Origin: Candidatus Bathyarchaeota archaeon | GTDB taxonomy: Archaea; Thermoproteota; Bathyarchaeia; Bathyarchaeales; Bathycorpusculaceae | Assembly (NCBI GenBank): GCA_963739305.1 | Contig: CAVTZU010000020.1 | Span: 1 to 64,000 of the forward strand | Reading direction: 5' to 3' | DNA length: 64,000 bases | Shown: piece after piece, positions 1 to 64,000 of the stretch | Position numbering within the stretch: position 1 is the first letter of the stretch | Layout of the letters: every line of letters starts with the position of its first letter | Made by a program: the position numbers and the translations under genes | Notes under the pieces: model-generated | The model's database searches: none | Seen by the model: only the letters and a program-made list of their open reading frames with translations | Told to the model about the DNA's origin: nothing

Positions 1-48
1 TAGCTCCAGATCGATAGCGCGCCTTTTGTTATCCTGCCTTTTTTTGGT

Positions 49-126
49 GTTTGTCGTTAGCTTCAGAAATAGGAACATTAGATCTATTAGTGGTACTGAA
101 AAAGCATAAAGTCAAGGTGTGAGCGC
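49..126 (+). repeat. Degenerate ~78 bp intergenic repeat, family A copy 1
   Basis: Hand alignment to 2053-2129 gives about 59/78 identities with one gap; ends in GAGCGC next to the stop codon of the DUF1801 gene. Confidence 0.85.
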
Positions 127-495
127 TTATTTCTTCTTACCCAAGTTTTCCTTAGCTCTGTATCTTACAATTTTCTTTACCAAATCCAATGGGATAGGTT
201 TGTTTAGGGGAAATCTGATAGTGCCTTTGCCTACCTCATGGCCAGACAATTCCTCTTTGAATGCCTCAATAGCTGAGATCTTGGGATAAAACCCAACATG
301 ATTTTTGAAGGCTGCAAACCATACTAAGATGCCATTCAGTTTGAAAGCAGGCATTTGATAACTAATTAGTTCTTCAGCTTCAGGTGCAGATTCCTTGATC
401 GCTTGTCTCAGTTCTTCTAAAATACTTTGGACATTTTCGGGAAATATGGCAATATACTCATCTATTGTTTTGAATACTTTCCTAGGTGTTGCCAT
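127..495 (-). CDS. DUF1801 (YdhG-like) domain protein
   Basis: TIDEYIA..., ISYQMPAF, FAAFKNHVGFYP, KGTIRFP motifs; ATG at 495 preferred over the longer ORF. Confidence 0.85.
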   Translation of the reverse strand: MATPRKVFKTIDEYIAIFPENVQSILEELRQAIKESAPEAEELISYQMPAFKLNGILVWFAAFKNHVGFYPKISAIEAFKEELSGHEVGKGTIRFPLNKPIPLDLVKKIVRYRAKENLGKKK

Positions 496-614
496 AGTGC
501 TTCCCCGCAATTCGTATTTCCTGGGCAAAAAGGCTCAGAACCTAATAAGCGCTCCGCTTTGATGACTCAAATCACGCGTTTCCTTTTTCAGGGTATTGTT
601 TGCAGGATTGCCAT

Positions 615-674
615 CAGAATAGGGCATTAGAATTATTGTTCTACGTGAAAGAATGTACAGTTAAAACGCGCGCG
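615..674 (+). repeat. Family A repeat copy 2 (more diverged), ending in CGCGCGCG
   Basis: CAGAATAGGGCATTAGAATTATTG...TGAAAGAATGTACAGTTAAAACGCGCGCG aligns with 64-126. Confidence 0.6.
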
Positions 675-726
675 GGTCACAAGTTTATTAATATCAAATG
701 TCATCTCAAAAACTAAGGTGAACAAT

Positions 727-1173
727 ATGGGTGTAAAGGAAAACCTCCAGTTGATGAAAACACTTGATGACGCATGGAATGCCGGACCTAGGAGTCCGCT
801 TTGGGAGACGTTTAAGAAACGTCATAGAGAAGACGTCAAAGTTTACTGGCCCGCTCAACCTCTTCCTACAGTAGGACGACACAGCCACGACGTCGAGGCT
901 ACAGAGTTCTTCAAAACTTTCGACAACAAACTAGTCAACAACCCCTACAAGATCGCCTTCGGTGATGAAGACCACACATGTACCGTTGCTGATTGGACAG
1001 TGACTATGAAAGGACCCATGAAAGGCGCAGATGGAAAGATTATCCAACCCACTGGAAAAACGGCGAAGCTTGAATTCTGCACAGTCGCCACATGGAAAAA
1101 CGGCGAAATCGTCGAAGAAAGGCTATTTTATGATGTTGTCGGGTTTATGAAGCAACTTGGGCTATCCAAATAG
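727..1173 (+). CDS. Ester cyclase / SnoaL-like (NTF2-fold) protein
   Basis: PTGKT...FCTVATWKNGEIVEERLFYD is typical of the SnoaL-like family; TATA-like TTTATTAA at about 684. Confidence 0.8.
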   Translation: MGVKENLQLMKTLDDAWNAGPRSPLWETFKKRHREDVKVYWPAQPLPTVGRHSHDVEATEFFKTFDNKLVNNPYKIAFGDEDHTCTVADWTVTMKGPMKGADGKIIQPTGKTAKLEFCTVATWKNGEIVEERLFYDVVGFMKQLGLSK

Positions 1174-1197
1174 GTCAACCAACTCGCGCGCTTGAAG

Positions 1198-1935
1198 TCA
1201 GCTATGTTCAGGTAAAGACTCATGAGCAAAGCTGCGCGCGCGCTTGCAGTGTTTTGCGCGCTTGTCATATTCTTTGCTGAGCTTTTCGACAGGAAACGAG
1301 CTTCCATGTGAGGGAAGAATCGTCCTGCAACCGAAGTCAATGATTTTCTTCCAGCTTTTCAGCACTTGTTCTGGTTCCTCAGCGTATGGAAACATTGATT
1401 GGAATGGAAAGGAGCTGGCCAAGTCTCCTATGAATGCTTCACCACTTCGTAAAAGAACTGAAACTGAACCTTTGGTGTGACCAGGAGTAAAAAGGACTAC
1501 CCCATCGAACCCAAAATCATCTAGAAGAAGCTCTTTGGAAATCAGAATTTCGGGTTCAACAGGAGTAAAGCTGCGGTCGATTGAGCTGAGCTTGCGACTT
1601 ACGGAAGAAAATATCCTTCTGACAGAGTTTGTTGGTGGCGGCACAGCAATTTGCGCTTCCTTCAAGAGTGCAGCTTCGTTGATGTGGACTGCCACGGGGC
1701 ACTGACAGCTTTTCTTTATTAGAGCAAGTCCGCCGACGTGATCATAGTGAACATGGGTGATAATAATCAATTTGATTTCGCTGGGAGAAATACCTAACTT
1801 GCGCAGGCAATCGAAGAACATTTGCTCCTTGCCCTTACACCCAGCATCTACCAAAATACAACCTTTTTGACCTTTCAACAAATACGCTGTAGCGAGGCCC
1901 ATATGGATTCCGTAGTGTTCAGTCAAAGGAACCAC
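1198..1935 (-). CDS. MBL-fold metallo-hydrolase
   Basis: THVHYDHVGG, TPGHTKGS, FIGD and PSHG motifs. Confidence 0.9.
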   Translation of the reverse strand: MVPLTEHYGIHMGLATAYLLKGQKGCILVDAGCKGKEQMFFDCLRKLGISPSEIKLIIITHVHYDHVGGLALIKKSCQCPVAVHINEAALLKEAQIAVPPPTNSVRRIFSSVSRKLSSIDRSFTPVEPEILISKELLLDDFGFDGVVLFTPGHTKGSVSVLLRSGEAFIGDLASSFPFQSMFPYAEEPEQVLKSWKKIIDFGCRTILPSHGSSFPVEKLSKEYDKRAKHCKRARSFAHESLPEHS

Positions 1936-2052
1936 TCTGATACTCTAAGCTGTTCCGTTCCTTCTGAATATGTGCATGCGCATTAATAATCTCCAGCATA
2001 TGACAACAAACAATCGTAGGCGAAGTGCAGATTTCTGGAGTTTGGTTTCACA

Positions 2053-2129
2053 GTTTGTCGTTAGGCGGGAAAGTGGGACATTAAATTTATTAGTGATACT
2101 GAAAAGGCATTAAGGTTAAGTGCGAACGC
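2053..2129 (+). repeat. Family A repeat copy 3
   Basis: About 76% identical to 49-126 by hand alignment; ends TGCGAACGC. Confidence 0.85.
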
Positions 2130-2161
2130 AAATTCATATGGAAAAACAGAAAAAAGGGGTT

Positions 2162-2218
2162 GCGCGGGAGATATCTCCACTAGGCTGCGTAAATGGGAAT
2201 TTACGCTCTGATTTTCGG
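2162..2218 (+). repeat. 57 bp repeat family B copy 1, with internal palindromes
   Basis: 43/57 ungapped identity to 4341-4397; perfect palindrome GGAGATATCTCC and inverted repeat GCGTAAAT-n4-ATTTACGC. Confidence 0.85.
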
Positions 2219-2228
2219 AGTTCACACC

Positions 2229-2438
2229 TTATTTTCGCTTTCTGAATAACATTATTTCATCATGATTGCAGATGTATTCAAAACGTGCGATCTTCAAACC
2301 CAGCCTCGACAAACTTTTGGGCCTCGCTCATTGCACTGACTATTGCCGAATGATACTCGTCTGTCTCAAACTCTACAAGTTGCGTATAGATCAATGTGTT
2401 ACCGATATTCTTGTGCCCCAACAATCTCATGCGCGCGC
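2229..2438 (-). pseudogene. Tyrosine recombinase/integrase C-terminal remnant
   Basis: RLLGHKNIGNTLIYT (catalytic H and Y box), then DEYHSA...EAGFE/YICNHDEIMLFRKRK*; 5' end truncated at GCGCGCGC 2431-2438; a 16-nt insertion near 2277-2298 shifts the frame. Confidence 0.85.
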
Positions 2439-2493
2439 AGACTGTCGAGTTGCAGCGGAAAGGTGTTTTATAGTGAATAGACACTGTTAGAAC

Positions 2494-2904
2494 TTGGTCC
2501 TTATGCAGCGTCCTAAATGGCTGAGTGGATGGGGAAAGGGGAAGAACCTTTTTGAAGGGTCGCTGATAATAGACATTCCAGACATTAAGGTTGTCGAAGC
2601 TAGCTTCAATAACAAACTGGTTCTTTTTGCTGTCGGGACATTACCGCGGCGTGAAACAGTCGTTTCCGGCGAGAGAAGTGCCGCAGCCATTGAAGAGAAA
2701 CACAAAACCGACTTGGAATGGAGGATATTCTATGATTCAACCGCTCTCCCCGATTTCATACCTATTGACAAAGCTAGAGATTTCATGGCTGGAACCGTTG
2801 CAGTGTCATCTGGAAGCGCGTCTGTTTACAATACAGGCACAGTTTACATCGCAAGCGGCAACAGACCTTCCAAGGGGAACGCTCCCCATCCTTCTGGATT
2901 ATGA
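2494..2904 (+). CDS. Hypothetical protein, possibly a fragment
   Basis: 136 aa ORF, no recognisable motif. Confidence 0.4.
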   Translation: MVLMQRPKWLSGWGKGKNLFEGSLIIDIPDIKVVEASFNNKLVLFAVGTLPRRETVVSGERSAAAIEEKHKTDLEWRIFYDSTALPDFIPIDKARDFMAGTVAVSSGSASVYNTGTVYIASGNRPSKGNAPHPSGL

Positions 2905-3029
2905 AATGGCAAAGAAGATAGAGGAAGCGAGAAAGAAAAATAGGTTGAACTTAATGCGTGCGCTTCAGCCTAATCAGAGCTAGTATGACTGGAAAAATTA
3001 TGGCAACAATCATGCCTAGAACATCCAAA

Positions 3030-3773
3030 TCAGTCGAAGAAGTTGACTGAGACGGTGTAGGAGTCTTCAGCAACGAATTGCAAAGAATTTATTGGATACG
3101 CGGTCCATCCGCCGTCTTCGAAGTCCGGCGGGGTCCAACCCAGAGGATTGGAGCTGCCTGTAGCTTCAACCCATATCCAACCAGTGCCTCTGCCGTCATT
3201 AATATCCCAATAGTCATTTGCGTTCGAGAACTCTGGAAGCCAAATTAATAGAGCACAATGGTCAGTTGCATCAATGACGGCAGCGTCAAAACCTGCACCC
3301 ACATAGATTGTGCCACACAGGAAGGCCATGTCTTCACAGTCTCCGATGGCTTTGACGCCTGTAGTTTCGTTGAAAGCGTGTGCAAATTCGTCAGCGTTCT
3401 GCGCCCACTCGTCTTGGGCGACACCATTTCTGATGAAGTTGTCGCTGTCGTAGCCGTATTCTGTCCATGTTTGAACGTACTTTAGGATGGCAACTGCCCT
3501 ATCGGTCTTACTTGGATAGTTGTTTTGGAACCATTCGCCGATGCTATAAGCCAGTTCCTTGTTATCGCCGAGCGTTTCAGACGCAAGGTTGGGTAAGTAC
3601 CCGGGAAGATCTCCGTTAGTTCCTGCGTTATTCCTGTCTATTCCCCAGTTGTCATACCAGTCACCATTTTGCTGACTGAAGCTTGAAGCTGGAAACCCGC
3701 TGGCTGTTTTGATCAGAGCAACAGCTGACGTGCAGAGAAGCAAGAATAGGATGAGGTATCGCATGTGAGTCAT
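3030..3773 (-). CDS. Secreted transglutaminase-like (papain-fold) protein
   Basis: Signal peptide; GDCEDMA catalytic Cys motif, HCALLI, WIWVEAT. Confidence 0.75.
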   Translation of the reverse strand: MTHMRYLILFLLLCTSAVALIKTASGFPASSFSQQNGDWYDNWGIDRNNAGTNGDLPGYLPNLASETLGDNKELAYSIGEWFQNNYPSKTDRAVAILKYVQTWTEYGYDSDNFIRNGVAQDEWAQNADEFAHAFNETTGVKAIGDCEDMAFLCGTIYVGAGFDAAVIDATDHCALLIWLPEFSNANDYWDINDGRGTGWIWVEATGSSNPLGWTPPDFEDGGWTAYPINSLQFVAEDSYTVSVNFFD

Positions 3774-3789
3774 TTGTTGTCCTCGGCTA

Positions 3790-4269
3790 TCATATTGGGA
3801 TGGTTAGGCTTGCAAACATTATGAGCCCCAAGAAGATTTCGTAACAGAGCAGGAAGACTCCAACAGCCATGGGATGTTTGTTGATGTCGTCTAGTTCAAT
3901 GCCGAATAGCCTGAGTTTGGTAAAGACTAGGCAGAACAAACCGCCGAAGAACAGACTCACGAAGAAGCTGAGGACAACAACGAGAAGCCTCTGCAGGTTG
4001 AAGTAGGCGCCAACACTCACTGACTGCGAAAGGAAGAAGGGGTTAACCATCGAACCGTAAACAACCAAGCCAGCATAAACAAAAAAACCGCCCACAAAAA
4101 GGCTAGTTGCCAGAGAATTACCCTTGATGCTTTCGAACTCTTTAATCTTCGGCGTCAAAAGCGTGATGCTCCTAATTCCAATGTACCCAATCAGCAAACA
4201 AATCAGGCTTGAAACGAAAGCACGGACAAACCACAAGATCAATGATAATAGGAACTCTGAACCAGCCAA
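3790..4269 (-). CDS. DUF350-like 4-TM membrane protein
   Basis: Duplicated TM-(E..IK.N.A.)-TM pattern. Confidence 0.6.
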   Translation of the reverse strand: MAGSEFLLSLILWFVRAFVSSLICLLIGYIGIRSITLLTPKIKEFESIKGNSLATSLFVGGFFVYAGLVVYGSMVNPFFLSQSVSVGAYFNLQRLLVVVLSFFVSLFFGGLFCLVFTKLRLFGIELDDINKHPMAVGVFLLCYEIFLGLIMFASLTIPI

Positions 4270-4340
4270 CTCTATCTCCCAATCAAAGGATACTGTGGAG
4301 CAGCAAATATAACTCTTTCAAAGCGGGCGAGTCTTAGCGC

Positions 4341-4397
4341 GCGCGGAAGATATCTCCAATCAATGCCTTAAATGGAAATTTGCACTTTGATTTGCGG
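4341..4397 (+). repeat. 57 bp repeat family B copy 2
   Basis: 43/57 identity to 2162-2218; starts within the GCGCGCGCG run at 4337-4345; 7 bp beyond the peroxiredoxin stop. Confidence 0.85.
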
Positions 4398-4404
4398 CCG
4401 ATTA

Positions 4405-4885
4405 TCAGGTCATTTGTTCGAGAAATTTCGCGATCTCGGTGTAGCTGGGTTCCACTCTTGGATCTTCCGAAATCCATGCATACCTTACCATGCCTTGCTT
4501 GTCCAGGATGAAGATTGAGCGTTTCGCGGCTGTGTAGCCTGGTAGTCCTCCGAAGTTTTGTAATTCTATGCCGTAGAGTTTTGTGACTTCGCGGTTGTAA
4601 TCGCACAGGAGAGGAAAGTTCAGCATGTTTTTCTCAGCGAATGCTTTGCTTGACCAGGGGTCGTTGACACTAACTCCAACGACTTTAGCTTTGAGAGCGC
4701 CGAGGTTTGCAAGCGAGTCCCTGAACGTGCACATCTCTTTTGTGCAAACGGAGGTGAACGCGCCTGGGAAGAATGCGAGCACGAGGTTGTCGCCTTGGAA
4801 GTCTCTGAGGCTTCTTGATTTGAACTCGTTGTCAACAAGTTTGAAATCTGGGGCTTTCTGCCCAACCTGTACAGTTGGATGTCAT
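4405..4885 (-). CDS. Peroxiredoxin (AhpC/TSA, BCP-like); apparent frameshift just after ATG
   Basis: VQVGQKAPDFKL...FFPGAFTSVCTKEMC; the ATG at 4885 is one base out of frame with the body. Confidence 0.85.
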
Positions 4886-5133
4886 CTTTAATCAACCCTT
4901 GACCTTCGCTTTTCATCTAAATCTCATAAATATATGTGTGTTGTCCTTTCTAGCGGACCGTGACAAATTTCGAGCCAAGACGTCGTGGCAACCACCTTTC
5001 CGACCTTTCGTGGCTGCAGCAGTCTGCTTAGAACATGGTTCTTTTCTGCAATCCGCGAAAGCCAGTTTTCCGAATTCAATCAGAAGCATAAGTCTTATCA
5101 CGGAGAAAGAAGCTGATTCTGTGGAGACGAACG

Positions 5134-5592
5134 TTGAACAGGACAATGTTGATTCTTGTGGGAATTGGCTTGGCAGCAATCATCATTGTCGGTGTTGTCG
5201 CAGGATTTTATCTAACTCAGAATAACAAACCGACAACGACTTTTGACGCTTTGCCGATAGCGACGCCGCAGTGGGATGTTAACCTGGAGAAGCCGGCCGC
5301 TTTCATAAATCTATCAATAAAAAACAATGGAGACATAAATCAGACAAATGTCGTGGTCAAATTGACAGGCGGGTTCTCCAATTCATCAAGCCAAGTGCCC
5401 GCTCAGCTGTATTGGATCGTAACCAAGAACGTAAGCATGATCAAGCCAGGTGAGATATTTACGATCTCAAGGATTTTCGATTTTGGATGGTACTTCTTCT
5501 ACCGAGTTGAAGTTTCCAGCTCGACAGTGACGAAGGAGACATTTGATCAATGGGTGGAGTGGCGATCATGGACAGTGCCACAACCCACTTGA
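5134..5592 (+). CDS. Membrane-anchored hypothetical protein
   Basis: N-terminal TM helix followed by a beta-rich domain. Confidence 0.7.
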   Translation: MNRTMLILVGIGLAAIIIVGVVAGFYLTQNNKPTTTFDALPIATPQWDVNLEKPAAFINLSIKNNGDINQTNVVVKLTGGFSNSSSQVPAQLYWIVTKNVSMIKPGEIFTISRIFDFGWYFFYRVEVSSSTVTKETFDQWVEWRSWTVPQPT

Positions 5593-5697
5593 CAGGTCAC
5601 CGGAGGCTATCTTAGATCTAGAGAATCATTGATTGTAAAACGGAAATTGTTGTTGAATCGCTAAGAGTTATTATTTGCTTTGCTATTGTTGATCTCT

Positions 5698-6327
5698 ATG
5701 GGAATTCTGGATTTCGTCGTGACGATTATTCTCGTCACCGTGTCAGGTGCTTTGGCTCCTGGTCCTTTGTTTTTTGCAAACATTTCGAAGGGAGTTGAGC
5801 TCGGAGCGAGAAGCGGCCTTGTCTTTGCTGTCGCGCACACGATGGTTGAGTTCGGCCTAGTCATGCTGTTGAGCTTAGGGCTTTTCGTGATCAACAGCGA
5901 GCTAGTCCGGACAGTAATTGGCGTCGCAGGAGGCATTGTTCTGATCGGTTTTGGTGTGACCCAAGTCTACGGTTCACTTAAGCCTAGGCCCCAAAGAGTT
6001 GAGGAAAGAGGTAAGGCGAGTTCACGTCGGTTGCTGCTGTTGGGGTTGGCTCTGACCGGTTTGAACCCGTTCTTCATCATCTGGTGGCTTACCGCAGGAG
6101 CGCAGCTCATCGTTATTGCGTTGGAGTTTGCTTCGTTTGCAGGAGTCTTGCTCATGTATGTCTGCCATGTTTGGATGGATTATGTTTGGCTAGCAGGTAC
6201 CGCATATCTTGCCAAGACAGGGATGAAAGTTGCTGGTTTGAAGTGGTACAGAGTATTGACGGCTGTGTTCGGCGTAGTCTTGGTCTACTTCGGGCTGAGT
6301 TTCTTGATCAATTCAATCGTGTTATGA
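5698..6327 (+). CDS. LysE family translocator
   Basis: SGALAPGPL and LNPFFIIWW motifs, about 6 TM helices. Confidence 0.85.
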   Translation: MGILDFVVTIILVTVSGALAPGPLFFANISKGVELGARSGLVFAVAHTMVEFGLVMLLSLGLFVINSELVRTVIGVAGGIVLIGFGVTQVYGSLKPRPQRVEERGKASSRRLLLLGLALTGLNPFFIIWWLTAGAQLIVIALEFASFAGVLLMYVCHVWMDYVWLAGTAYLAKTGMKVAGLKWYRVLTAVFGVVLVYFGLSFLINSIVL

Positions 6328-6344
6328 AGCGCTGTTGATCGCGC

Positions 6345-6674
6345 TTATTTCTCAAGTTCGAGCCCTGCGTGTTGCCACCAGCGTTTCCCACCCTTGAAAT
6401 CCAGCGCGCGACTGTAGCCCAAGTCCAGAAGCTTTCTGGCAGCTTTTGTGCTGGCGTGGCATGTGTAACTGGCACAGTAGACGATGATGGTGTCGGTTTT
6501 TTTCAGTTTCTGTTTGGCGAGCTTTTCCAGTTCTTCCAGCGGGATGTTGATTGCTCCGGGAATGTGTCCCTTGTCGTATTCTTCCTTTGCCAAGACTTCT
6601 ACAAGCTTGAATTCTTCTTTGTTTTCGAGCATCTCAAGAAGGGTTTCCATGGTGATGAACTTTAGCTTCGGCAT
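6345..6674 (-). CDS. Rhodanese-like domain protein
   Basis: GHIPGAINIP, IIVYCASYTC, FKGGKRWW. Confidence 0.9.
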   Translation of the reverse strand: MPKLKFITMETLLEMLENKEEFKLVEVLAKEEYDKGHIPGAINIPLEELEKLAKQKLKKTDTIIVYCASYTCHASTKAARKLLDLGYSRALDFKGGKRWWQHAGLELEK

Positions 6675-7002
6675 ATGAAAAACACCGCTTTATGAGTGAT
6701 TCGGGGTTGGTTCTTAATAGAATTTACTTAGTTCAGTGCCCTGTTGGATTACGATTACACATGATTAAAATTATCGTAAACGAACTGCCCACTGGCGCGC
6801 GCTAAGGTGGCGTACCGCATTTCTTTTGGCAATCTGCACCTGTTTTCAATGCTTTGAGTCGGGCACCTTGAGCTTTTGTCCACGAAGTCTTACAAAAGAG
6901 CGCGCATCGGAAGCGTTACGAATGTACAGCTGGGCTATTGATTCTTGATTCATAATTCTTTAGAATGTAAAGCTCGAAACATGAGGAATTGGTTGAATAA
7001 AG

Positions 7003-7263
7003 TTGACCGCCAGGAAAACCCGAGATTCAAGTTTGACCCTCAGCGTTCCTCTAGATTTAGCTCGGGAAATATTTAGCGAGAGCGGAGACCTGCCAACCGC
7101 AAGGTTCCCGGCCATGATTATTCTCGCCGAAACTATCGGAAAAGCATTGCCTGCATCACACGAAGACGCCAAGAAGAGACCGAAACCCACCATTATCACC
7201 AGAACGAGAAAACCAAAAACTACCCACAGAAAACCCTTCGATCTCCCCATCCTCACTAGGTAA
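7003..7263 (+). CDS. Hypothetical protein (strand uncertain)
   Basis: 86 aa ORF between CG-run sites; competing antisense ORF at 6960-7256. Confidence 0.3.
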   Translation: MTARKTRDSSLTLSVPLDLAREIFSESGDLPTARFPAMIILAETIGKALPASHEDAKKRPKPTIITRTRKPKTTHRKPFDLPILTR

Positions 7264-7295
7264 AAGAAAGCCCCTTAGCGCGCGTGCAGGCAACG

Positions 7296-7820
7296 TCAAG
7301 ATCCGAGTTCTCCGGTGGCCAGGATATGTTTGGCGATCGTAGACATGCTCAACGGCCTCAATAGGTTCTTGCCCTTAAGGTCTACTAGAAAACTCTCAAA
7401 TTCGTTTATATCCGAATAAGGGACCTCTCTGGCAGACCTCTGCGTTTGCCAGTAATCTGCATAGTTCTTGAAGAAAGTGACGAACGCAAAGTCTTTTTCG
7501 AGTCCTATTCCCTTCACAGCAACGAGTTCAGCGTGATGGCGTTCTTTTGCGAATTTGTCCACGAATTTCTGGACTTCTTCTAGCTCTTCACCACTCAAGT
7601 TCTCCTTCATTTTCACAAAAGTGAAACCCATGAGCTCGTATCCAAGCTTGCTGAAATCAGGTATTACAGTGTATTCCTTGATGTATCCTTCTTCCTCAAG
7701 CCTATGAATAGCCCTAGTAACCGTAGGCTGCGAAACGCCGAGCACTTTGGCCAGCTCCCTGTCACTTCGGCGACAATTCTTCATCAACTCGGAGAGCAAA
7801 CGCCTTTCTAAATCCTTCAT
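7296..7820 (-). CDS. Lrp/AsnC family transcriptional regulator
   Basis: RRSDRELAKVLGVSQPTV...LEEEGYIKEYTVIPDFSKLGY. Confidence 0.9.
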   Translation of the reverse strand: MKDLERRLLSELMKNCRRSDRELAKVLGVSQPTVTRAIHRLEEEGYIKEYTVIPDFSKLGYELMGFTFVKMKENLSGEELEEVQKFVDKFAKERHHAELVAVKGIGLEKDFAFVTFFKNYADYWQTQRSAREVPYSDINEFESFLVDLKGKNLLRPLSMSTIAKHILATGELGS

Positions 7821-7954
7821 GAAAACACAACCTCATTCTACTACAAGCTATTATTAGGTGGAACTTCGCTCTTAACTTTTTTCAAAGAACGAAATCGCGC
7901 TGATCGATCAGAGGATGGAAGAGTCAAAAACCGAGTTTGATACATCTGCGCACG

Positions 7955-9025
7955 CTACATGTGCTGACCGGGTTCATAGTCTGCCTTAATGCGGATTCCG
8001 CCGGTCGTCGTTGACAGTGTCACGATAAAATTGCTGGGCGCTGGATAGTTATCCGACTGCAACTGTGACTGCGAACCTGAGAAACGCGTCAGATTCGTGC
8101 TCACTCCGCCAATAGTAGTGCTCGAATTGACCTCCATTCCAACGCTGTCATGAACAGTCGTCGAAAAATCGACGCCGCCTGTGACAGTTCCGGCGTTCAA
8201 AGTCACGTTGCCAGCCATCATGCTGTCCTGTGTGACGTTAACGCCAACGCCTCCTGTTGTCGTCCTGACACTAACTGAAACGTTTCCCTTCACCTTCACG
8301 TTATCCCAATTTAAGCTGGAACCTCCCGTCGTCGATTGAATCACAACCGCGCCGTTGAGGACTACTCCCGAACCAATTGTTGCTTCAGCCTTCCCTGTCG
8401 TCGCTTCTAGATCCAAAGAGTCAAACACCACATCGTGCGAAGCGACTAATGCAACACTTCCCGCAGTGGTTTTCACGTTAAGGGTCACGTTCAAGGATCT
8501 CTCAATCTGAACGTCACAGACAACTTTCAAGCCGCCGAAGAGAGGCCACCACGTACCGTTCCTGGCAATCCTCGCATCCACGAGAATCGCATGACCCGTA
8601 CGCAAAGAATCGACCGTGACGTTCAACGGTTCTGACGGAGCAAACCCGCCGACACCACCTGTCGCGGAAACGTTCAAAGTCATCACGCTCCCATTCAAGT
8701 CACCAAACGTAATGTTAAACGCGGCAACGTCGGCAGTCAAATTCAAGCTTACGGCATTGACTCCTGATTGAGAAGACACCTGCTCAAACCTCGTGAAATT
8801 GACTGGCTGAACTGGCAACAGAAAGAAAACACTGGCAATCACACCGACGATCAGTATTGATCCCAACACAAGGGCCAAGGTGTGAATAGGCCTCCAACCC
8901 CTCCTTGCACCAGGCCTTGAAGGCACACCAGCGGGGACTGATGGCGTTCGAACGGGCGTCCCACACACGTGACAATACTCAGCGTTTTCCTCCAGCTTTG
9001 CGCCGCACTTCCAACAATATGGCAT
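7955..9025 (-). CDS. Zinc-ribbon + TM + DUF4097-like beta-repeat surface protein
   Basis: CWKCG...CHVCG, one TM helix, repeated TTTGG-type beta units. Confidence 0.75.
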   Translation of the reverse strand: MPYCWKCGAKLEENAEYCHVCGTPVRTPSVPAGVPSRPGARRGWRPIHTLALVLGSILIVGVIASVFFLLPVQPVNFTRFEQVSSQSGVNAVSLNLTADVAAFNITFGDLNGSVMTLNVSATGGVGGFAPSEPLNVTVDSLRTGHAILVDARIARNGTWWPLFGGLKVVCDVQIERSLNVTLNVKTTAGSVALVASHDVVFDSLDLEATTGKAEATIGSGVVLNGAVVIQSTTGGSSLNWDNVKVKGNVSVSVRTTTGGVGVNVTQDSMMAGNVTLNAGTVTGGVDFSTTVHDSVGMEVNSSTTIGGVSTNLTRFSGSQSQLQSDNYPAPSNFIVTLSTTTGGIRIKADYEPGQHM

Positions 9026-9160
9026 TGGCTGACCCTCAATTCTTCTGCTTTGGCGGTAGAATATATAGCAGTTTCTCATCTGCCAGGATGCCTCGTTCGA
9101 CAGACAAAGCCTAAGGGTGATTTATATGATTCATGAGCATTTTACGTTTGATAGTGCCAG

Positions 9161-10261
9161 ATGTTGCCCGAAAAAGTTGTAATCAGCTTTCATGAGAAAC
9201 TCACGAAATATGATCTGGGAGAAGGACATCCTTTCCGAGGAGACCGATTTGTAAACGTCATGAAGTTCCTGGAAACCCAACGTCTGTTTCAGTTGCCCCA
9301 GATAGCTCTCGTTGAGCCTCAACCAGCAACAAAGCAAGACCTACTCAGAGTACACGACGAAGGGTACGTTGATCGAATCTTTCAGCTTGCACAGGAAAAC
9401 AAGCCTTACGACATCGAAACGCCCGTTTCACCCGATATCCTTGAAGGAGCTCTGCTCATTTCTGGCAGTGCAATCGAGTGCGGCAAAAATGTCTTCGAAA
9501 ACAAAGCTCACCGAGCGGTCGCATTAGGCGGCGGTCACCACCATGCAGGAAGAAACTACGGAGGAGGATTCTGCATCTTCAACGACGTAGCCATATTAGT
9601 CGAATATTTGAGAGCCAACTTCCACGTCGACCGATTCTTGATTCTCGACCACGACGTTCATTTCGGAAACGGCACCAGCGACATTTACTACAAAGACCCA
9701 ACAGTCCTCTACATCTCGTTGCACCAGGACCCACGCACAATCTACCCTGGAACGGGGTTTACATGGCAGATTGGAGAAGGCAAAGGCGAAGGCTACAACG
9801 TCAGCATACCGCTGCCGCCGGGAACAAGCGATGACACCTACCTCCACGCCCTGAATGAAATCTTTGTTCCGCTGGCTGAAGAATTCAAACCTCAAATCAT
9901 AATTACGAACGGCGGAAGCGATCCGCACTTTGCAGACAGCCTCGGAAGCCTAGCCCTGACAACAAAGGGCTTCTTCGAGCTAGCTCGCACCATAAGACTA
10001 ACAGCCGGAAACGTGTGCAACGGACGAGTAATCACGATACCTGGAAGCGGATACAATCCAAAAGTCCTACCGCAATGCTGGTACGCACTGATCGCAGGGA
10101 TATCTGGACTAACGGAAATTAACGTCAGAGAACCCTACGATCCGCCGAAAGAACCGCCCAACTGCCGCAAAACAGTCGAAAACACACTTGACGAGCTGAA
10201 GAGACAGTTAAGGAAACACTGGGGTTGCTTCGGCGGATTCACGATTTCAGGCGTCCAGTAG
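9161..10261 (+). CDS. Histone deacetylase family protein (AcuC-like)
   Basis: GGHHHA, GGFCIFND, DVHFGNGT, SLHQ, GSDPH. Confidence 0.92.
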   Translation: MLPEKVVISFHEKLTKYDLGEGHPFRGDRFVNVMKFLETQRLFQLPQIALVEPQPATKQDLLRVHDEGYVDRIFQLAQENKPYDIETPVSPDILEGALLISGSAIECGKNVFENKAHRAVALGGGHHHAGRNYGGGFCIFNDVAILVEYLRANFHVDRFLILDHDVHFGNGTSDIYYKDPTVLYISLHQDPRTIYPGTGFTWQIGEGKGEGYNVSIPLPPGTSDDTYLHALNEIFVPLAEEFKPQIIITNGGSDPHFADSLGSLALTTKGFFELARTIRLTAGNVCNGRVITIPGSGYNPKVLPQCWYALIAGISGLTEINVREPYDPPKEPPNCRKTVENTLDELKRQLRKHWGCFGGFTISGVQ

Positions 10262-10410
10262 CAGACCGCATCAATGAATATAGGATACAGATTTCAAACC
10301 GACTTTTGAACCTATTCTGACCTTGTCGGTGTCTTGTAGTTGAACAGTTTCCCAGATACATTTATTAAGTCTCAAGATGCACGTTACGAAAAGCAATCAA
10401 CGGTGAAACC

Positions 10411-10851
10411 ATGACAAAAAGAAAACTATACGCCAAAAAAGGCGCGGCAAATTATGACACAAGACCAAAACCGAAAGTCGACAATGAACTCTTCAAAGCT
10501 TTCAAAACCGTAAGTGACCAAGAAGCCTTCCACTTCTACGAAGACATTGGAAAACCCACCGGCCTGAACGCCCGAAACATTCATGACTTCCTCGATAAAG
10601 TAAAAACTGTCAAGACCGAAAGCCTTCTCTTTCATCTTCAACGAAGAGACTTCCAAAACTGGGTTGAAAAAATCCTCGGCGACACAAAACTCGCCCGAGA
10701 AATCGGAAGAATCAACACGTCAAACGGCGACGACGTCAAAATGGTCATGACCGAAACCATACAAAACCGCATCAAAGAACTTCAAGTACCAGCCAGATCC
10801 ACAGGGCTTCTAGTTGCCGACAACTCAATGGTCCTCTTGCCCACTCAATGA
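10411..10851 (+). CDS. DUF5752-like protein
   Basis: AFHFYEDIGKPTG...SLLFHLQRRDFQNWVEKILGD. Confidence 0.7.
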   Translation: MTKRKLYAKKGAANYDTRPKPKVDNELFKAFKTVSDQEAFHFYEDIGKPTGLNARNIHDFLDKVKTVKTESLLFHLQRRDFQNWVEKILGDTKLAREIGRINTSNGDDVKMVMTETIQNRIKELQVPARSTGLLVADNSMVLLPTQ

Positions 10852-10980
10852 CCCTACCCTCTTTTCTATTTTAGAAACACGTACACCGTACACGTGTCCG
10901 TCACTGATTTAGGATCCATATGATTAATAAGTGTCATGAGTTTTACCAAAATTAAAAAGAAGAACAGAAGATGAGAAAAA

Positions 10981-12480
10981 ATGAGAAATCAACTTGTCAC
11001 GTTATTGCTAGTCATCATAGCTTCAGTCGGCTTCACCTTGCCGATCGCAAGAGCAGATACCTTGGTCAAAGATGATTTTCTGCAGAGTAGTTTCTCAAAA
11101 ACCGTCGACTTCATGGATTACGCCCGAGCCTACGCCACACTTAATGGTCTACAGCCCCCGTCAAGCAACACGCATGCCTACTTGTACATGAATTACATCA
11201 ACACAAGCGGGCTACAACTCTTCTACGCGGGACTCGACAACATAACCTACGGAGGAGGAACAGCCTACCGAATACCTATGCAATCCTTCATCATGCACTA
11301 TAAGACCAACAATCAATCCAGAGACGTGCTCTTAGGCTCAACCTTTCTCATGCTCCTGGCCTTCAACGAAACCGGCACATCAATCTACACAAACTCTCCC
11401 GACATCAATGACACGCTGTGGGCATCATTCAGCATGGGCTTCGATCTTACGGCCTTGAATGCAACGTTACCAGCACTCAGCAGCAAAACCGAGACAATCC
11501 CGCTTGCACACTCAGACGACAACCTCACCTGGACATGGGGCATGAAGTACACCAACCTAACCGCACTCTGGTGGCAAACGTGGATTGATCCGACAGAGCC
11601 ACACTTTGACAACAGCTGGCCCGTAGCCGTGACCGTCTACGACGAACTCAGCTTCACTTACACCTTGACGATAAGCCCAACCGACCACACAGCGACAATA
11701 ACGGAAAATCACACGATCGGCAGAATGCGCGACATGTTACTGCGCGTGTTGCCTCTCGTATGGGTACACTACAACAGCACAGGAACCTACTGGCTGGGCG
11801 CCAAGATCAGCAACGAGACTGTCTACGATTTCATCCAAAACAACCAAATCAAGATGAGCATCGTAGACTTCCAAACATCCATTCTGGCAGATCATGAAAC
11901 CTACAGCGCCACAGCAACAGGTCAAAACGTCACAGACACAGAAACCCCAGTTACCGACACCTCGATAAACACGTTCGCCGACGACGGCGAGAAAATCAGT
12001 AGCGCAGACTTCGCTGCAAAACAAACGTACAAACTCTTCAATTACACTGCCGACCCCACGGAACAAAGCTACACTGTCAACGAAGCAACAGCCCGAACTG
12101 CAAAAATAGAAGGCTTCGCGGGAAATGCAGGTCTCTTCACTTACCACATAGCCCTCCTAAAATTCTTGCCACTCGTCGTTGTCCACATGTTTCCAGGCCT
12201 CTACGCGAAGGCTGCCCAAACTATCGCAAACATGAGCCGAGCCAACTACTTCTACATCATAGGCTACGGAAACTATAGCGGTTATCGCATTGAACACGAC
12301 CCGATCCTAACCGTCTACCTCACAACCCAAGAGACCGGCGCAATCACGAGTCCGCTCAACGCAGGAGGCATAATCATTGTAGGCGTAGCAGCCGTCGCGA
12401 TAATAATAGCAGCGGCCGTCGTACTCAGACGCAGAAAACCAACCACAGACCAGCCACCTCCGCCCCCACCGCCAAGCTAA
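10981..12480 (+). CDS. Large secreted, C-terminally membrane-anchored protein
   Basis: Signal peptide, Thr/Asn-rich body with many NxS/T sites, C-terminal TM, RRRK and a poly-Pro tail. Confidence 0.8.
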   Translation: MRNQLVTLLLVIIASVGFTLPIARADTLVKDDFLQSSFSKTVDFMDYARAYATLNGLQPPSSNTHAYLYMNYINTSGLQLFYAGLDNITYGGGTAYRIPMQSFIMHYKTNNQSRDVLLGSTFLMLLAFNETGTSIYTNSPDINDTLWASFSMGFDLTALNATLPALSSKTETIPLAHSDDNLTWTWGMKYTNLTALWWQTWIDPTEPHFDNSWPVAVTVYDELSFTYTLTISPTDHTATITENHTIGRMRDMLLRVLPLVWVHYNSTGTYWLGAKISNETVYDFIQNNQIKMSIVDFQTSILADHETYSATATGQNVTDTETPVTDTSINTFADDGEKISSADFAAKQTYKLFNYTADPTEQSYTVNEATARTAKIEGFAGNAGLFTYHIALLKFLPLVVVHMFPGLYAKAAQTIANMSRANYFYIIGYGNYSGYRIEHDPILTVYLTTQETGAITSPLNAGGIIIVGVAAVAIIIAAAVVLRRRKPTTDQPPPPPPPS

Positions 12481-12757
12481 ACACCATCCTCACTTTTTTT
12501 GACAAAATCGTTCCAACACAGCCTAATTCTATCGCCTGCATCGTCGTCCACGTAGAATCAAGCCAAGATCACGACAAAGACTCTTTGCGCTGCCGTCTCT
12601 GCTGAAAACCTAGGGGAAAGGTCAACTCAACCATGTTGAGGAGCCTACGCCAACTACAATTGCAGCCAAACAAAAATGAAGCAACCAGATAGATTTTGAA
12701 TTCATAAATGATAAGACTCCTTGAAGAAAGAATATTGAAAGATTCTGGTGGGCAGAC

Positions 12758-13393
12758 TTGTCGCAGAAGCTACGCAAAATCATGGTTGAGAAAGTCGTTA
12801 CCATCGAACCAATGGCAACGATAAGACAAGCGGCAGAACTCATGAACCTTCACGAGATCGGCTGCGTACTTGTTGTGGATCACGAAAAACCAGTCGGCAT
12901 CCTAACAGAACGGGACATGCTCAAAAGAATAATATGCGAATCAAGATCACCTAACACGACAAAAGTCATCAGCATGATGACCAAACCGCTCGTCACCGCA
13001 TCTCCAGATATGCATGCAGGCGATGCCGCCAAACTCATGTTCGAACGCAACATAAAGAAGCTGCCCATCGTCGAAAATGGAAGACTTGTCGGCCTAGTCA
13101 CTCTGACGGATCTTCTCCGCTCACCAGGAGTCCTCGACTTCCTGAACAAGCTAGCGCTAGATGGAACTTCTAAACGCCTAAGAAATGCTGCAAACTTGTA
13201 TTATGATCCGGAAAGCTTGCATCGTCGAACGTGCCCCCTCAACATGAAAGAAGGCTTCTCGATGGGATGCCAAAACATCAAGTGCATGTGGTGGACCGGT
13301 GATGAATGCGCAGTCACCAAGATCTCTCGACAACTCCTCACAGAAGAACGTCTCGAAACAAGCGAGGCGCAATCAACCATCGTCGAGAACTAG
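12758..13393 (+). CDS. CBS-pair protein with Cys-rich C-terminal module
   Basis: VGILTERD and LVGLVTLTD CBS repeats; CP...GCQNIKCMWWTGDECA. Confidence 0.85.
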   Translation: MSQKLRKIMVEKVVTIEPMATIRQAAELMNLHEIGCVLVVDHEKPVGILTERDMLKRIICESRSPNTTKVISMMTKPLVTASPDMHAGDAAKLMFERNIKKLPIVENGRLVGLVTLTDLLRSPGVLDFLNKLALDGTSKRLRNAANLYYDPESLHRRTCPLNMKEGFSMGCQNIKCMWWTGDECAVTKISRQLLTEERLETSEAQSTIVEN

Positions 13394-13448
13394 TCTTGCC
13401 CGAGCATTTGAAAACAAAAAGAAGAGAATTCTAGAAGAATATTCTAGA

Positions 13449-14462
13449 TCACTGTTCTCCCACTGCAACCGCTGTGCGCGAGGTCGCCGAATAGAGAGCT
13501 ACGAAGGCACCGATCATAACCGAACTCATGATTAAGGTCACTCCTACGCTCATCAAAGGATCGCCCTTGATTATGATGAAGCCAGACAGCCAAGCTAAAG
13601 CTGATGTTACTGCGCCTAAACCACCTGCCACTTTGACGGCGCAAATAATCGTAATAGTAAGCCAAGAGAGAACGGCAACGGTGAGCACTAGTGACGTCGT
13701 TTGAGATGCAGCTGCAATGGTGTTGAATCCAAAGTGGAGGAACAACCCGCCGAGAAATCCAAGAGCAATCATCAACTGCTGACCAATTATCATTCGTTTG
13801 CCTGTTTTCAGCCAGCGCTTGGCCTTAATTTGCTTTTCCTTGTAGTATGGAGAACTGTGTTTGTGGACCCAACTCTCCACCAGCCTGTACCTCGTGGAGG
13901 AGGATGGAGCAAGCGTTACGGTCTGATCGGGAGCCTTGATATCCTCTGAAAGCCTGAGTCCTTTTTCCGCAAGAGCATAGTAATAGCTACCTCGGGCCTG
14001 AAACTCCAGAACGAACCCTTTCTTAACGAGCATCTTCAACAAATTCGCGGTGTGGGGAATCGACAACCCTGATCTCTCAGCAATCTCCTTTCTGTTCAGC
14101 GGCTTTCTTTCATCTGCCAAGGTCTCAATGGTCTTGGAAGTCGAAGACGAATTCGTTAAGCTTATTTCGGGATACTTCTTCTCAAATTCCTTGTGCGAAA
14201 GATGCTTCCCTCCGCTGTGACCTGAGTCCCCGTCGGTGAAGAGACGAATGAAACCAACCACTACCAGGAGAAAACCGACGCCGAGAACCACGGTACCCAG
14301 TACCGAGAACAGCCACATCTCCACAAAAACTTCAAAGGGAGAAACGTACCTTAGAAGGAGACCTATCATCACGACGACAATACCCAAGCCCAAAGAAACG
14401 TCGTTATCAAAGGTTCTCATCAAAGATTTCAAACTGTCACTCATCTTCATCCCCTTCAACAA
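13449..14462 (-). CDS. Membrane protein with central winged-HTH
   Basis: 2 N-terminal TMs, LNRKEIAERSGLSIPHTANLLKMLVKKGFV...YALAEKG, about 4 C-terminal TMs. Confidence 0.75.
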   Translation of the reverse strand: MLKGMKMSDSLKSLMRTFDNDVSLGLGIVVVMIGLLLRYVSPFEVFVEMWLFSVLGTVVLGVGFLLVVVGFIRLFTDGDSGHSGGKHLSHKEFEKKYPEISLTNSSSTSKTIETLADERKPLNRKEIAERSGLSIPHTANLLKMLVKKGFVLEFQARGSYYYALAEKGLRLSEDIKAPDQTVTLAPSSSTRYRLVESWVHKHSSPYYKEKQIKAKRWLKTGKRMIIGQQLMIALGFLGGLFLHFGFNTIAAASQTTSLVLTVAVLSWLTITIICAVKVAGGLGAVTSALAWLSGFIIIKGDPLMSVGVTLIMSSVMIGAFVALYSATSRTAVAVGEQ

Positions 14463-14780
14463 GTAAATGGAGCGCAGGTATATAGAATTCCTCTAGAATA
14501 TGACACAATTTACGATTGGAATATTGCGAATTTCGATATGTCTGAGACTATGAACAGCATATGTGCCGCTTGTTCCATCGCGGATGCTTTCTATGCCTTA
14601 CCGTAAACCGGAATCGAAGCGCCACTGATTACCTCAGATTTACTTCCAACAAAGAACAGAATCACGTTGGCTATGTCTTAGCGCCCGCTGTTTAACCCGC
14701 AATTTCGCTGAAGGCTCGCGAATATGAATCGTTATTCTAAGTTCACAATCGTTATTGGCTTCCGCGACTGATGAATATCG

Positions 14781-15249
14781 ATGATCTTGATCAAGAAGCA
14801 TCTGGCATGTTCACTTCTGGCGGTAGCAACAGTTTTGCTTCTCGTTCCCATGGTCAGAGCAACTGCTGAGAGTTTCACAGTTCGAGCTGGTCAAGAAGAG
14901 ACAAGAACTCTTAGCCTCGTTGTTGATGATCACGTTCAGATGAGGTTCACAGTGACCGGACAAGCCACAAACCTATTAGACTTCTACATCACCGACCCCC
15001 AAGGAAACGTTATGCAAAACCTTCGGCAACACGGGAAACCTGAACTATGCCTTCGTCTGCTCGCAAGAAGGCGAATACACACTTCATTTCTCCAACGTTG
15101 CTTCGGCGGAAGACAAACTCGTGAGCCTTGACTATGAAGTTCAGCATTACATTTTCGGCATGCAACAGAACCTCTTTCTGACTTTGATTGTAGTCGGTAT
15201 CTGCGTAGCCGCCGTAGCCGTCTTTATCCTGATGTCAAAACATCCATAG
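14781..15249 (+). CDS. emp24/p24 (GOLD-domain)-like membrane protein, frameshifted near 15016
   Basis: Signal peptide, LDFYITDPQGNV; the shifted frame continues ...QEGEYTLHFSN...KLVSLDYEV, TM helix, SKHP*. Confidence 0.7.
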
Positions 15250-15327
15250 CAAATTATGTCCCAGTAATCGAATTCTCATTTCCTGATAGGGAAAATACTG
15301 AAACAAAAAATGTGGTTCTCTGTGCCG

Positions 15328-15771
15328 TTAGAATTGAGTGAGTGTCGAGGGCAGGAGGTTGGGCACGAGCCCTACAAGCAAGATGCCCAGAATAATCAAC
15401 ATAACGATGAATACGATTAACGCTAGTATGGCTATCGCAAGGCCTCCGAGCCAGCCAGTCTTGAATATAGCCTTGTACACCCAAACCCAGGCAACGAAGG
15501 CTAGAACAAACGCGACGATATATCCAGCTGATCCCAGCAATCCTCCTAACAACAGATCCAGGGCTACTAGCATTATTATGTATACGATGGGACCGAGAAG
15601 CGTAGCCAGCATAGCTTCCCGAAACGTGGCTTTGCCCTTGGTAACGACTTTGCCTGCAATCCAGGCAGGGATTGAAACAATAATCCATGCAACAAACAGC
15701 GCAACTGCTATCTCCACTATTTCCAGAATCGTCACGTCGCTCGGAAACAGGGATGAAAATACTGAGATCAT
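15328..15771 (-). CDS. Hypothetical membrane protein
   Basis: 4 hydrophobic helices. Confidence 0.7.
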   Translation of the reverse strand: MISVFSSLFPSDVTILEIVEIAVALFVAWIIVSIPAWIAGKVVTKGKATFREAMLATLLGPIVYIIMLVALDLLLGGLLGSAGYIVAFVLAFVAWVWVYKAIFKTGWLGGLAIAILALIVFIVMLIILGILLVGLVPNLLPSTLTQF

Positions 15772-15848
15772 TTCCGATTGCCCATTAGAACGGTTGTACT
15801 ATAAAATTCTTGTGTTATCAATGATCAGTCAGATTTCATCGTTTCCGG

Positions 15849-16838
15849 TTAACGTTCGCTGGCCACGCGAAGAATTCGTCTCAAGAGATCCCGACCCTTG
15901 CTGTCATTCGAAATCATTTCCGACTTCGGCAAACGCTTCAACACCTCAACCCAGTTCCGGTCGGCTGAGAAGACTCTTCTAAAAATCGGAAGTGCTTCCG
16001 TTACTCGACCCTTCGTGGCCAAAGTCAAAGCACTCCAAAACGCTATTTCCACGTTGTCCCCAGCAAGCTTCATCGCCTGGCGATACTCCTTGATCGCCTT
16101 CCTGAAGTTGTTCTCCTCCATTGCAGTGTCTCCTGCGTTGGCATGCTCATATGAACGTGCTACGTTCAGCAGACGCCGTAGCTCCTTCAGAGGCTCTGGG
16201 TGATCATCAACCCTTAAGTCAACGATACGATCCGCCCACGGCTTGGCGGAGCCCTGCGCCTTTACCACGAGCATCGCAGCCGATTGCTTTCCTCGAATGT
16301 CTCCGCCAACCTCCTGCGCCGCTTCCAATGCAGTCATCATTCGATCCGCAAGCTGACCTTTGGCCTTCTCGAATGCCCGCGCCATCGCATTGGGCACCTT
16401 GTTGTTGAGCATGAGGTTTGCCTGCACACTGTAACCGTTTCCGGTCCTGTGTCCCGCATATTCCGTGCAACGTTTTCCAGTGTGGACCGCGACGCGCCCC
16501 ACAGCGTCTACCATAGCCACCTGACGCATGGCTTCCTTTGCATCTTCAGCGATCAATTTCTCGAGAGCTTCGTGCGCGGACTTCCCACCACGCATGAGGT
16601 TCAATCCCATCGGTCCATAAGATGGATCAGCAAATGCCTGTGTTGCGACTGCACCTACGCCGGCCTCGGCCCAACAGACGTCAGATCCAACGCTGAACCA
16701 ATGTGACTGGACAGCAACACCCATGATTCCCGTGGCTGGATCACGGGCTACGATTGAAAAAGTGTGTAAGGGTCGTCCACGCCATTCATTTTCCTCCCGT
16801 ATCGACATTTCGAGAAGAATCTTCTTCATACGCTTCAT
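15849..16838 (-). CDS. DUF1028 Ntn-hydrolase family protein with TPR-like C-terminus
   Basis: HTFSIVARD, GVGAVATQA, GGDIRGKQSAA, DLRVDDHPEP. Confidence 0.9.
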   Translation of the reverse strand: MKRMKKILLEMSIREENEWRGRPLHTFSIVARDPATGIMGVAVQSHWFSVGSDVCWAEAGVGAVATQAFADPSYGPMGLNLMRGGKSAHEALEKLIAEDAKEAMRQVAMVDAVGRVAVHTGKRCTEYAGHRTGNGYSVQANLMLNNKVPNAMARAFEKAKGQLADRMMTALEAAQEVGGDIRGKQSAAMLVVKAQGSAKPWADRIVDLRVDDHPEPLKELRRLLNVARSYEHANAGDTAMEENNFRKAIKEYRQAMKLAGDNVEIAFWSALTLATKGRVTEALPIFRRVFSADRNWVEVLKRLPKSEMISNDSKGRDLLRRILRVASER

Positions 16839-16996
16839 TCTCGGTTCCTTTCTTAAGGGTCAATCTCCTTTGACAAATTTGAATTCAAAGAATTTAAACC
16901 ATTGGTGTGCAGTTGCTTTTCGGCTCTTGATTTCTTCGGCGCTCGGGTTTCGACAACTTCATTAGATCGACCTCCAAACTAGAGTCTTGAGAGAGA

Positions 16997-19366
16997 ATGT
17001 CGGAAACAACGACTTTCCCGTTCTCTGCAATCGTTTCACTAGATGATCTCAAGCTAGCGCTCATTTTGAACGCGATCAACCCGAAAATCGGCGGAGTACT
17101 GATCAGGGGGTCGAAGGGGTCGGGAAAAACCACCGCTGTACGCGCATTGGCTGATGTCTTGCCCAATATCAAGACCGTAAAGGATTGCCCGTTCGGCTGT
17201 AATCCAGAAGATCCTTCGAACATGTGTGAGAACTGTCGAGCCGACTACCTCAAAAGCGGCTTTTTGCCTGTCCAAGAGAAGAAGATGAAGGTTGTGGACC
17301 TTCCGCTTGGCGCTACAGAAGACGCAGTTGTTGGAACCATCGACATCGAGAAGGCGATAAAATCAGGGTTACAGTCTTTCGAACCAGGAATACTGGCGCA
17401 AGCCAACCAAAACATCCTCTACATAGACGAAGTGAACTTGCTCCCTGACCACATAGCAGACGACCTGCTAGACGCAGCAGCCACAGGATGGAACACCGTC
17501 GAACGAGAAGGCATCTCGGTCAAACATCCCTCTCGTTTTATATTAGTTGGCACCATGAACCCGGAAGAAGGTCAAATCCGACCTCAACTCCTTGATCGAT
17601 TTGCACTTTCAGCAGAGGCGAAAAATGTCACCCAAGTAGCTGAACGTGTTGAGATCGTTAAAAGAAACATTGATTTTGAAGCTGATCCCGGAGCCTTTGT
17701 CAAGAAAAACAATGCAGCACAGAAGGAACTCAGCGCAAGAATCGTGCAAGCTAGAGAGAACCTGCCCAAAGTGGAAATATCCAATCAACTGATTGAAATC
17801 ATATGTGCACTGTGCCTCGAGTTGAAGGTTGATGGCATCCGCCCAGATATAGTCATAACCAAGACTGCCATGACCCTGGCTGCATTTGAAAACAAAAAGT
17901 CCGTGACACCTGAACACGTTGCAAAAGCAGCAGAGCTTGCGCTCAACCACAGGACCAGAGAAGGCGGCTTCCAGGAACCTGCCACTCCTCAAGAAATTGG
18001 GGATGTTCTGTCACAGAAGCTCAAGAACGCGGACTCTCAGGGACAACCAAGCACCAGCAGAACCAAGGAAAATGTCAAAGGTAAGGTTGACAGCGAAGAA
18101 CCTTTGAAGAAAGACAAATCGAAAGGACGATTTCTCTCGCCTTTCGGAGTCAGAAGTCGAAAAGGAGAGGAGAGAGAAACTGCAAAAGCCAAAACCTTCG
18201 AAGGAGAAACTTGGCCGGATCTGCGGATGCGAACAGGCGAAACCAAGAAGAGAGAGCTGATTATTGATACACCACCTGAAAAAGGAGGAAAACACGCCAC
18301 ATTCGCAGAAGAATCAAAGTTGCCCTTCGCCAACTTGACTGGTGGCATACGTTTCATGGACAGAATCAAAGAAAGCAAGTTTTTTCGACTCAAATTGTTT
18401 TCTAAAAACAAAAGGCCATCGAGGAAGACGGTAAGAACTGTCGGCAAAAGAGCCGAATCACTGACCTCGATCCGACGAGGACGCTCAGTGGACTGGAAAA
18501 CGCCAAAAGATACACCTAGAGATATCCATTTCCCAGCAACTATTAGATCTGCTGCAAGAAGACAACAAGGGAGAGAACACGAGTCCAGCATAGCTATCAA
18601 AATTCACCCCGAAGACATCAAAGAAAAGCTGCGCATTTACAGGGCGCCGATGACTATCGTGTTCGTTTTGGACCTAAGCGAATCGATGATAGAGGCCATT
18701 GACAGCATGAAAGAAGTCATGCTAAGATTGCACAATGACGCTTACCGCTACCGGGACAGAGTTGGGCTGGTGGCCTTCAAAGACACAGGAGCAATCGTCG
18801 CCCAACACCCTACAGGGAACCTGAGGCTCGTCGCCAGCAGACTACTCAAGCTGAGAATGAGCGGGCTCACGCCCTTAGCCGCTGGCATGCTAAAAGGGCT
18901 CGAAGTACTGAAAGAGGAAAAAAGGCGGAACAGCTCCACGATTCCGGTTCTCACGATAATCACTGACGGCGAAGCCAACGTACCCCTCAGACAAAATCCC
19001 AGAACGGGCGCAACGAGGCTTTTTGACCCTCTTCAAGCCGCGTTCTATCATTATGAAGAAGAAGCATGCGCAGACGCGATATCAATCGCAGAAATGATAA
19101 GCAAAGAAGAGATACAAACCGTTGTAATCAACACGGGGCCGAGACCAGCTTTGAAAACTGAATTGACTTTTCTGGATGAACCAACATTCACCGGTTCTTC
19201 CACGACAGATGTAATAGCATCCGTTACAAACGGCATCCACTACCAGTTACAAGCAAACTCTAAGAACCGAGAAAAAGCCGTGGCTGAAATCTCTAATGCT
19301 CTCCTCCAGACACAAGAGCAATTCTCCTTTCGCCATCGATTATCATTAAGAAGAAAAGCAAACTAG
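16997..19366 (+). CDS. Mg/Co-chelatase subunit D-like AAA+ ATPase with vWA domain
   Basis: [31 protein letters not shown]; vWA MIDAS DLSESM...TP...TDG. Confidence 0.88.
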
Positions 19367-19371
19367 ACAAG

Positions 19372-19758
19372 GTGCATCTTACGCGAAATGTGATCACGTG
19401 TGCTGTTTGCGGCAGCGTCACCAAGAATTTTCTGTTCAGAGATAGAAAACTGGGCATCCACATATGTTCCAAGAAATGTGAACATGAGTACCTCAAAAAT
19501 CTGGCTTCAAACACCAAAGAGCACGCTGCCGTAGTTTATTACCTTGACGACAAAATCAAAGATTACAAGATGCGGAACAAAATAGGCTGGGCAATTTCCG
19601 GCGCAGGAGTCATCCTTTTGTTGGCAGCGTTCCTGTTACCCGATGTCAACCTCTTCTTCGCGGGAATCATAGTTGCGTTTATCAGTGGACTAGCAACAAG
19701 ACACTATGAAGACAAGATGAGAAAACTAACTATTCAGAGAAAAAGATTAGCAATATGA
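19372..19758 (+). CDS. Zn-finger + 2-TM hypothetical protein
   Basis: CAVC...CSKKC followed by two TM helices. Confidence 0.65.
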   Translation: MHLTRNVITCAVCGSVTKNFLFRDRKLGIHICSKKCEHEYLKNLASNTKEHAAVVYYLDDKIKDYKMRNKIGWAISGAGVILLLAAFLLPDVNLFFAGIIVAFISGLATRHYEDKMRKLTIQRKRLAI

Positions 19759-19794
19759 AATAGCAACGGGGACTTCAACCATCCGCTTTTCTGA

Positions 19795-20583
19795 TCAAGG
19801 CATGCCCAAGTTTGATTCTTTCAAACATTCAAGGATTATCGAATGTGGTCTAAGCAGAACTTGCTTGAGAGGCGGATGCTTCTCTAATCCCTTCTTCGTC
19901 GGTTTCGGCTCTAACAACCGTCTAATCAGAAGACTGTTTCTGCTCAGAACATTAGAATAGTCAGTCAAAGTTCGATGGAAACTTGTTGTTACAAACGGCT
20001 TCAACAATCTCTCCATTCTCCATTGAACATGATCCTCGGCCGCTACAAAATACTTCGAATTTGTGCTCATCCTATTCCCGTCTTGTACGATCATTTCGAA
20101 GCACGGATGAGGAATTGAGAACACGAACCGGCCCTTGTTTTTCAGAACCCTCGCAACCTCAGATACGGCTTTCTTGTAATCTTCAATGTCATGCAGAGCC
20201 ATGAAACACGTGACGAGGTCAAAATGATTCTCAGGAAAACAGGAAAGGTCAGCCGCATCTGCTACATGATAGGCTATCCCCATTTTCTCCTTTCTCTCTT
20301 CGCTCCTAGCAAGTTTAATCAGTTTCATAGACAGATCTATGCCAGTAACTCTTGCGCCTTTTCTGGCAAGTATCCTGGTGTTGTATCCTTCGCCGCAAGC
20401 CAAATCAAGGACAACTTGACCTTTCACGTTGCCTATCAATCTGAAAGCGGCAGGGTTGTTGAGTTCATCTCTGTAATAGTCTTTGCCCCGTCTGACGAAG
20501 TCGACCCAAGATTCCGCGGCAGCATCCCACTGCTTCACGACACGATCTCTCTTTTGCACTCCTTGAACCTCTATCCTTCTCAC
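19795..20583 (-). CDS. Class I SAM-dependent methyltransferase
   Basis: VLDLACGEG, FVFSIPHP, FHRTL. Confidence 0.9.
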   Translation of the reverse strand: MRRIEVQGVQKRDRVVKQWDAAAESWVDFVRRGKDYYRDELNNPAAFRLIGNVKGQVVLDLACGEGYNTRILARKGARVTGIDLSMKLIKLARSEERKEKMGIAYHVADAADLSCFPENHFDLVTCFMALHDIEDYKKAVSEVARVLKNKGRFVFSIPHPCFEMIVQDGNRMSTNSKYFVAAEDHVQWRMERLLKPFVTTSFHRTLTDYSNVLSRNSLLIRRLLEPKPTKKGLEKHPPLKQVLLRPHSIILECLKESNLGMP

Positions 20584-20606
20584 TTAGAACATTTAGCAAA
20601 CGCGGT

Positions 20607-21005
20607 CTACTTCTCATCAAAAAGTGGAGCATTCTTCAATTCATTAAGCAAATTCTGCGTTTCAACATTCGTCAATTTGCAGACTTTCTTGGTCTTCAAA
20701 AAGGGAAACTTCACGTCGGCCTCTTTGAGCTCATGCAGCTGCTCCCATTCAACCCTAACGTTGCTGGAAAGATCCTCTTCATCAACCTTCTCGACCCATG
20801 TACCTGGCTCAAAACTCGTTTCATCTGATCCAACGGCCGTGAAAGGCCCTAACAGGGAACCAGAGTCTTCATTCAAAAAGAAAACCACTGAATCCTCTCC
20901 GATGTCCTGCGCGACCTCTGGATCCGCTGGACATGAGAACAATTTGCGTTCGAGGCACTCTTTAAGAGTTGGATCGTCGCAGAGGACAACATACCCAGCA
21001 TACAT
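20607..21005 (-). CDS. DCD-domain (PUA/EVE-like) protein
   Basis: GYVVLCDDPTLKECLERKLF...VFFLNEDSGSLLGPFTA resembles the DCD pattern. Confidence 0.65.
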   Translation of the reverse strand: MYAGYVVLCDDPTLKECLERKLFSCPADPEVAQDIGEDSVVFFLNEDSGSLLGPFTAVGSDETSFEPGTWVEKVDEEDLSSNVRVEWEQLHELKEADVKFPFLKTKKVCKLTNVETQNLLNELKNAPLFDEK

Positions 21006-21166
21006 GTGCTCCCTTATCGCATGCTTGATTAATAAGAATAGCGCAGTGTCTTCAGCTTAAGATTCAATTTAATACTTCTCACAGACTTGAAGCTTACGCA
21101 ACGTTTTTCAAAGCATTCAGGGTAATGCAATAGAATGACCTATGATGAAAGGCAACAGCTCCGGAC

Positions 21167-21749
21167 GTGATAGTTGGACTAGATCTAGCAGGAGTCGCGA
21201 ATCGACCGACAGGATTCTGCGTTCTCACGGAGCTCAGAGCGGACACAGGGCTCGTTTACGAAGATCGAAGAGATAATCCGAAAAACAAGACAGGTCGAAC
21301 CGCAGGTCGTTGCAATTGACGCACCGCTTAGCCTCCCGAAAGGAAGAAAATCGATCGAAGAGAAAACCAGCACGCACCTGCGCGAGTGCGACAAAGAGCT
21401 CCTAAGAAGGAGGATAAAATTCTTCCCTATAACGATCGGCCCTATGAGAAAGCTTACTACCAGAGGCATTGAACTCAAACAGATTCTCGAAGACAGAAAA
21501 ACAAAGGTCATCGAGGTCTTTCCGGGAGGAGCACAGGACATCCTTAACATACCCCGCAAGCAAAGAGGACTAGGTAAGCTTAGAGATGGCTTGGAGAAGC
21601 TTGGAATCAAGGGACTGATCGAAGGTCTGAGTGATCATGAGTTGGACGCTGTGACATGTGCGTATGTCGGGCATCTTTTTCTTAAAGGAAGGTCCTGTGC
21701 CTATGGAACAGGCGACGAAGTCATGGTTATGCCTAAAGACCAGAAATAA
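21167..21749 (+). CDS. DUF429 (RNase H-like) protein, frameshifted near 21265
   Basis: VIVGLDLAG...PTG; the other frame gives VVAIDAPLSLP, LRECD, VIEVFPG, HELDAVTCA. Confidence 0.8.
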
Positions 21750-21974
21750 CCCGCAATCATCGAAATTGCAGCTCATAGGTAATAGAACAATCGGTTTCAG
21801 GATCTAGATCTTTCTTCTAGAAGATAATTCTAGGAAAGCCGCCTCTTCTAACATAGGCAGAGTTTTCTGTCGAGGCAGAGAACGAAATTGTCATGAGGCA
21901 GCTCGTAACTGCTTGGCAAATTCGAGACGTCGAGTTGTATTCAGAGATAGTAATCGTTAAGAAACAGTAAGGTA

Positions 21975-22622
21975 ATGAGTTTCTGTGGAAAGAAGAAAAT
22001 GTTCTGGGAATTTGTCATCACCACGTATGCTGGAGTCTTCTTCCTGATTTTTGCAATGAACGTTGTGCCGGTGCTTATGCCTCCCACGTGGATCGTCTTG
22101 TCCACGCTTTACTTTCTGTTCCCCCAGCAGTTTAGTCTCATCCCTTTGGTTGTCCTAGGTGCCTTCGCCTCTACACTCGGCCGTGTCATCTTGTGCCGCA
22201 TCGGTACGCTTAGTCGACGCATTATGTCTGATGAAAGAAGAAGAAACATGGAAACGGCGGGGAGGGCTCTGAAATCCACCAAGTACGGCGGCTTCGTCAT
22301 GACATTTCTCTATGCCCTGAGCCCTTTGCCGAGCAACGCCTACTTCTTAACGATGGGAACGATGAAGTGTCATTTCTTCAGCATTTTTGTGGGTTTCTGG
22401 CTTGGTCGACTTGTATCTTATAGCATCACTACTGCCGCAGCGAACACAGTGTTCACCTCTCTCGCGGCGGTGTTCATAAACCAGATAATTGCTGTGGCTC
22501 TACTGGATTCTCTTGCATTGGCTGTTATGATCGCGTTCTTGTTTGTCGATTGGGAAAAACTCTTTCATGAAAGACGCCTTGCATTTATTAGACCTCGACT
22601 CTTTCTGCGCAAACCATCATAA
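21975..22622 (+). CDS. DedA/VTT-like membrane protein
   Basis: NVVPVLMPPTW, ALSPLPSN, FWLGR; multiple TMs. Confidence 0.65.
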   Translation: MSFCGKKKMFWEFVITTYAGVFFLIFAMNVVPVLMPPTWIVLSTLYFLFPQQFSLIPLVVLGAFASTLGRVILCRIGTLSRRIMSDERRRNMETAGRALKSTKYGGFVMTFLYALSPLPSNAYFLTMGTMKCHFFSIFVGFWLGRLVSYSITTAAANTVFTSLAAVFINQIIAVALLDSLALAVMIAFLFVDWEKLFHERRLAFIRPRLFLRKPS

Positions 22623-22665
22623 AAGATGGAAAAGCGAAGCTTGCAAAATCGAAACAGCCGAACGA

Positions 22666-23079
22666 TCACTTGTTCTTTTTCAGGTTCTTCTTGAAGTAGT
22701 CTTTCAGCGGTTTCCAGTAGAATTCGTCCCACCCTTCTTTCAGTTCCTCGGCTTGATCCGAAGGAACGTTCGAGTGAACCATCGAGATTTCTGTTCCGTC
22801 CTTCACCTTCTTGAAAGTCAGCTCTAAACGTGAGGGAGGGAAATTTTCTGGCCATTCCGAAGTGACCCACTCTTGAACAATTCTTTTTCCTTCAGTCAAT
22901 TCCAGATTTTTCCCAGAAATGTACTCGTCCCAGGCGGTGAACTTTCCGCCGACTTTTGCGTCAACTGTCGCTTTGCTTCCAGTGAATGCGGAGTGCTTTT
23001 TGGCGTCCATAAAAGCCGCGTACACCTCGGTTGGTGTGACCGGAACGACGATTTTTTGTTTGATTACTTTCTTGTTCAT
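22666..23079 (-). CDS. SRPBCC/AHSA1 domain protein
   Basis: VGGKFTAWD, RIVQEW, GWDEFYW. Confidence 0.88.
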   Translation of the reverse strand: MNKKVIKQKIVVPVTPTEVYAAFMDAKKHSAFTGSKATVDAKVGGKFTAWDEYISGKNLELTEGKRIVQEWVTSEWPENFPPSRLELTFKKVKDGTEISMVHSNVPSDQAEELKEGWDEFYWKPLKDYFKKNLKKNK

Positions 23080-23185
23080 TGTTAGTACGCACGCGCACTA
23101 GCTGGTAGCCATTAAGGCTCCATATTCACAAATCGAAGACTATAGTAATAAGCATTATCTCAAACTCGATTTGTCGGAATAAGGT

Positions 23186-24034
23186 TTATCGATTGATGCT
23201 GAATGTTCCTTGGATTTTCTTGGCTGCGAAAGCGATTGCGAGGATGGCTATGCCCGTAAGAACTATTGTTCCGCCCGGGGCTGAGTTTATAATTAAAGAT
23301 AGCAGGAGCCCAACTGTGACAGTTAGAAGCCCTATAATGGGTGACAGGATAACGGTTTGTCGGAAGGACTTTGCGATTTGAGTGCTCGTTAAGGCTGGCA
23401 AAACCAGAAGTGAGGAGATCAGCAGGATTCCAACTATGGGTATGGCTACGATCACGACGATTCCTGAGAGGACGCTGATTAGGTAGTCGAAGAACCACGT
23501 TCTGATTCCTGCGGCTCGGGCTTGGGTCTCATCAAAAGTCACATAAACGATTTCTTTAAAGAACAGAAACATTATGCCCAAAGTTATCGCGGCTACGACT
23601 GTCGCAATAGTGATTTGACCATAATCTACGAGGAGAACACTTCCAAAGAGCAAACTTTCAAGGCTGACGCCGAATCCTCTGGCAACGCTTATCAAAACGA
23701 TGCCGCCAGCAAGACCAAGTTGAAGAAAAACGGCTACCGCCGCGTCACTTGAGATTCTTGTGGAGCGGATCGCTTTCGTGATTCCTAATGAACCCAACAC
23801 CACAGTTACTCCTGCAACCCACAATGGAATGAAGTTTAGATAGTAACCTAAGGCTATGCCTCCGAAAGCCGTATGGGCCAAGCCGTCTCCGATGAGCGAG
23901 ATTTTCTTCAAAACTATGAATATGCTGAGAACAGAGCTGAGGACTGCGATTATTATGCTAATGATGAAGGCGCGTTGTACGAAGCCTGCTTGAAGCAACG
24001 ACAATAATGAGTCAAGGATGATCATCATGGTCAA
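23186..24034 (-). CDS. znuB: Zn/Mn ABC transporter permease
   Basis: SLIGDGLAHTAFGG, LFGS, FDETQARAAGI. Confidence 0.9.
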   Translation of the reverse strand: MTMMIILDSLLSLLQAGFVQRAFIISIIIAVLSSVLSIFIVLKKISLIGDGLAHTAFGGIALGYYLNFIPLWVAGVTVVLGSLGITKAIRSTRISSDAAVAVFLQLGLAGGIVLISVARGFGVSLESLLFGSVLLVDYGQITIATVVAAITLGIMFLFFKEIVYVTFDETQARAAGIRTWFFDYLISVLSGIVVIVAIPIVGILLISSLLVLPALTSTQIAKSFRQTVILSPIIGLLTVTVGLLLSLIINSAPGGTIVLTGIAILAIAFAAKKIQGTFSINR

Positions 24035-24771
24035 TAATCTCCACTGGGTGATTGTACACTTTGTGAATTTCGGCGCTTGCGTTGAAATCAGCGTTTTCGC
24101 CGCAGAAGAACTGAGATCTGTTTATGCAAAGAACCCTGTTTGCAATCTTCGTTATTACGCCTATGTCGTGAGAGGACAGTATGACAGTTATTCCCTGTCT
24201 CTTTGTTTAACCGGTCCAGTGTGTTGTAGAACTCGGTTTTTGAAGTTGTGTCAACTCCGCTAGTTGGCTCATCTAACAGAAGCAATTTTGGATCAGCAAC
24301 CATGGCTTTAGCAAGAAATACTCGCTGCGACTGCCCGCCTGAAAGCTGCCCAATTTTTCGGTCTTTAAGCTCGAATATCCCAAATAGCTTGAGGACTTCC
24401 TCGACTTTTCGTCTGTCTTTTGCGCCTACGCCATGAAACAGTCCTGCATGTGGAGTTCTGCCCAGCATAACCGTTTCGAAAACGCTGAAAGGCAAGTTTG
24501 CGTCTCTTGCCTGTGCGCTTTGAGGAACATAACCGACGTATTTGAGGTTCTTTGTCAAATCTTCAGTGCCAAGCAACCGCACTGTTCCAGTTGTTGGCTT
24601 TATCAGTCCAAGGATGACTTTTAGGAGCGTTGACTTTCCAGCTCCGTTTGGTCCTATGAGGGCGATTAGGTCTTTTTCATTTACGTCTAAAGTTATGCCG
24701 TCAAGAGCCAGAACTCCGTTAGCATACCTGACGCTGATATCTCGAAGCTCAACAATAGGTTTAGCTGCCAA
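24012..24771 (-). CDS. znuC: Zn/Mn ABC transporter ATPase, frameshift near 24190
   Basis: GPNGAGKS, LSGGQ, LLLDEP; the shifted frame gives ITVILSSHD...IIDHDDHP*. Confidence 0.88.
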
Positions 24772-25709
24772 CGTTATCCAACGCCAACTCTATATTTGAC
24801 ACGGTTTCTTGCATTAAGCTAATATAATCCTTGCCGCGGCTTTCTCCTGAACTGTTAAACCTTCTATGGGATCCATGTGTATTAGTGTGGCGTTGGTTTG
24901 GCTGCTGATTGACTGTGGAATTGCTGGGTTTTCAAGTGATTCATATCCGACGTAAAGGAGATGGTACTGGTGGATGGCGTTGATGACGTTTTGGATATCG
25001 CTTGGGTGTTGGTTCCTCTTGGAAGGGTCCAGAGATTGGAATCTGAGTGAGGTTATATTCTTTAGCGAAGTATGCGAATGCTTCGTGGAACGTTACAAAG
25101 TATCTTGTTTTAACGTTTGGGCTCGTTGTTATGGCGACGATTTGGGAATTGAGAGTGTCAAGTTTGGCTTCGTATACTTGCGCGTTCTGGGTAAAATATT
25201 GGCTGTCGGCGGGGTCAGCTTTGATTAAGCCTTGAAGAATATTGTTGACTTGCTGCTTCGCAAGGATAGGGTCGAGCCAAATGTGCGGGTCAACGGTACG
25301 ATTGCCGCTTTGAAATTGTGGCGCGACTGGAAGAAGCGTGATATTTTGGCTTGTGTCCACTAAAATTAGTTTTGTGTTGCCCGAAGCGCTGACTGCGCTG
25401 GAAAGCCAAGTCTTTTCTAAATCCAGCCCCATTGTAGATTAACACGTCTGCAGTGGCGATATTCTGTATGTCTGATGGGGTGGGTTCAAAATCATGCACA
25501 TCCACGGTCTCCGGTACCAGTATGGAAGCGTTAATCTTGTCGCCGCCTACGTTTTGCGCGAAATCATACAGAGGGTAAAATGTTGCAAGGACTTTCAAAC
25601 CTGAACTTGAAGTGGCGGCGGGGTTATTTGTGAGGTATAAACCCGCGACTATTCCTGCCACAGCTATCATAATTATGACCGCAATTACTGCATATGTTGT
25701 TTTTCGCAT
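24761..25709 (-). CDS. znuA: Zn/Mn ABC transporter substrate-binding protein (about 3 frameshifts)
   Basis: ATFYPL, DVHDFEPTP, YNG, DPHIWL, FHEAF, MDPIEG spread across frames. Confidence 0.85.
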
Positions 25710-25964
25710 ATGTTCACTTCTCGAGAGTCTATACCGAACGCGAGTTATTAAATTTTACGATTTATTTAATAACATCAGCCTTTTTCTAACCTCGACGACG
25801 TTTACGCCACTTATTTTGGCGTCGAAACAAAACAACGCGGACAATCAGAACTAAGTATCTTAGAAACAGCAATCCTTGAAATTACAGTGAGTCTAAGCGA
25901 TGGTAACAGACAATTTATTAAAGAAACATGTTGTTACAATGAGAATGTTGAGGAGGCGAATTAC

Positions 25965-26375
25965 GTGGAAATAATTAGCTTGTCACTTCCTGAGGAATTA
26001 CTCAAAGAGTTAGATGATGTTTTAGGCAAAGAACACTCTGCAACAAGATCCGAAGTGATTAGGCAAGCTGTTCGAAATTACATTTCAGAGTACAATAAGC
26101 TTGACAAAATCAAAGGAAATGTGATTGCCACAATAACGGTTCTTTATGAGAAGACAGAGAAAAATGAAGAATTATTTCAAGTTCAGCATGAATTTGGCGA
26201 TATGATAACAGCCTATCTTCACTCACATTTGACAGAGGCAAATTGTCTAGAGGTTCTGGTAGTCAAAGGGTCTTCACAACGTCTGAAGAATCTCATAGAC
26301 GCACTAAAAGCTAACAAACCTGTAAGACAAATAAAGTTTTCAGTTATGACCGCTGATAAGAAGAAACTCTCTTAG
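25965..26375 (+). CDS. nikR: NikR-family (RHH + ACT) metal-responsive regulator
   Basis: IISLSLP...RSEVIRQAVR, QHEF...HSHL...CLEV; GAGGAGG RBS before GTG. Confidence 0.85.
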   Translation: MEIISLSLPEELLKELDDVLGKEHSATRSEVIRQAVRNYISEYNKLDKIKGNVIATITVLYEKTEKNEELFQVQHEFGDMITAYLHSHLTEANCLEVLVVKGSSQRLKNLIDALKANKPVRQIKFSVMTADKKKLS

Positions 26376-26407
26376 TAAAGCGATCGTGAAATCGCGCTTG
26401 AATTAGG

Positions 26408-26711
26408 TTATTTTTTCTTCTTAGCAATGGCGGAAATCAGGGGGAAAGAAGCCAGAATCACCTCCAAATTGCTTATGGTAAAGAGCACCTGAGGGTTTGG
26501 CACTGCAATAAATGTTGGAGGAATGCTGGTTGTTACGCTCACCTTTAGGTAGAAGGTGTAGATGTCCCGTGAACATTTCAGGAGAAAGCCCAAGGTCAGC
26601 ATTACGATTCCTTGAACCAGATGAAAGACTCCGGCTGCAGCGTTGATGCGCTTCAAATTGGGAAATGAGATGGGCGGCTTAAATTATTTCCTCTCTTTCC
26701 TGGTGGTTCAT
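26408..26711 (-). pseudogene. Heliorhodopsin N-terminal fragment (TM1-TM2)
   Basis: LKRINAAAGVFHLVQG...LFTI...ILASFPLISAIA matches the HeR helix A (HLxQ) to helix B pattern; frameshift near the start and truncation after ISAIA. Confidence 0.7.
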
Positions 26712-26791
26712 TGGCGACGTTTCTGTCGAAAAGCATCAATATGTTTTTGCATTCATGTTGAAAAGAGTACGCGCGCGTCCTTTGAATTGCG

Positions 26792-27043
26792 TTATTTTTT
26801 CTTTTTAGTGTCGACTGTTCTTTTTTGCTTCTGAATCTCAGCTTGACTGTGAACAGGGGCAGAAACAAATTCAAGGTCTGATTCGCTTTTTTCCAGGTCC
26901 AGTAATTTCACGAGGCACTCCAGCCACACTGTGAGTTCATTACACTCCGCTGGTTTGCATAACACGTGGTTTTCCCTGTCGTTCTTCCAGAACATGCAAC
27001 TGAAGCAGGGTACGTCAATCAGAACATCAAGGTTCTTGCGCAT
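26792..27043 (-). CDS. Small Cys-rich protein (putative Fe-S/Zn module)
   Basis: PCFSC...CKPAECNELTVWL. Confidence 0.6.
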   Translation of the reverse strand: MRKNLDVLIDVPCFSCMFWKNDRENHVLCKPAECNELTVWLECLVKLLDLEKSESDLEFVSAPVHSQAEIQKQKRTVDTKKKK

Positions 27044-27164
27044 ACGCCATCTAAGCTAGCAGAAAATCCGTTGTTTGACTTATCATTTATGAATTGCAGA
27101 GTATTATGAAAAGTAGGTATTGGCGCTACACTTTCTCCTTGTCGTTTCGAAAATTGACGTATCT

Positions 27165-27659
27165 TTAGTAGACTGCCAGAATCTCTCCAAAATACAGCGT
27201 ATGGAAATCATCTTTCGCGTAGAACATTTTCTTCACTGGTCCAGGGACCAATTTGGGCTTGACTTCAAGCTTGTGTACAACCTTGCATTCATAGTGAACG
27301 ATGCATTCCTTGATGATTGGAACCTTCAATTTCTTGCCTTTCAAGGCAGTGAGCTTGCACTTCGTTAACTTGTCAACTTCCCTGCCACTTACTCCACCAC
27401 AATAATTGACGATCTTTTCCATCCCATTCGGAGGAACGTTAACGGTAAACTCGCCTGTGTCTTCAATAAACTCGTGAGTGAACCGCGAAGGCCTAACTAA
27501 CACCAAGAAAGCAGGCTTGCGCCACACCACGCCAACAAGACCCCAGCCGATCGTCATCACATTAGTCTTCCCATCTTTCTTGGCACCGACCAACAGCAGG
27601 CCAGGATCTTGGAGCTTCCTCAAGGTTTCTTCACCTAACTTCTCAAACTCGAGGTTCAT
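27165..27659 (-). CDS. Flavin reductase family protein
   Basis: NVMTIGWG, VRPSRFT, SGREVDK, HTLYFGEI. Confidence 0.9.
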   Translation of the reverse strand: MNLEFEKLGEETLRKLQDPGLLLVGAKKDGKTNVMTIGWGLVGVVWRKPAFLVLVRPSRFTHEFIEDTGEFTVNVPPNGMEKIVNYCGGVSGREVDKLTKCKLTALKGKKLKVPIIKECIVHYECKVVHKLEVKPKLVPGPVKKMFYAKDDFHTLYFGEILAVY

Positions 27660-27831
27660 TCAGACCACAGATGACTCAGTAAGAAAAGTTTCCTTAAAAT
27701 GATTTCCCAACATTCTTCGTCGATGTAATGTTGGGCAGATAACTCGAGAAAAGCTTAAGACATGTCATGGAGTTTTAAGGTGAACGACGCGCGAGACCTT
27801 TGGAAAAGAAGCGAATGGTTCCATTTCACGC

Positions 27832-28812
27832 ATGGGAGATGAACTGTTGGAAAGAATACTGATCACGGGTGGCAACGGGTTCATAGGAAGCCATCTCGCG
27901 AAACACTTGCTCAAAAATGGCAACTTCGTAAGAGTGGTCGACCTTAACCCCAACGAGTACATGCAAGAAAAATATTGCAGCGAAGACCTTCGATTAGACT
28001 TGAGAAATTGGACAAATTGTTTGGCTGTGACGGAAGGGATAGACAAGGTTTACAACCTTGCCGCCAACATGGGAGGAATCGGCTTCATAACCGAGGTTGG
28101 CGCTGAGGTGATGCACGACAACATTCTGATAAACATTTACATGCTCGAGGCTTCCAGACGCAACAAAGTGAAACGATACTTCTACAGTTCATCAGCGTGT
28201 GTTTACCCAACGTACAGGCAAACCGACCCTAACGTGAAAGGACTGACCGAAGAAGACGCGTATCCCGCAGATCCGGATAATTTTTACGGTTGGGAGAAAC
28301 TCCTCACAGAGAAAATGTGTGAGGCGTACCAGAGAGATTATGGGTTTAACGTTCGAGTTGCCAGGTATCACAACATCTATGGGCCCGAAGGCACCTACAT
28401 GGGTGGAAGAGAAAAGTCACCGGCAGCCTTGTGCAGAAAGGTGGCTGAAGCCTCAGACCCTGGTGAAATAACGATCTGGGGAGACGGCAAACAAACACGC
28501 TCATACTGCTACATCGATGATTGCGTGCAGGGAACCATAAAGTTGATGAAGTCGGACTATGATAAGCCGATGAACATAGGGTCAGAAAGACTTGTCACCG
28601 TCAACGAGCTTGCTGACATGATCATAAAGGCTTCTGGCAAGAAGATTTTCAAGAAATATGATTTGAATTCACCGCAAGGAGTCAGAGGACGAAACGCCGA
28701 CATCACTCTTGCGAGAAAAGAGCTCGAATGGGAACCGAAAGTCAGTTTGCAAGAGGGGCTAACTAGGACTTATATGTGGATAGAAGGCCAGAGCAAGAAA
28801 AAAGGAAAATAG
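27832..28812 (+). CDS. NAD-dependent epimerase, GDP-mannose 3,5-epimerase-like
   Basis: TGGNGFIG, LAANMGGIGFI, SSACVYP, YGWEK, REKSPAALCRK. Confidence 0.88.
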   Translation: MGDELLERILITGGNGFIGSHLAKHLLKNGNFVRVVDLNPNEYMQEKYCSEDLRLDLRNWTNCLAVTEGIDKVYNLAANMGGIGFITEVGAEVMHDNILINIYMLEASRRNKVKRYFYSSSACVYPTYRQTDPNVKGLTEEDAYPADPDNFYGWEKLLTEKMCEAYQRDYGFNVRVARYHNIYGPEGTYMGGREKSPAALCRKVAEASDPGEITIWGDGKQTRSYCYIDDCVQGTIKLMKSDYDKPMNIGSERLVTVNELADMIIKASGKKIFKKYDLNSPQGVRGRNADITLARKELEWEPKVSLQEGLTRTYMWIEGQSKKKGK

Positions 28813-28850
28813 AGAATCATATCTAAGACAAAGTTCAAATCATTTCGACC

Positions 28851-29573
28851 CTAAATCTCGAACGCGATTTTCTTGACCCTCTTGGCCAGCGCAGTATCAA
28901 GCAATTTTTCAGTGTCACCTATAGCCAATTCTACTTTGGCGTCGTAGGGAACTGCCGCTAGGAACTTCAACCCCAACTTCTCTGTTTGTTGGCGTATATC
29001 GTCAGAGTTGTTCATTTTCATGTTCTCAACGACACCAATGATTGGCAACTTCATCTCTTCCAACAAAGTGGTCAACTTCTTCACCGTCTCAAAGGCGAGC
29101 TGCGAAGGAGCCGTTACTATTAGAAATTCGGTGTTCGGCAAAAACCTGATGAGGTCCAGAGTCACGTCGCCTATTCCAGGCGGCATGTCCAAGATCAAAT
29201 AGTCCAGTTTCCCCCAAATTGTGATCGACAGCAACTCGATTAGGGCGTTCGAGACGTCAGCGCCTCGGAGCGGGGCAGCAAGATCGCCTGAGTAGTAGGT
29301 TATTGACATGTACTTCAAACCATGGACTTCAGGCGGGACAATGCCTTTCTCTTCTTTCGGCTGTATGCCTCCTACACCCAGAATGATGTGGGTTGAGGGG
29401 CTTGTGAAATCCAGGTCGAAAAGTCCCACTTTGCAGCCTTTCCTTGCCAAGGTCAGTGCGAGGGTTGATGCGACAATGCTCTTCCCTACTCCTCCCTTTC
29501 CGCTGGACACCGCGATTATCTTCGTTATTCCTTTCAATCTTTCGTGAATTATACCGGTGCGTGGGTCGGTCAC
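28851..29573 (-). CDS. Mrp/NBP35 family ATPase
   Basis: SGKGGVGKS, DYLILDMPPGIGD, VENM. Confidence 0.9.
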   Translation of the reverse strand: MTDPRTGIIHERLKGITKIIAVSSGKGGVGKSIVASTLALTLARKGCKVGLFDLDFTSPSTHIILGVGGIQPKEEKGIVPPEVHGLKYMSITYYSGDLAAPLRGADVSNALIELLSITIWGKLDYLILDMPPGIGDVTLDLIRFLPNTEFLIVTAPSQLAFETVKKLTTLLEEMKLPIIGVVENMKMNNSDDIRQQTEKLGLKFLAAVPYDAKVELAIGDTEKLLDTALAKRVKKIAFEI

Positions 29574-29974
29574 GCTTGTCTTACTCCTTTGACTGTTTGA
29601 AGCACGATTCCGCGTCCTTCCTGCATCTCGAAGTCAGGGCTGCCGCACCTTGGACATTTGACGTATGTGTGAGCGATCTCCGGAACAAAGTGAATGGCTT
29701 CCAGCTCGTTTTCGTCAATGTTCTTCTTCGTAAAAAACCAAACGTACCCACATTTCCGACATTTTAAGCGTGCTTTCTCGGTCAATAACTCAAACTTTGC
29801 TCTCTTGAATTTTTCAGTCTTGGTCTGTGACAGCGCGAATTTGAGTATTTCTGGTTCGATCATCTGTAGCTCGCCAACTCTTATCGTGACTTTGGTGATT
29901 TCCTTTAGCCGTTCTTTGTCAGCAATCTCAGAAGCAGCGTTGATTATGGCTTCAGCCAAGGCCCACTCGTGCAT
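29570..29974 (-). CDS. hypA: Hydrogenase nickel incorporation protein
   Basis: MHEWALA, CRKC...CPRCGS. Confidence 0.92.
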   Translation of the reverse strand: MHEWALAEAIINAASEIADKERLKEITKVTIRVGELQMIEPEILKFALSQTKTEKFKRAKFELLTEKARLKCRKCGYVWFFTKKNIDENELEAIHFVPEIAHTYVKCPRCGSPDFEMQEGRGIVLQTVKGVRQA

Positions 29975-30094
29975 ACGAAAACCTTCCAAACGCATGATTT
30001 AAGAACCTTGTGCTTCCAGAACAAAACAAGTCATAGGCCAAAGAATCTTTTCACTCCGGATCAAGTTATATAAGACCTTCCCAATGAAAAACTC

Positions 30095-30481
30095 GTGCAG
30101 ACGAAGAATGAGCCGCCAGACCATACGGAACTTCTGTTCAAAGCACTTATCGTGTCTTTGATATTGAACGTGAAAGTTGAACAGGCCATAGAACTGCTCG
30201 CAAAACGATACAAGACTACCACGCCAAGGATCCAAGTCGGAATACCCAGAAGCCACGGAAAATGCGTTTATGGCTGTTACACTGGAAGGAATCAGACCAT
30301 TTATGTGCGAGACAGTGAGGTTCTGAAAGAGCCTTTCGTGATTCTTCATGAGTTTTACCATCACCTGCGCACATCTGTGGATAAGAAGCATAAGGGAACC
30401 GAAAAGTATGCAAACACGTTCGCGAAGGAATTCATCGAAGCGTATAGTTCCTTGAACACGCATGGAAGTCCTGAAGCCTAG
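30095..30481 (+). CDS. Hypothetical HExxH (zincin-like) protein
   Basis: VILHEFYHH...EKYANTFA. Confidence 0.65.
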   Translation: MQTKNEPPDHTELLFKALIVSLILNVKVEQAIELLAKRYKTTTPRIQVGIPRSHGKCVYGCYTGRNQTIYVRDSEVLKEPFVILHEFYHHLRTSVDKKHKGTEKYANTFAKEFIEAYSSLNTHGSPEA

Positions 30482-30492
30482 GTTCGGAATTT

Positions 30493-30642
30493 CTATTGAC
30501 CAGTAACATATCTGCTTGGGTTCTTGTCGAACGTTATCTTGCAAGCCTGAGCACAGAAGTAGTAGGTTTTGCCTCTATATTGAGACTTGAACTTCGCTGT
30601 TTTCTCGTCAACCATCATATTGCAAATCGGATCTTTTGCCAT
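30493..30642 (-). CDS. YHS/TRASH domain metal chaperone (below ORF-track cutoff)
   Basis: Hand translation: MAKDPICNMMVDEKTAKFKSQYRGKTYYFCAQACKITFDKNPSRYVTGQ*; GAGGGAGG RBS. Confidence 0.9.
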   Translation of the reverse strand: MAKDPICNMMVDEKTAKFKSQYRGKTYYFCAQACKITFDKNPSRYVTGQ

Positions 30643-30670
30643 TCGTGTTCACCTCCCTCTTCAAATTGAT

Positions 30671-32836
30671 CTAGGATTTGAATCTTCTCAGCAGCATGGA
30701 ATTTCCGACGACCGTTATGTCACTGAGTATCATCGAGGTTGCAGCTGCTTCAGGCGGAATGAGAATGCCCAAGAAGGGCCAGAGAACACCTGCGGCGAGG
30801 GGGATCATTATTACGTTGTAGAAAAATGCCCAGAACAAGTTCTGCCTGATCTTGCCGAGCGTCTTTCTACTGAGCTTTATGCTGGTGACGACGTCTCTGG
30901 GGTCGTCCTTAAGCAAGACGATGTCGCCTGAGTCAACAGCCACGTCGGTGCCGCCGCCGATAGCAATTCCCACGTCTGCCTGCGTGATGGCCGGAGCGTC
31001 GTTTATTCCATCGCCAACCATCGCAACGAATCGACCCTGGGACTGTAACTTCTTTATTTCTTCAACTTTTTGGGCTGGCACCACCTCGGCTAGGACTTCA
31101 TTTATGCCCAACTGCTTGGCTATCGCTTCTGCGGTTCTTTTCGTATCTCCGCTCAACATCATGACCTTCAAGCCCATTGCTTGCAGAGCACTTACGGCTT
31201 CCTTCGAGTGTTCCTTGACCGTGTCGGAAACCGCGAGAAGCCCTATTGCGTGTCCTTCCACTGCCAGTACGAGGACGGTTTTTCCTTCGCCTTCGAGCCT
31301 TTCCATTTCATCTTCCAGATCTGTGATCGACACTTTGTTTGTGCGCATTAGAGCGCGGTTTCCAATCAATACGCTCTTGCCGGCAGTACGCGCGTTGACA
31401 CCGAAACCTGGCAATGCATCAAAAGATTCTGGTTCCGAAACACTCAAGCCTTCGCTTTCAGCCCTCTTGACGATGGCTTGACCGATCGGGTGTTCCGACC
31501 ATTTTTCGGCGATTGCCGCGAAGCTCAGGACAGCGTTTTTGTCTTGACCAACTATGTCAGTAACATCAAGTTTGCCTTTCGTCAACGTGCCCGTCTTGTC
31601 GAAAACCACCGTATCCAAGTTCTTGACCACCTCGAGTACTGCGCCGTTTTTGATGAGCACCCCGTTTTCTGCGCCTTTCCCAACGCCTATCATTATGGCC
31701 GCAGGAGTTGCAATCCCCAGTGCACAAGGACAGGATATAGCCAGAACTGAAACTGTTGTGATAAGGGCCAAGCCTTGGTTATTGAAGCCGAAGAACCAAA
31801 CGATGAAGCATAGAACGGAAATTGTTACCACAACCGGAACGAATACGTTCACCACTTTGTCGGCGAGTCTCTGTATTGGGGCTTTGCTTGCTTGCACCTC
31901 GCGGGCTAAGCGCACTATTTGAGCTAAGGTTGTTTCTAGCCCGACTTTTTCTGCCTGAAACTTCAGGGTTCCAGTTTTGTTGGCCGTACCGCTGAAAACC
32001 GTGCTTCCCACGCTTTTTTCAACAGGAACTGATTCGCCAGTTATCATTGATTCATCGATAAAAGTGTGTCCGTCGATGACAGTTCCGTCAACCGGAATCC
32101 TTGCTCCTGGCTTGACAATCACGGTGTCGCCAATCTGCACTTCGCCGGCAGGGATTTCTTTTTCATGATCTTCTTCCAGGACAGTGGCGGTTTGCGGCTG
32201 AAGGGCCATTAGTTTTTTTATCGCGTCTCCTGTTCTTTCAACGGCCATGTCTTCAAGCAGCATGCCAAGCGTTATTGTGGTTATCACCACTGCAGAAGCA
32301 TCGAAGAAGCCCATACCATCGGGAATGAAGATTGTTGCATACAGCGAATAGAAATACGCGACTGAGGAACTCAGTGCGACCAGAACGTTCATGTCGGCGA
32401 ACCGGTTTCGAATAGACCCATAAGCACCTGTGTAGAAATGCCAGCCGACTATGAATTGAACAGGTGTGGCCAGGATTAAGAGTAAGTAGTTCTTTCCTGG
32501 AAAGTTTAAGAGAAAACTGATTATGGCGATGGGTATCGTCAGGGCTAATCCTATGAAGAAAAGAGCCAGTCTTCTTCTGACTTCTTTCCTCTTTTTCTCG
32601 GAGAGGTCTTCGATTCTTTCGACGGCTTCGTATCCGCCTCTTTTGACTGCGGCTTTTATTTTGTCCAGGTCAACTTTTTCTTCATCGAATTTGACGACGG
32701 CTTCTTTCGTCGCGAAGTTAACGTTGGCTTCTGTAACTCCGTCAAGCCGTTTAAGCCCTGATTCTATCCCCGTTGCGCAAGCCGCACAGTGCATTCCAAG
32801 AATCTGAAGAACAACTTCCTTTTCCTTCACGAACAA
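30671..32836 (-). CDS. copA: Cu+-translocating P1B-type ATPase
   Basis: GMHCAAC, TGES, CPC, DKTGT, GDGINDAP, YN. Confidence 0.95.
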   Translation of the reverse strand: MFVKEKEVVLQILGMHCAACATGIESGLKRLDGVTEANVNFATKEAVVKFDEEKVDLDKIKAAVKRGGYEAVERIEDLSEKKRKEVRRRLALFFIGLALTIPIAIISFLLNFPGKNYLLLILATPVQFIVGWHFYTGAYGSIRNRFADMNVLVALSSSVAYFYSLYATIFIPDGMGFFDASAVVITTITLGMLLEDMAVERTGDAIKKLMALQPQTATVLEEDHEKEIPAGEVQIGDTVIVKPGARIPVDGTVIDGHTFIDESMITGESVPVEKSVGSTVFSGTANKTGTLKFQAEKVGLETTLAQIVRLAREVQASKAPIQRLADKVVNVFVPVVVTISVLCFIVWFFGFNNQGLALITTVSVLAISCPCALGIATPAAIMIGVGKGAENGVLIKNGAVLEVVKNLDTVVFDKTGTLTKGKLDVTDIVGQDKNAVLSFAAIAEKWSEHPIGQAIVKRAESEGLSVSEPESFDALPGFGVNARTAGKSVLIGNRALMRTNKVSITDLEDEMERLEGEGKTVLVLAVEGHAIGLLAVSDTVKEHSKEAVSALQAMGLKVMMLSGDTKRTAEAIAKQLGINEVLAEVVPAQKVEEIKKLQSQGRFVAMVGDGINDAPAITQADVGIAIGGGTDVAVDSGDIVLLKDDPRDVVTSIKLSRKTLGKIRQNLFWAFFYNVIMIPLAAGVLWPFLGILIPPEAAATSMILSDITVVGNSMLLRRFKS

Positions 32837-32861
32837 ACCTCAAACATAAAATGAATGGTCC

Positions 32862-33506
32862 TCATCGAGCACCGAGGAGTACATGTTCCAAGAATACGTT
32901 CTCAGGCACAGCACCCACAAACTCTACTTTGTCGTTGACTACCACCTTGGGAACTCCCATTACGCCGTATTTTACGGCTAGTTGTGGGAACTCGCCAGCG
33001 TCCACTACGTCCGCCGTTATCTTTTCATTCTCGACGGCAAACTTGTGGGCCATAGCTGCCGAAACGGGGCAGTGTGGGCAAGTGAGGGTGACGAAGACTT
33101 GGATGTGAACAGGCGTGTTTATCGTGCGAAGTTTTGCTTTTGTCTCTTCCGTCAGGTCTGTTTTCCCTTGAGAAACAATTGTCAGGGCCGACATGAGAGT
33201 CTGAAATTCATACCCATACGGGAGCCCGAAGAGCCTGATGCCGTAGTCTCTTGCGCCCAATAGAACCATTCCTGGGACCTTGTCGATTCCGTACTGCTTT
33301 GCTAACTCGGCGTCTGTAACGAAGTCATGGACTTCCGCAAGGATTTTGTCGTTCAGTGCGGCAAGTTCGGTCACCAACTGCTTCGTTTGCGTGCAGAATT
33401 GGCATTCCATTTCTTCAGTGAACATGATTAATCTGACTGGATTCACAAGGTTCTCAGCCAACTGGCTCTTTACGCGTTCCTTGTGCTCTTCAGGTATCAG
33501 ACTCAT
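32862..33506 (-). CDS. Protein disulfide oxidoreductase (double thioredoxin fold)
   Basis: CQFC and CPHC motifs. Confidence 0.88.
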   Translation of the reverse strand: MSLIPEEHKERVKSQLAENLVNPVRLIMFTEEMECQFCTQTKQLVTELAALNDKILAEVHDFVTDAELAKQYGIDKVPGMVLLGARDYGIRLFGLPYGYEFQTLMSALTIVSQGKTDLTEETKAKLRTINTPVHIQVFVTLTCPHCPVSAAMAHKFAVENEKITADVVDAGEFPQLAVKYGVMGVPKVVVNDKVEFVGAVPENVFLEHVLLGAR

Positions 33507-33699
33507 TTTTCCACGACCACCCTTTTCGCCTGAATCACTTCATCAAAACTCATTTTCGACTGTTTCTGCTACATTTCTAATGTTCCAACCCTCTCTGATA
33601 TTAACTTATAGCCCTCACAGCAGCGAATCATCCTTTATTAGGAAGGAGGTCTAACCTTGATTTTTCAGACTGAACAGCTGATATAAGATGTGAAATGTA

Positions 33700-34116
33700 A
33701 TGACGAAACTTCATGCGAAGGCAAAGTTGGTTGAAAACTTCAGAATCGATGTCGATGACCAGAGAAATCACGCGGTAGCTTTGGATCTTGAGCCGCCTGA
33801 CGGAACTGACATGGGACCATCGGCACTTGAACTCTGTCTAATGAGCTTTGCGGGGTGCTACGCCACCATTTTTGTGTTGACGGCAAACAAGATGAGGTTC
33901 AAGCTGAAGAATTTGGAAGTGAAAGTTGATGCGGTGAAATCAGAAGAAGCGGGGACGATAACGGAAGCCAACGTTCACATTCTAGTTGACTCTGATTTGC
34001 CGAAGGACAGACTACAGAGGGCCCATGAACTAACTTTGAAGACCTGTCCCGTCGGAATACTCTTCGACCGTGCAGACGTGAAGATAAAGTATGTTTTGAA
34101 AACCCCTGAGAACTAG
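33700..34116 (+). CDS. OsmC family protein
   Basis: GTDMGPSALE...FAGC...CPV. Confidence 0.88.
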   Translation: MTKLHAKAKLVENFRIDVDDQRNHAVALDLEPPDGTDMGPSALELCLMSFAGCYATIFVLTANKMRFKLKNLEVKVDAVKSEEAGTITEANVHILVDSDLPKDRLQRAHELTLKTCPVGILFDRADVKIKYVLKTPEN

Positions 34117-34157
34117 CCGCTTCGCAATTTGGTTTTTCCTGCGTGTTCTCCTGGCGG

Positions 34158-36251
34158 CTAGCTTGGGAATGGACAGTTTTGTGTTGGACATCCTCCTGAG
34201 TATTCTGAGGCAAAGGAGACGAATGTGCCTTTTTCGGTTTTAATTTCGCCGATGTAGAGAACCTGTTCGGGTTTGCTTCCGTATCTGAAGATAGTAACGC
34301 CTTTGCACTTCAGCTTCCAGGCGAGATCGTATATGTTTCTCACGTCTTCGGACGTTGCTTCTGTGGGCAGATTGACGGTTTTTGAGACGGCGTTGTCGGT
34401 GTACTTTTGGAACGCTGCTTGTATGCGTATGTGCCATTCAGGTTTGATATCTAATGCTGTAACGAAAAGTCTCTTCACGTCGTCGGGGACTCCTTCGATT
34501 TTTTGCACGGACCCAGTCTTGGCTATTTCTTCAAGAAGCTTCGTGCTGTAGAAGCCCCTTTCTTTTGTGACGGCTTCGAATAGGGGGTTGGTTTCGAAAA
34601 GTCTGGTTCCGCTGAGAACGTTTCTTATGAATGAAATGGCGAATATTGGTTCGATGCCCGAAGAGCAACCTGCGATTATGCTTATCGTGCCTGTCGGAGC
34701 GATTGTTGTGACCGTGGCATTCCTAAATGCCGGATACTTTTGTTTCCATATGCTTCCTTCGAAGTTGGGGAAAGATCCCCTCTCCTCCGCCAACTGGACA
34801 GACATCTTGTGTGATTCTTCCTCGATGAACTTCATTATCTTCTCGCCCGTTGTCAAAGCCTGCTCCGTGTCATAGGGTATTCTGAGCTTGATGAGCATGT
34901 CAGCGAAGCCCATAACTCCAAGGCCGATCTTTCTATTCGCGCACGTTATCTTCGCAGTCTCTTTGAGAGGGTACCTGTTCGCTTCCACAACGTTGTCAAG
35001 AAAATGAACCGCATTCCTAACAGTTTCTCTCAGTTTTTCCCAGTCTATCTTTCCCTTTTCGACAATTCGTGAAAGATTGATCGAGCCCAAATTGCATGAC
35101 TCATAAGGAAGCAACGGCTGCTCGCCACAGGGATTCGTGGACTCCATCCTGCCGACCTTGGGCGTGGGGTTGTGCCTGTTGATTTCGTCGATGAAGACGA
35201 CGCCGGGATCGCCGCTTGCCCATGCGGATCTTGCTATTGAATTCCAGACGTCTTTGGCGTTGAGTTTCTTCGTTTTTTCCTTGTTCCTGGGGTTAACCAG
35301 CCAGTATTCACCTTCTTTTTCTACGGCTTTCATGAAATCGTCGGTTGCCGCTACCGATATGTTGAAGTTGGAGAGAAAGCCTGGCTGCTGCTTTGAGCTT
35401 ATGAATTCCTCCACGTCCGGGTGATCAACTCTAAGGATCGCCATCATTGCTCCGCGGCGTTTTCCCCCGGCTTTTATGACTTCGGTGCTCGTGTCAAAGA
35501 TCCTCATAAAGCTCACAGGGCCCGACGCGACACCCTTGGTTGATTTGACCAGGTCGCCTTTGGGTCGCAGCCTGGAGAAGTCGAAGCCAACTCCTCCGCC
35601 GCTTTTCTCGATTATGGCCATGTTTCTTGCGGCGCCGAAAATTCCTTCCAATGAATCTTCAACCGGCAAAACGAAACACGCAGAAAGTTGGCCAAGCTTA
35701 GTACCAGCGTTGAACAACGTCGGGGTGTTGGGCAAGAACTCTAGTTTGGCCATCATTTCATGGAAGGTTTTTTCGCTTCGCTTTGGGTTTCCTTGAAACT
35801 TCGCGTCTGTTCTTGCTATTGCTTTTGCCACTCTGTTGAACAACTGGGCGGGTGTTTCTATTATTCTCTCATTTTCATCTCTCAGTAAGTATCTTTGTCT
35901 CAGAACTTCCAAGGCGTTTACTGTTAATTTGGGCTCTTCAATGCCCAGTTTTTCCCGCAGTTTGCGGATTTCCAGTTTCTTTTCTCTAAATGCTTGATAT
36001 TCTTGGGCAACTTTGTCGTAGCCCCACTTCTTCAAAACTTCTACTACGACGTCCTGAGCGTCTTCAACTGAAGGAATCCTTTCCTTGAACTTCGACTCGA
36101 GAAGTCGGACGACCTCTTGAGTCACGTTTTCAGCTTTTTGTCCGTCTCCAAGCTCGACGGCGATGAACGCCTTGTATATCGCGTCTCTGATTCGTTTAGA
36201 GTCGAAATCAACGACTCTGCCGTCTCTCTTGATTATCTTCGTGATCGTCAT
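34158..36251 (-). CDS. nrdJ: Adenosylcobalamin-dependent class II ribonucleotide reductase with ATP cone
   Basis: IIKRDG ATP cone, SACFV, TNPCGEQ, IAPTGTIS, KGVTIFR. Confidence 0.95.
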   Translation of the reverse strand: MTITKIIKRDGRVVDFDSKRIRDAIYKAFIAVELGDGQKAENVTQEVVRLLESKFKERIPSVEDAQDVVVEVLKKWGYDKVAQEYQAFREKKLEIRKLREKLGIEEPKLTVNALEVLRQRYLLRDENERIIETPAQLFNRVAKAIARTDAKFQGNPKRSEKTFHEMMAKLEFLPNTPTLFNAGTKLGQLSACFVLPVEDSLEGIFGAARNMAIIEKSGGGVGFDFSRLRPKGDLVKSTKGVASGPVSFMRIFDTSTEVIKAGGKRRGAMMAILRVDHPDVEEFISSKQQPGFLSNFNISVAATDDFMKAVEKEGEYWLVNPRNKEKTKKLNAKDVWNSIARSAWASGDPGVVFIDEINRHNPTPKVGRMESTNPCGEQPLLPYESCNLGSINLSRIVEKGKIDWEKLRETVRNAVHFLDNVVEANRYPLKETAKITCANRKIGLGVMGFADMLIKLRIPYDTEQALTTGEKIMKFIEEESHKMSVQLAEERGSFPNFEGSIWKQKYPAFRNATVTTIAPTGTISIIAGCSSGIEPIFAISFIRNVLSGTRLFETNPLFEAVTKERGFYSTKLLEEIAKTGSVQKIEGVPDDVKRLFVTALDIKPEWHIRIQAAFQKYTDNAVSKTVNLPTEATSEDVRNIYDLAWKLKCKGVTIFRYGSKPEQVLYIGEIKTEKGTFVSFASEYSGGCPTQNCPFPS

Positions 36252-36493
36252 AGCCTATCAATTAAACTCTGCTAGAATCTGCATATAAATTCTTTAGTAT
36301 CTCCACGTTGTGCAACAAAAAAAGACGAACACAGTGTTCTCATGCATAACGCGTACTATTGTTCACTGAGAAAAGAGATTGATCTTGTATTGTTGGTCTA
36401 CTTGTTGCGCCTTGAGCGCCGCAGTAACGGTCAAGACGAAGTCTAGAAACTTTTATTACGAAGCAGAAAAGCCTTACAACATCTTCGGAAAGG

Positions 36494-36907
36494 TTGGAAT
36501 ACAGTTTGATCGATGCGATTGACCACATCGGGATTGCCGTCAAAGACCTTGATGAGGCGATACGTGTTTACCGTGACGTTCTAGGTTTCAAGCTTGAAGG
36601 AGTCCACACCTTTAGTGAGCGAATGCTGAAAATCGCTTTCTTTTCCCTGGGAGAAAGCCGAATCGAGCTTCTTCAGCCTCTTAGTCCTGATAGCACGGTG
36701 GCAAAGTTTCTTGCAACACGGGGCGAAGGGATTCAGCATCTGGCGGTCAAAGTCAAAAACGTGGAAGCCACAATTGAAGAATTCAAAGGAAAAGGCGTCG
36801 TGCTCGTTGATGAGACTCCGAGACTAGGAGTCGGAGGAAACAAGATCGCCTTCGTGCATCCGAAAAGCACTCGGGGCGTCCTTCTGGAGCTAGTTGAAAA
36901 ACCCTGA
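36494..36907 (+). CDS. mce: Methylmalonyl-CoA epimerase
   Basis: IDHIGIAV, GEGIQHLA, FVHPKSTRGVLLELVE. Confidence 0.9.
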   Translation: MEYSLIDAIDHIGIAVKDLDEAIRVYRDVLGFKLEGVHTFSERMLKIAFFSLGESRIELLQPLSPDSTVAKFLATRGEGIQHLAVKVKNVEATIEEFKGKGVVLVDETPRLGVGGNKIAFVHPKSTRGVLLELVEKP

Positions 36908-36990
36908 GCGCAAGTAAGCAGTTGGCAATCTTTCCCCGTATGTTCTAAATACCCGTGCAATAGTATATTGGAAAATGCAGGGATAAGCAT

Positions 36991-38559
36991 ATGAACTCGG
37001 GAAAAGAGCCGACGACTGAAGAGAAGATCAAAGAACTACGAAAGCTGAACGATCAAGCCAAACTGGGCGGCGGGCAAAAGAGAATCGAAGACCAACATGC
37101 AAAAGGCAAACTGACTGCTCGAGAACGCATTGACTTGCTGCTTGACGCTGGAAGCTTCAATGAGCTTGACCGTTTTGTCGTTCATCAATGCACCGAATTT
37201 GGTGTAGGAGACAAAAAGATTCCCGGCGACGGCGTCGTAACAGGTTATGGCACGATTGACGGTCGGCTTGTCTACGTTTTCTCACAAGACTTCACCGTTT
37301 TTGGTGGCTCACTGGGAGAGATGTTCGCGAAAAAAGTGTGTAAACTCATGGATTTGGCAATCAAAACAGGTGCGCCCGTCATAGGATTGAACGACAGCGG
37401 CGGAGCCCGCATACAAGAAGGCGTCGCGAGCCTCGCCGGATACGGTGACATCTTTTTCCGAAACGTCACCAGCTCAGGCGTCGTTCCGCAGATTTCTGCA
37501 GTGCTAGGCCCCTGCGCGGGCGGAGCGGTCTATTCGCCCGCACTCACGGACTTCATAATCATGGTTGACAAGACCAGCCACATGTTCATCACCGGTCCGG
37601 ACGTCGTCAAAACCGTGCTCGGACAAGAAGTCAGTTTTGAAGAGCTTGGCGGGGCCATGGTTCATAGCACGACAAGCGGCGTCACCCACTTCATCGCGAA
37701 AGATGAAGAACACTGCATGCAGATTATCAAGAAGCTTCTGAGTTATTTGCCGAGCAACCACTTGGAAGATCCGCCTATTGTTGAGACGGGAGACGATCCT
37801 GACCGTACGGATGAGACCTTGGTGAAGGTTCTGCCTGAAGATCCTGACAAGCCCTACGACGTGAAAGAAATAATCCATCGCGTGGTTGATAACAACGAGT
37901 TCTTCGAAGTTCAACCTCTTTGGGCACAAAACATAGTCATCGGCTTCGGCAGATTGAACGGCAGGACGGTCGGGTTGGTTGCGAACCAGCCAGCCCATAA
38001 CGCGGGGGCTCTGGACATAAACAGTTCCATGAAGGCGGGGCGGTTCGTCCGTTTCTGCGACGCCTTCAACATTCCAATAATAACCTTTGTCGACGTACCA
38101 GGCTTCTTGCCGGGTATTGAACAGGAACATGGCGGCATAATAAAGCACGGCTCAAAACTGCTTTATGCCTACTGTGAAGCAACGGTTCCCAAGATCACGG
38201 TCATACTTCGCAAAGACTACGGTGGAGCCTACGATGTCATGGGATCAAAACACAGCGGGGCAGACATAAATTATGCTTGGCCTACCGCTGAAATCGCCGT
38301 GATGGGACCACATGGAGCAATAAATATCATATTCAGAAAAGAAATAGCAGAGGCAAAAGATCCGAAACAGAAGCATAATGAACTCGTGAGTGAATACCGT
38401 CAGAAATTTGCGAGCCCCTACATCGCCGCGCAGAAAGGTTACATAGATGAAGTGATCGAACCAGCGGAAACAAGACCGAAACTGATCAGTGCATTGGAAA
38501 GCTTGACCACAAAACGCGAAACCAGACCATCGAGAAAACACTCCAACGTGCCACTTTGA
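36991..38559 (+). CDS. Methylmalonyl/propionyl-CoA carboxyltransferase (PccB/MmdA/12S-like)
   Basis: [32 protein letters not shown]. Confidence 0.93.
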
Positions 38560-38725
38560 AACAGCGCTATTGCATTTTCTTCCTTTCGGTAGGCGCCTGA
38601 AGAAAGAGTTTCCACACGCGCTGGAAGACCTACCTAATCAAATGCATGAGGATATTGCATTCGAGATACGTATGCTAGCACTTTCAATATTATTATTAAT
38701 TAGAAGGAACGATAGTGCTTAGTCA

Positions 38726-39445
38726 ATGAACTGGGTTCTCGTCGGGCTGGCGTTCACAACATTCTTGTCCACGTTGATAGGCGGGACTTTTGCGATAAGG
38801 CTTAGAAAGGCTCTGCCCTACTTCTTCGCTTTTGCCGCAGGGAGTCTGCTTGCGGTCACCTTCTTCGATATATTGCCAGAAAGCTTGGAAATTTCTGCAT
38901 CGGCAAGCCTCTCTACGAAGTACATAATGATTACAGTCGTGGCATCCTTCCTGTTCTATAGTTTCTTGGAGAAGTTCTTCCTAGTTCATTACCATGAAGA
39001 AAACGGAGGACATGCACACATAATGGGTCCGGTCGGAGCTGGAACCTTGGTTATCCACAGTTTCCTAGACGGAGTAGCCATAGGAGCAGCGTATCAAGTA
39101 AACGCAACGATTGGTCTGCTAGTGGCTTTGGCTGTAATCTTTCATGACTTCACTGACGGGATTAACACGGTCACCCTTATGTTGAAGAACAAGCAGCGTG
39201 TCAGAAACGCGACGATTTTCTTAGTAATGGATGCCATAGCTCCCGTCTCGGGAGTCCTTATCACATCATTGATTAGCATAAACCAGACAGTTCTTGCCTT
39301 GATACTAGCAGTATTTGCTGGAGAGTTCCTCTATATTGGAGCAGTCAACCTGATGCCAGAAACGCACAAATATCCAAATTGGAAAACAGTTGCATCGACG
39401 ATGCTGGCTGTTCTGCTGATTTTGGGACTTACATCAGTAATTTAG
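38726..39445 (+). CDS. ZIP family metal transporter
   Basis: IHSFLDGVAIG, IFHDFTDG, LMPETH. Confidence 0.9.
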   Translation: MNWVLVGLAFTTFLSTLIGGTFAIRLRKALPYFFAFAAGSLLAVTFFDILPESLEISASASLSTKYIMITVVASFLFYSFLEKFFLVHYHEENGGHAHIMGPVGAGTLVIHSFLDGVAIGAAYQVNATIGLLVALAVIFHDFTDGINTVTLMLKNKQRVRNATIFLVMDAIAPVSGVLITSLISINQTVLALILAVFAGEFLYIGAVNLMPETHKYPNWKTVASTMLAVLLILGLTSVI

Positions 39446-39660
39446 AAAAGGCTGTGAAAATACAGACTGGACTAGTATGTTCCAACGGGCGCTAGAATGT
39501 TTTGTTAGATTCTGGGAATTGACTTGAATTTAGACGCGCGCGCTATTTAGACTCCGCAACAAACATCTCTTCCCCGCCCATTTCGCCGTTATAGATTAAT
39601 ACACCTTCACGACTTCTCTCAAACTCTCGACACCTAATGAACATTGGAGGCTGATCTCAA

Positions 39661-41208
39661 TTGGCTCCGAAACCCGTGAAAATAACAGACACCACCTTCC
39701 GCGACGCTCATCAAAGCCTGATCGCAACAAGAATGCGCACCGACACAATGCTTCCGATCGCCGAGAAAATAGATCAAGTCGGCTTTTTCTCGCTGGAAGC
39801 CTGGGGAGGAGCCACATTCGATGTCGCCATCCGCTATTTAAATGAGGACCCGTGGGAACGCATCCGCCAACTAAAAAGTCACGTTAAGAAAACACCGCTT
39901 CAGATGCTCCTCAGAGGACAGAATGTCGTTGGCTACCGCAACTATCCAGACGATGTTCTCATAAAATTCATTGAAAAAGCAGCTGAAAACGGCATCGACA
40001 TCTTCCGCGTTTTTGACGCCCTGAACGATATAAGAAACATGGAAGTCGCCATCAAAACCATCAAAAAAGTGGGCAAACACGCTCAGGGAACGATAAGCTA
40101 CACCTTAAGCCCGTTCCACACAGTTGAATACTTCGTCACCTTCGCGAAGAAACTTGCAGAACTAGACTGCGATTCCATATGCATCAAAGACATGGCGGGA
40201 ATGCTCGCCCCTCAACCAGCCTACGAACTGGTTTCAGCATTGAAGAAAGAAGTAGGGTTGCCTGTGCAGATGCACAGCCACAGCACGAGCGGAATGGTGA
40301 TGATGACCTATTTCCACGCATGTGAAGCAGGAGCAGATATTCTAGATACCGCTTTCTCACCCCTCGCATGGGGCACATCACAACCGCCAGTAGAATCGGT
40401 TGTCGCTGCTCTGAAAGGAACACCCTACGACACAGGCCTAGACAGCGAACTCCTCAACGAAATCGCGCAGTACTTCCGAGAACTACGAGAAAAATACTAT
40501 GATCCGCTTAAGCTCATTGACCCTAAGGCAGAACGCGTCGACCCCTCCATAATCGTCCACCAAATACCAGGCGGCATGTTCTCAAACCTTCTCGAACAGC
40601 TTCGAGAGCAAAAAGCGCTCGACAGGCTAAACGAAGTTCTCGAGGAAGTCCCCAAAGTACGAAAAGAACTAGGTTACCCGCCGCTCGTTACGCCTACCAG
40701 CCAGCTTGTTGGGATTCAGGCTGTACTCAATGTCATTTCTGGAAAGCGCTACGGCATCGTACCTAAAGAAATTAAAGACTACGTCAAGGGACTATACGGC
40801 CGACCACCTGCACCGATAGACGAAAAGATAAAGAAAAAAATCATCGGCGACGAACAACCCATCACGTGTCGACCAGCCGATCTTCTTGAACCAGCTCTGA
40901 ACAAAATACCAAACGACGTGAAACCCTACATCAAATCCGACGAAGACAAACTGACCTACACACTTTTCCCGCAAACAGCCCTAGAATTCTTCAAGAAAAG
41001 AGAAGAAAAACGTGAGGAAACCAAACCAGGAGTGCCTCCTGAAAAACTTGCTGAACTGGAGGAAGTCGCAGCCCTTTCAGCCGCCGCTATAAGCTACGTG
41101 CAGAGTTTGTCCGGCGTCAAAGCGTTGACCCTGCGAAATAATAAGGGAACATGCTCGTACTGGGTGTTGGCTGCACGTCAAAACCAAACCGACAATGGTG
41201 CACGATGA
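39661..41208 (+). CDS. Pyruvate/oxaloacetate carboxyltransferase (PycB/OadA/transcarboxylase 5S-like), no fused biotin domain
   Basis: FRDAHQS, WGGATFD, IKDMAG, HSH, PGGM, LVTPTSQ. Confidence 0.92.
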   Translation: MAPKPVKITDTTFRDAHQSLIATRMRTDTMLPIAEKIDQVGFFSLEAWGGATFDVAIRYLNEDPWERIRQLKSHVKKTPLQMLLRGQNVVGYRNYPDDVLIKFIEKAAENGIDIFRVFDALNDIRNMEVAIKTIKKVGKHAQGTISYTLSPFHTVEYFVTFAKKLAELDCDSICIKDMAGMLAPQPAYELVSALKKEVGLPVQMHSHSTSGMVMMTYFHACEAGADILDTAFSPLAWGTSQPPVESVVAALKGTPYDTGLDSELLNEIAQYFRELREKYYDPLKLIDPKAERVDPSIIVHQIPGGMFSNLLEQLREQKALDRLNEVLEEVPKVRKELGYPPLVTPTSQLVGIQAVLNVISGKRYGIVPKEIKDYVKGLYGRPPAPIDEKIKKKIIGDEQPITCRPADLLEPALNKIPNDVKPYIKSDEDKLTYTLFPQTALEFFKKREEKREETKPGVPPEKLAELEEVAALSAAAISYVQSLSGVKALTLRNNKGTCSYWVLAARQNQTDNGAR

Positions 41209-41759
41209 TGCCAGAATACGATGTCTACGTCAACGGCAAACCTAGAAAAATCGAGTTAACAAGAAGTGGAGATGATTCCTACGCAGCCAAAATCGACGGC
41301 AAGTCCCGTAGCTTCTCAGTACCCAAGAAGGCACTTGCAGGGAACAAATCCTTCACCATCAAACTAGACGGAAAACCATACCAAATCGAATTTGCGAAAA
41401 CAGACCAGCCCAAAGAAATCTCGATAACAGTTGACAGAACAACTTTCAAAACTGAGGTTAGAATTCCAGCAAGAAAAGCAGCGTTTGCATCGTTTGAACC
41501 GACGACAACTGTGACGAGAAGAGCAGTCGCAAACAAGCAGATCCTTGAAGGTGCGATAAACGCTCCTATGACAGGGAAAATAGTCTCAATCAAAGTCAGC
41601 AAAGGAGACAGCGTGAAAACGAATCAAGTCTTATGCGTCATTGAAGCCATGAAGATGGAGAATGAAATCGCGGCGTCAAAAGCTGGCATAGTAAAGGAAG
41701 TGCTTGTTTCTGTCGGTTCACCTGTCAGTGAGGGCGACCCGTTGGTCGTAATTGCTTAG
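41205..41759 (+). CDS. Biotin carboxyl carrier protein
   Basis: APMTG...EAMKMENE. Confidence 0.92.
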   Translation: MMPEYDVYVNGKPRKIELTRSGDDSYAAKIDGKSRSFSVPKKALAGNKSFTIKLDGKPYQIEFAKTDQPKEISITVDRTTFKTEVRIPARKAAFASFEPTTTVTRRAVANKQILEGAINAPMTGKIVSIKVSKGDSVKTNQVLCVIEAMKMENEIAASKAGIVKEVLVSVGSPVSEGDPLVVIA

Positions 41760-41823
41760 ATCTCATCCGTAAAGAAAAGCCTCAGCTGACACCCGCCGCA
41801 AGAGGGCGCTGAGTCAGGTCTCA

Positions 41824-43578
41824 TCAGAAAATGGAGAGCGGCTTGTACTCACCGAAGATCTCCCGCAGCGTTCCGCATATTTCTCCCAGAGACGCATACT
41901 CCTTCACTGCGCTCAGTACTAGTGGCATCAGGCTCTCGTTTTCGTGCTCAGCCGCATTGCGCAAACGGTTCAGTGCCTCATCCACTTTGGACCGGGTTCT
42001 CTGTCTCTTCGTCATCTCCAACTGCTCGACCAGCCGTTTTTCTATCGCAGGGTCAATTCTCAACGTCTTGATAGGAACTTCGTCCTGACCCACAAAATCG
42101 TTTACTCCTACAACGATTCTTCTCTTCGCTTCAACTTCCTTCTGAAAACGATACGCGCTTTCAGTGATCTCCTTCTGCATGAAACCCTTCTCGATCGCTG
42201 CTACCGCCCCGCCCATTCCGTCAATCTGCTCCACATACCTCTGTGCCCTCTCTTCAATCTCACTGGTCAAGGATTCGATGTAGTACGAACCCGCAAGCGG
42301 ATCAACTGTGTCAACTGTTCCGCTCTCGTAGGCGATTATTTGCTGCGTCCTTAAGGCGACCATTACCGCTTGTTCGCTGGGCAAAGCATAGGCTTCGTCG
42401 AACGAGTTCGTATGCAGCGACTGGGTCCCTCCAAGCACGCCTGATAGAGCTTGCATTGTTACGCGCACGATGTTGTTGAAAGGCTGCTGAGCCGTTAGCG
42501 CCACGCCCGAGGTCTGAGTGTGGAACCGAAGCATCCACGAGTTAGGGTTCTTAGCCTTGAACCTTTCCCGCATGATCTTTGCCCACAGTCGCCGTGCCGC
42601 GCGGAACTTGGCGACTTCCTCAAAGAAATTATTGTGAGCCGCGAAGAAGAAAGACAACCGCCCTGCAAACTTGTCAACGTCGAGACCGCGGTCTATGGCT
42701 GCTTGCACGTATGCGATCGCGTTTGCGAAGGTGAAAGCCACTTCTTGAACTGCCGTTGCGCCTGCTTCCCTTATGTGGTAGCCGCTTATGCTTATCGTGT
42801 TCCACTGAGGCATGTTCTGGCTGCAGTAGACAAATATGTCTGTGATCATACGCATCGAAGGTTTAGGCGGAAAAATGTACATGCCTCTGGCTACATATTC
42901 CTTGAGCACATCGTTCTGAACCGTGCCGCCTAACCTGGCTTGATCTATACCCTGCTTCTGCCCAACCGCTACGTACATGGCCAGCAAAACATTTGCCGGC
43001 GCGTTAATCGTCATTGAGGTTGTCACTTTGTCAAGAGGAATTCCCTCAAACAGAGTCTCCATGTCTCTTAGGCTGCTTGAGCTCACGCCGACTTTTCCAA
43101 CCTCTCCCAGGGCTAATGGATGGTCACAGTCGTAACCGACCTGCGTGGGAAAATCAAAAGCCACGCTTAAACCAGTCTGCCCATGTTCCAGTAGGTACTT
43201 GAACCGTTTGTTCGTGTCCTCTGCCGTTCCAAAACCGGCGTACTGCCGCATCGTCCACAACCGAGCACGATACATCGTGGTGTAAACCCCCCGTGTAAAC
43301 GGATACTCACCAGGAAAACCCGAGTTCTTAAGATAGTCCAGGTCCCTAACGTCCAAAGGAGTGTAGAGCCTGCTAACAGGTATACCCGAGGTCGTCGCGA
43401 ACTCACCTTTCTCAGGAAGCTTCTCGAGACTTTTCGCAGCGATCCCGTTCTCCCATTCGTTTTTCCGCCGCCGCAGTTCATGTAGGCTTTCTTTATCCGA
43501 CAAGGTCAAAGACACCCAGAGACAACACTGGTCAGCAAACATAAAAGAATTGTCAACAACAAACCCCAACATCGGCAC
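41824..43578 (-). CDS. Methylmalonyl-CoA mutase large (catalytic) subunit; start uncertain
   Basis: [42 protein letters not shown]. Confidence 0.93.
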
Positions 43579-43607
43579 ATCAAGCTCACGACGTACACTA
43601 AGGCAAA

Positions 43608-43916
43608 GTGAGTGCGAAAACTGTTAGGAAATTGAAGAAGATTGAGAGGTCTGCGGGGTTCGTGAAAGGTGGGGTGATCATGTCCAAGAGTGGCTTTACA
43701 AAGGATGCGGAGCGAGAAGCCAAGAGACACGGCATCAAGACGCTCAAATATAAACAGAAGAGAACAATTGATGAATGTTTCTTTCTAGGCGATTATGAAT
43801 GCCTGCACCAAGAGGGAAGAGGGGAGAAAGAACGGCAGAGAAACAAAGGCGGGTCATGGAGAAGAAAACCTTCTGACGCTGACAAGAAGAGAAAGAAGAA
43901 CAACGATTGGTGGTAA
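43608..43916 (+). pseudogene. Possible Mrr-like restriction endonuclease C-terminal fragment
   Basis: VSAKTVRKL...GVIMSKSGFTKDAEREAKRHGIKTL; no N-terminal catalytic part visible. Confidence 0.5.
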
Positions 43917-44053
43917 TCGTGCGCGCCAGGAGAGCCAGGACTTATTATTCGACAACGCCCGGTTTGACGGGAATACGTAATGGAGGAGTGGAGATTTAGG
44001 TGCACGCTTTGCCTTCCGAGTTCTTCTCAATAATGAACAAGCTACGATGTACA

Positions 44054-45109
44054 TTATTCTTTATCGTCGTGTTTTGCTGGCAGTGATTCAAGTCTTTTCT
44101 TGAAGGATGCTGCAGATTGGTCATCGGCGAGTATGTATAGAAAATCTCCTTTTTGCAGTTCAAAGTTGTCGGTCATATTGTGAATTATCTCGCCATTTCG
44201 GTAGACCAACAGTACTGGATCGCCTCTATCTATGTCTCCATACTTTATTCCTTGAGAAGTGATTTCGAATCCAACGACGTATTTGGATTTGAGCTTTTCA
44301 GATAATACTATGCCGGCCACTTCATTAGAAATTACCGAAGATGCTAGCATTTTTCCTATTAAGTCGTAGATGGGTGCAACCTTGTCTGCTCCTGCAGCCT
44401 TAGCACTTTCTACTAGCTCCTTATCATTTATGATGGAGACAGCATGGATGTTTTTGTTGAGCTTCTTGGCGCTCAAAACGGCAAGCATATTATCTCCGTC
44501 GTCATCAAAGGTGGATATTAGGTAGCGAGCTTTCTCCACCCCAGCCTTCTTAAGAGTCTCATAAATGTGTGTAGTCGGTCCCCCCACAGCCGCTATTCCA
44601 TCCTTTCTAAGCATTTCAAGTTGATCGTTATCCTTTGCTATGACAACGAACTCCAAGCCTAGCGACTTCAGACTATCGACAACGTACTTGCCTAGGAATT
44701 TGTAACCTACAACTATCACGTGATTCTTCATTCTGCTTACCCTCCTTGTTGTTATTTTCTCAGCTCGCAGCTCGCTCTTCAGAGCAACCGTAAATGTCCC
44801 TTGGACAAGGGAAGCTGCTGACCCAACGCTAAGTATGAAAACTACTATTAGAAGAGCCTTTTCAGAAGCTGGCATAGTGAGAATGCCAGGATTGTAGATC
44901 CCTATAGTCGTGATCGTTGAAACAGCTCCGAGAAGAGCGGTCAACGGGTCCAGCCCCTGATAATATATGAAAATCAAAGCTCCGAAAACAAACATCGAGC
45001 CCAATATTGAAAGTTGAATCCAAACAGATTTGACAATATAAAACGGTGTGTATGCCATAAGATCTAGCAAATCTCTTAGTTTTCTCACGGCAACTTCTCT
45101 GCAAGGCAT
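44054..45109 (-). CDS. Potassium-channel-like protein with RCK/TrkA-N domain
   Basis: 2 TMs around STITTIGIY, then NHVIVVGY Rossmann RCK. Confidence 0.85.
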   Translation of the reverse strand: MPCREVAVRKLRDLLDLMAYTPFYIVKSVWIQLSILGSMFVFGALIFIYYQGLDPLTALLGAVSTITTIGIYNPGILTMPASEKALLIVVFILSVGSAASLVQGTFTVALKSELRAEKITTRRVSRMKNHVIVVGYKFLGKYVVDSLKSLGLEFVVIAKDNDQLEMLRKDGIAAVGGPTTHIYETLKKAGVEKARYLISTFDDDGDNMLAVLSAKKLNKNIHAVSIINDKELVESAKAAGADKVAPIYDLIGKMLASSVISNEVAGIVLSEKLKSKYVVGFEITSQGIKYGDIDRGDPVLLVYRNGEIIHNMTDNFELQKGDFLYILADDQSAASFKKRLESLPAKHDDKE

Positions 45110-45224
45110 GTTATTTAGTTCTAGTAGACGGCTCAGAAACGATTAGGTTGCTCCATCCATAAGTGGATTGCGTTTGGCACGTAGTATTGCTAGAAATTCT
45201 CCTTGAAGCGCGCACTCTTTCTGT

Positions 45225-47036
45225 TCAGGAGTGTGGTTCGCTAATTTCTTTGACGCTTCCTGAAAGTTTAACCTCTTCAAGTCTTGACCTGATCTCTATG
45301 TTGTAAATTCGCCCGACGTCTTCTCGTGTGATTATGCCAATCAGCTTCATGCTGCCCCTTTGCTCAATAACTGGCAGACGTCCGATCTGATTACTAGTCA
45401 TCTTGTCAAAAGCCGTGTAAAGACTCTCATCAGGAAACGCCGTGACAAGCTCTTTCGTCATTACGGAGCTTACCATAGTCGTTGCTCTCTGGTCTGGATG
45501 AATCTGAAGAATATCCGTAAGCGTAACCATACCCACAAGTCTGCCGTTATCATCCAAGACTGGCACACCTTTTATTCCGTTCTTTGCCATTATCTCAGCG
45601 ACCTCTGAAAGCAGTGAGTTGGGGGTGGTTGTGATGACCTTTTTGGTCATTGCGTCTTTGACGAAGAGCTTCTGCATTAGGGGGATGGAGTATTCACCCT
45701 GGTGGGCTGGCGACTCGGCCCTTGATTGAACCTGGCTTCTATAGATCGTGTTCCTTCCTGTGATTACGTAGGCAATGGCGGTGGCTATCATTGAGGGAAC
45801 CAACAGAGTTAATCCTCCGGTCATTTCGCTAACCATGAGTATGACGGCAACAGGCACCTTGCCCACGCCTCCGAAAAATGACATCATCCCCACTATCACG
45901 AATGCGGCCAGGCTCGGACCGAAATTTGGCAAAACTCCGTCGAGGAACATCCAGAGGACTGTTCCCAGCAAGCCGCCTATCACCAAAGCTGGTGCGAAGA
46001 CTCCTCCGCTTCCTCCTGAGCCTATTGAAAGAGACGTGGCAACTATTTTGGCTACGATAATAATTGGAATCAAGGTGAGCGGGAGCAAGGCAAAGTTGCC
46101 GTTCATTGCTATCTGCAGCCAACCGTAGCCCATACCGAGCACCTGCGGGAGAAACATTCCAATAACACCCACTAAAAATCCTCCTAGAGCCGGCTTCAAG
46201 AAGCTCGGTATCCCTAGACGCTGAAAAAGGGTCCGTGTGCCGTAGAACCCTCTGACGTACACGATGCCAACTAAACCGCAGATTATGCCCAAGACAGCGT
46301 ATAGTGGCAGATCAAGCGGGTCGCTGAAGGCACGTAGATTCATGTAGCCAAATATGGGCGTCCATCCAGCAAATGATGCGAATATACTGTATCCCACGGT
46401 CGAAGCTATGAAAGCTGGCAGCAATGTCTCCACCTCAAAGTCTCCCATGTAAAGAATCTCAGCGCTCATTAGGGCCCCTCCAAACGGCGCCTTGAAGATG
46501 GAGCCTATCCCTGAACCTATGCCGACTGCAACTGCGATTCTTCTGTCGTGTAAGCTAAGATGAAGTCTCCTGCTCAGGAAGGAACCGAAGCCTGCCCCTA
46601 TCTGCGCTGTCGGACCTTCCCTGCCTGCACTTCCGCCAGACCCGATCGTTAACGCCGAGGCCAGAAGCTTAACGAAAGGTATTCTGGATCGAATCTCACC
46701 CTTTTTATTGTGAAAAGCGTCTATTGCCGCGTCAGTTCCGTGGCCCTCGGCTTCTGGTGCAAAGCCGTAGACGAGTATACCACAGACGAGCCCTCCAAGA
46801 GTAGTTATCAACGGAATCAAGTAGAGACGGGGCGAGACTGATCCTAAGCTTCCGCCTTCTCCGACTGGCGAAGGAGGAAAAAACCCAGTAACGCCGCCGA
46901 GTAGGATCGTGCTTGTGAGGCTAATTGCTTCATAGAAAAGAATACTCCCTATTCCGCTGACCGCACCTATCAAAAGAGCGATCGGAACCCATTTTCTAAG
47001 ATAACCAAGCTCGTGAGAAGCTCTGGGGGACTTCAC
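45225..47036 (-). CDS. CLC chloride channel/antiporter with CBS pair
   Basis: GHGTD, GREGP, GGVFAP, C-terminal CBS domains. Confidence 0.93.
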   Translation of the reverse strand: MKSPRASHELGYLRKWVPIALLIGAVSGIGSILFYEAISLTSTILLGGVTGFFPPSPVGEGGSLGSVSPRLYLIPLITTLGGLVCGILVYGFAPEAEGHGTDAAIDAFHNKKGEIRSRIPFVKLLASALTIGSGGSAGREGPTAQIGAGFGSFLSRRLHLSLHDRRIAVAVGIGSGIGSIFKAPFGGALMSAEILYMGDFEVETLLPAFIASTVGYSIFASFAGWTPIFGYMNLRAFSDPLDLPLYAVLGIICGLVGIVYVRGFYGTRTLFQRLGIPSFLKPALGGFLVGVIGMFLPQVLGMGYGWLQIAMNGNFALLPLTLIPIIIVAKIVATSLSIGSGGSGGVFAPALVIGGLLGTVLWMFLDGVLPNFGPSLAAFVIVGMMSFFGGVGKVPVAVILMVSEMTGGLTLLVPSMIATAIAYVITGRNTIYRSQVQSRAESPAHQGEYSIPLMQKLFVKDAMTKKVITTTPNSLLSEVAEIMAKNGIKGVPVLDDNGRLVGMVTLTDILQIHPDQRATTMVSSVMTKELVTAFPDESLYTAFDKMTSNQIGRLPVIEQRGSMKLIGIITREDVGRIYNIEIRSRLEEVKLSGSVKEISEPHS

Positions 47037-47171
47037 TTGTTCTTATCCTTCTCGAATATCCACTGCACAGTGAGGTCGGATATAAACGGCACGCACGCGC
47101 GCTACGAAAATATCTAAGTGGTCTAAATACATGGATGAGATCGGTTATCCTTGCGCGCGCGTTTAACGCGT

Positions 47172-47360
47172 TTATTCATATCGAAGCAAGTAGAGAGGCT
47201 TTGCGGCTTCCTTCTTATTCGTTTCCAAATTGAGAATGCTATTGCGTCGGTTCTCGTCACGTGAGTTCAGTCTTGGCACGCGTGCTCTTTTCCCGTTTGT
47301 TCTTTCTTTTGTCGCGTTCGCTTCTTCCGATGGTCCAGTTCTGTTTTCATTCCAAACCAT
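47172..47360 (-). CDS. Small hypothetical protein
   Basis: AGGAGG RBS and TTTATA box upstream; flanked by CG-run sites. Confidence 0.5.
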   Translation of the reverse strand: MVWNENRTGPSEEANATKERTNGKRARVPRLNSRDENRRNSILNLETNKKEAAKPLYLLRYE

Positions 47361-47557
47361 CTGTACTGATCCTCCTGAGAACTCCGCACCCTTGACTGTA
47401 TAGCGTATTCGATATAAATATTTCTATTTGACTATGAAGGCTCTCAGCGCGCGCCTCTCGACCAGTCTTTTGAAAGAACCAATCTTCGCCCGCTCCGCAA
47501 AGTATTCAATAAGACATACAAATGCCTAGAACAAAACCAGTCTTTCATGCGCGCTTA

Positions 47558-48160
47558 TCAACGTTGACCGTGTTTCGGTTTCTTTGTCTTTGGAAAGTCT
47601 TGCTTTAGATATGGACAGGCTTTGTCTTCTAAACGATCATAGTATCCTACTTCCCAGTGAGCGGAACTGATCAAGCCATATTCGGTGCATCCGAGCATCC
47701 AAGATACTAGGTGAGCCATCTCAACTCTTTCAGCAGAATTGAAGTAGCCCTCTCTGATCATCTCAACTGCTATTCTGCTCAGTCTGCTGAGAAAGCGGCA
47801 GAGGGCAGTGAATTTTTCAGGACCAGACTCGGCGATTCTTTTGTCAGGCTGCCAAGCGACATATTTCGCAAGTGGATTTTCTGCAATTGGGTCAACAGCA
47901 AACCTGTCTTTGGACAACACGGTTCCGAGCTTGAAAGCGACCTTGCTCTTGACAACCCGCACGTGTTGGGATTCCAGCAGCATACGAATGCTCAACACGA
48001 CATCATCGTCTATTCTGTCTCTGATTAGGAAGTGCAGATCTCTTACACCCTCAACGTCTTTCACGAAATCGTATAAACCTAGGAGTATGTTTCCAGTCTT
48101 GTCTGCCTTGCACCGCAGAACAGCGACACTCCAATTATCAACCGACATTATATCACTCAC
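47558..48160 (-). CDS. Hypothetical protein
   Basis: 200 aa ORF with globular composition. Confidence 0.7.
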   Translation of the reverse strand: MSDIMSVDNWSVAVLRCKADKTGNILLGLYDFVKDVEGVRDLHFLIRDRIDDDVVLSIRMLLESQHVRVVKSKVAFKLGTVLSKDRFAVDPIAENPLAKYVAWQPDKRIAESGPEKFTALCRFLSRLSRIAVEMIREGYFNSAERVEMAHLVSWMLGCTEYGLISSAHWEVGYYDRLEDKACPYLKQDFPKTKKPKHGQR

Positions 48161-48208
48161 ACGAGTTTATCTTCCGGTTTTTTCACGTGTTACAAAGACG
48201 ACCGGTTC

Positions 48209-48295
48209 TTATGGTCCTTGTTTGGCTTTTCTTCTTTCTTTCTTGCGCGCTCTTTCCCTGCGCTTCTTCTTTTTATTCCTTTTCTTGAATGGCAT
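48209..48295 (-). CDS. 28-aa Lys/Arg-rich peptide
   Basis: MPFKKRNKKKKRRERARKKERRKAKQGP*; GTGAGG RBS upstream. Confidence 0.45.
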   Translation of the reverse strand: MPFKKRNKKKKRRERARKKERRKAKQGP

Positions 48296-48794
48296 TTTTC
48301 CTCACTCTATACAAGGCAGGACTACTAAAAAGGATTACGTATTGCCTATAACAATAGCCAATGACAAATATTAAAGCTCAACAAGACCCCGCTATGACCT
48401 CGTCCAAGGCGCTGAGCGCGCGCGAGTGTAACGGTGAAGATCGACGGATGAGGTTTGACGCGCGCGCTGACAGAGTAACTTTGACATCATTGCGACAGCC
48501 AACATCGTGCACTTCTGTCTTTGGTAGCCTGTTAAGTTCATTCATGGCAATGATGTCGGTAGCGCGCGTGTCAGTATAACTAATTTACTATTACTATCGC
48601 CAATACGACAAACTTATAAGCAATCTTGTGCATAATACGCGTTGGCGCGTTTTTGTTCAGCGCCAAGGGAAGGACTGTGACCCTTTCATACACTTTGCGT
48701 TTCCTCAGAAGAGCTAAAGTAGAGCGATATTGCTACATTCCTCCACCCTTTCCTTCCCTCCCATTGGCGCGAGCGAACACCATCAGCGTGGACA

Positions 48795-49076
48795 TCAAAA
48801 AGGCTGAATCTCTATGATGATTTTCTTCACTGCTAATTCACAGATCTTTCTAATTCCCCTCTTGCCACTTTCATAGCTGACTTTTATCAGGTTTGTTTCG
48901 TGTAGTCTACGAACTTGTTCGCTGACATATGGTTGGCTTAGCTCAAGTCGCTGGGCTATCGTCGAAATGTCCAGATGTTCTTTTGAGAGTAACTGCAATA
49001 CTCGCAGACTCGTCGAGTTTAACGCGTCAGCAACCTTTAGGGCAGCTTCACCCGAAACAACAATCTCCGCAGACAT
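48795..49076 (-). CDS. ArsR-like HTH regulator
   Basis: LDISTIAQRLELSQPYVSEQVRRL...GKRGIRKIC. Confidence 0.85.
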   Translation of the reverse strand: MSAEIVVSGEAALKVADALNSTSLRVLQLLSKEHLDISTIAQRLELSQPYVSEQVRRLHETNLIKVSYESGKRGIRKICELAVKKIIIEIQPF

Positions 49077-49429
49077 TACGAACAGCTCTGTTTACCGTAT
49101 GAACTTCTTCAGCGTTTATAATGCTTGTGGGGTTTCCGATTAATATAACTATGCAGATATGCTTATTGGAGACATTTAGGACTGTATTCAATATAGCAAA
49201 ATAAGAGTATTTATAAGCAATTGTTTATATTCATTTGAGTCGTGTTATAAGAACAATACGAAAACTGAGGAGATGCAGAAGCATGCCGAGCAAACAAAAA
49301 AAGAAGAAAGCACTTCCAAAAAAGTACACGAAAAACAAGAAGTAACTCAACGAACCCAGACGTAATAACGCGTTATGCATTCGGGTTGCGCGCGCTAATG
49401 GCAAACTTGCAGGAAGGATATGAAGAAAA

Positions 49430-50824
49430 GTGGCGTTAGACCTCGTTCTGAGAGCTATTGTGACCATTTGCATTTTGGTTTTCTCAGCGAAGGTTCTGGG
49501 CGAGGTTTTCGCAAAAACAAAAATCCCCTCAGTGCTGGGTGAACTTTTCGCGGGAATCCTTCTTGGGCCTTACGCCTTCGGTGCAGTCATAGCGATAGGC
49601 GGCTCACCTGTAATCGAGCTAAACGAGATTGTCCGAGCGTTTGGAGAAATAGGCGGTATACTCATATTGTTCGTCGCCGGTTTGGAGATGACTCTCACTG
49701 ACTTTAGACGTGTTGGCGCATCTGGGTTCACCATAGGAACAGCAGGTGTCGTTTTCCCCTTCATTATGGGCTATGTTTTCTCCCTGCTTTTGGGCTTTAG
49801 CATGGGTGCAAGTCTTGTGATTGCCGCGGCTTTGGTGGCCACGAGTATTTCCATAACTTCACTGGTGTTGCAGGAACTCAAGCAGTCGCGAACAGTGGAG
49901 TCTAAGACAATGGTGAGTGCCGCAGTGGTTGACGACGTGTTAGGACTAGCAATTCTAGGCGTCATAGTTTCTTTCATATCAACTTCCGCGCCAATAAACC
50001 CGATAAACGTAGTTATCGTGATATTGGAGTCTCTTGCTTTATGGTTTGCCTTGGTGGTTTCCGCTTCAGTCATTCTGCCACGACTAATTAACTTAGCTTC
50101 TCGGGGGAAATCAGAGGAGACAGTCGAAGCTGCAGCCACGGCCTCGTGCTTCGGAGCTGCTGCCCTAGCCGCCTACATTGGGCTGTCACCGATCGTTGGC
50201 GCTTTTGCTGCGGGGATGGCGGTGGCAAGTTCTAAGGCGATTGAGAGGATTCGCGAATATGCCAAGAAAATAAGCACAATATTCTCCCCTGTTTTTTTTG
50301 CGCTAGCGGGCGCAGCCTTCAATTACCGAAGCTTCATAACTTCCGATCTGTTCTTCTACGTTTTCTTCATAGGGCTCGTTGCTATCGCCATACTGAGCAA
50401 GCTAGTCGGATGCGGTCTTCCAGCTTTCTTCTTCCTCAAAGACAAAAACAAAGCGATCAAAGTCGGCATAGGCATGATTTCCCGAGGCGAAGTGGGACTG
50501 ATAATCGCAGGAATAGCCATCACCTCAGACGTTATAACCCAAGGCACCTACACCGCGATCATAGGCATGATTATGATAACCACCATTTTGACGCCAATAT
50601 GGTTGAAAAGAGCCTACGACAAGTCTTCGGTTGAGCGTGAAATGCATTCGTTACCAACTGACAATCTTACAGAAACTTCTAAGGCCTGGTGCGCACTACA
50701 CACGTATTCAAAGTGCACCAATTTGATTCTGTTTACAGCTCAAAAACCACTTTGTGTAGGCCTACGCCGCGATCATAACAGGCTTAACAAATTCAATCCC
50801 GCCAACGACGTGCCCGCCTTGTAA
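49430..50824 (+). CDS. Cation:proton antiporter (CPA2/NapA-like)
   Basis: LGELFAGILLGP, AAVVDD, MISRGEVGL; the C-terminal tail may be extended. Confidence 0.9.
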   Translation: MALDLVLRAIVTICILVFSAKVLGEVFAKTKIPSVLGELFAGILLGPYAFGAVIAIGGSPVIELNEIVRAFGEIGGILILFVAGLEMTLTDFRRVGASGFTIGTAGVVFPFIMGYVFSLLLGFSMGASLVIAAALVATSISITSLVLQELKQSRTVESKTMVSAAVVDDVLGLAILGVIVSFISTSAPINPINVVIVILESLALWFALVVSASVILPRLINLASRGKSEETVEAAATASCFGAAALAAYIGLSPIVGAFAAGMAVASSKAIERIREYAKKISTIFSPVFFALAGAAFNYRSFITSDLFFYVFFIGLVAIAILSKLVGCGLPAFFFLKDKNKAIKVGIGMISRGEVGLIIAGIAITSDVITQGTYTAIIGMIMITTILTPIWLKRAYDKSSVEREMHSLPTDNLTETSKAWCALHTYSKCTNLILFTAQKPLCVGLRRDHNRLNKFNPANDVPAL

Positions 50825-50878
50825 CTGAAACAGATATATAACAACCATTCACTCTGAAACAGTCTGACCAAAGAGCCA

Positions 50879-51178
50879 GTGCATACATTGAAAATCAAAC
50901 TCGAATACCTCGGCCACGTAACAAACATGACAGGCAACGCAAGAACAGAAGAAATCACCATCAAGAACGACTCGTCAGTTGTTGATCTTCTCAACACCCT
51001 CACCTTGAGGTACGGTGAACCATTCAAGAAGGCAGTCTACGAACCCGGCCTCCCAGACCTAAAATCAAATTACGTCGCAACCGTCAACGGCCAACTGCTA
51101 AACCAGCTCAACGGCATTAACACTAAACTCAAAGACGGAGACCATTTCATTATAATGCCTGTCGTCAGCGGCGGCTAA
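50879..51178 (+). CDS. MoaD/ThiS ubiquitin-like (SAMP) protein
   Basis: C-terminal PVVSGG. Confidence 0.88.
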   Translation: MHTLKIKLEYLGHVTNMTGNARTEEITIKNDSSVVDLLNTLTLRYGEPFKKAVYEPGLPDLKSNYVATVNGQLLNQLNGINTKLKDGDHFIIMPVVSGG

Positions 51179-51249
51179 GCCAAAAAAGAGCAAAGCATTT
51201 TAACAAAGATCACGAACTTAACCATTCTTCCATTAACGGTGAAACAACA

Positions 51250-52323
51250 ATGAAAAGAATCGAAGCACTTAGAGAACAAGCCTTCAACAAGAGAAACTTC
51301 GATGCGTACCTCGTAACCAACGAGCACAATCTCCTTTACCTCACAGGCACGCCGGGCGCAGCATGTCTGCTCATACCGAAAAAAGGCCAAAACACCATCT
51401 ATGTCTACGGCGTCAACTACGACCAAACCAAAGCAGAAGCAAAAGACTGCACGGTCGAACTCATCAAACGAGGCGAAAAACTAACCGACAAAATAGCCCC
51501 AGCATTCAAAAACCTAAACATCAAGAAACTCGCTACGGACACCCTCTACTACGAAATCTACCGCCTCTTTGCAAAAGCCCTCAGAGGCAAAGCAAAACTG
51601 AAAATGCAAGCCCGACTCATATCGGAACTCCGCAAAGTAAAAGACGCAGAAGAGCTGGCAAAAATGCGAAAAGCCGGAGAAATAACCGTAGCAGGCATGA
51701 AAGCAGCCTTCGAAACCATAAAACCAGGCGTCACCGAAATCGAAGTCGCAGCCGAAATCGAGTACGCAATGCGCAAGAACAAGGGCTATGGAACAGCCTT
51801 CGAAACCATCGTTGCTTCAGGCACGCGATCGGCATACCCACATGGGGGATGCGCCGACAGACCAATCCACAAAGGTGACCTTGTCGTCGTCGACATAGGC
51901 GCAATCTACGAGTACTACCGCTCAGACATGACAAGAACCTTCGCTGCTGGTGGCTCAACACAAAAACAGAAAAAACTCTACGAAATTGTGAAAAACGCCC
52001 AAGAAAAAGCATACCACGCGATCAAAGCCAGAGCGAAAGGAAAAGACATAGACCAAGTAGCCCGCAAAATAATCGAAGACGCCGGCTACGGCGAAAACTT
52101 CAACCACGGCCTAGGACACGGCGTCGGCCTAGAAATTCATGAACAACCAAACTTGAGTTCGATAAGCAAAGACAAACTTGCGGAAGGAAACGTCGTCACT
52201 GATGAACCTGGCATATACTTCCCAGGATGGGGAGGAATCCGCATAGAAGACACTGTGCTCGTCAAAAAACGCGCTTCAGAAAAGTTCACAGACGGCTTCT
52301 ACAGCCTAGAAACCGCAAAATAA
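51250..52323 (+). CDS. Xaa-Pro aminopeptidase (M24B)
   Basis: SAYPHG, SDMTRT, HGLGHGVGLEIHE, EPGIY, RIED. Confidence 0.93.
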   Translation: MKRIEALREQAFNKRNFDAYLVTNEHNLLYLTGTPGAACLLIPKKGQNTIYVYGVNYDQTKAEAKDCTVELIKRGEKLTDKIAPAFKNLNIKKLATDTLYYEIYRLFAKALRGKAKLKMQARLISELRKVKDAEELAKMRKAGEITVAGMKAAFETIKPGVTEIEVAAEIEYAMRKNKGYGTAFETIVASGTRSAYPHGGCADRPIHKGDLVVVDIGAIYEYYRSDMTRTFAAGGSTQKQKKLYEIVKNAQEKAYHAIKARAKGKDIDQVARKIIEDAGYGENFNHGLGHGVGLEIHEQPNLSSISKDKLAEGNVVTDEPGIYFPGWGGIRIEDTVLVKKRASEKFTDGFYSLETAK

Positions 52324-52337
52324 CGCCAAACCGTTTT

Positions 52338-52964
52338 TCATTTGTTCTGTGAACTCTTTTCCCTGCCTATCACGTTCCTTACGTGCTTGGTCCTGCTGAA
52401 ATCCTCCAGATCTTCATCCAACAACAACTCTTGAATGTACCTCACTTGCCTCTCCGCAGATGGGATAATGATCCTTTCTAAAGCATTGACCTTCCTGTTT
52501 ATCCTCAACAGTTCGTTAGCTATCCTCTCAATCGCGGTCTCAACCTGAGCGATAAACAGAAGTTCACTCATCAAATCCCCAAGCTTCTCCGCGACACTGT
52601 ACAGCTCCATTTCCTCGATAGAATCGATCCGAGGTCTCTCAGTAACCTTAAGCTTAGGCACAACAACGCCCATGACGGAAACAGGTCTAACATCAATCTT
52701 GATTTTTGAAATGGGCAGGGCAGAAGAAGCCACGTGTTCGAGACCGAGACTCGCCGTTGCTTCCTTGAAGGCATCATAGATTTCTGCAAGCCGCGCCTCC
52801 AACATTTCTCGTTTTCCCAGCTGTTTGATGAGGTTGTTAAGCTCCCCTACCAAACGGTCTCTCTTCACCTTCAGGATGTTCTTTCCGTCCTGGATCAGTT
52901 TGAGATTGCCCCTGAGCCTTATGAGGGCGCCCCTGGTCGCGGTGACTCTGCCCGTGAGCGACAT
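52338..52964 (-). CDS. atpD: A/V-type ATPase subunit D
   Basis: LKVKRDRL, RKVNALE; operon context. Confidence 0.88.
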   Translation of the reverse strand: MSLTGRVTATRGALIRLRGNLKLIQDGKNILKVKRDRLVGELNNLIKQLGKREMLEARLAEIYDAFKEATASLGLEHVASSALPISKIKIDVRPVSVMGVVVPKLKVTERPRIDSIEEMELYSVAEKLGDLMSELLFIAQVETAIERIANELLRINRKVNALERIIIPSAERQVRYIQELLLDEDLEDFSRTKHVRNVIGREKSSQNK

Positions 52965-52974
52965 TCCTTCATCA

Positions 52975-54376
52975 TCACTTTCTGTGTTTCGGATGATACT
53001 TCTCGAGGAATTCCTCGCTTATCCTGACCAATTCATCCTCCGGAAGAATAGAGAGCGCTTCCCATGCAATATCCAAGGTTCTTTGGACGCTCCTGTTCTC
53101 GTACTCACTTTGGCTGACGAATTGCCTATCAAAAGCCTCAGCGAACTTGAGGAAAGCTTCGCTCACGCTCGCTCAGCTCCATCTCACCGACAATCCGCGC
53201 CAGCTGCCTAGCTTTCACGCCCTGAGCGTAACTATCATACAACTGGTCAGAAACGTCATGATGATCCTCCCTGGTCTTTGTGCCGCCCACGCCTTTCCTC
53301 ATAAGCCTACTCAGCGACGGCAAAACGTTAATCGGCGGATAGATCCCTCGAGAGTTCAAATCTCTGTCGAGGAAAATCTGTCCTTCAGTTATGTAACCGG
53401 TCAGGTCAGGGATTGGATGGTGAAAATCTCCCCCGGGCATCGTCAGGACAGGCATCTGAGTCAAAGATCCCTTCTTTCCCTCGATGATTCCTGCTCTTTC
53501 AAATATAGAGGCAAGATCACTGTACAGATAACCTGGGTAACCAGCCCTTCCAGGAACTTCTTCCCTTGCCGAGCTGAGTTCTCTCAAAGCCTCAGCATAG
53601 TTCGTCATGTCGCTAAGGATCGCTAGAACGTGATAGCCCAGATCGAACGCCAAGTGCTCCGCGGCCGTCAGAGCGATTCTCGGCGTGAACAGCCTTTCAA
53701 CCGCGGGGTCGTCAGCAAGGTTCAGGACCAAAACGGATCTTTCGAGGGTTCCTGACTTCTTGAGTTCATCAACGAAAAACCTAACCTCATCGTTCTTGAG
53801 GCCCATAGCCGCAAAAACCACCGCGAAATTAGTCTTCTCGCCAAGGACGGTTGCCTGCCTCAATACTTGTGCGAGTAGTCTGTTGTGGGGCAACCCGCTC
53901 TCCGAGAAAATAGGAAGTTTTTGTCCTCTGACAAGAGACATCATTCCGTCTATCGCAGATACACCCGTCTGAATGAATTCGCTCGGATACAATCTGGCTT
54001 TCGGGTTGATAGGAGCACCGTTGATGTCCTTCAATTCACTCGAGAAGATCGGTGGCAACCCATCAATGGGGTCAAACTTTCCGTTAAACACGCGTCCAAG
54101 AATCTCTGCGGAAACAGGAATCTGGAACGCGGATCCCCTGAAACTGACGACGCTGTCGATCTGAAGCCCTGTCGGGTCTCCGAAAACTTGTATTACCGCC
54201 AGATCCTTGCTGACTTCAAGAACTCTCCCCATCCGTTCTATTCCAGTGGAGCCGCGAATCTCAACAATCTCGTCGTAGCCCACGTCGGCGGCGCCTTCAA
54301 GGAACAACAAAGGACCCTTGATCTCCCTAACACCCCTGTACTGCTTCCCATGTAAGGTCTCAATTGATTCTGACAT
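52975..54376 (-). CDS. atpB: A/V-type ATPase subunit B (frameshift near 53155)
   Basis: [36 protein letters not shown]; C-terminus in the adjacent frame. Confidence 0.92.
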
Positions 54377-54391
54377 TCAACTAGGCCTCCG

Positions 54392-56201
54392 TCATTTCTC
54401 CTCGACCACGTAACGTCTGCCAATGGCTGCCAGCTGTTCATCGGCTTCTCTCTTCACCCTCAAGATTTCCTCTTCTGCTCTTTCAGACTCCTTGATCCTC
54501 TTTATCTGCGATATCGCGGGCAAGTCAACGATTTCCCTCATCGGGACCTGTTTCTTTACTAGAGCCTCTGCGTTCTGATAGAAGCTGAGAATCAGGTCCA
54601 ACAGGAGTATCTGATTAGGTGGAGAATAATAGGAATCAATGCCATACGCACTCTGTCGGAGAAAGCCTTCAGTGATCATTCCAGTTATGAGAAGTATGAG
54701 CCTCTGCTCATCTGGCAAAGCGCTCTCACCGATTATCTGTGCAATCGATTCCACCTCGGCTGACTCGCTCAGCAGCTTGAGTGCAAGGCCTCTGAGCTGA
54801 ACAAAGCTGCGCAGCTCTGCCCCCCAAAGTTTCGATAATCTATCGATTTCTTTATTGTAGACGCGAGCCCAACCTTCCTCAAGCTCAGGCACGTACAGAC
54901 TGTAGCTCTTCAACCAATTTATCGCGGGAAAATGTCTTCTGTAAGCCAACTCCTCATCGAGCGCCCAAAAAACCCCCGTAAACCTCAAGAGTGTCAATGG
55001 TAACAGGTTCATTGAAGTCCCCGCCCGGCGGCGAAACCGCCCCGATCACCGTGACTGAACCTTCCCGACGAGGCTTTCCTATCGTTTCAACCATGCCTGC
55101 TCGCTCATAGAATTCTGCAATCCTATCCGGCAAATACGCTGGATAACCTTTCTCCGACGGCATCTCTTCGAGCCTACTCGAAATCTCCCTCAGCGCCTCT
55201 GCCCAACGACTAGTGGAATCTGCCAGCAATGCAACGTTCAACCCCATGTCCCTGTAGTATTCGCCGATCGTTATCCCAAGATAGATACTCGCCTCTCTTG
55301 CCGCGACAGGCATGTTGCTGGTGTTGGCAATGATGATCGTTCGCTCCATCAAAGGAAGCCCAAGCTTAGGATCCATCAAAGTCGGAAAATCTCTCACCAC
55401 ATCACATATTTCGTTCCCTCTTTCTCCACACCCGATGTAAACTATCACGTCAGCGTCGCTCCACCTGGCCAACTGCTGGAGCACGACTGTCTTTCCAGTG
55501 CCAAACCCACCGGGAATACAGGCTGAGCCGCCTTTTGCGATCGGAAAAATCGCATCAATGACTCGTTGACCGGTGATCAGGGGCTGGTTGATCGCCAATC
55601 TTCGACTTGAGGGCCTAGGAGTTCTTATAGGCCAGTCTTGCTTCAAGGAGACTTCAATTTTCTTCCCGTCGTCTTGAAGCGTAATGGGCGAGTCTTCTAC
55701 CGTGAAATCGCCTTCGAGTATGTCTGCTACTTTCCCGCGCACGCCAGGGGGGGTCATAATTTTGAGGGTCAGCATTCTCGTTTCTTTGACTTCACCTAGA
55801 ACGTCGCCTTCTTCAACTGAGTCTCCTACTGCTCGTGTGGGTTTAAAATGCCATTTCTTTTGCCTATCAAGCATGTTGATTTTGAGCCCTCTCGAAAGAA
55901 ACGGTCCTGTTACCTTCAGAATTGATTCAAGAGGCCGTCCAATACCGTCTAGAACGTTGGTCAACAAACCTGGCCCCAATTCTGCAACAAGTCTGTGTCC
56001 TGTTGCCACGACCTCTTCACCAGGCTTGATGCCGCTTGTTTGTTCGTAAACTTGAATCGTGAATAGGTCCTCGTTCAGTCGTATCACCTCTCCGATGAGG
56101 CCTTCTTTGCCGACTTCTATCATTTCGCCCATGCGCACGTCTTTGATTCCTGTCGCGACGATGACTGAGCCGATGATTCTCTTTATCTCGCCCTTCCTCA
56201 A
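54392..56201 (-). CDS. atpA: A/V-type ATPase subunit A (frameshift near 54990)
   Basis: GGFGTGKT, CGERGNE, SNMPVAARE, SPPGGD; the adjacent frame gives LRFTGVFWALD...HFPAINW. Confidence 0.92.
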
Positions 56202-56821
56202 TCTTCGGCACCTTCAAACAGCACTTCGTAGATCTTTTGACCGGATTCTTTTCGAAACTCGTCCGTTCTCGCCTCGAGGGTATTGTTGAAAATCTGTTTC
56301 TTATCCATAGTTCGAACCATTGCTCCTCCAAGAGTGTCTATCGTTTCCTTTCCAATTCTCAGTTTTACTTGTTGATGCTTCAAAGATGAAACCCTGTTCT
56401 TCAGCTGTTCAAGGCTTTTGCTCACAGATTCTTTGTCTCGAGAGTTGGTGACAATTTCGAACTCGTTGCCACTCAGTTTTGTTGCTGCCTCAGCGATCAG
56501 TCTGTTCAAACTTTCAGAATATCTCGCATCGTCCTTGACGGTCTTGTGGAGATACTCCTCGAATTCCGCCATTGTCTCTTCAAAAAGCCGAAACCTGGCG
56601 TTCAAGATCTTGTTTCTGCCACCGGTCTTTGCTTGCGCCAGGTCTCGCTCTCCCTTTTCCTCCACGGCTCTAGACTTCTCTTCCATCTTTTGGTTTCTGG
56701 TTTTTTCAGCTTTTTCCTTCGCTTCTCCGAGTATCTTCTCAGCTTTGCTTCTGGCTTCCTCGACTATCTCTTTTGCTTCCATTTCGTGGAGAAACCGCAC
56801 TTGAGCTCTCAGGTTTTCCAT
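56198..56821 (-). CDS. atpE: A/V-type ATPase subunit E
   Basis: Charged coiled coil, LGGAMV...FNNTLEAR. Confidence 0.8.
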   Translation of the reverse strand: MENLRAQVRFLHEMEAKEIVEEARSKAEKILGEAKEKAEKTRNQKMEEKSRAVEEKGERDLAQAKTGGRNKILNARFRLFEETMAEFEEYLHKTVKDDARYSESLNRLIAEAATKLSGNEFEIVTNSRDKESVSKSLEQLKNRVSSLKHQQVKLRIGKETIDTLGGAMVRTMDKKQIFNNTLEARTDEFRKESGQKIYEVLFEGAED

Positions 56822-56827
56822 GATTGT

Positions 56828-57145
56828 TTACTCTCCGAGAACCGAGTTAGCGATGAAGGCAATCGCTTTCTTCTTGTTCTTGTTAGCAAGTTTGGTCAGG
56901 TTCTTGATTTTTTCGTCTGTCGATTCTTCGATCGTTCGCTTTTCCTCTTCGATTTGGAGTTTTCTCTCCTTGAAGAAAGCGTCGTAGTCTTGCTCCTCTG
57001 CTTCTTTCAAAATTCTCTTTGCGTCCTCTTCCGCTTTCTCAATCGTTCTCACTGCCTCTTCACGCCCCTTGACGAGCTTCTGCTCAGCTTCTTTTTCCAG
57101 TCGAACCAGATCCTCTACTTCTTCAAACGACAATTCAGTCACCAA
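56828..57145 (-). CDS. A/V-type ATPase subunit H (G)
   Basis: 105 aa E/K coiled coil inside the operon. Confidence 0.7.
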   Translation of the reverse strand: MVTELSFEEVEDLVRLEKEAEQKLVKGREEAVRTIEKAEEDAKRILKEAEEQDYDAFFKERKLQIEEEKRTIEESTDEKIKNLTKLANKNKKKAIAFIANSVLGE

Positions 57146-57461
57146 ACTTCAGCTTTATGCCTAGACTCTGGCTGACGAGTTGTTTCAGTTGATCTTCTCT
57201 CTCACCGAGGCTCCCACTTGGCCCAGGAATGACGATGAAAACAGGATACAGCCTATGTGTTGCCAGGAGGTTGTTTCTCAGCTCCGTCAGCCGGAGCGCC
57301 ACGCTCTGGGTTACTATCATCATTCTGTACCGGTCCTCGGCGACCAGTTCCTGGACCTTCTGAGCGGCCATTTCATCGTTTCCTTCTTCGATCACGTCGA
57401 CTCCCGCGAACCTGAACAAGTTGGTCAAGAACTTGTCGCCGACCAGAACTATATCGTTCAT
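57135..57461 (-). CDS. atpF: A/V-type ATPase subunit F
   Basis: IVLVGD...FRFAGV...VIPG...SLGI. Confidence 0.85.
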   Translation of the reverse strand: MNDIVLVGDKFLTNLFRFAGVDVIEEGNDEMAAQKVQELVAEDRYRMMIVTQSVALRLTELRNNLLATHRLYPVFIVIPGPSGSLGEREDQLKQLVSQSLGIKLKFGD

Positions 57462-58058
57462 ACGCCTTTCACTGTGAAGTGAAGTGTTGTGCCTCTACAT
57501 TTTATAGCTTTTTGACGCTCTCGCTCTTTCGCTAACGAGGGTCGCGCTTTTCAATCGCGCGCTACGAAACGATTCCGTAGTGTCAAATGAATTCCGGTCG
57601 TGACTTTACCAGGAAGACCAGACTCAACGTGGAAAGGACAAGTGCAGCGCGGCGCGCGCTAAATCATGAACGGAATCCCTGTTGATAACTGGGGATTCCA
57701 GACGAAAAACAAGGCAGACCGTTAGCCAAAAGCACTTTTCTGCCACTTTTTTGTCAATGGAATTCAAAATTCGGAGAAAAATTTAAAAGCAAGTTATGTG
57801 CGCATTAGGAAGCTGAATGAGGGAAATGGTGGAAGTAATTTTAACTCCCTTCTCTCCTTTCTCCCCTCGAGAATAATCTACCATTCTCCCTCATTACCAA
57901 TTCTAGCCGCCAAGTGCACTTATAGCTTATGGAACAATGTTCTAGTCGCCGGAATAGTCACGTCGGAACATAACGCTCTGCGATTTCAGGAAAGAGTAAA
58001 TGCGGTTCACCAACAAATATGGAAGTCACAAACCGATATCGCTGGTTGTTGGTTGAAA

Positions 58059-58541
58059 ATGGCCAAAGTCCTAATTGTCTATGATTCGAGGTCGGGCAAC
58101 ACCCAAAAGATGGCTCTGGAAATAGCCGAAGGAGCCAAAACCGTGAAACATGTCGATGTGATCGTTAAGAAGGTTGGTCAAACGACTCTTGATGACCTTG
58201 TTGGTGCTGACGGAATCATCATCGGCTCCCCAACGTATTATGGGTTGATGTCGGGGAAACTCAAGGCCCTGATCGACGAGTCGGTGAAGATTCACGGAAA
58301 ACTGGATGGTAAGGTCGGCGCAGCGTTTACGAGTTCCGGCGGAGTCGCGTCTGGGGCCGAGACCACTTTGCTATCGATCGTACAGGCGATGTTGGTTCAC
58401 GGTATGATTATTCAAGGAAGGTCTGACGACAAGCACTATGGCACCGCCGCGGTAGGTCAGCCAAACGACGATGACATCAAATCGTGCAGAGATCTTGGAA
58501 GAAGAGTTTCGAACCTAGCTGCAAAATTGGAGACGAAATGA
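58059..58541 (+). CDS. Flavodoxin/WrbA-like protein
   Basis: YDSRSGNT, GSPTYYG, GKVGAAF. Confidence 0.88.
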   Translation: MAKVLIVYDSRSGNTQKMALEIAEGAKTVKHVDVIVKKVGQTTLDDLVGADGIIIGSPTYYGLMSGKLKALIDESVKIHGKLDGKVGAAFTSSGGVASGAETTLLSIVQAMLVHGMIIQGRSDDKHYGTAAVGQPNDDDIKSCRDLGRRVSNLAAKLETK

Positions 58542-58737
58542 AAGAGAGCGTTATTTTTTCCAGTATTGTAAAGCAACCGAAACGACTTCTAGCGCGCCTG
58601 CGTGTCTTTGAATAAGAAGACATGCGAGGTATAGCAGAAGATTCTTCCAGAAAGCAATATCAGCATGAACGACCTTAGGAATGTTCGGAGAAGGAGTCAT
58701 TGCATAATACCAACTGTCTTGTTAAGGCGATGGCCTT

Positions 58738-60588
58738 TTGAAATTCAAACCAAAGACGAATGCAGTGGTTCTTCTAGTCATTCTTTGTTTGACGATTTCG
58801 ATAATTTCCTCCCCGAAGCGCGCGCGTGCTTCGCAAAGCACCCCCACGCTTGCCGATTACCTCAACTCTTGGATCAATAACACGACTTTTGACGACAGCC
58901 CCCTGGCGACGCAATGGGGAATGGTATTCGGCAACAAACAAATGTCAAGCTATGACATTGCTGCGCAAGATGCCGCTGATGCTCAGCGGTGGACGGACGT
59001 TTTTCTAATCAAACGGTCCGCTGAAATCTCTGGCTACGGTTCTCCAGTCTTAGACTCTGCGGTAATAACGGCACTCCAGAATTGCCCGAAGGCTGGTGCA
59101 TTACCTGTCACCTACGGAAACGGGTGGCTCGTGTACGATGGGTTCGCGCTGTGGGCTCCGAAATGGGCAGGAGAACTTGGAGTGGCAGGATGGAATGCCA
59201 CTGAAATGTTCAATCAACTCAAGTATTTCGTCGATCTGTACGGTGGAGGTTTCCTCGTTGCGTATGAGAACTATGCGATTTCCACCAATCAGGCAAACAC
59301 ACGCTACTATGACGAGCAAGCTGAAACTCTACGAGCTTTCGTTATACTTGCGAGGCAAGGCGTTCAAGGTGCGATGGCCTACGCTGACAAGATATGGAAC
59401 CACCTGAACTCCGATGGCTGGTGGACTGGACAATGGTACTGGTACCGTCCTAGCTTGCAAGAGTTTGAATGTGAAATGGGAGGGTTCGCAATGGTAATCT
59501 CTGACTATCTGGGCTACGTTCATCCCAACGTAATTAGCGATCTCGAGTCAAAGCTTCTGGCTCATGGTTGGGACAGCCCTTGCTGGCAGAACAACGGATC
59601 CAGGTACGTGATCAACCATGCAAATTTTCCGAACGGTGCAGTTGTTACGGCTGAAATGCGCCCCGGGGAGACTCTTGCTGTGTGGAGAGCCCTTCAGTCG
59701 GTTTATCCAAGCATGCCTGTAGAGGATCAAGAAACCATCACCAACATGCTTTCTGGTTCAGCATGGTACAACGCCATAACCAGTGGAGCTTATGACAATG
59801 GCACAGCGCGAAGAGTGACTGGAGCGGCCGTCATGTTTCTAATGGGCATTATACCAGAAACAGGAAGCCTCAACCTAGGATACCGTGAAGAAGGCTACGT
59901 TACCAACACCGAGATTATCAAAAGCAACAACCTTGCGTTTGACTACGATGGTCGACGGATTCGCATATCACTCTTTGCCGGAAGCCTAGGCTTCAATTTC
60001 GGAACCACCCCCGTTTCCTACAGTTTTAACGAAACAGGAATCTATGATGTGTACTTTTCAAGCGACTGGAACACAGTGAAGGAGGCCAATTACTTGGGCT
60101 TGGATAACGATACCATACTGACACCCCCCAAGGCGGTCTTCACCTACGAACCGCTCAACTTCTATGTCAACATGACGGTGACTTTCAACGCCACGTCGTC
60201 GAAGCCTGGCTGGAACGGCACGGCTCAGTCGCCGATTATAGACTATCGATGGGATTTTGGAGACGGAAACATTACTGAGGGAGATTATCCAACGATAACA
60301 CATGATTACACGACGCTCGGAAAGAAAATGGTAGGATTGACAGTGGCTGACGCCGCCGGATATACGGGTTACACTCAGCAAACAGTTGAAGCGCGCGCGA
60401 CCTACCTCATCGATTTGAACGGCGATGGCATTTTTGATATCTACGACGCCGTGTTGTTTGCAGGTGCATTCCACTCAGTCCTTGGCAGCTCAAACTGGAA
60501 TCCTAGGGCAGACTTAAACGGCGATGGCGCCGTCGACCTTTACGACGCTGTAATCTTGGCAAGCTACCTAAAAGGAAGCCACCCATAG
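58738..60588 (+). CDS. Secreted modular protein: signal peptide + unknown domain + PKD + dockerin-like
   Basis: YRWDFGDG (PKD); DLNGDGIFDIYD and ADLNGDGAVDLYD (dockerin-type repeats). Confidence 0.85.
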   Translation: MKFKPKTNAVVLLVILCLTISIISSPKRARASQSTPTLADYLNSWINNTTFDDSPLATQWGMVFGNKQMSSYDIAAQDAADAQRWTDVFLIKRSAEISGYGSPVLDSAVITALQNCPKAGALPVTYGNGWLVYDGFALWAPKWAGELGVAGWNATEMFNQLKYFVDLYGGGFLVAYENYAISTNQANTRYYDEQAETLRAFVILARQGVQGAMAYADKIWNHLNSDGWWTGQWYWYRPSLQEFECEMGGFAMVISDYLGYVHPNVISDLESKLLAHGWDSPCWQNNGSRYVINHANFPNGAVVTAEMRPGETLAVWRALQSVYPSMPVEDQETITNMLSGSAWYNAITSGAYDNGTARRVTGAAVMFLMGIIPETGSLNLGYREEGYVTNTEIIKSNNLAFDYDGRRIRISLFAGSLGFNFGTTPVSYSFNETGIYDVYFSSDWNTVKEANYLGLDNDTILTPPKAVFTYEPLNFYVNMTVTFNATSSKPGWNGTAQSPIIDYRWDFGDGNITEGDYPTITHDYTTLGKKMVGLTVADAAGYTGYTQQTVEARATYLIDLNGDGIFDIYDAVLFAGAFHSVLGSSNWNPRADLNGDGAVDLYDAVILASYLKGSHP

Positions 60589-60784
60589 TTTTTGAACTAG
60601 AGTCAATATGCTTGCCAAAATTCCCTTCATGGTGAAGGGAACTAATCAACAAGCTTGCGGCATTGCGGCGTCGTTGAGAACGCGCTACAAGAATGAAAAC
60701 ATTTGAATAAATCTCTTCCAAGCCTGCCAGTTCCTTGCCTATTTTTGATCTGAATTCCAGGTTCATAAACCTCATCAATGCAGG

Positions 60785-61123
60785 ATGAACAGAATCTCAA
60801 GATGTAACGAGTTGACTTGTTTGAGGCACTTAGCGTTCTATTACGCGGTTGGTTTCGTGATCTTGGGTTGTCTATTGCTGGTCGCGCTTTCTTCAACGCT
60901 CGTTGGAGTGGTGCTGGGTGGCTTTGACCCGTATGCTGTCACCAGCTTAGCTGCGGCGATGTTCTTGCCTTTCGTGATCGGGGCGCTTTCGTGGCGCGGC
61001 TGGAAAGAAGTGCAAAAGAGGCAGACGCAGGAATTAGCGCATAAACCTCTTGTTGGAGTAGAAGAACAGGAAACGATCGAACAGAATTCAGGCACTCGTC
61101 AAAATCGACCAGCCGAAGCGTAA
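60785..61123 (+). CDS. Small 2-TM hypothetical protein
   Basis: Two hydrophobic segments. Confidence 0.55.
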   Translation: MNRISRCNELTCLRHLAFYYAVGFVILGCLLLVALSSTLVGVVLGGFDPYAVTSLAAAMFLPFVIGALSWRGWKEVQKRQTQELAHKPLVGVEEQETIEQNSGTRQNRPAEA

Positions 61124-61254
61124 TAGTGCGCGCTAATACCACGCGGTTCATTCCGACGATAACGCTATTTGGCCAACGCGCGCTAGAAACGGGGCGTCCG
61201 CAACCTATTTAAGAATCATGGTTATCACCACGTCGATGGTTTGGTGCGCAAATT

Positions 61255-62614
61255 ATGAAAAGTGAGATACGATTGATTTTGGGTGTTGTTCTTCTCGCCG
61301 TTTTCATTTCAGCGCTTTGCACTCCGTTCGGCGCCGCCGCCGCGACAGGATGGAGCCAGACGTACGGTGGTTCCGGGGACGACGAGGCGTATTCTGTGGT
61401 TCAGACTGGCGACGGAGGCTACGCTTTAGCGGGGTACACGAACTCCAGCGGCGCAGGTAGCTACGATTTCTGGTTAATCAAGACCAACTCTTCGGGAGAC
61501 ATGCAGTGGAACCAGAACCTACGGAGGCTCAGGTGACGATGAAGCCTATTCAGTCGTCCAAAGCAACGACACGGGATACGCGATAGCTGGGAACACGAAT
61601 TCTTACGGTGCCGGTGAAACCGACGCTTGGCTGGTCAAAACAGACTCTTCTGGAAACATGCAGTGGAGCCAAACCTACGGGGGAAGAGCACAAGACGGAG
61701 TATACTCCGTAATCCAAACGAGCGACGGGGGCTACGCTTTAGCAGGGTACACTGATTCCTTCGGAGCAGGCGACTTCGACTTCTGGCTCGTCAAGACCAA
61801 CTCTTCTGGAAGCATGATGTGGAATCAGACTTACGGAGGCCAAGGGGATGATGAAGCTGGCTGTCTGATTCAAACAAGCGACGGAGGCTACGCGTTGGCG
61901 GGGTACACGAACTCTTTCGGCGCTGGCAGCTATGACTTCTGGTTAGTCAAGACAGACACTTCTGGAAACATGCAGTGGAACCAGACCTACGGCGGCTCAG
62001 GAGATGATGAAGCTAGCTGCGTGATTCAAACCAGCGACGGCTATGCTCTAGCCGGGTTCACCAACTCTACTGGAGCAGGCGACTACGATTTCTGGCTGGT
62101 CAGGACCAACTCCCTTGGAACATCGCAGTGGAGCCAAACCTACGGAGGAGGATACGACGAAATAGCAAATGCGCTAGTTCAAACTAGCGACGGAGGCTAC
62201 GCATTGGGAGGCTTGACAGGTTCCTACGGTGCCGGCGACGTCGATTATTGGCTCGTCAAGACCACATCTTCCGGAAGCATGCAGTGGAGCCAAACCTACG
62301 GAGGCTCAGATGACGATGAAGCGTATGCCCTGGTCCTGACAAGCGACGGAGGCTACGCGTTAGCCGGATTCACAGCTTCCTACGGCGCTGGCAGCTATGA
62401 CGCGTTTCTAGTTAAGACCGACTCCTCAGGAAACAGTGTGATGCCACCGTCATCACCATTCTCTATCTCATATTCCACGATATTGATGGTGTTGATTATA
62501 GTGATCATAATAATAGCGGTGGTAGTAGTCATAGTCCGCCGCAGGCGTCCCAGATCCGACACGAGCAGTGGTCAACAGTATCCACCTCCAAGTCCTGAAG
62601 TGAAACCGCCGTAA
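61255..62614 (+). CDS. Membrane-anchored surface protein with about 7 repeats of ~50 aa (beta-propeller-like), frameshift near 61516
   Basis: Repeats W.QTYGG..DD.A...QTSDGGYALAG.T.S.GAG..DFWLVKT; signal peptide; C-terminal TM + RRRR. Confidence 0.85.
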
Positions 62615-62648
62615 GAGCGCGCGCTTGACAACAGGTTCTCTAATAGCG

Positions 62649-63395
62649 CTAAACTTCTCTCCACCGTGCCTTGGTTTTTGCAACCATAAAGAGTATGACT
62701 GTTACAGCTATCAGGACACTCCAATCGAGAACTATCGTCGCAAGTGGTAGTGACAGATATCCAGCAGCATTCTGGGCTAACTCTGCTGCGTACGTGGTAG
62801 GGGAGAGGTAGGCCAAGTACCTGAACGGAATCGGGATGTAGGTGATGGGATAGTAAACAGGCGGTATCGTTGAGAAAAGCGTCGAAAGAAGCCGTGTGAA
62901 CGCAAAGCTCTGGACTATGTCACTGGAAAACGTTGAGAGCGTGTAGCCAACAGCCATTGAAGCAAAAAACATGAGGAGAAGCACTGCGATGAACTCTAGG
63001 ACTCCAAAGACGCTCAGTGCCAGAAAGTAGTGCGCTAGCAGGGCGAGTACGGTTAGCGCGGGAATGGAGTAGACGATCTCTGAGATGGCGATTCCAATCA
63101 TGTAGGTCAGCCAAGTGGTTGGAGAACTTACCACCATGTCTTGGAGCTTGAAATCGTTCTTCAGGTGCGAAAGGTCGGCTTGTAGGGACATGCCGCTCGA
63201 GAACATGCTCATTATGAACCCGCCTTCCACGGCCTCTCCTATGAGGCTACCGCGGCTTACGAACACTATGAGGACTAGGAAGGAGAGGGGGGACAGAACC
63301 GTGTTGATGAGGACAATCGGGTAGTTCCTCATTTCATATAGGGCGTTGACGAGTATCGCGGCCAGAATCTGGCTGAACCTACTCCTCTTCTGCAT
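62649..63395 (-). CDS. ABC-2 type transporter permease
   Basis: 6 TMs, PVYYPI...LSPTTY. Confidence 0.85.
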   Translation of the reverse strand: MQKRSRFSQILAAILVNALYEMRNYPIVLINTVLSPLSFLVLIVFVSRGSLIGEAVEGGFIMSMFSSGMSLQADLSHLKNDFKLQDMVVSSPTTWLTYMIGIAISEIVYSIPALTVLALLAHYFLALSVFGVLEFIAVLLLMFFASMAVGYTLSTFSSDIVQSFAFTRLLSTLFSTIPPVYYPITYIPIPFRYLAYLSPTTYAAELAQNAAGYLSLPLATIVLDWSVLIAVTVILFMVAKTKARWREV

Positions 63396-64000
63396 CGCGC
63401 TCTTCTTGGATGCCGACTCCTTTGCCTCCTTCTCGATTCACAAGATAGAAGAATATGTCGTCCAGCGACACCGGATTGATGGTAAACTTGAACCCGCCCT
63501 TGGAGAGTTCTCTTGAAATTCTGAAGGCCTCTTCTTCCGTCGTGAGTATTCTGATATAGCCATCCCTCCCAGTTACTATCTCGCCCTTCAGAAGCGTGAG
63601 AAAATTAGGCGCTGGTTTTGAGAGCAGCTTCATGCTGTAGTTGTAATTTATGCTTTGTCTCAGTTCCTCGAGGGTTCCGATGCGGATTAGTTTGCCGTGA
63701 TCCAGGATGCCGATCGTATCAGCCAGCTGTTCTGCTTCTTCGAGATAATGTGTAGTAAGAAATGTGAAGCGGTTGTTTCCGATATCTTTGAGAATCTCCC
63801 AGAACTCTCTTCTTGAGATCGGGTCCAGTCCCGTTGTCGGCTCGTCCAAGAAGAGTATTTCGGCTTCTGAAGAGAGGACGGTCGCAACCAAAACCTTTCT
63901 CTTCATTCCTCCTGAGAGCATGCGATTCAAAGTGTTGCGGTATTCGCTGAGTCCGAGCTTTTCAAGCGACTCGTAGGCCCTCTTTTTTGCTTCAGCATAG
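63379..64000 (-). CDS. ABC transporter ATPase (5' end beyond the window)
   Basis: LSGGMKRK, LFLDEPTTGLD, TTHYLEEA. Confidence 0.9.
   Translation of the reverse strand, partial: YAEAKKRAYESLEKLGLSEYRNTLNRMLSGGMKRKVLVATVLSSEAEILFLDEPTTGLDPISRREFWEILKDIGNNRFTFLTTHYLEEAEQLADTIGILDHGKLIRIGTLEELRQSINYNYSMKLLSKPAPNFLTLLKGEIVTGRDGYIRILTTEEEAFRISRELSKGGFKFTINPVSLDDIFFYLVNREGGKGVGIQEERDAEEE

Follow-up and report, generated by a model that had tools for sequence, protein, structure and literature searches.

Alternating-CG runs at the locus

The window, by which we mean the whole 64-kb stretch of DNA analyzed here, belongs to a Bathyarchaeia assembly and is interspersed with runs of alternating CG. Maximal runs were scored in two classes, long (at least 8 nt) and short (6 to 7 nt). 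There are 35 runs of at least 6 nt, 16 of which reach at least 8 nt. Our scan matched exactly every one of the 16 long-run starts given in an earlier note on this DNA and recovered 12/12 of its short runs; seven further runs of 6 to 7 nt (1256, 6404, 27788, 31389, 42598, 43921, and 48245) were absent from it. The octamer GCGCGCGC matched 15 times, whereas 100 dinucleotide-preserving shuffles averaged 0.86 matches and never reached 15; the note's estimate of about one chance occurrence per 64 kb was therefore right. It had also described the runs as mostly intergenic, and 13 of the 16 long ones do lie between genes as called, crudely, by our own codon-usage caller (81% coding); the other three (1234, 58818, and 60391) lie inside called ORFs. 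The reported identity of a 14-mer at 47096 and 57556 was confirmed from the printed flanks. The features are listed below, without strand except for genes.

667..674: 8-nt run bordering a one-gene module on its left; the SnoaL-like gene 718-1173(+) starts 43 nt downstream
1185..1191: 7-nt run, right border of the SnoaL-like one-gene module, flanked by convergent genes 718-1173(+) and 1198-1935(-)
1234..1243: 10-nt run in the last ~40 codons of metallo-beta-lactamase-fold ORF 1198-1935(-), beyond its Pfam domain
2431..2438: 8-nt run, intergenic; ORF 2494-2904 begins 55 nt downstream
4337..4345: 9-nt run, intergenic, flanked by 3790-4269(-) and 4405-4782(-)
6795..6802: 8-nt run, intergenic, followed by TAA; a 6-nt run lies nearby at 6900
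7278..7284: 7-nt run at convergent pair 7003-7263(+) and 7296-7820(-)
26770..26777: 8-nt run, intergenic, 14 nt from ORF 26792-27043(-)
39535..39543: 9-nt run separating a ZIP transporter gene from a carboxylase gene
43605..50809: 7.2-kb island with TrkA-N, CLC channel, ArsR, Na/H exchanger, and other genes; metagenome joint 43604->50810
44031..45215: TrkA-N gene block, 93% identical to G005 (neighboring blocks, 76%)
47096..47102: 7-nt run sharing the 14-mer with the 57556 run
47153..47161: 9-nt run marking the left edge of 382 nt missing from a metagenome contig (joint 47160->47543)
47447..47454: 8-nt run, intergenic
47549..47554: 6-nt run, 3 nt beyond the stop of gene 47558-48160(-)
48108..48375: block whose order relative to block 48565-48776 is reversed in G005
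48416..48467: two 9-nt runs (48416-48424 and 48459-48467) with a 34-nt spacer that is inverted in one metagenome contig
48562..48776: block starting with a 7-nt run (48562-48568); the G005 block likewise starts with a run, in swapped order
49388..49395: 8-nt run followed by TAA; Na/H exchanger ORF 34 nt downstream
57556..57659: two runs (57556-57562, 57652-57659) preceding the ATP synthase operon; metagenome joint 57564->57661
58818..58826: 9-nt run in the longest ORF, 58738-60588, near its 5′ end
60391..60399: 9-nt in-frame run separating the PKD and dockerin domains of ORF 58738-60588
61128..61183: two runs (6 and 7 nt), both with TA directly after them, upstream of ORF 61255-61536
62617..62624: 8-nt run flanked by convergent genes 61658-62614(+) and 62649-63395(-), a point at which metagenome contigs diverge (loose end 62617)

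Related genomes carry several of these segments. The G001 orthologue of gene 47558-48160(-) sits in a run-dense array in a different context, the dockerin-coding stretch beyond the 60391 run is multicopy in G002 and G008, and the block from 62645 onward is 92 to 96% identical in G001, G002, and G008. A 6-nt run abuts the edge of the TrkA-N block in G005; the window has 6-nt runs at 43921 and 45208, and metagenome loose ends fall at 44055 and 45187. The true start codon of ORF 58738-60588 may lie downstream of the 58818 run.

It is highly implausible that the runs are artefacts of long-read assembly, polishing, or binning. Single-nucleotide indel errors do occur in the window (where the ATP synthase A and B genes are split, 4/4 metagenome runs read one base shorter), and the assembly is 7.8% contaminated and includes pairs of near-identical contigs. 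However, independent contigs from four peat-metagenome runs span the run positions at high identity with few differences, and the same motif with the same flanks recurs in 10/10 same-genus genomes and in two further families, in other assemblies. The host, like the metagenome contigs, comes from peat.

Genome-wide abundance and flanks of the motif

The 2.317-Mb assembly contains 351 runs of at least 8 nt: 202 of 8 nt, 96 of 9 nt, 48 of 10 nt, and 5 of at least 11 nt, counts that fit an 8-nt core with chance extension. In the genome-wide k-mer comparison of coding and intergenic DNA that the earlier note had proposed, GCGCGCGC was the most over-represented octamer (14.1x the order-3 expectation), and none of the other dinucleotide repeats was enriched (TA, 2.0x; CA, 1.2x; GA, 0.9x). 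Intergenic positions held 280 of the 351 runs, against a 19% non-coding share of the sequence. The 59 "coding" runs bunch toward the ends of ORFs, 29 falling within the first 20% and 11 within the last 10%, whereas 6-nt runs are evenly spread along ORFs. One-off derivatives of the motif are ~3x over-represented.

Of 498 run ends genome-wide, read outward from a C-ended run, 69% have T as the first flanking base and 47% have A as the second, so that the oriented TA flank noted earlier is real but weak. TA on both sides was found for 30 of 202 runs (~29 expected), indicating that the sides are independent. The flank analysis revealed no conserved sequence beyond the 8- to 10-nt core plus 2 nt, none past 12 nt, and no extended palindrome or structured site; nor were terminal inverted repeats or extra duplications seen beyond the runs (3/975 pairs at ≥12/20; null, 0.23%). 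Runs pile up after stop codons and avoid the 40 nt before start codons: in tandem spacers, 36/140 lie ≤20 nt past a stop and 8/140 ≤40 nt before a start. In G000 they are densest in convergent spacers. No fixed distance to gene starts was found. The runs have no T-tract and no hairpin extension and are therefore not intrinsic terminators.

Association with the flexible genome

Gene adjacency was compared in spacers of ≥50 nt over 1.2 Mb of the complete same-genus genome G001. Only 8/144 spacers at conserved adjacencies carried a run, compared with 156/582 others (Fisher P = 3e-9; rate P = 1e-5). Per kilobase, run density was 0.30 at conserved adjacencies, 0.81 at synteny breaks (23/117 spacers), 0.88 at core-accessory junctions (61/246), and 1.33 between accessory genes (72/219). 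This 3- to 4-fold per-kb depletion at conserved junctions means that spacer length alone is not the reason. The difference between breaks and conserved junctions emerged only over 1.2 Mb of G001; in its first 400 kb alone the densities did not differ (0.56 versus 0.54 per kb). The mean number of run-bearing flanking spacers per orthologue rose from 0.06 (syntenic on both sides) through 0.26 (one side) to 0.56 (isolated) in G001, and from 0.07 through 0.20 to 0.41 in G000. In 10-kb bins, run density correlated negatively with the orthologue fraction (Spearman −0.39, P = 1e-5). The runs are accordingly not equally common around syntenic genes, and the earlier proposal that they border accessory modules of one or two genes is borne out.

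Runs are dispersed over all contigs and in places form gene-run-gene-run arrays, whose cassettes lie in both orientations and include toxin-antitoxin pairs, acetyltransferases, and gene fragments, including C-terminal pieces of Cas1 and eEF1A. Most accessory spacers are without a run (at most 33% carry one). Small gene-content differences between conserved anchors showed no enrichment (junction spacers, 6/156; empty spacers, 2/78); many of these differences are probably gene-calling noise. Run presence is weakly shared between orthologous conserved spacers (2/6 G001 spacers; Fisher P = 0.02), and the gene-end-to-run distance of orthologues translocated between species agreed within 15 nt in 3/15 and 0/17 cases.

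Breakpoints between strains and species

Strain variants were drawn from one assembly and one metagenome study and so represent only ~10 independent events. Among near-identical contigs, 23/122 internal ends of homology blocks lay ≤12 nt from a run, compared with only 3.9% of background intergenic positions (P = 3.5e-10), and 10/72 contig ends had a run within 60 nt (background, 2.1%). Structural-variant breakpoints thus fall on or near runs, as expected if gene gains and losses break there. Several homology ends are 4 to 27 nt off the run rather than inside it.

Individual variants take several forms. Contigs C2 and C3 differ by a 4.2-kb two-gene insert with TA and a run on either side, the empty site having one run. 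C13 and C17 hold distinct segments of 2.0 and 2.9 kb, with runs bracketing both alleles and a few unrelated filler bases separating conserved sequence from run. The 96 nt between the 57556 and 57652 runs are deleted in contigs from 4/4 peat-metagenome runs. In one metagenome run only (X1), the 34-nt spacer is inverted (joints 48415/48472 and 48424/48458, "opposite strands"). The island at 43605..50809 is replaced in one contig (X4) by 26 nt holding an alternating run, with the final ~20 nt of the exchanger gene retained; similar joints occur in X1 and X3. In the window, neither breakpoint (43604 or 50810) has a run, which only the deleted allele carries. A 380-nt module lies between runs in C17, and its paralogue in C30 is without runs. 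For the island and the C17/C30 module simple site-by-site exchange fails, and a scar or target duplication fits better.

Such a scar would form if lineage-specific end processing added or filled in alternating GC when ends join after deletion or capture, the self-complementarity of GC holding the ends; the runs would then record past events and not cause them. We regard this as a rather improbable account of the runs as a whole. Along with the island filler, the run-less paralogue, and the filler bases of C13 and C17, it would explain the varying run positions around orthologous genes, the variable run length with its sharp upper limit, and the one-off derivatives, which decaying scars would yield; G000 also encodes Ku. 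Against it, Ku is encoded by only 4/16 motif-rich genomes, and no newly arisen run was found across 114 kb of aligned near-identical sequence, where 52 of 64 aligned internal runs were identical and the remainder differed by point changes or 1- to 2-nt indels. The deletion and the inversion use two pre-existing runs and the empty C2/C3 site has the same flanks, so existing runs do take part. No enzyme is known to add alternating GC.

Phyletic distribution and candidate enzymes

The motif is patchy, occurring in three Bathyarchaeia families, and 16 of the 251 genomes compared are motif rich; in G107 the octamer is 22.6x over-represented. We tested families of methylases, Ku, Cas1, gyrase, and recombinases; no family follows the distribution of the motif, and no enzyme behind the runs was found among them.

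The earlier note took the runs for crossover cores or scars of an integron-like site-specific recombinase, here a dedicated enzyme that would excise and integrate gene cassettes at a minimal 8- to 10-bp palindromic site. Its recombination reading stands as regards accessory modules, depletion at conserved junctions, and breakpoints on runs; the recombinase system finds no support, and we consider it quite unlikely. Arrays with integron-like cargo (toxin-antitoxin pairs, GNAT acetyltransferases, and small unknown proteins), one run in the empty C2/C3 site and two in the filled one, deletion and inversion between run pairs, and a patchy spread suggestive of a transferable factor would all suit it, as would the many tyrosine recombinases, with 15 matches in G000 and two located in a G001 array. 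Nevertheless, the integron integrase is absent (best match, 34.9 bits; cut-off, 265 bits), serine recombinases are lacking in G000, and none of the recombinase families tested covaries with the motif across the 251 genomes. Homologues of the array-border integrase occur in 4/16 motif-rich genomes and 61/251 overall, the closest ones in motif-poor genomes. Site information amounts to the core plus 2 nt, which is little by the standard of known tyrosine recombinase sites, and there is no extended palindrome or structured site. Cassettes in both orientations, unconserved gene-to-run distances, offset homology ends, run-less donor copies, and gene fragments in the arrays also speak against it.

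Another primary role, as a protein-binding or boundary element separating transcription units, a methylation-linked palindrome like HIP1 of cyanobacteria, an uptake-type tag, or a Z-DNA former, is unlikely. The link with flexible regions would then stem from relaxed constraint or hitch-hiking, and occasional microhomology recombination would be a by-product. Like HIP1, the motif is an octameric palindrome, the top over-represented word, and lineage-patchy with dialects; its placement relative to starts and stops and the weak sharing at orthologous conserved spacers also point this way. On the other side are the missing T-tract, hairpin, and fixed spacing to starts, the per-kb depletion at conserved junctions, and the precision of several breakpoints, which is hard to reach through hitch-hiking. 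For methylation, C5-methylases were found in 0/16 motif-rich genomes and N4/N6 methylases in 7/16, versus 163/251 overall. GyrA occurs in 4/251 genomes, none of them motif rich, which together with the density of runs in convergent spacers is evidence against Z-DNA driven by negative supercoiling.

A palindrome at which DNA may break and rejoin

The runs mark joints of one- to few-gene modules. In rearrangements scored between co-occurring strains and between species, the end points of deletions, an inversion, cassette replacements, and insertions lie inside a run or no more than ~10 to 25 nt away. The core is GCGCGCGC, at times 1 to 2 bases longer, with a weak T-then-A on either side, and is almost exclusively intergenic. 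Each run is a copy of this perfectly self-complementary, highly iterated palindrome. Our best reading, with the case for and against evenly balanced, is that DNA is preferentially broken and rejoined at the runs. Any two copies are complementary in either orientation, and two broken or exposed runs could therefore anneal and be sealed. Annealing would give a deletion, inversion, or translocation with one run left, and insertion of a fragment at a staggered break spanning a run would leave a run on each side of it. The outcome would be cassette-like behavior without cassette-borne sites of defined structure. Candidate makers of the breaks are a lineage-patchy enzyme, either a nuclease or integrase-like, and replication template switching.

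Comparison with known systems

Integrons (IntI, attI, and attC, including archaeal ones) are defined in PMC9668308, whose main text has 0 occurrences of Bathyarchaeia and whose supplementary tables list the archaeal integron genomes. As in integrons, short accessory genes rich in toxin-antitoxin pairs and acetyltransferases lie in arrays with a recurrent palindromic element between them, and a filled site has one module and one element more than an empty one. However, IntI is lacking, the element is 8 to 10 bp without a folded attC-like structure, genes lie in both orientations, elements occur on all contigs and not beside one integrase, and module boundaries are unconserved.

The runs resemble REP/BIME elements and MITEs in their hundreds of intergenic, lineage-specific copies, often after stops or between convergent genes. 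Those elements are imperfect palindromes of 20 to 150 nt or have terminal inverted repeats and target duplications, whereas here nothing is conserved past 12 nt and no inverted or direct repeats extend beyond the run. The DUS/USS of Neisseria and Haemophilus are likewise short lineage-specific words, vastly over-represented and often between convergent genes, but they are non-palindromic and frequent in core genes; the conserved core is depleted of GCGCGCGC.

In bacteria and mammals, (CG)n tracts are known to break (PMC9276527). Microhomology end joining or template switching would similarly give deletion between direct copies, inversion between inverted ones, and fragment capture. These processes use any available match, whereas here one 8-mer has been amplified to ~350 copies, in three families, and therefore needs a source or selection. 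Unlike fragile alternating purine-pyrimidine tracts, the runs have no gyrase here to drive Z-DNA.

HIP1 was first spotted at the borders of a deletion. This highly iterated palindrome of cyanobacteria, GCGATCGC (PMC4390886, PMC5861425), has been discussed as a recombination or insertion site and in connection with gene transfer; further sources are bioRxiv 10.1101/2024.09.10.611283 and PMC13756078. HIP1 and GCGCGCGC are both perfect octameric palindromes and top octamers (14x here, 22.6x in G107), lineage-patchy, with sequence dialects and at times short preferred extensions (PMC4390886, PMC5861425). They differ in sequence (HIP1 itself stands at 0.86x in this genome) and in host, here an archaeon. 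GCGCGCGC has no matching methylase pattern and is only weakly conserved across orthologous sites. Coding and non-coding DNA alike are enriched in HIP1, which is conserved in both (PMC5861425), while GCGCGCGC is ~80 to 90% intergenic and concentrated in flexible islands. The GCGCGCGC system comes closest to cyanobacterial HIP1, but is intergenic and island-bound.

An alternating-CG octamer is the most over-represented word of the genome

An earlier note on the window had listed 16 alternating-CG runs of at least 8 nt and 12 shorter ones. All 16 were found exactly where it had placed them and all 12 shorter runs were confirmed; a scan for maximal runs of at least 6 nt gave 35, including seven of 6 to 7 nt absent from that list. 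The core octamer, GCGCGCGC, occurred 15 times in the window, compared with 0.86 times in dinucleotide-preserving shuffles, and 15 copies were reached in 0 of 100 shuffles. The window makes up the first 64 kb of contig C20 of its source assembly (G000; 2.317 Mb in 36 contigs). Across this assembly, 351 runs of at least 8 nt were counted on 35 of the 36 contigs (9.7 per 64 kb), genome-wide counts that include some redundancy from near-identical contigs. By length, there were 398 runs of 6 nt, 150 of 7 nt, 202 of 8 nt, 96 of 9 nt, 48 of 10 nt, and 5 of 11 nt or more.

Among octamers with at least 80 counts, GCGCGCGC was the most over-represented in G000 (718 both-strand counts versus 50.8 expected under an order-3 model, or 14.1-fold), followed in the ranking by its own TA-flanked derivatives. 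Half of the runs (174/347) were the exact octamer, and by our arithmetic the proportions of 8-, 9-, and 10-mers match this core with chance extension. The CpG dinucleotide itself was at expectation (0.998). General microsatellite slippage was ruled out, since no other dinucleotide-repeat octamer was enriched in G000 and CG was the sole enriched dinucleotide repeat.

Flanking signal was short. The first base after a C-ended run was T in 69% of cases and the second was A in 47%, and left and right TA flanks were independent of each other. No base preference was seen more than 2 nt from a run in G000 (T at 0.23 to 0.31 from position 3 on), and flank complementarity at offsets 3 to 15 was at background (0.23 to 0.30; 248 runs).

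Runs lie mostly between genes

Genes of G000 were called with our own codon-usage caller (2,276 genes, 81% coding), which is crude and always chooses the longest ORF. By these calls, 280 of the 351 runs were intergenic, 12 crossed a gene end, and 59 lay within ORFs. The last group was concentrated at ORF ends, with 29 in the first fifth (probably over-extended start calls) and 11 in the last tenth; 6-nt runs, unlike the longer ones, were evenly distributed along ORFs. Runs in truly coding sequence are therefore about as numerous as chance predicts.

Runs were present in 223 of 1,415 spacers of at least 50 nt, and their density peaked in convergent spacers (75 in 73 kb versus 67 in 124 kb of divergent spacer). 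In tandem spacers, 90 runs were closer to the upstream stop and 50 to the downstream start; 36 of these 140 were within 20 nt of the stop, whereas a start was within 40 nt of only 8. In 11 cases, the run began with the G of a TAG stop. We rejected the intrinsic terminator and core promoter readings because the runs have no T-tract and no hairpin extension, and because run-to-start distances are broad, with no peak and no fixed distance to the start codon.

Inner flanks of neighboring runs reached a complementarity of at least 12/20 in only 3 of 975 pairs (null, 0.23%), and direct repeats gave a similar result. With no inverted or direct repeats beyond them, the runs are not the ends of classical transposons or miniature inverted-repeat elements (MITEs). 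Window genes were ordinary for archaea (transporters, an A-type ATP synthase operon, methylmalonyl-CoA pathway enzymes, and small regulators). No recombinase gene was found in the 64 kb, nor was any Rfam family matched there at gathering score.

Runs are concentrated at joints of the flexible genome

G001 is a complete genome from the same genus, assembled as one contig. We compared gene order between 1.2 Mb of it and G000 through reciprocal best hits; orthologues shared about 73 to 74% protein identity (median, 74%).

Table. Runs in G001 spacers of at least 50 nt (spacer type; spacers with a run; runs per kb)
Orthologous neighbors conserved; 8/144; 0.30
Synteny break; 23/117; 0.81
Core gene next to accessory gene; 61/246; 0.88
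Accessory gene next to accessory gene; 72/219; 1.33

Depletion at conserved spacers was significant by spacer count (Fisher P of 3e-9) and by run rate (binomial P of 1e-5). The mean number of run-bearing flanking spacers per G001 orthologue rose from 0.06 with two-sided synteny to 0.26 with one-sided synteny and 0.56 for isolated orthologues, and G000 followed the same trend (0.07, 0.20, and 0.41). Runs were clumped (dispersion of 2.7 in 10-kb bins), and run count per bin fell with the fraction of orthologues (Spearman, -0.39; P of 1e-5), the extreme classes differing at 1.64 versus 0.50 runs per intergenic kb. The first 400 kb of G001 alone showed no excess at synteny breaks (0.56 per kb versus 0.54 at conserved joints). 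Small gene-content differences between conserved anchors, which we think are mostly gene-calling noise, showed no run enrichment (6/156 junction spacers versus 2/78 empty ones).

Two regions of G001, at 815 to 830 kb and 855 to 870 kb, are gene-run-gene-run arrays with genes in both orientations, and the G000 orthologues of array genes are dispersed over many contigs. Array cargo included toxin-antitoxin pairs, GNAT acetyltransferases, glycosyltransferases, small regulators, a PLD-type nuclease, two tyrosine recombinases, and gene fragments (C-terminal pieces of Cas1 and eEF1A). One Cas1 fragment lies within a run-dense array and is immediately followed by a run.

Thus a self-complementary octamer is amplified in intergenic DNA and concentrated at flexible-genome joints. 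The association of runs with accessory-gene junctions, which the earlier note had described, and with structural breakpoints holds in these spacer counts as well as in the block ends and variants described below.

Structural variants with end points at or near runs

Near-identical contig pairs within G000 (89 to 100% identity) represent strain variants or overlaps. Their homology blocks had 122 ends away from contig ends, from about ten independent events, and 23 of the 122 were within 12 nt of a run of at least 6 nt, compared with 3.9% of intergenic positions (P of 3.5e-10). Contig ends had a run within 60 nt in 10 of 72 cases (background, 2.1%), and runs explain where these metagenome assemblies break.

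Three loci illustrate the variants. Contig C3 has one TA-flanked run at the site where contig C2 carries a 4.2-kb insert with a TA-flanked run on either side; the insert has genes for two secreted proteins of dockerin type and none for a recombinase, and the flanking genes had no orthologues in the 1.2 Mb of G001. Contigs C13 and C17 carry different segments (2.0 kb and 2.9 kb) at one locus, beginning with a run 4 to 7 nt past a shared stop codon and ending with a run ~25 nt before homology returns. On C17, a 380-nt one-gene module is bracketed by two 9-nt runs, and its paralogue on C30, beside an integrase gene, has none.

The window was also compared with relatives, including G005, and with Logan contigs (rather than raw reads) from four peat-metagenome runs of one study, with the following variants.

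57556 and 57652: two runs; the 96 nt between them are missing in 4/4 metagenome runs
48416 and 48459: two runs; the 34-nt spacer between them is on the opposite strand in one metagenome run
47153: run in which a 382-nt skip of a metagenome contig begins
43604 to 50810: 7.2-kb metagenome skip, joined by 26 nt holding a run; neither end carries a run in the window, yet the exchanger gene keeps its last ~20 nt
62617: run at which metagenome contigs part from the window
62645 onward: block with 92 to 96% identity in three relatives; run of at least 6 nt within 25 nt of its edge in 2/4 genomes
48108-48375 and 48565-48776: blocks in exchanged order in G005; the second begins with a run in both genomes
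TrkA-N block: 93% identical to G005, versus 76% for neighboring blocks; abuts a run in G005

The octamer runs therefore coincide with real end points of deletion, inversion, replacement, and insertion, and we infer that they are places where DNA breaks and re-joins. Since each run is a palindrome, two runs could anneal in either orientation, which would account for the deletion of 96 nt, the spacer inversion, and the empty site with its single run. If a run were cut in a staggered way and then filled in, an insert would end up with two flanking runs even when the donor has none, as in C17 versus C30. Resection, or a scar model in which runs are laid down at joints, better fits the 7.2-kb case and the offsets of a few bases; we therefore keep live both the scar model and the reading that runs have another primary function. 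Alignments of near-identical sequence covered 114 kb and 64 internal runs, of which 52 were identical and the rest differed by point changes or 1- to 2-nt indels, and the birth of a run was not seen. At orthologous conserved spacers, a run was shared in 2 of 6.

Other observations on the window and assembly

Both proteins of the C2 insert terminate in dockerin-like modules, and several window ORFs have features of their own.

4405-4916 (approximate): AhpC gene with a frameshifted look
24941-25709 (approximate): ZnuA gene, likewise
52338-57461 (minus strand): A-type ATP synthase genes for subunits A and B, each broken into two ORFs that overlap
58738-60588: ORF with an in-frame run at 60391, exactly between its PKD and dockerin domains; its dockerin-coding end (60418-60560) has many matches in the relatives G002 and G008 at 72 to 77% nucleotide identity
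61255-61536 and 61658-62614: internally repetitive ORFs with many matches to a tandem-repeat region of G005

Contigs of 4/4 metagenome runs are one base shorter at 53151 and at 54987, so the ATP synthase splits are probably 1-nt insertion errors of long-read assembly. The PKD/dockerin joint, together with the dockerin ends in C2, may represent domain-level shuffling at a run. Metagenome contigs have several skips inside 61255-62614, and the homologue of this gene adjoins a tyrosine recombinase in G002 (C13:7132-7590) and G008 (C4:108028-108489).

The G000 bin mixes closely related strains: contamination is 7.8%, and many contig pairs are 95 to 99% identical (C2/C3/C6, C7/C31, C13/C17, C23/C35, C29/C35, and others). 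At the end of contig C10, the final 7.3 kb (C10:109989-117278) align to their own reverse complement at 95% identity, as either an inverted duplication or a fold-back assembly artifact.

The word is spread patchily over three families

The TA-flanked 10-mer was present in all ten other genomes of the genus (13 to 210 copies; 189 in G000) and had 0 to 3 copies in 20 genomes of 19 other genera (31 relatives in all). At least 40 copies were found in 16 of 251 Bathyarchaeia genomes, confined to three families, of which the window's own contributed 4 (G000 included) and the other two 7 and 5. Copies were absent or nearly absent from sister genera of these rich genomes and even from congeners. In the first 400 kb of G107, a genome of another family with 39% GC, the octamer was enriched 22.6-fold, 72 of 84 runs were intergenic, and flanks were T in 77% and A in 55%; 10-mers were slightly more frequent there, and run density was equal across spacer types. 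Matches to window DNA in five motif-rich genomes of other genera or families were limited to conserved genes, at 67 to 72% identity.

One further family had the opposite flank and phase of the word. In genus g57 of family f24 (e.g., G141, G225, and G159), a control word made by reversing the pattern (CG phase, AT flank) was two- to threefold commoner than the TA-flanked GC-phase word; this excess may reflect a second "dialect" or simply the base composition of those genomes. A 14-mer scan of IMG/VR returned 35 stretches, several with more than one octamer. We rejected these as viral carriers and attribute them to composition: three profiled stretches had 65 to 69% GC, and the two with ORFs listed had long overlapping ORFs on both strands.

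The patchy spread suggests a transferable or repeatedly lost factor, and because it extends over three families, such a factor can be sought by phylogenetic profiling. None of the families tested tracked the motif.

Table. Candidate families (family; motif-rich genomes; all genomes)
C5-methylase PF00145; 0/16; 25/251
N4/N6-methylase PF01555; 7/16; 163/251
Ku; 4/16; 61/251
Serine recombinase; 2/16, none in G000; 29/251
GyrA; 0/16, none in G000; 4/251
Integrase at the border of a run array (G000, G001); 4/16; 61/251

The best matches of the array-border integrase were in motif-poor genomes. Tyrosine recombinases as a family were ubiquitous; of 11 such genes in G000 (12 listed matches), only one was within 100 nt of a run, and none had runs on both sides. 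Cas1 was searched in the 31 relatives rather than in the 251 genomes, and G000 showed C-terminal fragments only, which makes Cas1-type integration unlikely there.

Cas1 occurs in this genus mostly as C-terminal fragments or as copies interrupted by stops, with several in a genome. Near-full-length matches within the genus were confined to G002 and G004, and other genera have full-length Cas1. Fragments include the following.

G000, C18:9381-9596: Cas1 fragment
G000, C18:15069-15263: Cas1 fragment
G001, 862528-862974 and others: Cas1 fragments

Ku-bearing genomes were clustered in a few families. G000 encodes a full-length Ku homologue (C32:50991-51527; E value of 5e-43), and thus bacterial-type end joining may operate in this archaeon.

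Comparison with known systems

Bathyarchaeia abound in sediments, peat, and soils; most of these archaea are uncultured, and to our knowledge little is known of gene exchange between their genomes. Here a single short word, 3 to 4 times denser per kb at nonsyntenic joints and about nine times commoner beside translocated genes, predicts the fluid places of these genomes and offers a testable handle on archaeal genome plasticity. The boldest interpretation, a new and horizontally spreading gene-shuffling system that uses staggered enzyme breaks as a minimal-site counterpart of integrons, seems to us less likely than not. In such a system, a candidate nuclease or integrase-like enzyme would make staggered cuts across the 8- to 10-bp GC palindrome, and any two cut sites, or any captured fragment, could be joined whichever way they faced. 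Over time, single-gene cassettes would build up in dispersed arrays that lack a cassette-borne structured site, and the palindrome would multiply by target duplication.

Integrons use a tyrosine recombinase with an IntI-specific extra domain and attC sites, imperfect palindromes of about 60 to 140 nt with conserved R and L boxes that fold when single stranded. The earlier note had read the runs as integron-like cassette-recombination sites. That mechanism was not demonstrated and is in part contradicted, and we give a strict integron-like recombinase low weight. The best match to the integron integrase model (TIGR02249) in all of G000 scored 34.9 bits against a cut-off of 265, and runs showed no attC-like structure, with flank signal limited to 2 nt and complementarity at background. 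Instead of co-oriented cassettes beside intI and attI, G001 arrays have genes in both orientations and runs occur on nearly all G000 contigs. Cassette boundaries were not conserved either: among translocated orthologues that have a same-side run in both G000 and G001, a divergence at which some erosion is expected, stop-to-run distance was kept to within 15 nt in 3 of 15 (permutation P of 0.24) and start-to-run distance in 0 of 17. Sequence likeness was 0.52 between gene and run and 0.50 beyond the run, a comparison without power because spacers no longer align at this divergence. Relative to integrons as described in the available text on archaeal ones (PMC9668308), array appearance and cargo type are alike, while the defining parts are all missing here.

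Other classes of element were compared as well. REP elements and MITEs have extended imperfect palindromes, or terminal inverted repeats with target duplication, none of which was found at the runs. Type II restriction sites, which have a cognate endonuclease and methylase, are usually avoided, whereas this 8-bp palindrome is enriched, and the two methylase families do not track it. Compared by distribution only with DNA uptake sequences, words that favor the uptake of DNA bearing them, this word is depleted at conserved junctions. Regulatory tracts that form Z-DNA are alternating CG of at least 8 nt in negatively supercoiled DNA, typically upstream of promoters. The runs fit this in sequence; however, GyrA was found in no rich genome, G000 included, and run density, highest in the convergent spacers of G000, does not vary with spacer type in G107.

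In cyanobacteria, the "highly iterated palindrome" has been a puzzle for thirty years. A literature search outside subscription journals and supplements returned no paper on the present motif in archaea, which does not prove absence, and the nearest described phenomenon is HIP1 of cyanobacteria. HIP1 is an octamer palindrome whose over-representation ranges from 16- to 317-fold; it comes in lineage variants, can have short extensions, is linked to methylases, and is conserved in coding and noncoding DNA, and its function is still uncertain (PMC4390886, PMC5861425). Recent work, as far as available, ties it to gene transfer (bioRxiv 10.1101/2024.09.10.611283, PMC13756078). Like HIP1, GCGCGCGC is an octamer palindrome, more than 10-fold over-represented, and the top octamer of its genome. 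It differs in sequence (the HIP1 word is not enriched in G000, at 0.86-fold), host domain, intergenic restriction, and island bias. There is likewise no methylase match, PF00145 and PF01555 showing no co-occurrence with the word, and positional conservation is weak; enrichment and conservation in coding DNA were not found, most runs being intergenic, coding runs lying at ORF ends, and few conserved spacers sharing a run. We rate the word as a variant of the highly iterated palindrome phenomenon and see a fair, if minor, chance that a new recombination system lies behind it. It is a second, independent case of such a palindrome, now with a clear link to structural variation.

Follow-up and report, generated by a model that had tools for sequence, protein, structure and literature searches.

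The window analyzed here, a 64-kb stretch of DNA, opens at its left end with three genes interspersed with three copies of a repeat that we call family A. The first gene encodes a DUF1801 protein (127-528, minus strand; Pfam PF08818, E = 7.8e-19), the second a SnoaL-like protein (718-1173, plus strand, likely ATG at 727; PF07366, E = 6.7e-19), and the third a metallo-beta-lactamase (MBL)-fold hydrolase (1198-1935, minus strand; PF00753, E = 7.8e-25); all three had been called from the sequence in the original prediction, and Pfam confirmed each. Farther to the right, an ORF at 2281-2484 (minus strand), previously taken for an integrase remnant, gave no Pfam match at E ≤ 0.001, but its residues 19 to 64 are 70% identical over 46 aa (tblastn) to the C terminus of a PF00589-positive integrase ORF on contig C9, and identity to other integrase C termini in the genome is 36 to 64%. 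We describe it as a tyrosine recombinase C-terminal fragment; its recombinase homology begins directly after a (GC)4 run at 2431-2438. The fragment and three genes (2494-4269) are enclosed by a second repeat, family B, whose left copy (2159-2221, plus strand) has a (GC)n run and, after it, a perfect palindrome of 12 nt. Its partner, identified by a repeat search (4338-4399, plus strand), forms a direct-repeat pair with it, 75% identical over 57 nt, and no other copies of family B were found genome-wide. In five congeners, the leftmost 3 kb of the window had no syntenic counterpart. The only matches were the repeats, the SnoaL gene (70% identity), and a 1.26-kb block (3066-4329) that shares 95% identity with a contig from another congeneric species, the identity ending at the (GC)n run.

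Family A was searched for in the window with an HMM built from 16 members outside the window only, which avoids circularity. It returned exactly three matches, all on the plus strand, and the fourth-ranked match had an E value of 4.5. Copy 1 occupies 25-126 (covariance model, 25-125; HMM, 41-126, E = 5.3e-15), copy 2 occupies 582-679 (covariance model, 582-674; HMM, 582-679, E = 1.6e-13), and copy 3 occupies 2032-2130 (covariance model, 2032-2128; HMM, 2033-2130, E = 4.4e-18). Three co-oriented copies had been predicted at these places, with about 59/78 identity between copies 1 and 3; we obtained 61/78 for that pair, 53/78 for copies 1 and 2, and 50/77 for copies 2 and 3, with a mean column identity of 71% in the alignment of the three. 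The predicted extents need revision, however, since copy 2, given as 615-674, extends over 582-679, and the full unit measures about 100 nt, not 78 nt. The most conserved part of family A is a BRE/TATA-like block, which the family alignment places at 72-88, 622-637, and 2075-2091 in copies 1, 2, and 3, respectively, on the plus strand in each case.

A genome-wide profile search, which the original prediction had proposed, found further copies. Family A is dispersed through the 2.3-Mb Bathyarchaeia metagenome-assembled genome (MAG), with 19 copies by iterated nhmmer and 21 by covariance model, and three more contig ends of the genome break off inside the motif. Covariance-model matches occur in 56 of 151 sampled genomes of the taxonomic family, representing 36 of 70 genera; outside the window's genus, most matching genomes have exactly one match, limited to the core. 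The additional copies are situated in accessory-gene islands, of which the left end of the window is one.

The loci in other genomes point to the source of the repeat. At 17 of 29 best-match loci, an orthologue (44 to 62% identity, tblastn) of a conserved small membrane-protein gene, here termed anc (116 aa, no Pfam family), begins within a few tens of nucleotides downstream of the match, and the source genome's own anc (C32:14218-14568) has a family A copy 12 nt upstream. In related loci the core is followed by an AGGCGG Shine-Dalgarno-like stretch and then by an ATG. On the upstream side, 10 of 12 single-copy loci have a divergent arginase-family gene as first or second neighbor. The core fits, by eye, an AAC-N-TTAAAT / TTTATT pattern found about 35 to 45 nt upstream of the genome's tRNA genes (37 predicted), and at the native copy the TATA element starts about 53 nt before the ATG, a geometry compatible with a short-leader promoter. 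As read from these motifs, the conserved core of family A is the predicted BRE/TATA promoter of anc together with about 10 of its transcribed bases. The original prediction had named, as the case against itself, that the copies are simply a conserved promoter/5' region of one duplicated gene family. Half of that holds, because family A does correspond to a single gene's conserved promoter/5' region, but the copies are not attached to duplicates of anc.

In the window's genus, the native spot between the arginase-family gene and anc is an island of small accessory genes and co-oriented copies of the promoter module. In the five genomes with arrays beside a native copy, all array copies share its orientation (4/4 on C32 of the source genome, and 3/3, 3/3, 3/3, and 2/2 in relatives G001, G093, G008, and G009). 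In G001, whose genome is a single contig, the island measures 5.6 kb and holds three co-oriented copies, eight (GC)n runs, and six accessory genes. Elsewhere, a 1.3-kb tandem duplication includes a family A copy, and a comparison of C13:150230-158007 with C17:1-8677 revealed 98% identity except for a swapped 2- to 3-kb gene block, which holds two NosD-like genes in one contig and a STAND ATPase in the other. On its right side, the swapped block is joined within the 5' portion of a family copy, at a point some 45 nt upstream of the core. The two contigs could be paralogous copies or strain variants, and contamination of the MAG is 7.8%. Contigs assembled from four DNA runs of three studies (short Logan contigs) contained no excision product or empty site. 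The sole joint fitting the loss of one block, 22->579, appeared in one contig each of two runs from one study, and with 22 nt on one side it is unreliable; read joints inside repeats, with sides of 22 to 37 nt, are probably cross-alignments of other copies.

A promoter that recurs beside unrelated genes may have been retained for its activity, so that the copies would be kept by selection for expressing newly acquired accessory genes and would not be scars. In 40 non-redundant dispersed copies, conservation of the 17-nt block is 0.91 compared with 0.60 in the other 93 columns, a figure that carries ascertainment from finding the copies by similarity. Several copies are placed as promoters would be: copy 2 of the window lies 53 nt upstream of the SnoaL gene, array copies on C10 precede SDR and MBL genes by 42 and 59 nt, and in G001 a copy precedes a CMD-family gene by 65 nt. 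Cores in other congeneric species are also 85 to 95% identical to the window copies, compared with 63 to 78% for most flanking genes. Against this, among the 37 of 38 non-redundant dispersed loci that have a downstream neighbor, the neighbor is co-oriented in only 21 and its start lies within 150 nt in only 9, while 16 copies face convergent genes. In the window, the DUF1801 gene converges on copy 1, its stop codon adjoining the 3' end of the repeat. Ahead of copies 1 and 3 lies either the end of a convergent gene or no gene at all. A TATA-like stretch at 684-694 appears, from its sequence, to be the SnoaL gene's own promoter. Overall, the placement of the dispersed copies seems unlike that of working promoters, and we regard selection for expression as possible but doubtful as the reason for their persistence.

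The copies had originally been interpreted as one arm of a recombination site, and a dedicated site could be the att site of integrative elements or an integron-like platform located at the promoter of anc, the core being the crossover of a tyrosine recombinase acting in trans and the copies being attL/attR-type products. Such a site would account for the co-oriented arrays beside a conserved native copy in five genomes and for the small cassette-like genes that lie between copies; in other genera, moreover, an AT-rich spacer separates the two halves of the core, which form an imperfect inverted repeat. An integrase gene or a piece of one is present within 3 kb at 3/8 independent loci in the source genome and 5/23 in relatives (8/31 overall), compared with about 6% expected for random positions. 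We do not count this enrichment in favor of such a site, since integrases and family A copies alike are restricted to accessory islands. G009 has an intact integrase at a distance of 1.0 kb from a copy, and a terminase fragment overlaps a copy on C27. However, none of the 15 PF00589 matches of the source genome is within 5 kb of a family A copy, contrary to the proposed proximity to tyrosine recombinases, and near the G001 array there is no PF00589 match, only a short integrase pseudogene fragment. No element with its own integrase flanked by two family A copies was seen in the loci examined; the nearest integrase remnant in the window is enclosed by the family B pair instead of by family A copies, and the C13/C17 junction lies outside the conserved core.

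Integron attC sites carry a conserved GTTRRRY core at the cassette boundary. No GTTRRRY-type core is common to family A in the alignment: GTTAGGC occurs near the 5' end of copy 3, and ATCAGAA stands at the same position in one whole subfamily. Two pattern scans of viral contigs for an attP gave 58 and 25 loci, none of which (0/83) passed the family HMM at E ≤ 1e-3; they are AT-rich chance matches, and none has anc. Folding, which had also been proposed, gave no common stem in single-sequence folds of either strand, and RNAalifold found no conserved base pairs in 18 copies. Family A is not a structured recombination site, because conserved pairs are absent. With neither a conserved fold, a shared core, nor a PF00589 gene within 5 kb in the genome, the recombination-arm interpretation is not upheld, and we consider a dedicated site of any of these kinds unlikely.

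The same folding results bear on a small noncoding RNA or cis-regulatory RNA element, in favor of which the plus strand folds somewhat more stably than the minus strand in most copies. The absence of conserved pairs, the 8- to 9-nt indels that separate the subfamilies of family A, and the identity of the conserved block as a promoter motif make an RNA element very improbable. Rfam searches at E ≤ 1 of window positions 1-6000 returned only an unrelated IRES match at 5767, and 14 related loci gave no match at the gathering threshold; with no match in ARAGORN either, a structured RNA or attC hairpin was rejected. Coding sequence was likewise rejected, given stops in all plus-strand frames and the subfamily indels.

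Each copy had also been said to end in a GCGC-type core. This is true of copy 2, which ends in CGCGCGCG (667-674), and in reduced form of copy 1, with a bare GCGC at 123-126; copy 3 has no run. Genome-wide, runs of at least (GC)3 end only 4/19 copies and runs of at least (GC)2 only 7/19, contrary to the idea that copies always end at a CG run. Runs are also found on the other side of the unit. A (GC)3 run at 17-22 precedes the copy 1 unit by 2 nt, copy 2 is bounded by CACGCG (574-579) as well as by its 3' run, 6/19 copies have a run of at least (GC)3 located 12 to 27 nt upstream of the HMM start, and 15/19 have at least (GC)2 within 45 nt upstream.

These flanks raise the question of a MITE-like nonautonomous element, in which the unit of about 100 nt would transpose itself and the (GC)n runs would be its ends or its target. 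Metagenome contigs end loose or diverge at the unit ends, at 575/580 and 680 for copy 2 and at 2124 for copy 3, and species of one genus differ in copy number, from 2 to 21, with no clustering of copies by genome. Yet flanked alignments revealed no terminal inverted repeats beyond the self-complementary (GC)n and no target-site duplication, and at 55 to 80% identity to each other the copies show no recent burst. The runs, moreover, flank many unrelated features, including tRNA genes, while the native copy beside anc has none. We judge self-transposition improbable.

The "GCGC core" is not specific to family A; (GC)3-5 runs punctuate module boundaries genus-wide. In the window, further runs lie at and inside the 3' end of the MBL gene (1185-1191, 1234-1243, and 1256-1261). 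Of 144 homology breakpoints, 13.9% have a (GC)n run no more than 10 nt away, compared with 1.1% of random and 3.1% of random intergenic positions, an excess that alone is weak because about 10% of gene 3' ends (219/2245) carry runs anyway. A broader possibility is that this Bathyarchaeia genus has a modular recombination system not yet described, in which modules would be joined via (GC)3-5 runs and the anc promoter would act as a landing pad. The modules would be single genes, tRNA genes, intergenic elements of about 70 to 100 nt, the promoter module, and truncated integrase ends; the runs would be made at rearrangement junctions or would be the termini of inserted pieces, and the anc pad would resemble an integron platform in function, with neither a hairpin attC nor an adjacent integrase. 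We put this forward tentatively and think it rather unlikely. As a separate observation, counts of GCGCGCGC span 0 to about 600 across roughly 200 genomes of the class, before normalizing for G+C.

On the balance of probability, we favor the explanation that the family A copies are diverged copies of an anc-promoter module that mark the junctions of accessory-gene blocks, left by insertion or duplication at the native hot spot. The module would take in the BRE/TATA box with some 60 nt of sequence on its upstream side and, on the other, about 10 bases from the start of the anc transcript. In most genera it is present once, in the short divergent intergenic region that separates anc from the arginase-family gene. 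Within the window's genus, as in a few others, this spot would have turned into an insertion hot spot that gathered accessory genes (SnoaL, SDR, MBL, glyoxalase, GNAT, CMD, and others), and another co-oriented module copy would have been left by every insertion or segmental duplication. Copies and cassettes would later have spread to other accessory islands, such as the left end of the window, where the three copies would mark junctions of accessory-gene blocks. We infer that insertion generated the copies and that the recombination was homologous (Campbell-type) and not site specific, the copies acting as homology patches for gain, loss, and swapping of accessory blocks. Where a copy is directed at a gene, as copy 2 is at SnoaL, it may still fire as a promoter. 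The original notion of scars of repeated insertion thus survives in part: copies in accessory islands, arrays beside the native copy, and the C13/C17 junction inside a copy agree with it, but a dedicated recombination site is unsupported.

Family A shares traits with several known systems. With archaeal integrases of the SSV/pNOB8 type, integrative elements accrete in tandem at a conserved target (a tRNA gene, for example), leaving direct att repeats, and REP/BIME and MITE families are short, dispersed, and intergenic, with lineage-specific copy number. Like tandem accretion, family A presents a native target with an island, co-oriented partial target copies, and integrase fragments nearby; unlike it, the target is a promoter rather than a tRNA gene, copies also lie far from the target, and the blocks between copies are one to three small metabolic genes with no integrase. 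Family A is as short, dispersed, intergenic, and lineage specific in copy number as REP/BIME and MITE families but lacks a palindromic or hairpin unit, terminal inverted repeats, and target duplication. In promoter propagation, highly similar promoters stand upstream of unrelated genes within a genome and across related genomes (PMC3575422). Family A resembles these mobile promoters in having similar promoter copies within a genome and in related genomes. It differs in that its source gene can be named, arrays of co-oriented copies adjoin that gene, roughly half of all copies face no gene, and the host is archaeal, with BRE/TATA promoters. With integron arrays, including those of archaea, family A has in common small accessory genes parted by a repeated element, with content varying among relatives (PMC9668308). 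Archaeal attCs have the same single-stranded folded structure as bacterial attCs (PMC9668308), whereas family A has no conserved fold, no adjacent IntI (PF00589 search), and no shared GTTRRRY-type core.

Our literature search found no relevant description of archaeal GCGCGC punctuation, of Bathyarchaeia integron/attC or intergenic repeats, or of GCGCGCGC-flanked cassettes; the (GC)n punctuation of module boundaries exposed here extends across the genus. Bathyarchaeia are abundant, uncultured archaea of sediment and peat, and how their genomes change is little understood. The anc locus would be a conserved promoter that doubles as a hot spot for accessory genes, with a native state that can be traced in sister genera. 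Its module is a candidate for a strong, portable Bathyarchaeia promoter, and the family A copies would serve as markers of gene shuffling in an uncultured peat archaeon.

The three degenerate repeats that the original prediction took for one arm of a recombination site, left behind by repeated insertion, are all present in the window and all on the + strand (family A). Pairwise identity is 61/78 for copies 1 and 3, 53/78 for copies 1 and 2, and 50/77 for copies 2 and 3. A profile that left out the window copies and was built from the other 16 family members alone matched exactly three places in the 64 kb (E values of 4.4e-18, 5.3e-15, and 1.6e-13; next match, E of 4.5). A covariance model placed the copies at 25-125, 582-674, and 2032-2128 (+), giving a unit of ~100 nt; the second copy is thus real but longer than first described, as its match runs from 582 to 674. 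Pfam bore out the DUF1801, SnoaL, and metallo-beta-lactamase-fold genes named between the copies. Copy 1 adjoins a convergent gene at that gene's 3' end, copy 3 faces no gene, and copy 2 is the sole window copy facing one (SnoaL).

Throughout the source MAG (2.32 Mb in 36 contigs, 47% G+C, completeness 97%, contamination 7.8%), iterated nhmmer counted 19 copies on 8 contigs and a sequence-only covariance model counted 21; three further contig ends (C10, C12, and C32) stop within the motif. Copy number across the genus is 2 to 21, and full-unit identity is 55 to 81%, alike within and between genomes, with no clustering by genome. Near-identical duplicates also occur: an inverted pair on C10 (95%), a C13/C17 pair (98%), and, on C32, a tandem duplication of 1.3 kb. 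Numerous further contig ends duplicate one another at 95 to 99% identity, which suggests that the MAG is a strain mixture, and the near-identical copies may come partly from this source. The C10 region (C10:109948-116170) is a 4.6-kb inverted duplication, 95% identical, with three family A copies and (GC)4 at its center (113660-113667); it may reflect either a genuine inversion or a chimeric assembly of two strains. In a species-genome collection, carriers of the core motif were labeled Candidatus Bathyarchaeota or Bathyarchaeia MAGs, with one Nitrososphaeria, and DNA runs containing parts of the window carry peat, wetland, sediment, and soil metagenome labels.

A consensus secondary structure, which a folded recombination site might have, was absent (0 pairs in 18 aligned copies); the copies had no Rfam match, and the alignments showed neither terminal inverted repeats nor target duplications. 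A coding role was rejected, given stops in all + frames and 8- to 9-nt indels between subfamilies. On C27, the ORF at 19653-20276, which matches Terminase_6N in part (E of 2.7e-9), terminates within a family A copy, and 6.2 kb upstream of it is a partial integrase; together they may be a provirus remnant.

A model search across 151 genomes from the taxonomic family of the MAG found matches in 56 of them, spread over 36 of 70 genera. Most matching genomes from other genera than the window's have exactly one match, limited to model positions of about 49 to 100. At 17 of 29 best-match loci in other genomes, an orthologue of one small membrane-protein gene, here called anc, starts within a few tens of nucleotides downstream. 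The anc gene of the MAG (C32:14218-14568) encodes 116 aa without a Pfam family and has a family A copy 12 nt upstream; its orthologues are 44 to 62% identical, and its Atlas neighbors are Bathyarchaeota hypothetical proteins. At native loci, a Shine-Dalgarno-like AGGCGG stretch lies between the core and the ATG. Judged by eye, the core resembles the AAC-N-TTAAAT / TTTATT pattern found ~35 to 45 nt upstream of tRNA genes in the MAG. Since TATA starts ~53 nt before the anc ATG, the native geometry is, from its sequence, that of a predicted short-leader BRE/TATA promoter. Dispersed copies remain homologous to the native copy until ~40 nt past the TATA start, a point ~10 nt beyond the expected transcription start and just ahead of the Shine-Dalgarno-like stretch.

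At 10 of 12 single-copy loci, a divergent arginase-family gene (Pfam Arginase in the G001 orthologue) lies immediately upstream of anc or one gene further out. The two genes are 5.6 kb apart in G001, a relative assembled as one contig, and the island there includes CMD, glyoxalase, GNAT, CDGSH, SnoaL, and thioredoxin family genes as well as three co-oriented family A copies, eight alternating (GC)n runs, and an integrase pseudogene fragment. In the MAG, the arginase-family gene lies 0.9 kb from the end of C4 and anc is on C32, with four co-oriented copies within 7.5 kb upstream. Similar co-oriented arrays adjoin anc in three further relatives (G008, G009, and G093), the last from a different genus.

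We weighed a recombination role for the copies against retained promoter function. C13:150230-158007 and C17:1-8677 are 98% identical apart from a swapped block, which holds two NosD-like genes in one and a STAND ATPase-TPR gene in the other; its left junction coincides precisely with a (GC)n run, and its right junction lies toward the 5' end within a family A copy. Metagenome contigs from four DNA runs split off at the ends of the unit, and assembly breaks occur at copies. On these three grounds a recombination role is favored. A 17-nt BRE/TATA block is more conserved than the other 93 columns (0.91 versus 0.60 in 40 non-redundant dispersed copies, a comparison subject to ascertainment bias), which would favor retained promoter function. 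The placement of the copies, however, speaks against their acting as promoters in general: of the 37 downstream neighbors at 38 non-redundant dispersed loci, 21 are co-oriented and just 9 are within 150 nt, and of the 35 upstream neighbors, 23 are co-oriented.

Pfam matches gave no sign of the proximity to tyrosine-recombinase genes expected if the copies were recombinase sites: all 15 PF00589 matches in the MAG lie more than 5 kb from every copy. A more sensitive tblastn search with seven integrase ORFs of the MAG gave 21 integrase-like loci, with one within 3 kb of copies at 3 of 8 independent loci in the MAG and 5 of 23 in relatives. We do not take this enrichment as specific, because both features are confined to accessory islands. 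Overall, a dedicated site of attC or att type seems unlikely. In the window, the integrase fragment (2281-2484, -) lies within a separate direct-repeat pair, family B (2159-2221 and 4338-4399), which has only two copies in the MAG. These share 75% identity across 57 nt, and each consists of a (GC)n run followed by a perfect 12-nt palindrome. Also enclosed by the pair are a 136-aa ORF that lacks annotation, a secreted-looking protein of 247 aa, and a DUF350 protein. Inside the pair, positions 3066-4329 match a contig from a different species of the genus at 95% identity, compared with 63 to 78% for neighboring genes; the block looks like a decayed integrated element. Elsewhere in the window are tandem repeats of ~156 nt (61351-62478; four to six copies, 63 to 78% identical, inside or beside ORFs at 61255-62614) and a pair of dockerin-like 51-nt repeats (60412-60561).

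Short C-terminal fragments of this one tyrosine-recombinase subfamily recur in accessory islands, at C13:152951-153181, C17:2722-2952, C14:15768-15869 (after a tRNA-Ile gene), and C13:67366-67458 besides the window, and at L081, L053, and L085 in relatives. In a set of seven (four in the MAG, three in relatives), truncation points vary; a (GC)n run lies at most ~50 nt upstream of the homology start in six, directly at it in three, and a second run lies just past the stop codon in five, the exceptions being the window fragment and L081. Three intact homologues had no upstream run in the region examined.

The "GCGC core" ascribed to family A is not a property of the family, since alternating (GC)3-5 runs flank genes, tRNA genes, and several unrelated ~70-nt repeat families, and congeners share the trait; the runs punctuate module boundaries genus-wide. 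GCGCGC occurs 1101 times in the MAG against 412 expected from base composition (2.7-fold over), and 57% of the 899 runs of (GC)≥3 are intergenic versus 11 to 17% for seven control hexamers. GCGCGCGC occurs 128 to 464 times per genome in five congeners and <30 times in most other genomes of the taxonomic family (raw counts, not normalized for G+C). Runs cluster in accessory islands, on the window's contig at 1-7.3, 42.6-49.4, and 57.5-67.6 kb; in the window they fall at 17-22, 667-674, 1185-1261, 2431-2438, 4337-4345, 6404-7284, 42598-49395, and 57556-62624, with none between 7.3 and 26.7 kb. We found no published description of such punctuation in the literature searched.

We conclude that family A is a real, promoter-derived dispersed family, whose copies mark the junctions of accessory-gene arrays that have the source promoter as their anchor. 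Most likely, repeated insertion and duplication at the anc promoter gave rise to it, with copies and cassettes spreading thereafter.

Follow-up and report, generated by a model that had tools for sequence, protein, structure and literature searches.

The window analysed here, a stretch of 64,000 nucleotides from a Candidatus Bathyarchaeota archaeon, carries at positions 2229-2438 of the minus strand the last ~66 codons and the stop codon of a tyrosine integrase, together with an adjoining alternating CG octamer, GCGCGCGC (2431-2438), at which the remnant is broken on its 5′ side and a cassette shared with other genomes has its left boundary. The remnant is read in two frames. The first (MRLLGH...LIYTQ...AGFE, 2293-2430, minus strand) translates as MRLLGHKNIGNTLIYTQLVEFETDEYHSAIVSAMSEAQKFVEAGFE, is preceded by ...VCAR and contains the second conserved His together with the catalytic Tyr box, while the second ((A)RFEYICNHDEIMLFRKRK, 2232-2288, minus strand, stop codon at 2229-2231) corresponds to the family-typical C-terminal tail, ...EAGFEYVC...MLFRKRK. 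Alignment of the DNA with four paralogues placed 16 extra bases, with TTTGAA duplicated, within 2277-2298 (minus strand), where they shift the frame; the insertion is absent from all four paralogues, and the open reading frame at 2278-2484 (68 aa) terminates at ...FEDRTF. The LLGH and Tyr box is retained in the remnant, as is the terminal ...LFRKRK. Its RLLGHKNIGNTLIYTQ segment aligns to columns G226/H227 and Y236 of the family, with H227 and Y236 invariant in an alignment of 22 sequences, which bears out an earlier note that had read the LLGH...Y box as carrying the catalytic His and Tyr.

Neither the remnant nor its 120-aa open frame matched any Pfam entry, even at E values up to 10, and its identity therefore rests on its paralogues and database relatives. 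The 68-aa frame matches ten other places in the window's own genome (G000; 2.32 Mb in 36 contigs) with a best E value of 3e-17, and the full-length paralogues L008 and L010 match PF00589 at 1e-16 to 1e-21. The remnant has 68 database relatives of 120-395 aa, nearly all of which carry PF00589 and several of which are named 'integrase' in their source records. The family is common in Bathyarchaeia metagenome-assembled genomes (MAGs): the great majority of 80 related loci in a species-representative collection are titled Candidatus Bathyarchaeota or Bathyarchaeia MAGs.

To locate the break, we built a profile HMM of 298 positions from 37 database relatives of at least 255 aa and ran it over the six frames of 2101-3200 with all heuristic filters off. 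The profile aligned only at model positions 234-283 (E value of 2e-21) and 280-298 (E value of 2e-7); nothing else integrase-like was found in these six frames, and a profile search revealed no second integrase piece anywhere on the 150-kb contig. No similarity is seen in the alignment at the three octamer-encoded residues (CAR) that precede the Met, and where the window reads GCGCGCGC the closest paralogue reads TTCATGTG. Since the profile aligns nowhere upstream, homology begins, to within three codons, at the ATG at 2428-2430, which abuts the octamer. The claims of the earlier note that a tyrosine-recombinase remnant is truncated exactly at the octamer and that no recombinase motifs lie upstream were thus confirmed, and the profile alignment does not continue past 2438. 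We also considered an extension of the integrase to 2535, suggested by a tblastn match of paralogue L010 at 29% identity, and rejected it, because the filters-off profile stops short of it and because 2439-4329 lies in a block shared with genome G009, where the other flank is unrelated. A resemblance of FRTLH/HYKT to the HxxR region, judged by eye, was likewise not supported by the profile.

Model positions 1-233 have no homologous counterpart in the remnant, so that the upstream Arg, Lys and His-x-x-Arg as well as the N-terminal DNA-binding part are missing. The gene is dead, both by 5′ truncation and by the frameshifting 16-base insertion, and what is left of it is not an enzyme.

Just 3′ of the remnant's stop codon, at about 2160-2218, lie a short degenerate CG run (GCGCG) and a 57-nt repeat (family D1; 2162-2218) that begins in the run and holds the palindromes GGAGATATCTCC and GCGTAAAT..ATTTACGC. 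A second copy (75% identity) is located at 4341-4397, just 3′ of a peroxiredoxin-like open reading frame. Both copies lie 8-11 nt past the stop codon of a minus-strand gene, and the repeat could be a terminator-like or site-like module. An overlapping motif of ~33 nt (2148-2180), made up of an A-run, GGGGTTGCGCG and GGAGATATCTCC, reached a summed contig depth of 232 and 508 in two of four metagenome runs, compared with about 20-50 around it. Contigs enter unlike sequence on both sides of this motif, at 2148/2149 and at 2179-2181, and genomes from across the order contain matches to it at 84-92%.

A palindrome iterated throughout the genus

The window contains 15 copies of GCGCGCGC, compared with a mean of 0.86 and a maximum of 6 in 100 dinucleotide-preserving shuffles. 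Scaled to 2.32 Mb, this shuffle expectation amounts to ~31 copies; the genome holds 359, or ~1 per 6.5 kb, while the other GC-only 8-mers occur 1-14 times each. The lengths of alternating CG runs peak at 8 nt (202 runs), followed by 9 (96) and 10 (48), with 11-13 nt reached in 5 runs and no longer run present, whereas the other five dinucleotide alternations (AT, AC, AG, CT and GT) decay monotonically with length. The octamer is flanked by A/T: among 348 runs, the base at position −1 is A 197 times and T 108 times, A is preferred before and T after the octamer, and conservation stops within ~2 nt. Its phase is fixed in this genome, with 143 copies of GCGCGCGC flanked by A or T (W) versus 13 of W-flanked CGCGCGCG.

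Outside open frames of at least 120 aa lie 69% of 351 runs, compared with 14% of 5000 random positions. The runs are also clustered (150 of 316 spacings are below 1.6 kb, versus 68 expected), and octamers are frequent in variable regions of the genome. Clustering of 992 CG-run flanks yielded nothing beyond pairs and three groups of four, for the most part strain duplicates, so the runs do not form the cores of any large repeat family. All ten genomes of the same genus are rich in the octamer, with 11-170 W-flanked copies against 1-21 for the reversed control, and 26 of 30 genomes of other genera from the same family or order hold at most five W-flanked copies, the exceptions being G018 (24), G032 (20), G027 (11) and G039 (7). 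Collectively, the octamer is an iterated palindrome found genus-wide, mostly intergenic and clustered. A limited literature search found no report of it in archaea.

The cyanobacterial HIP1 element (GCGATCGC), for which links to site-specific and illegitimate recombination or excision are reported (PMC4390886), resembles the octamer in being an 8-bp GC-rich palindrome that is strongly over-represented and lineage-specific. The octamer differs in sequence and in its archaeal host, is much rarer at its one copy per several kilobases, and is mostly intergenic and clustered in variable regions; moreover, its role at junctions is seen directly in genome comparisons. HIP1 also has orphan DNA methyltransferases that recognise its core, whereas no matching C5 methyltransferase pattern exists for the octamer: PF00145 was found in 4 of 41 genomes and in 2 of the 10 of the same genus, is absent from G000, and showed no HIP1-like link. 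In phyletic tests, the octamer excess was tracked neither by PF00145 nor by the integrase family or the C26-type integrase described below. Among known systems, HIP1 is the nearest analogue of the octamer, which appears to be neither HIP1 itself nor an attC or SSV att site.

Gene blocks and other homology breaks at octamers

To the right of the remnant's octamer lies a 1.9-kb block of three open reading frames (block, 2439-4336; frames at 2494-2904 on the plus strand and at 3030-3773 and 3790-4269 on the minus strand), bounded on its right by a GCGCGCGCG run (4337-4345). Counterparts of 2431-4345 at 91-95% identity, bounded by CG runs and set in other contexts, are present in two sister species, G009 and G005, while ordinary genes common to these genomes share only about 66-76% identity. 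The segment 2431-4329 is 91% identical to contig C10 of G009, where CG runs occur at both ends, and 3066-4329 is 95% identical to contig C18 of G005. On the left side, the flanks in G000 and G009 show no relationship as far as the octamer, from which point homology starts. On the right side, homology stops 13 nt short of the run of G000, and G009 and G005 share a different flank beyond theirs; with 13 and 19 extra bases in G000 between the shared sequence and the octamer, the junctions are not perfectly conservative.

A second block of the window, carrying a SnoaL-like gene (block, 667-1243; open reading frame, 718-1173), lies between CG runs at 667-674, 1185-1191 and 1234-1243, and its segment 710-1214 is 89% identical to contig C7 of G009, with octamers on both sides in that contig. 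The run at 1185-1191 reads CGCGCGC where the otherwise collinear G009 sequence (L123) reads gcgactcag, which shows that octamer-like runs can appear in place, without a break in homology. Just before this block lies an element of ~95 nt (574-666; ...gtttgcaggat...gccatcagaa...acattagatttatt..., with a TATA-like AGATTTATTA) that ends at or near CG runs and recurs at C17:5855-5918 and C13:155206-155249 as well as in G009:C9 and G004:C47/C80/C159; in G004 and G009 it is found just upstream of integrase stubs. It is possibly a portable promoter.

The assembly of G000 mixes close strains (estimated contamination, 7.8%), and many contig pairs (for example C2/C3/C6, C13/C17, C7/C31, C23/C35 and C29/C35) are 95-99% identical over 2-10 kb; the mixture provides natural pairs of empty and filled sites, and it also means that copy counts include duplicates. 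In one such pair, contig C3 has the empty site, ...cgtgta-GCGCGCGC-tgggcag... (L-GCGCGCGC-R), and contig C2, with the same flanks, has the filled site, L-GCGCGCGCG-4.2 kb-GCGCGCGC-R; the 4.2-kb insert encodes two secreted dockerin-like genes. Genome-wide, 28 of 485 distinct ends of intragenomic matches (at least 80% identity over at least 100 bp) fall within 3 nt of a run, compared with 0.16% of 5000 random positions.

Not every junction is of this kind. Of seven indels of at least 30 bp between near-identical contig pairs, one is flanked by runs on both sides and another on a single side, which makes the octamer only one of several junction types. Some ends of high-identity segments in the window also lie away from runs, for example at about 45205-45215, and the 10-20 nt beside an octamer can differ between copies.

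We further compared the locus with contigs from four metagenome runs, in which bins without cover (2229-2375 in X4 and X5, and both flanks in X5) do not signify absence. A contig of run X5, from another study, departs from the block at 4318, reading on as AGCGCGCGCT... into dissimilar sequence, and contigs of other runs diverge from the block at 2455 and at 4318/4325. In X4 and X5, contigs part from the block at 2455, and the 30 loose letters displayed there include no octamer. In the four runs, no contig joined across the block, and the joints listed (3039/3091 and 4527/4727) are unrelated to octamers. A contig of run X1 covers 2081-2606; it is not an independent confirmation, because X1 may be the source sample.

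Taken together, the shared blocks, the empty and filled sites and the excess of match ends support the CG core of the octamer as a real recombination or indel junction. Judged from these genome comparisons, the octamer probably marks places where gene blocks have been swapped in, swapped out or cut back in the genus.

Three further features of this genome may be recorded here. A 207-nt non-coding repeat has copies at C20:123046, C8:44381, C17:52473 and C36:67731, and only its copy at C18:31164-31386 has GCGCGCGC on both sides; octamer-bounded units therefore need not be genes. Two CG runs of the window (60391-60399 and 58818-58826) fall within the open frame, 620 codons long, of a secreted protein, and one of them, read in frame as Ala-Arg-Ala, directly precedes a dockerin-like module (…TYLIDLNGDGAVDLYDAV…), which hints that protein modules are also joined at octamers. 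Finally, the genome has a second junction site, GTAAAGTTTTATCC, in 27 copies (for example at C8:6360, C8:9054, C2:12129, C2:12760 and C30:1987), most of which have inverted arms of the GGTTTGGG type on the left and of the CCCAAACC type on the right. Direct copies of this site flank two strain-level insertions of 2.7 and 0.6 kb, with a single copy at the empty site. At up to 3 mismatches, the window gave one hit, at 3 mismatches, which is chance level, and GTAAAGTTTTATCC was accordingly scored as not present in it. By its architecture, the site resembles a classical recombinase core and may be the actual site of the integrases.

Truncated integrases and the search for an enzyme

A profile search of G000 found 28 integrase pieces, of which 14 are 3′ stubs, far outnumbering 5′ pieces. 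Because C31 duplicates C7 and C17:2719 duplicates C13:152948, these stubs represent 12 independent loci. Eight of the 14, or 6 of the 12 independent ones (C7/C31, C8, C10:1674, C13:152948/C17:2719, C14 and the window), start no more than 3 nt from a run of at least 8 nt, compared with 0.16-0.4% of random positions that close to a run. The other six have no run at the break: the stub at C13:67363 has one 34 nt upstream, and those on C1, C9, C17:95239, C27 and C29 have none. Several stubs have a further run 5-10 nt past their stop codon. The break points in G000 fall at model positions 221, 233 and 260-265, and over all genomes examined they scatter over positions 106-276.

The same pattern was observed in relatives. 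Among 14 truncated-looking loci in other Bathyarchaeia, two (L071 and L086) start at a run, and so do 4 of 17 profile hits at 15 loci of relatives (in G012, G032, G002 and G001), with shorter GCGCG(C) runs at two further hits; at G006:C119, the octamer cuts an integrase on its 3′ side. Genome G012 has 14 octamers in all, one of which is found 2 nt upstream of the Met codon that also marks the break in the window stub, and three independent stubs (window, G012:C16 and G032:C4) break 0-2 nt from this codon; such a shared break point is not predicted by purely random end points. In G004:C159, G004:C80, G004:C47 and G009:C9, a common upstream flank is followed by GCGCG(C)TGC (GCGCGTGCT), after which the integrase resumes at model positions 263, 263, 260 and ~231, respectively. 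One flank with varied integrase starts suggests nested one-sided deletions from a fixed point. Some stubs adjoin tRNA genes (C14, tRNA-Ile; C7/C31, tRNA-His; C17, tRNA-Asn), and at the tRNA-Ile locus G000:C14 has TCGCGCGC in place of 28 nt of G009:C7. An Rfam search of window positions 1-8000 at E values up to 1 gave neither a tRNA nor another plausible RNA, so no tRNA adjoins the window stub. Since 3′ stubs are also common in octamer-poor relatives, the formation of stubs is general, and only the octamer edge is special to the lineage.

The earlier note had proposed this integrase family as the enzyme acting at the CG-core sites, and the phyletic distribution speaks against it: 37 of the 41 related genomes have the family, among them octamer-poor ones (family hits versus flanked octamers of 11 and 3 in G012, 9 and 1 in G028, 7 and 0 in G040, and 6 and 2 in G026). 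A variant that we regard as doubtful, although it is the strongest of the alternatives, is an integron-like arrangement in which the family recombinase, or a sub-clade of it acting in trans, would exchange cassettes at the octamer, with stubs as by-products when an octamer recombines with a secondary site within an integrase gene. It draws on an intact divergent family member at C26:10940-11959, which is followed by seven CG runs in 2 kb separating short open reading frames, on the fact that octamers touch stubs even in the octamer-poor G012, and on the low sequence specificity of recombination by some archaeal integrases reported in a review (PMC8371274). Besides the family's presence in genomes with few or no flanked octamers, several observations weigh against it. 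Close homologues of the C26-type enzyme (at least 57% identity) occur in only 3 of 10 sister genomes, and the copies of the C26 element in G000 and G009, which are 97% identical, diverge at a T-run 38 nt past the stop codon and not at an octamer. Tyrosine recombinases normally require conserved arm sequences around their core, whereas no conserved arms extend beyond ~2 nt from the octamer; a different repeat, in which inverted GGTTTGGG arms flank TAAAGTTTTAT, comes closer to such a core site. The likeness to integrons lies in recombinase-free, gene-sized blocks with a recurring site that occur in different contexts, sometimes as arrays beside an integrase. Integron attC sites are 60-140 bp long with structured flanks, whereas the octamer is a bare 8-bp palindrome without such flanks, its junction-proximal sequence varies by 10-20 nt, and it also bounds gene fragments and non-coding pieces.

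As an observation on these enzymes in their own right, the full-length integrase frames at C13:2141-3154, C26:10805-11959 and C15:3468-4442 of G000 start inside tRNA-like sequence of the opposite strand, translated as ...GFEPGS... and ...WDLNPGS.... What the C26 element has in common between G000 and G009 is exactly the tRNA-like piece and the gene, as expected of tRNA-targeting elements. A further intact integrase is located at C25:17967-18968.

A less probable alternative still, which we hold to be quite unlikely, treats the stubs as domesticated mini-genes, in which the C-terminal ~60-80 residues from the conserved Met would be kept as a small protein, for instance against incoming integrases, with the octamer supplying or adjoining expression signals. 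The Met codon shared by the three independent stubs, the 82-codon open frames that the C13 and C17 stubs keep to ...FRKRK/FKKRK, and the preponderance of 3′ over 5′ pieces would all fit such retention; however, the window copy is frameshifted, that of G009:C9 has stop codons, stub starts vary widely and many stubs have no start codon.

The earlier note had also likened the locus to SSV-type integrase genes, which are split by the element's own att site upon integration, and had called for a matching N-terminal fragment that ends at a CG run. The window indeed shares with such genes the sharp break of an archaeal tyrosine integrase fragment, as described in PMC7253208 and PMC8371274, and some of the stubs adjoin tRNA genes. 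In the 12 longer, full-length or remaining integrase loci checked, however, there is no CG run of at least 7 nt and hence no octamer att site in intact genes, the nearest run lying 85 nt downstream of one copy. Furthermore, none of the 28 profile hits in G000 is an N-terminal fragment, or Int(N) partner, ending at a run: the piece at C10:6098-6833, which ends before the 3′ part of the gene, has its nearest run 499 nt away, and for the integrase pieces checked on C29 the distance is 721 nt. Suicidal integrases carry PF16795 (Phage_integr_3) and their Int(C) holds the catalytic domain (PMC8371274; PMC7253208), while here the remnant comprises only the extreme C terminus and the full-length paralogues L008 and L010, which match PF00589, gave no match to PF16795 at E values up to 0.1. 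Together with the varied break points and the lack of an Rfam match near the window stub, these findings make self-splitting very improbable. Most improbable of all is a mere coincidence between an ordinary truncated pseudogene and a common intergenic word: variable regions are rich in octamers and the earlier note had its attention on CG runs, but half of the independent stubs start at a run, far above the rate for random positions, and the pattern recurs in other genomes.

Origin of the stub and role of the octamer

The remnant with its exact break, the excess of the octamer across genome and genus, and the coincidence of octamers with homology breaks and with other stubs were observed directly. 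The reading that we prefer, with a probability of roughly 0.6, is that the stub is the dead 3′ end of an integrase gene and was the victim of an octamer-anchored insertion or deletion, not its agent. The proposal of the earlier note that this copy was broken by an event at a CG core thus holds in that the octamer is a real junction and the break lies exactly there, and is not supported in naming the family's own integrase as the agent. According to our preferred reading, a decayed integrated element would have left the stub, whose 5′ end would be the junction with a mobile three-gene block bounded by GCGCGCGC. The octamer would serve as a general junction site in the genus, with blocks of DNA inserted or removed between octamers and one-sided, octamer-anchored events eating to variable depth into neighbouring DNA. 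One such event would have removed the first ~230 codons of the window integrase, either through insertion of the block into the gene, whose 5′ part was then lost, or through an adjacent deletion, and the 16-base frameshifting insertion would represent later decay. This direction and order of events at the stub is what we infer from the comparisons, as is a dedicated lineage-specific activity that makes or uses octamers.

How such an activity would work can be approached from two sides. The clean pair of empty and filled sites favours a conservative exchange at the octamer, while the variable 10-20 nt beside it and the run that arose in situ favour a break-and-join process with restoration of the octamer. 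Ends of transposable elements (IS) make one-sided adjacent deletions, and the combination of one fixed end with variable neighbouring end points, yielding nested truncations, is shared with them; here, in contrast, neither a transposase nor terminal repeats were seen beyond the octamer.

A bolder reading, to which we give somewhat less than even odds, is that GCGCGCGC, specific to the genus, might be an archaeal counterpart of HIP1 and the universal joint of cassette exchange and element pruning, operated by an enzyme of an undescribed kind, with the integrase stubs as its scars. Gene blocks, gene fragments and even protein modules would then be moved, swapped between species and trimmed at the octamer.

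The remnant itself is an ordinary pseudogene, and it is the junction signal revealed by it, not the remnant alone, that is of interest. Its sharp edge exposes a lineage-wide sequence signal by which gene flux seems to be organised in Bathyarchaeia-like archaea, which are abundant, uncultured inhabitants of sediment and peat. If the octamer is truly a recombination joint, it would provide a simple handle for mapping mobile blocks and recent transfers between species in MAGs, would help to explain how integrated elements are cut back, and would offer a lead in the search for a new recombination or end-joining activity. The octamer also constitutes an independent system in which to address the 30-year-old question of what HIP1-like palindromes do.
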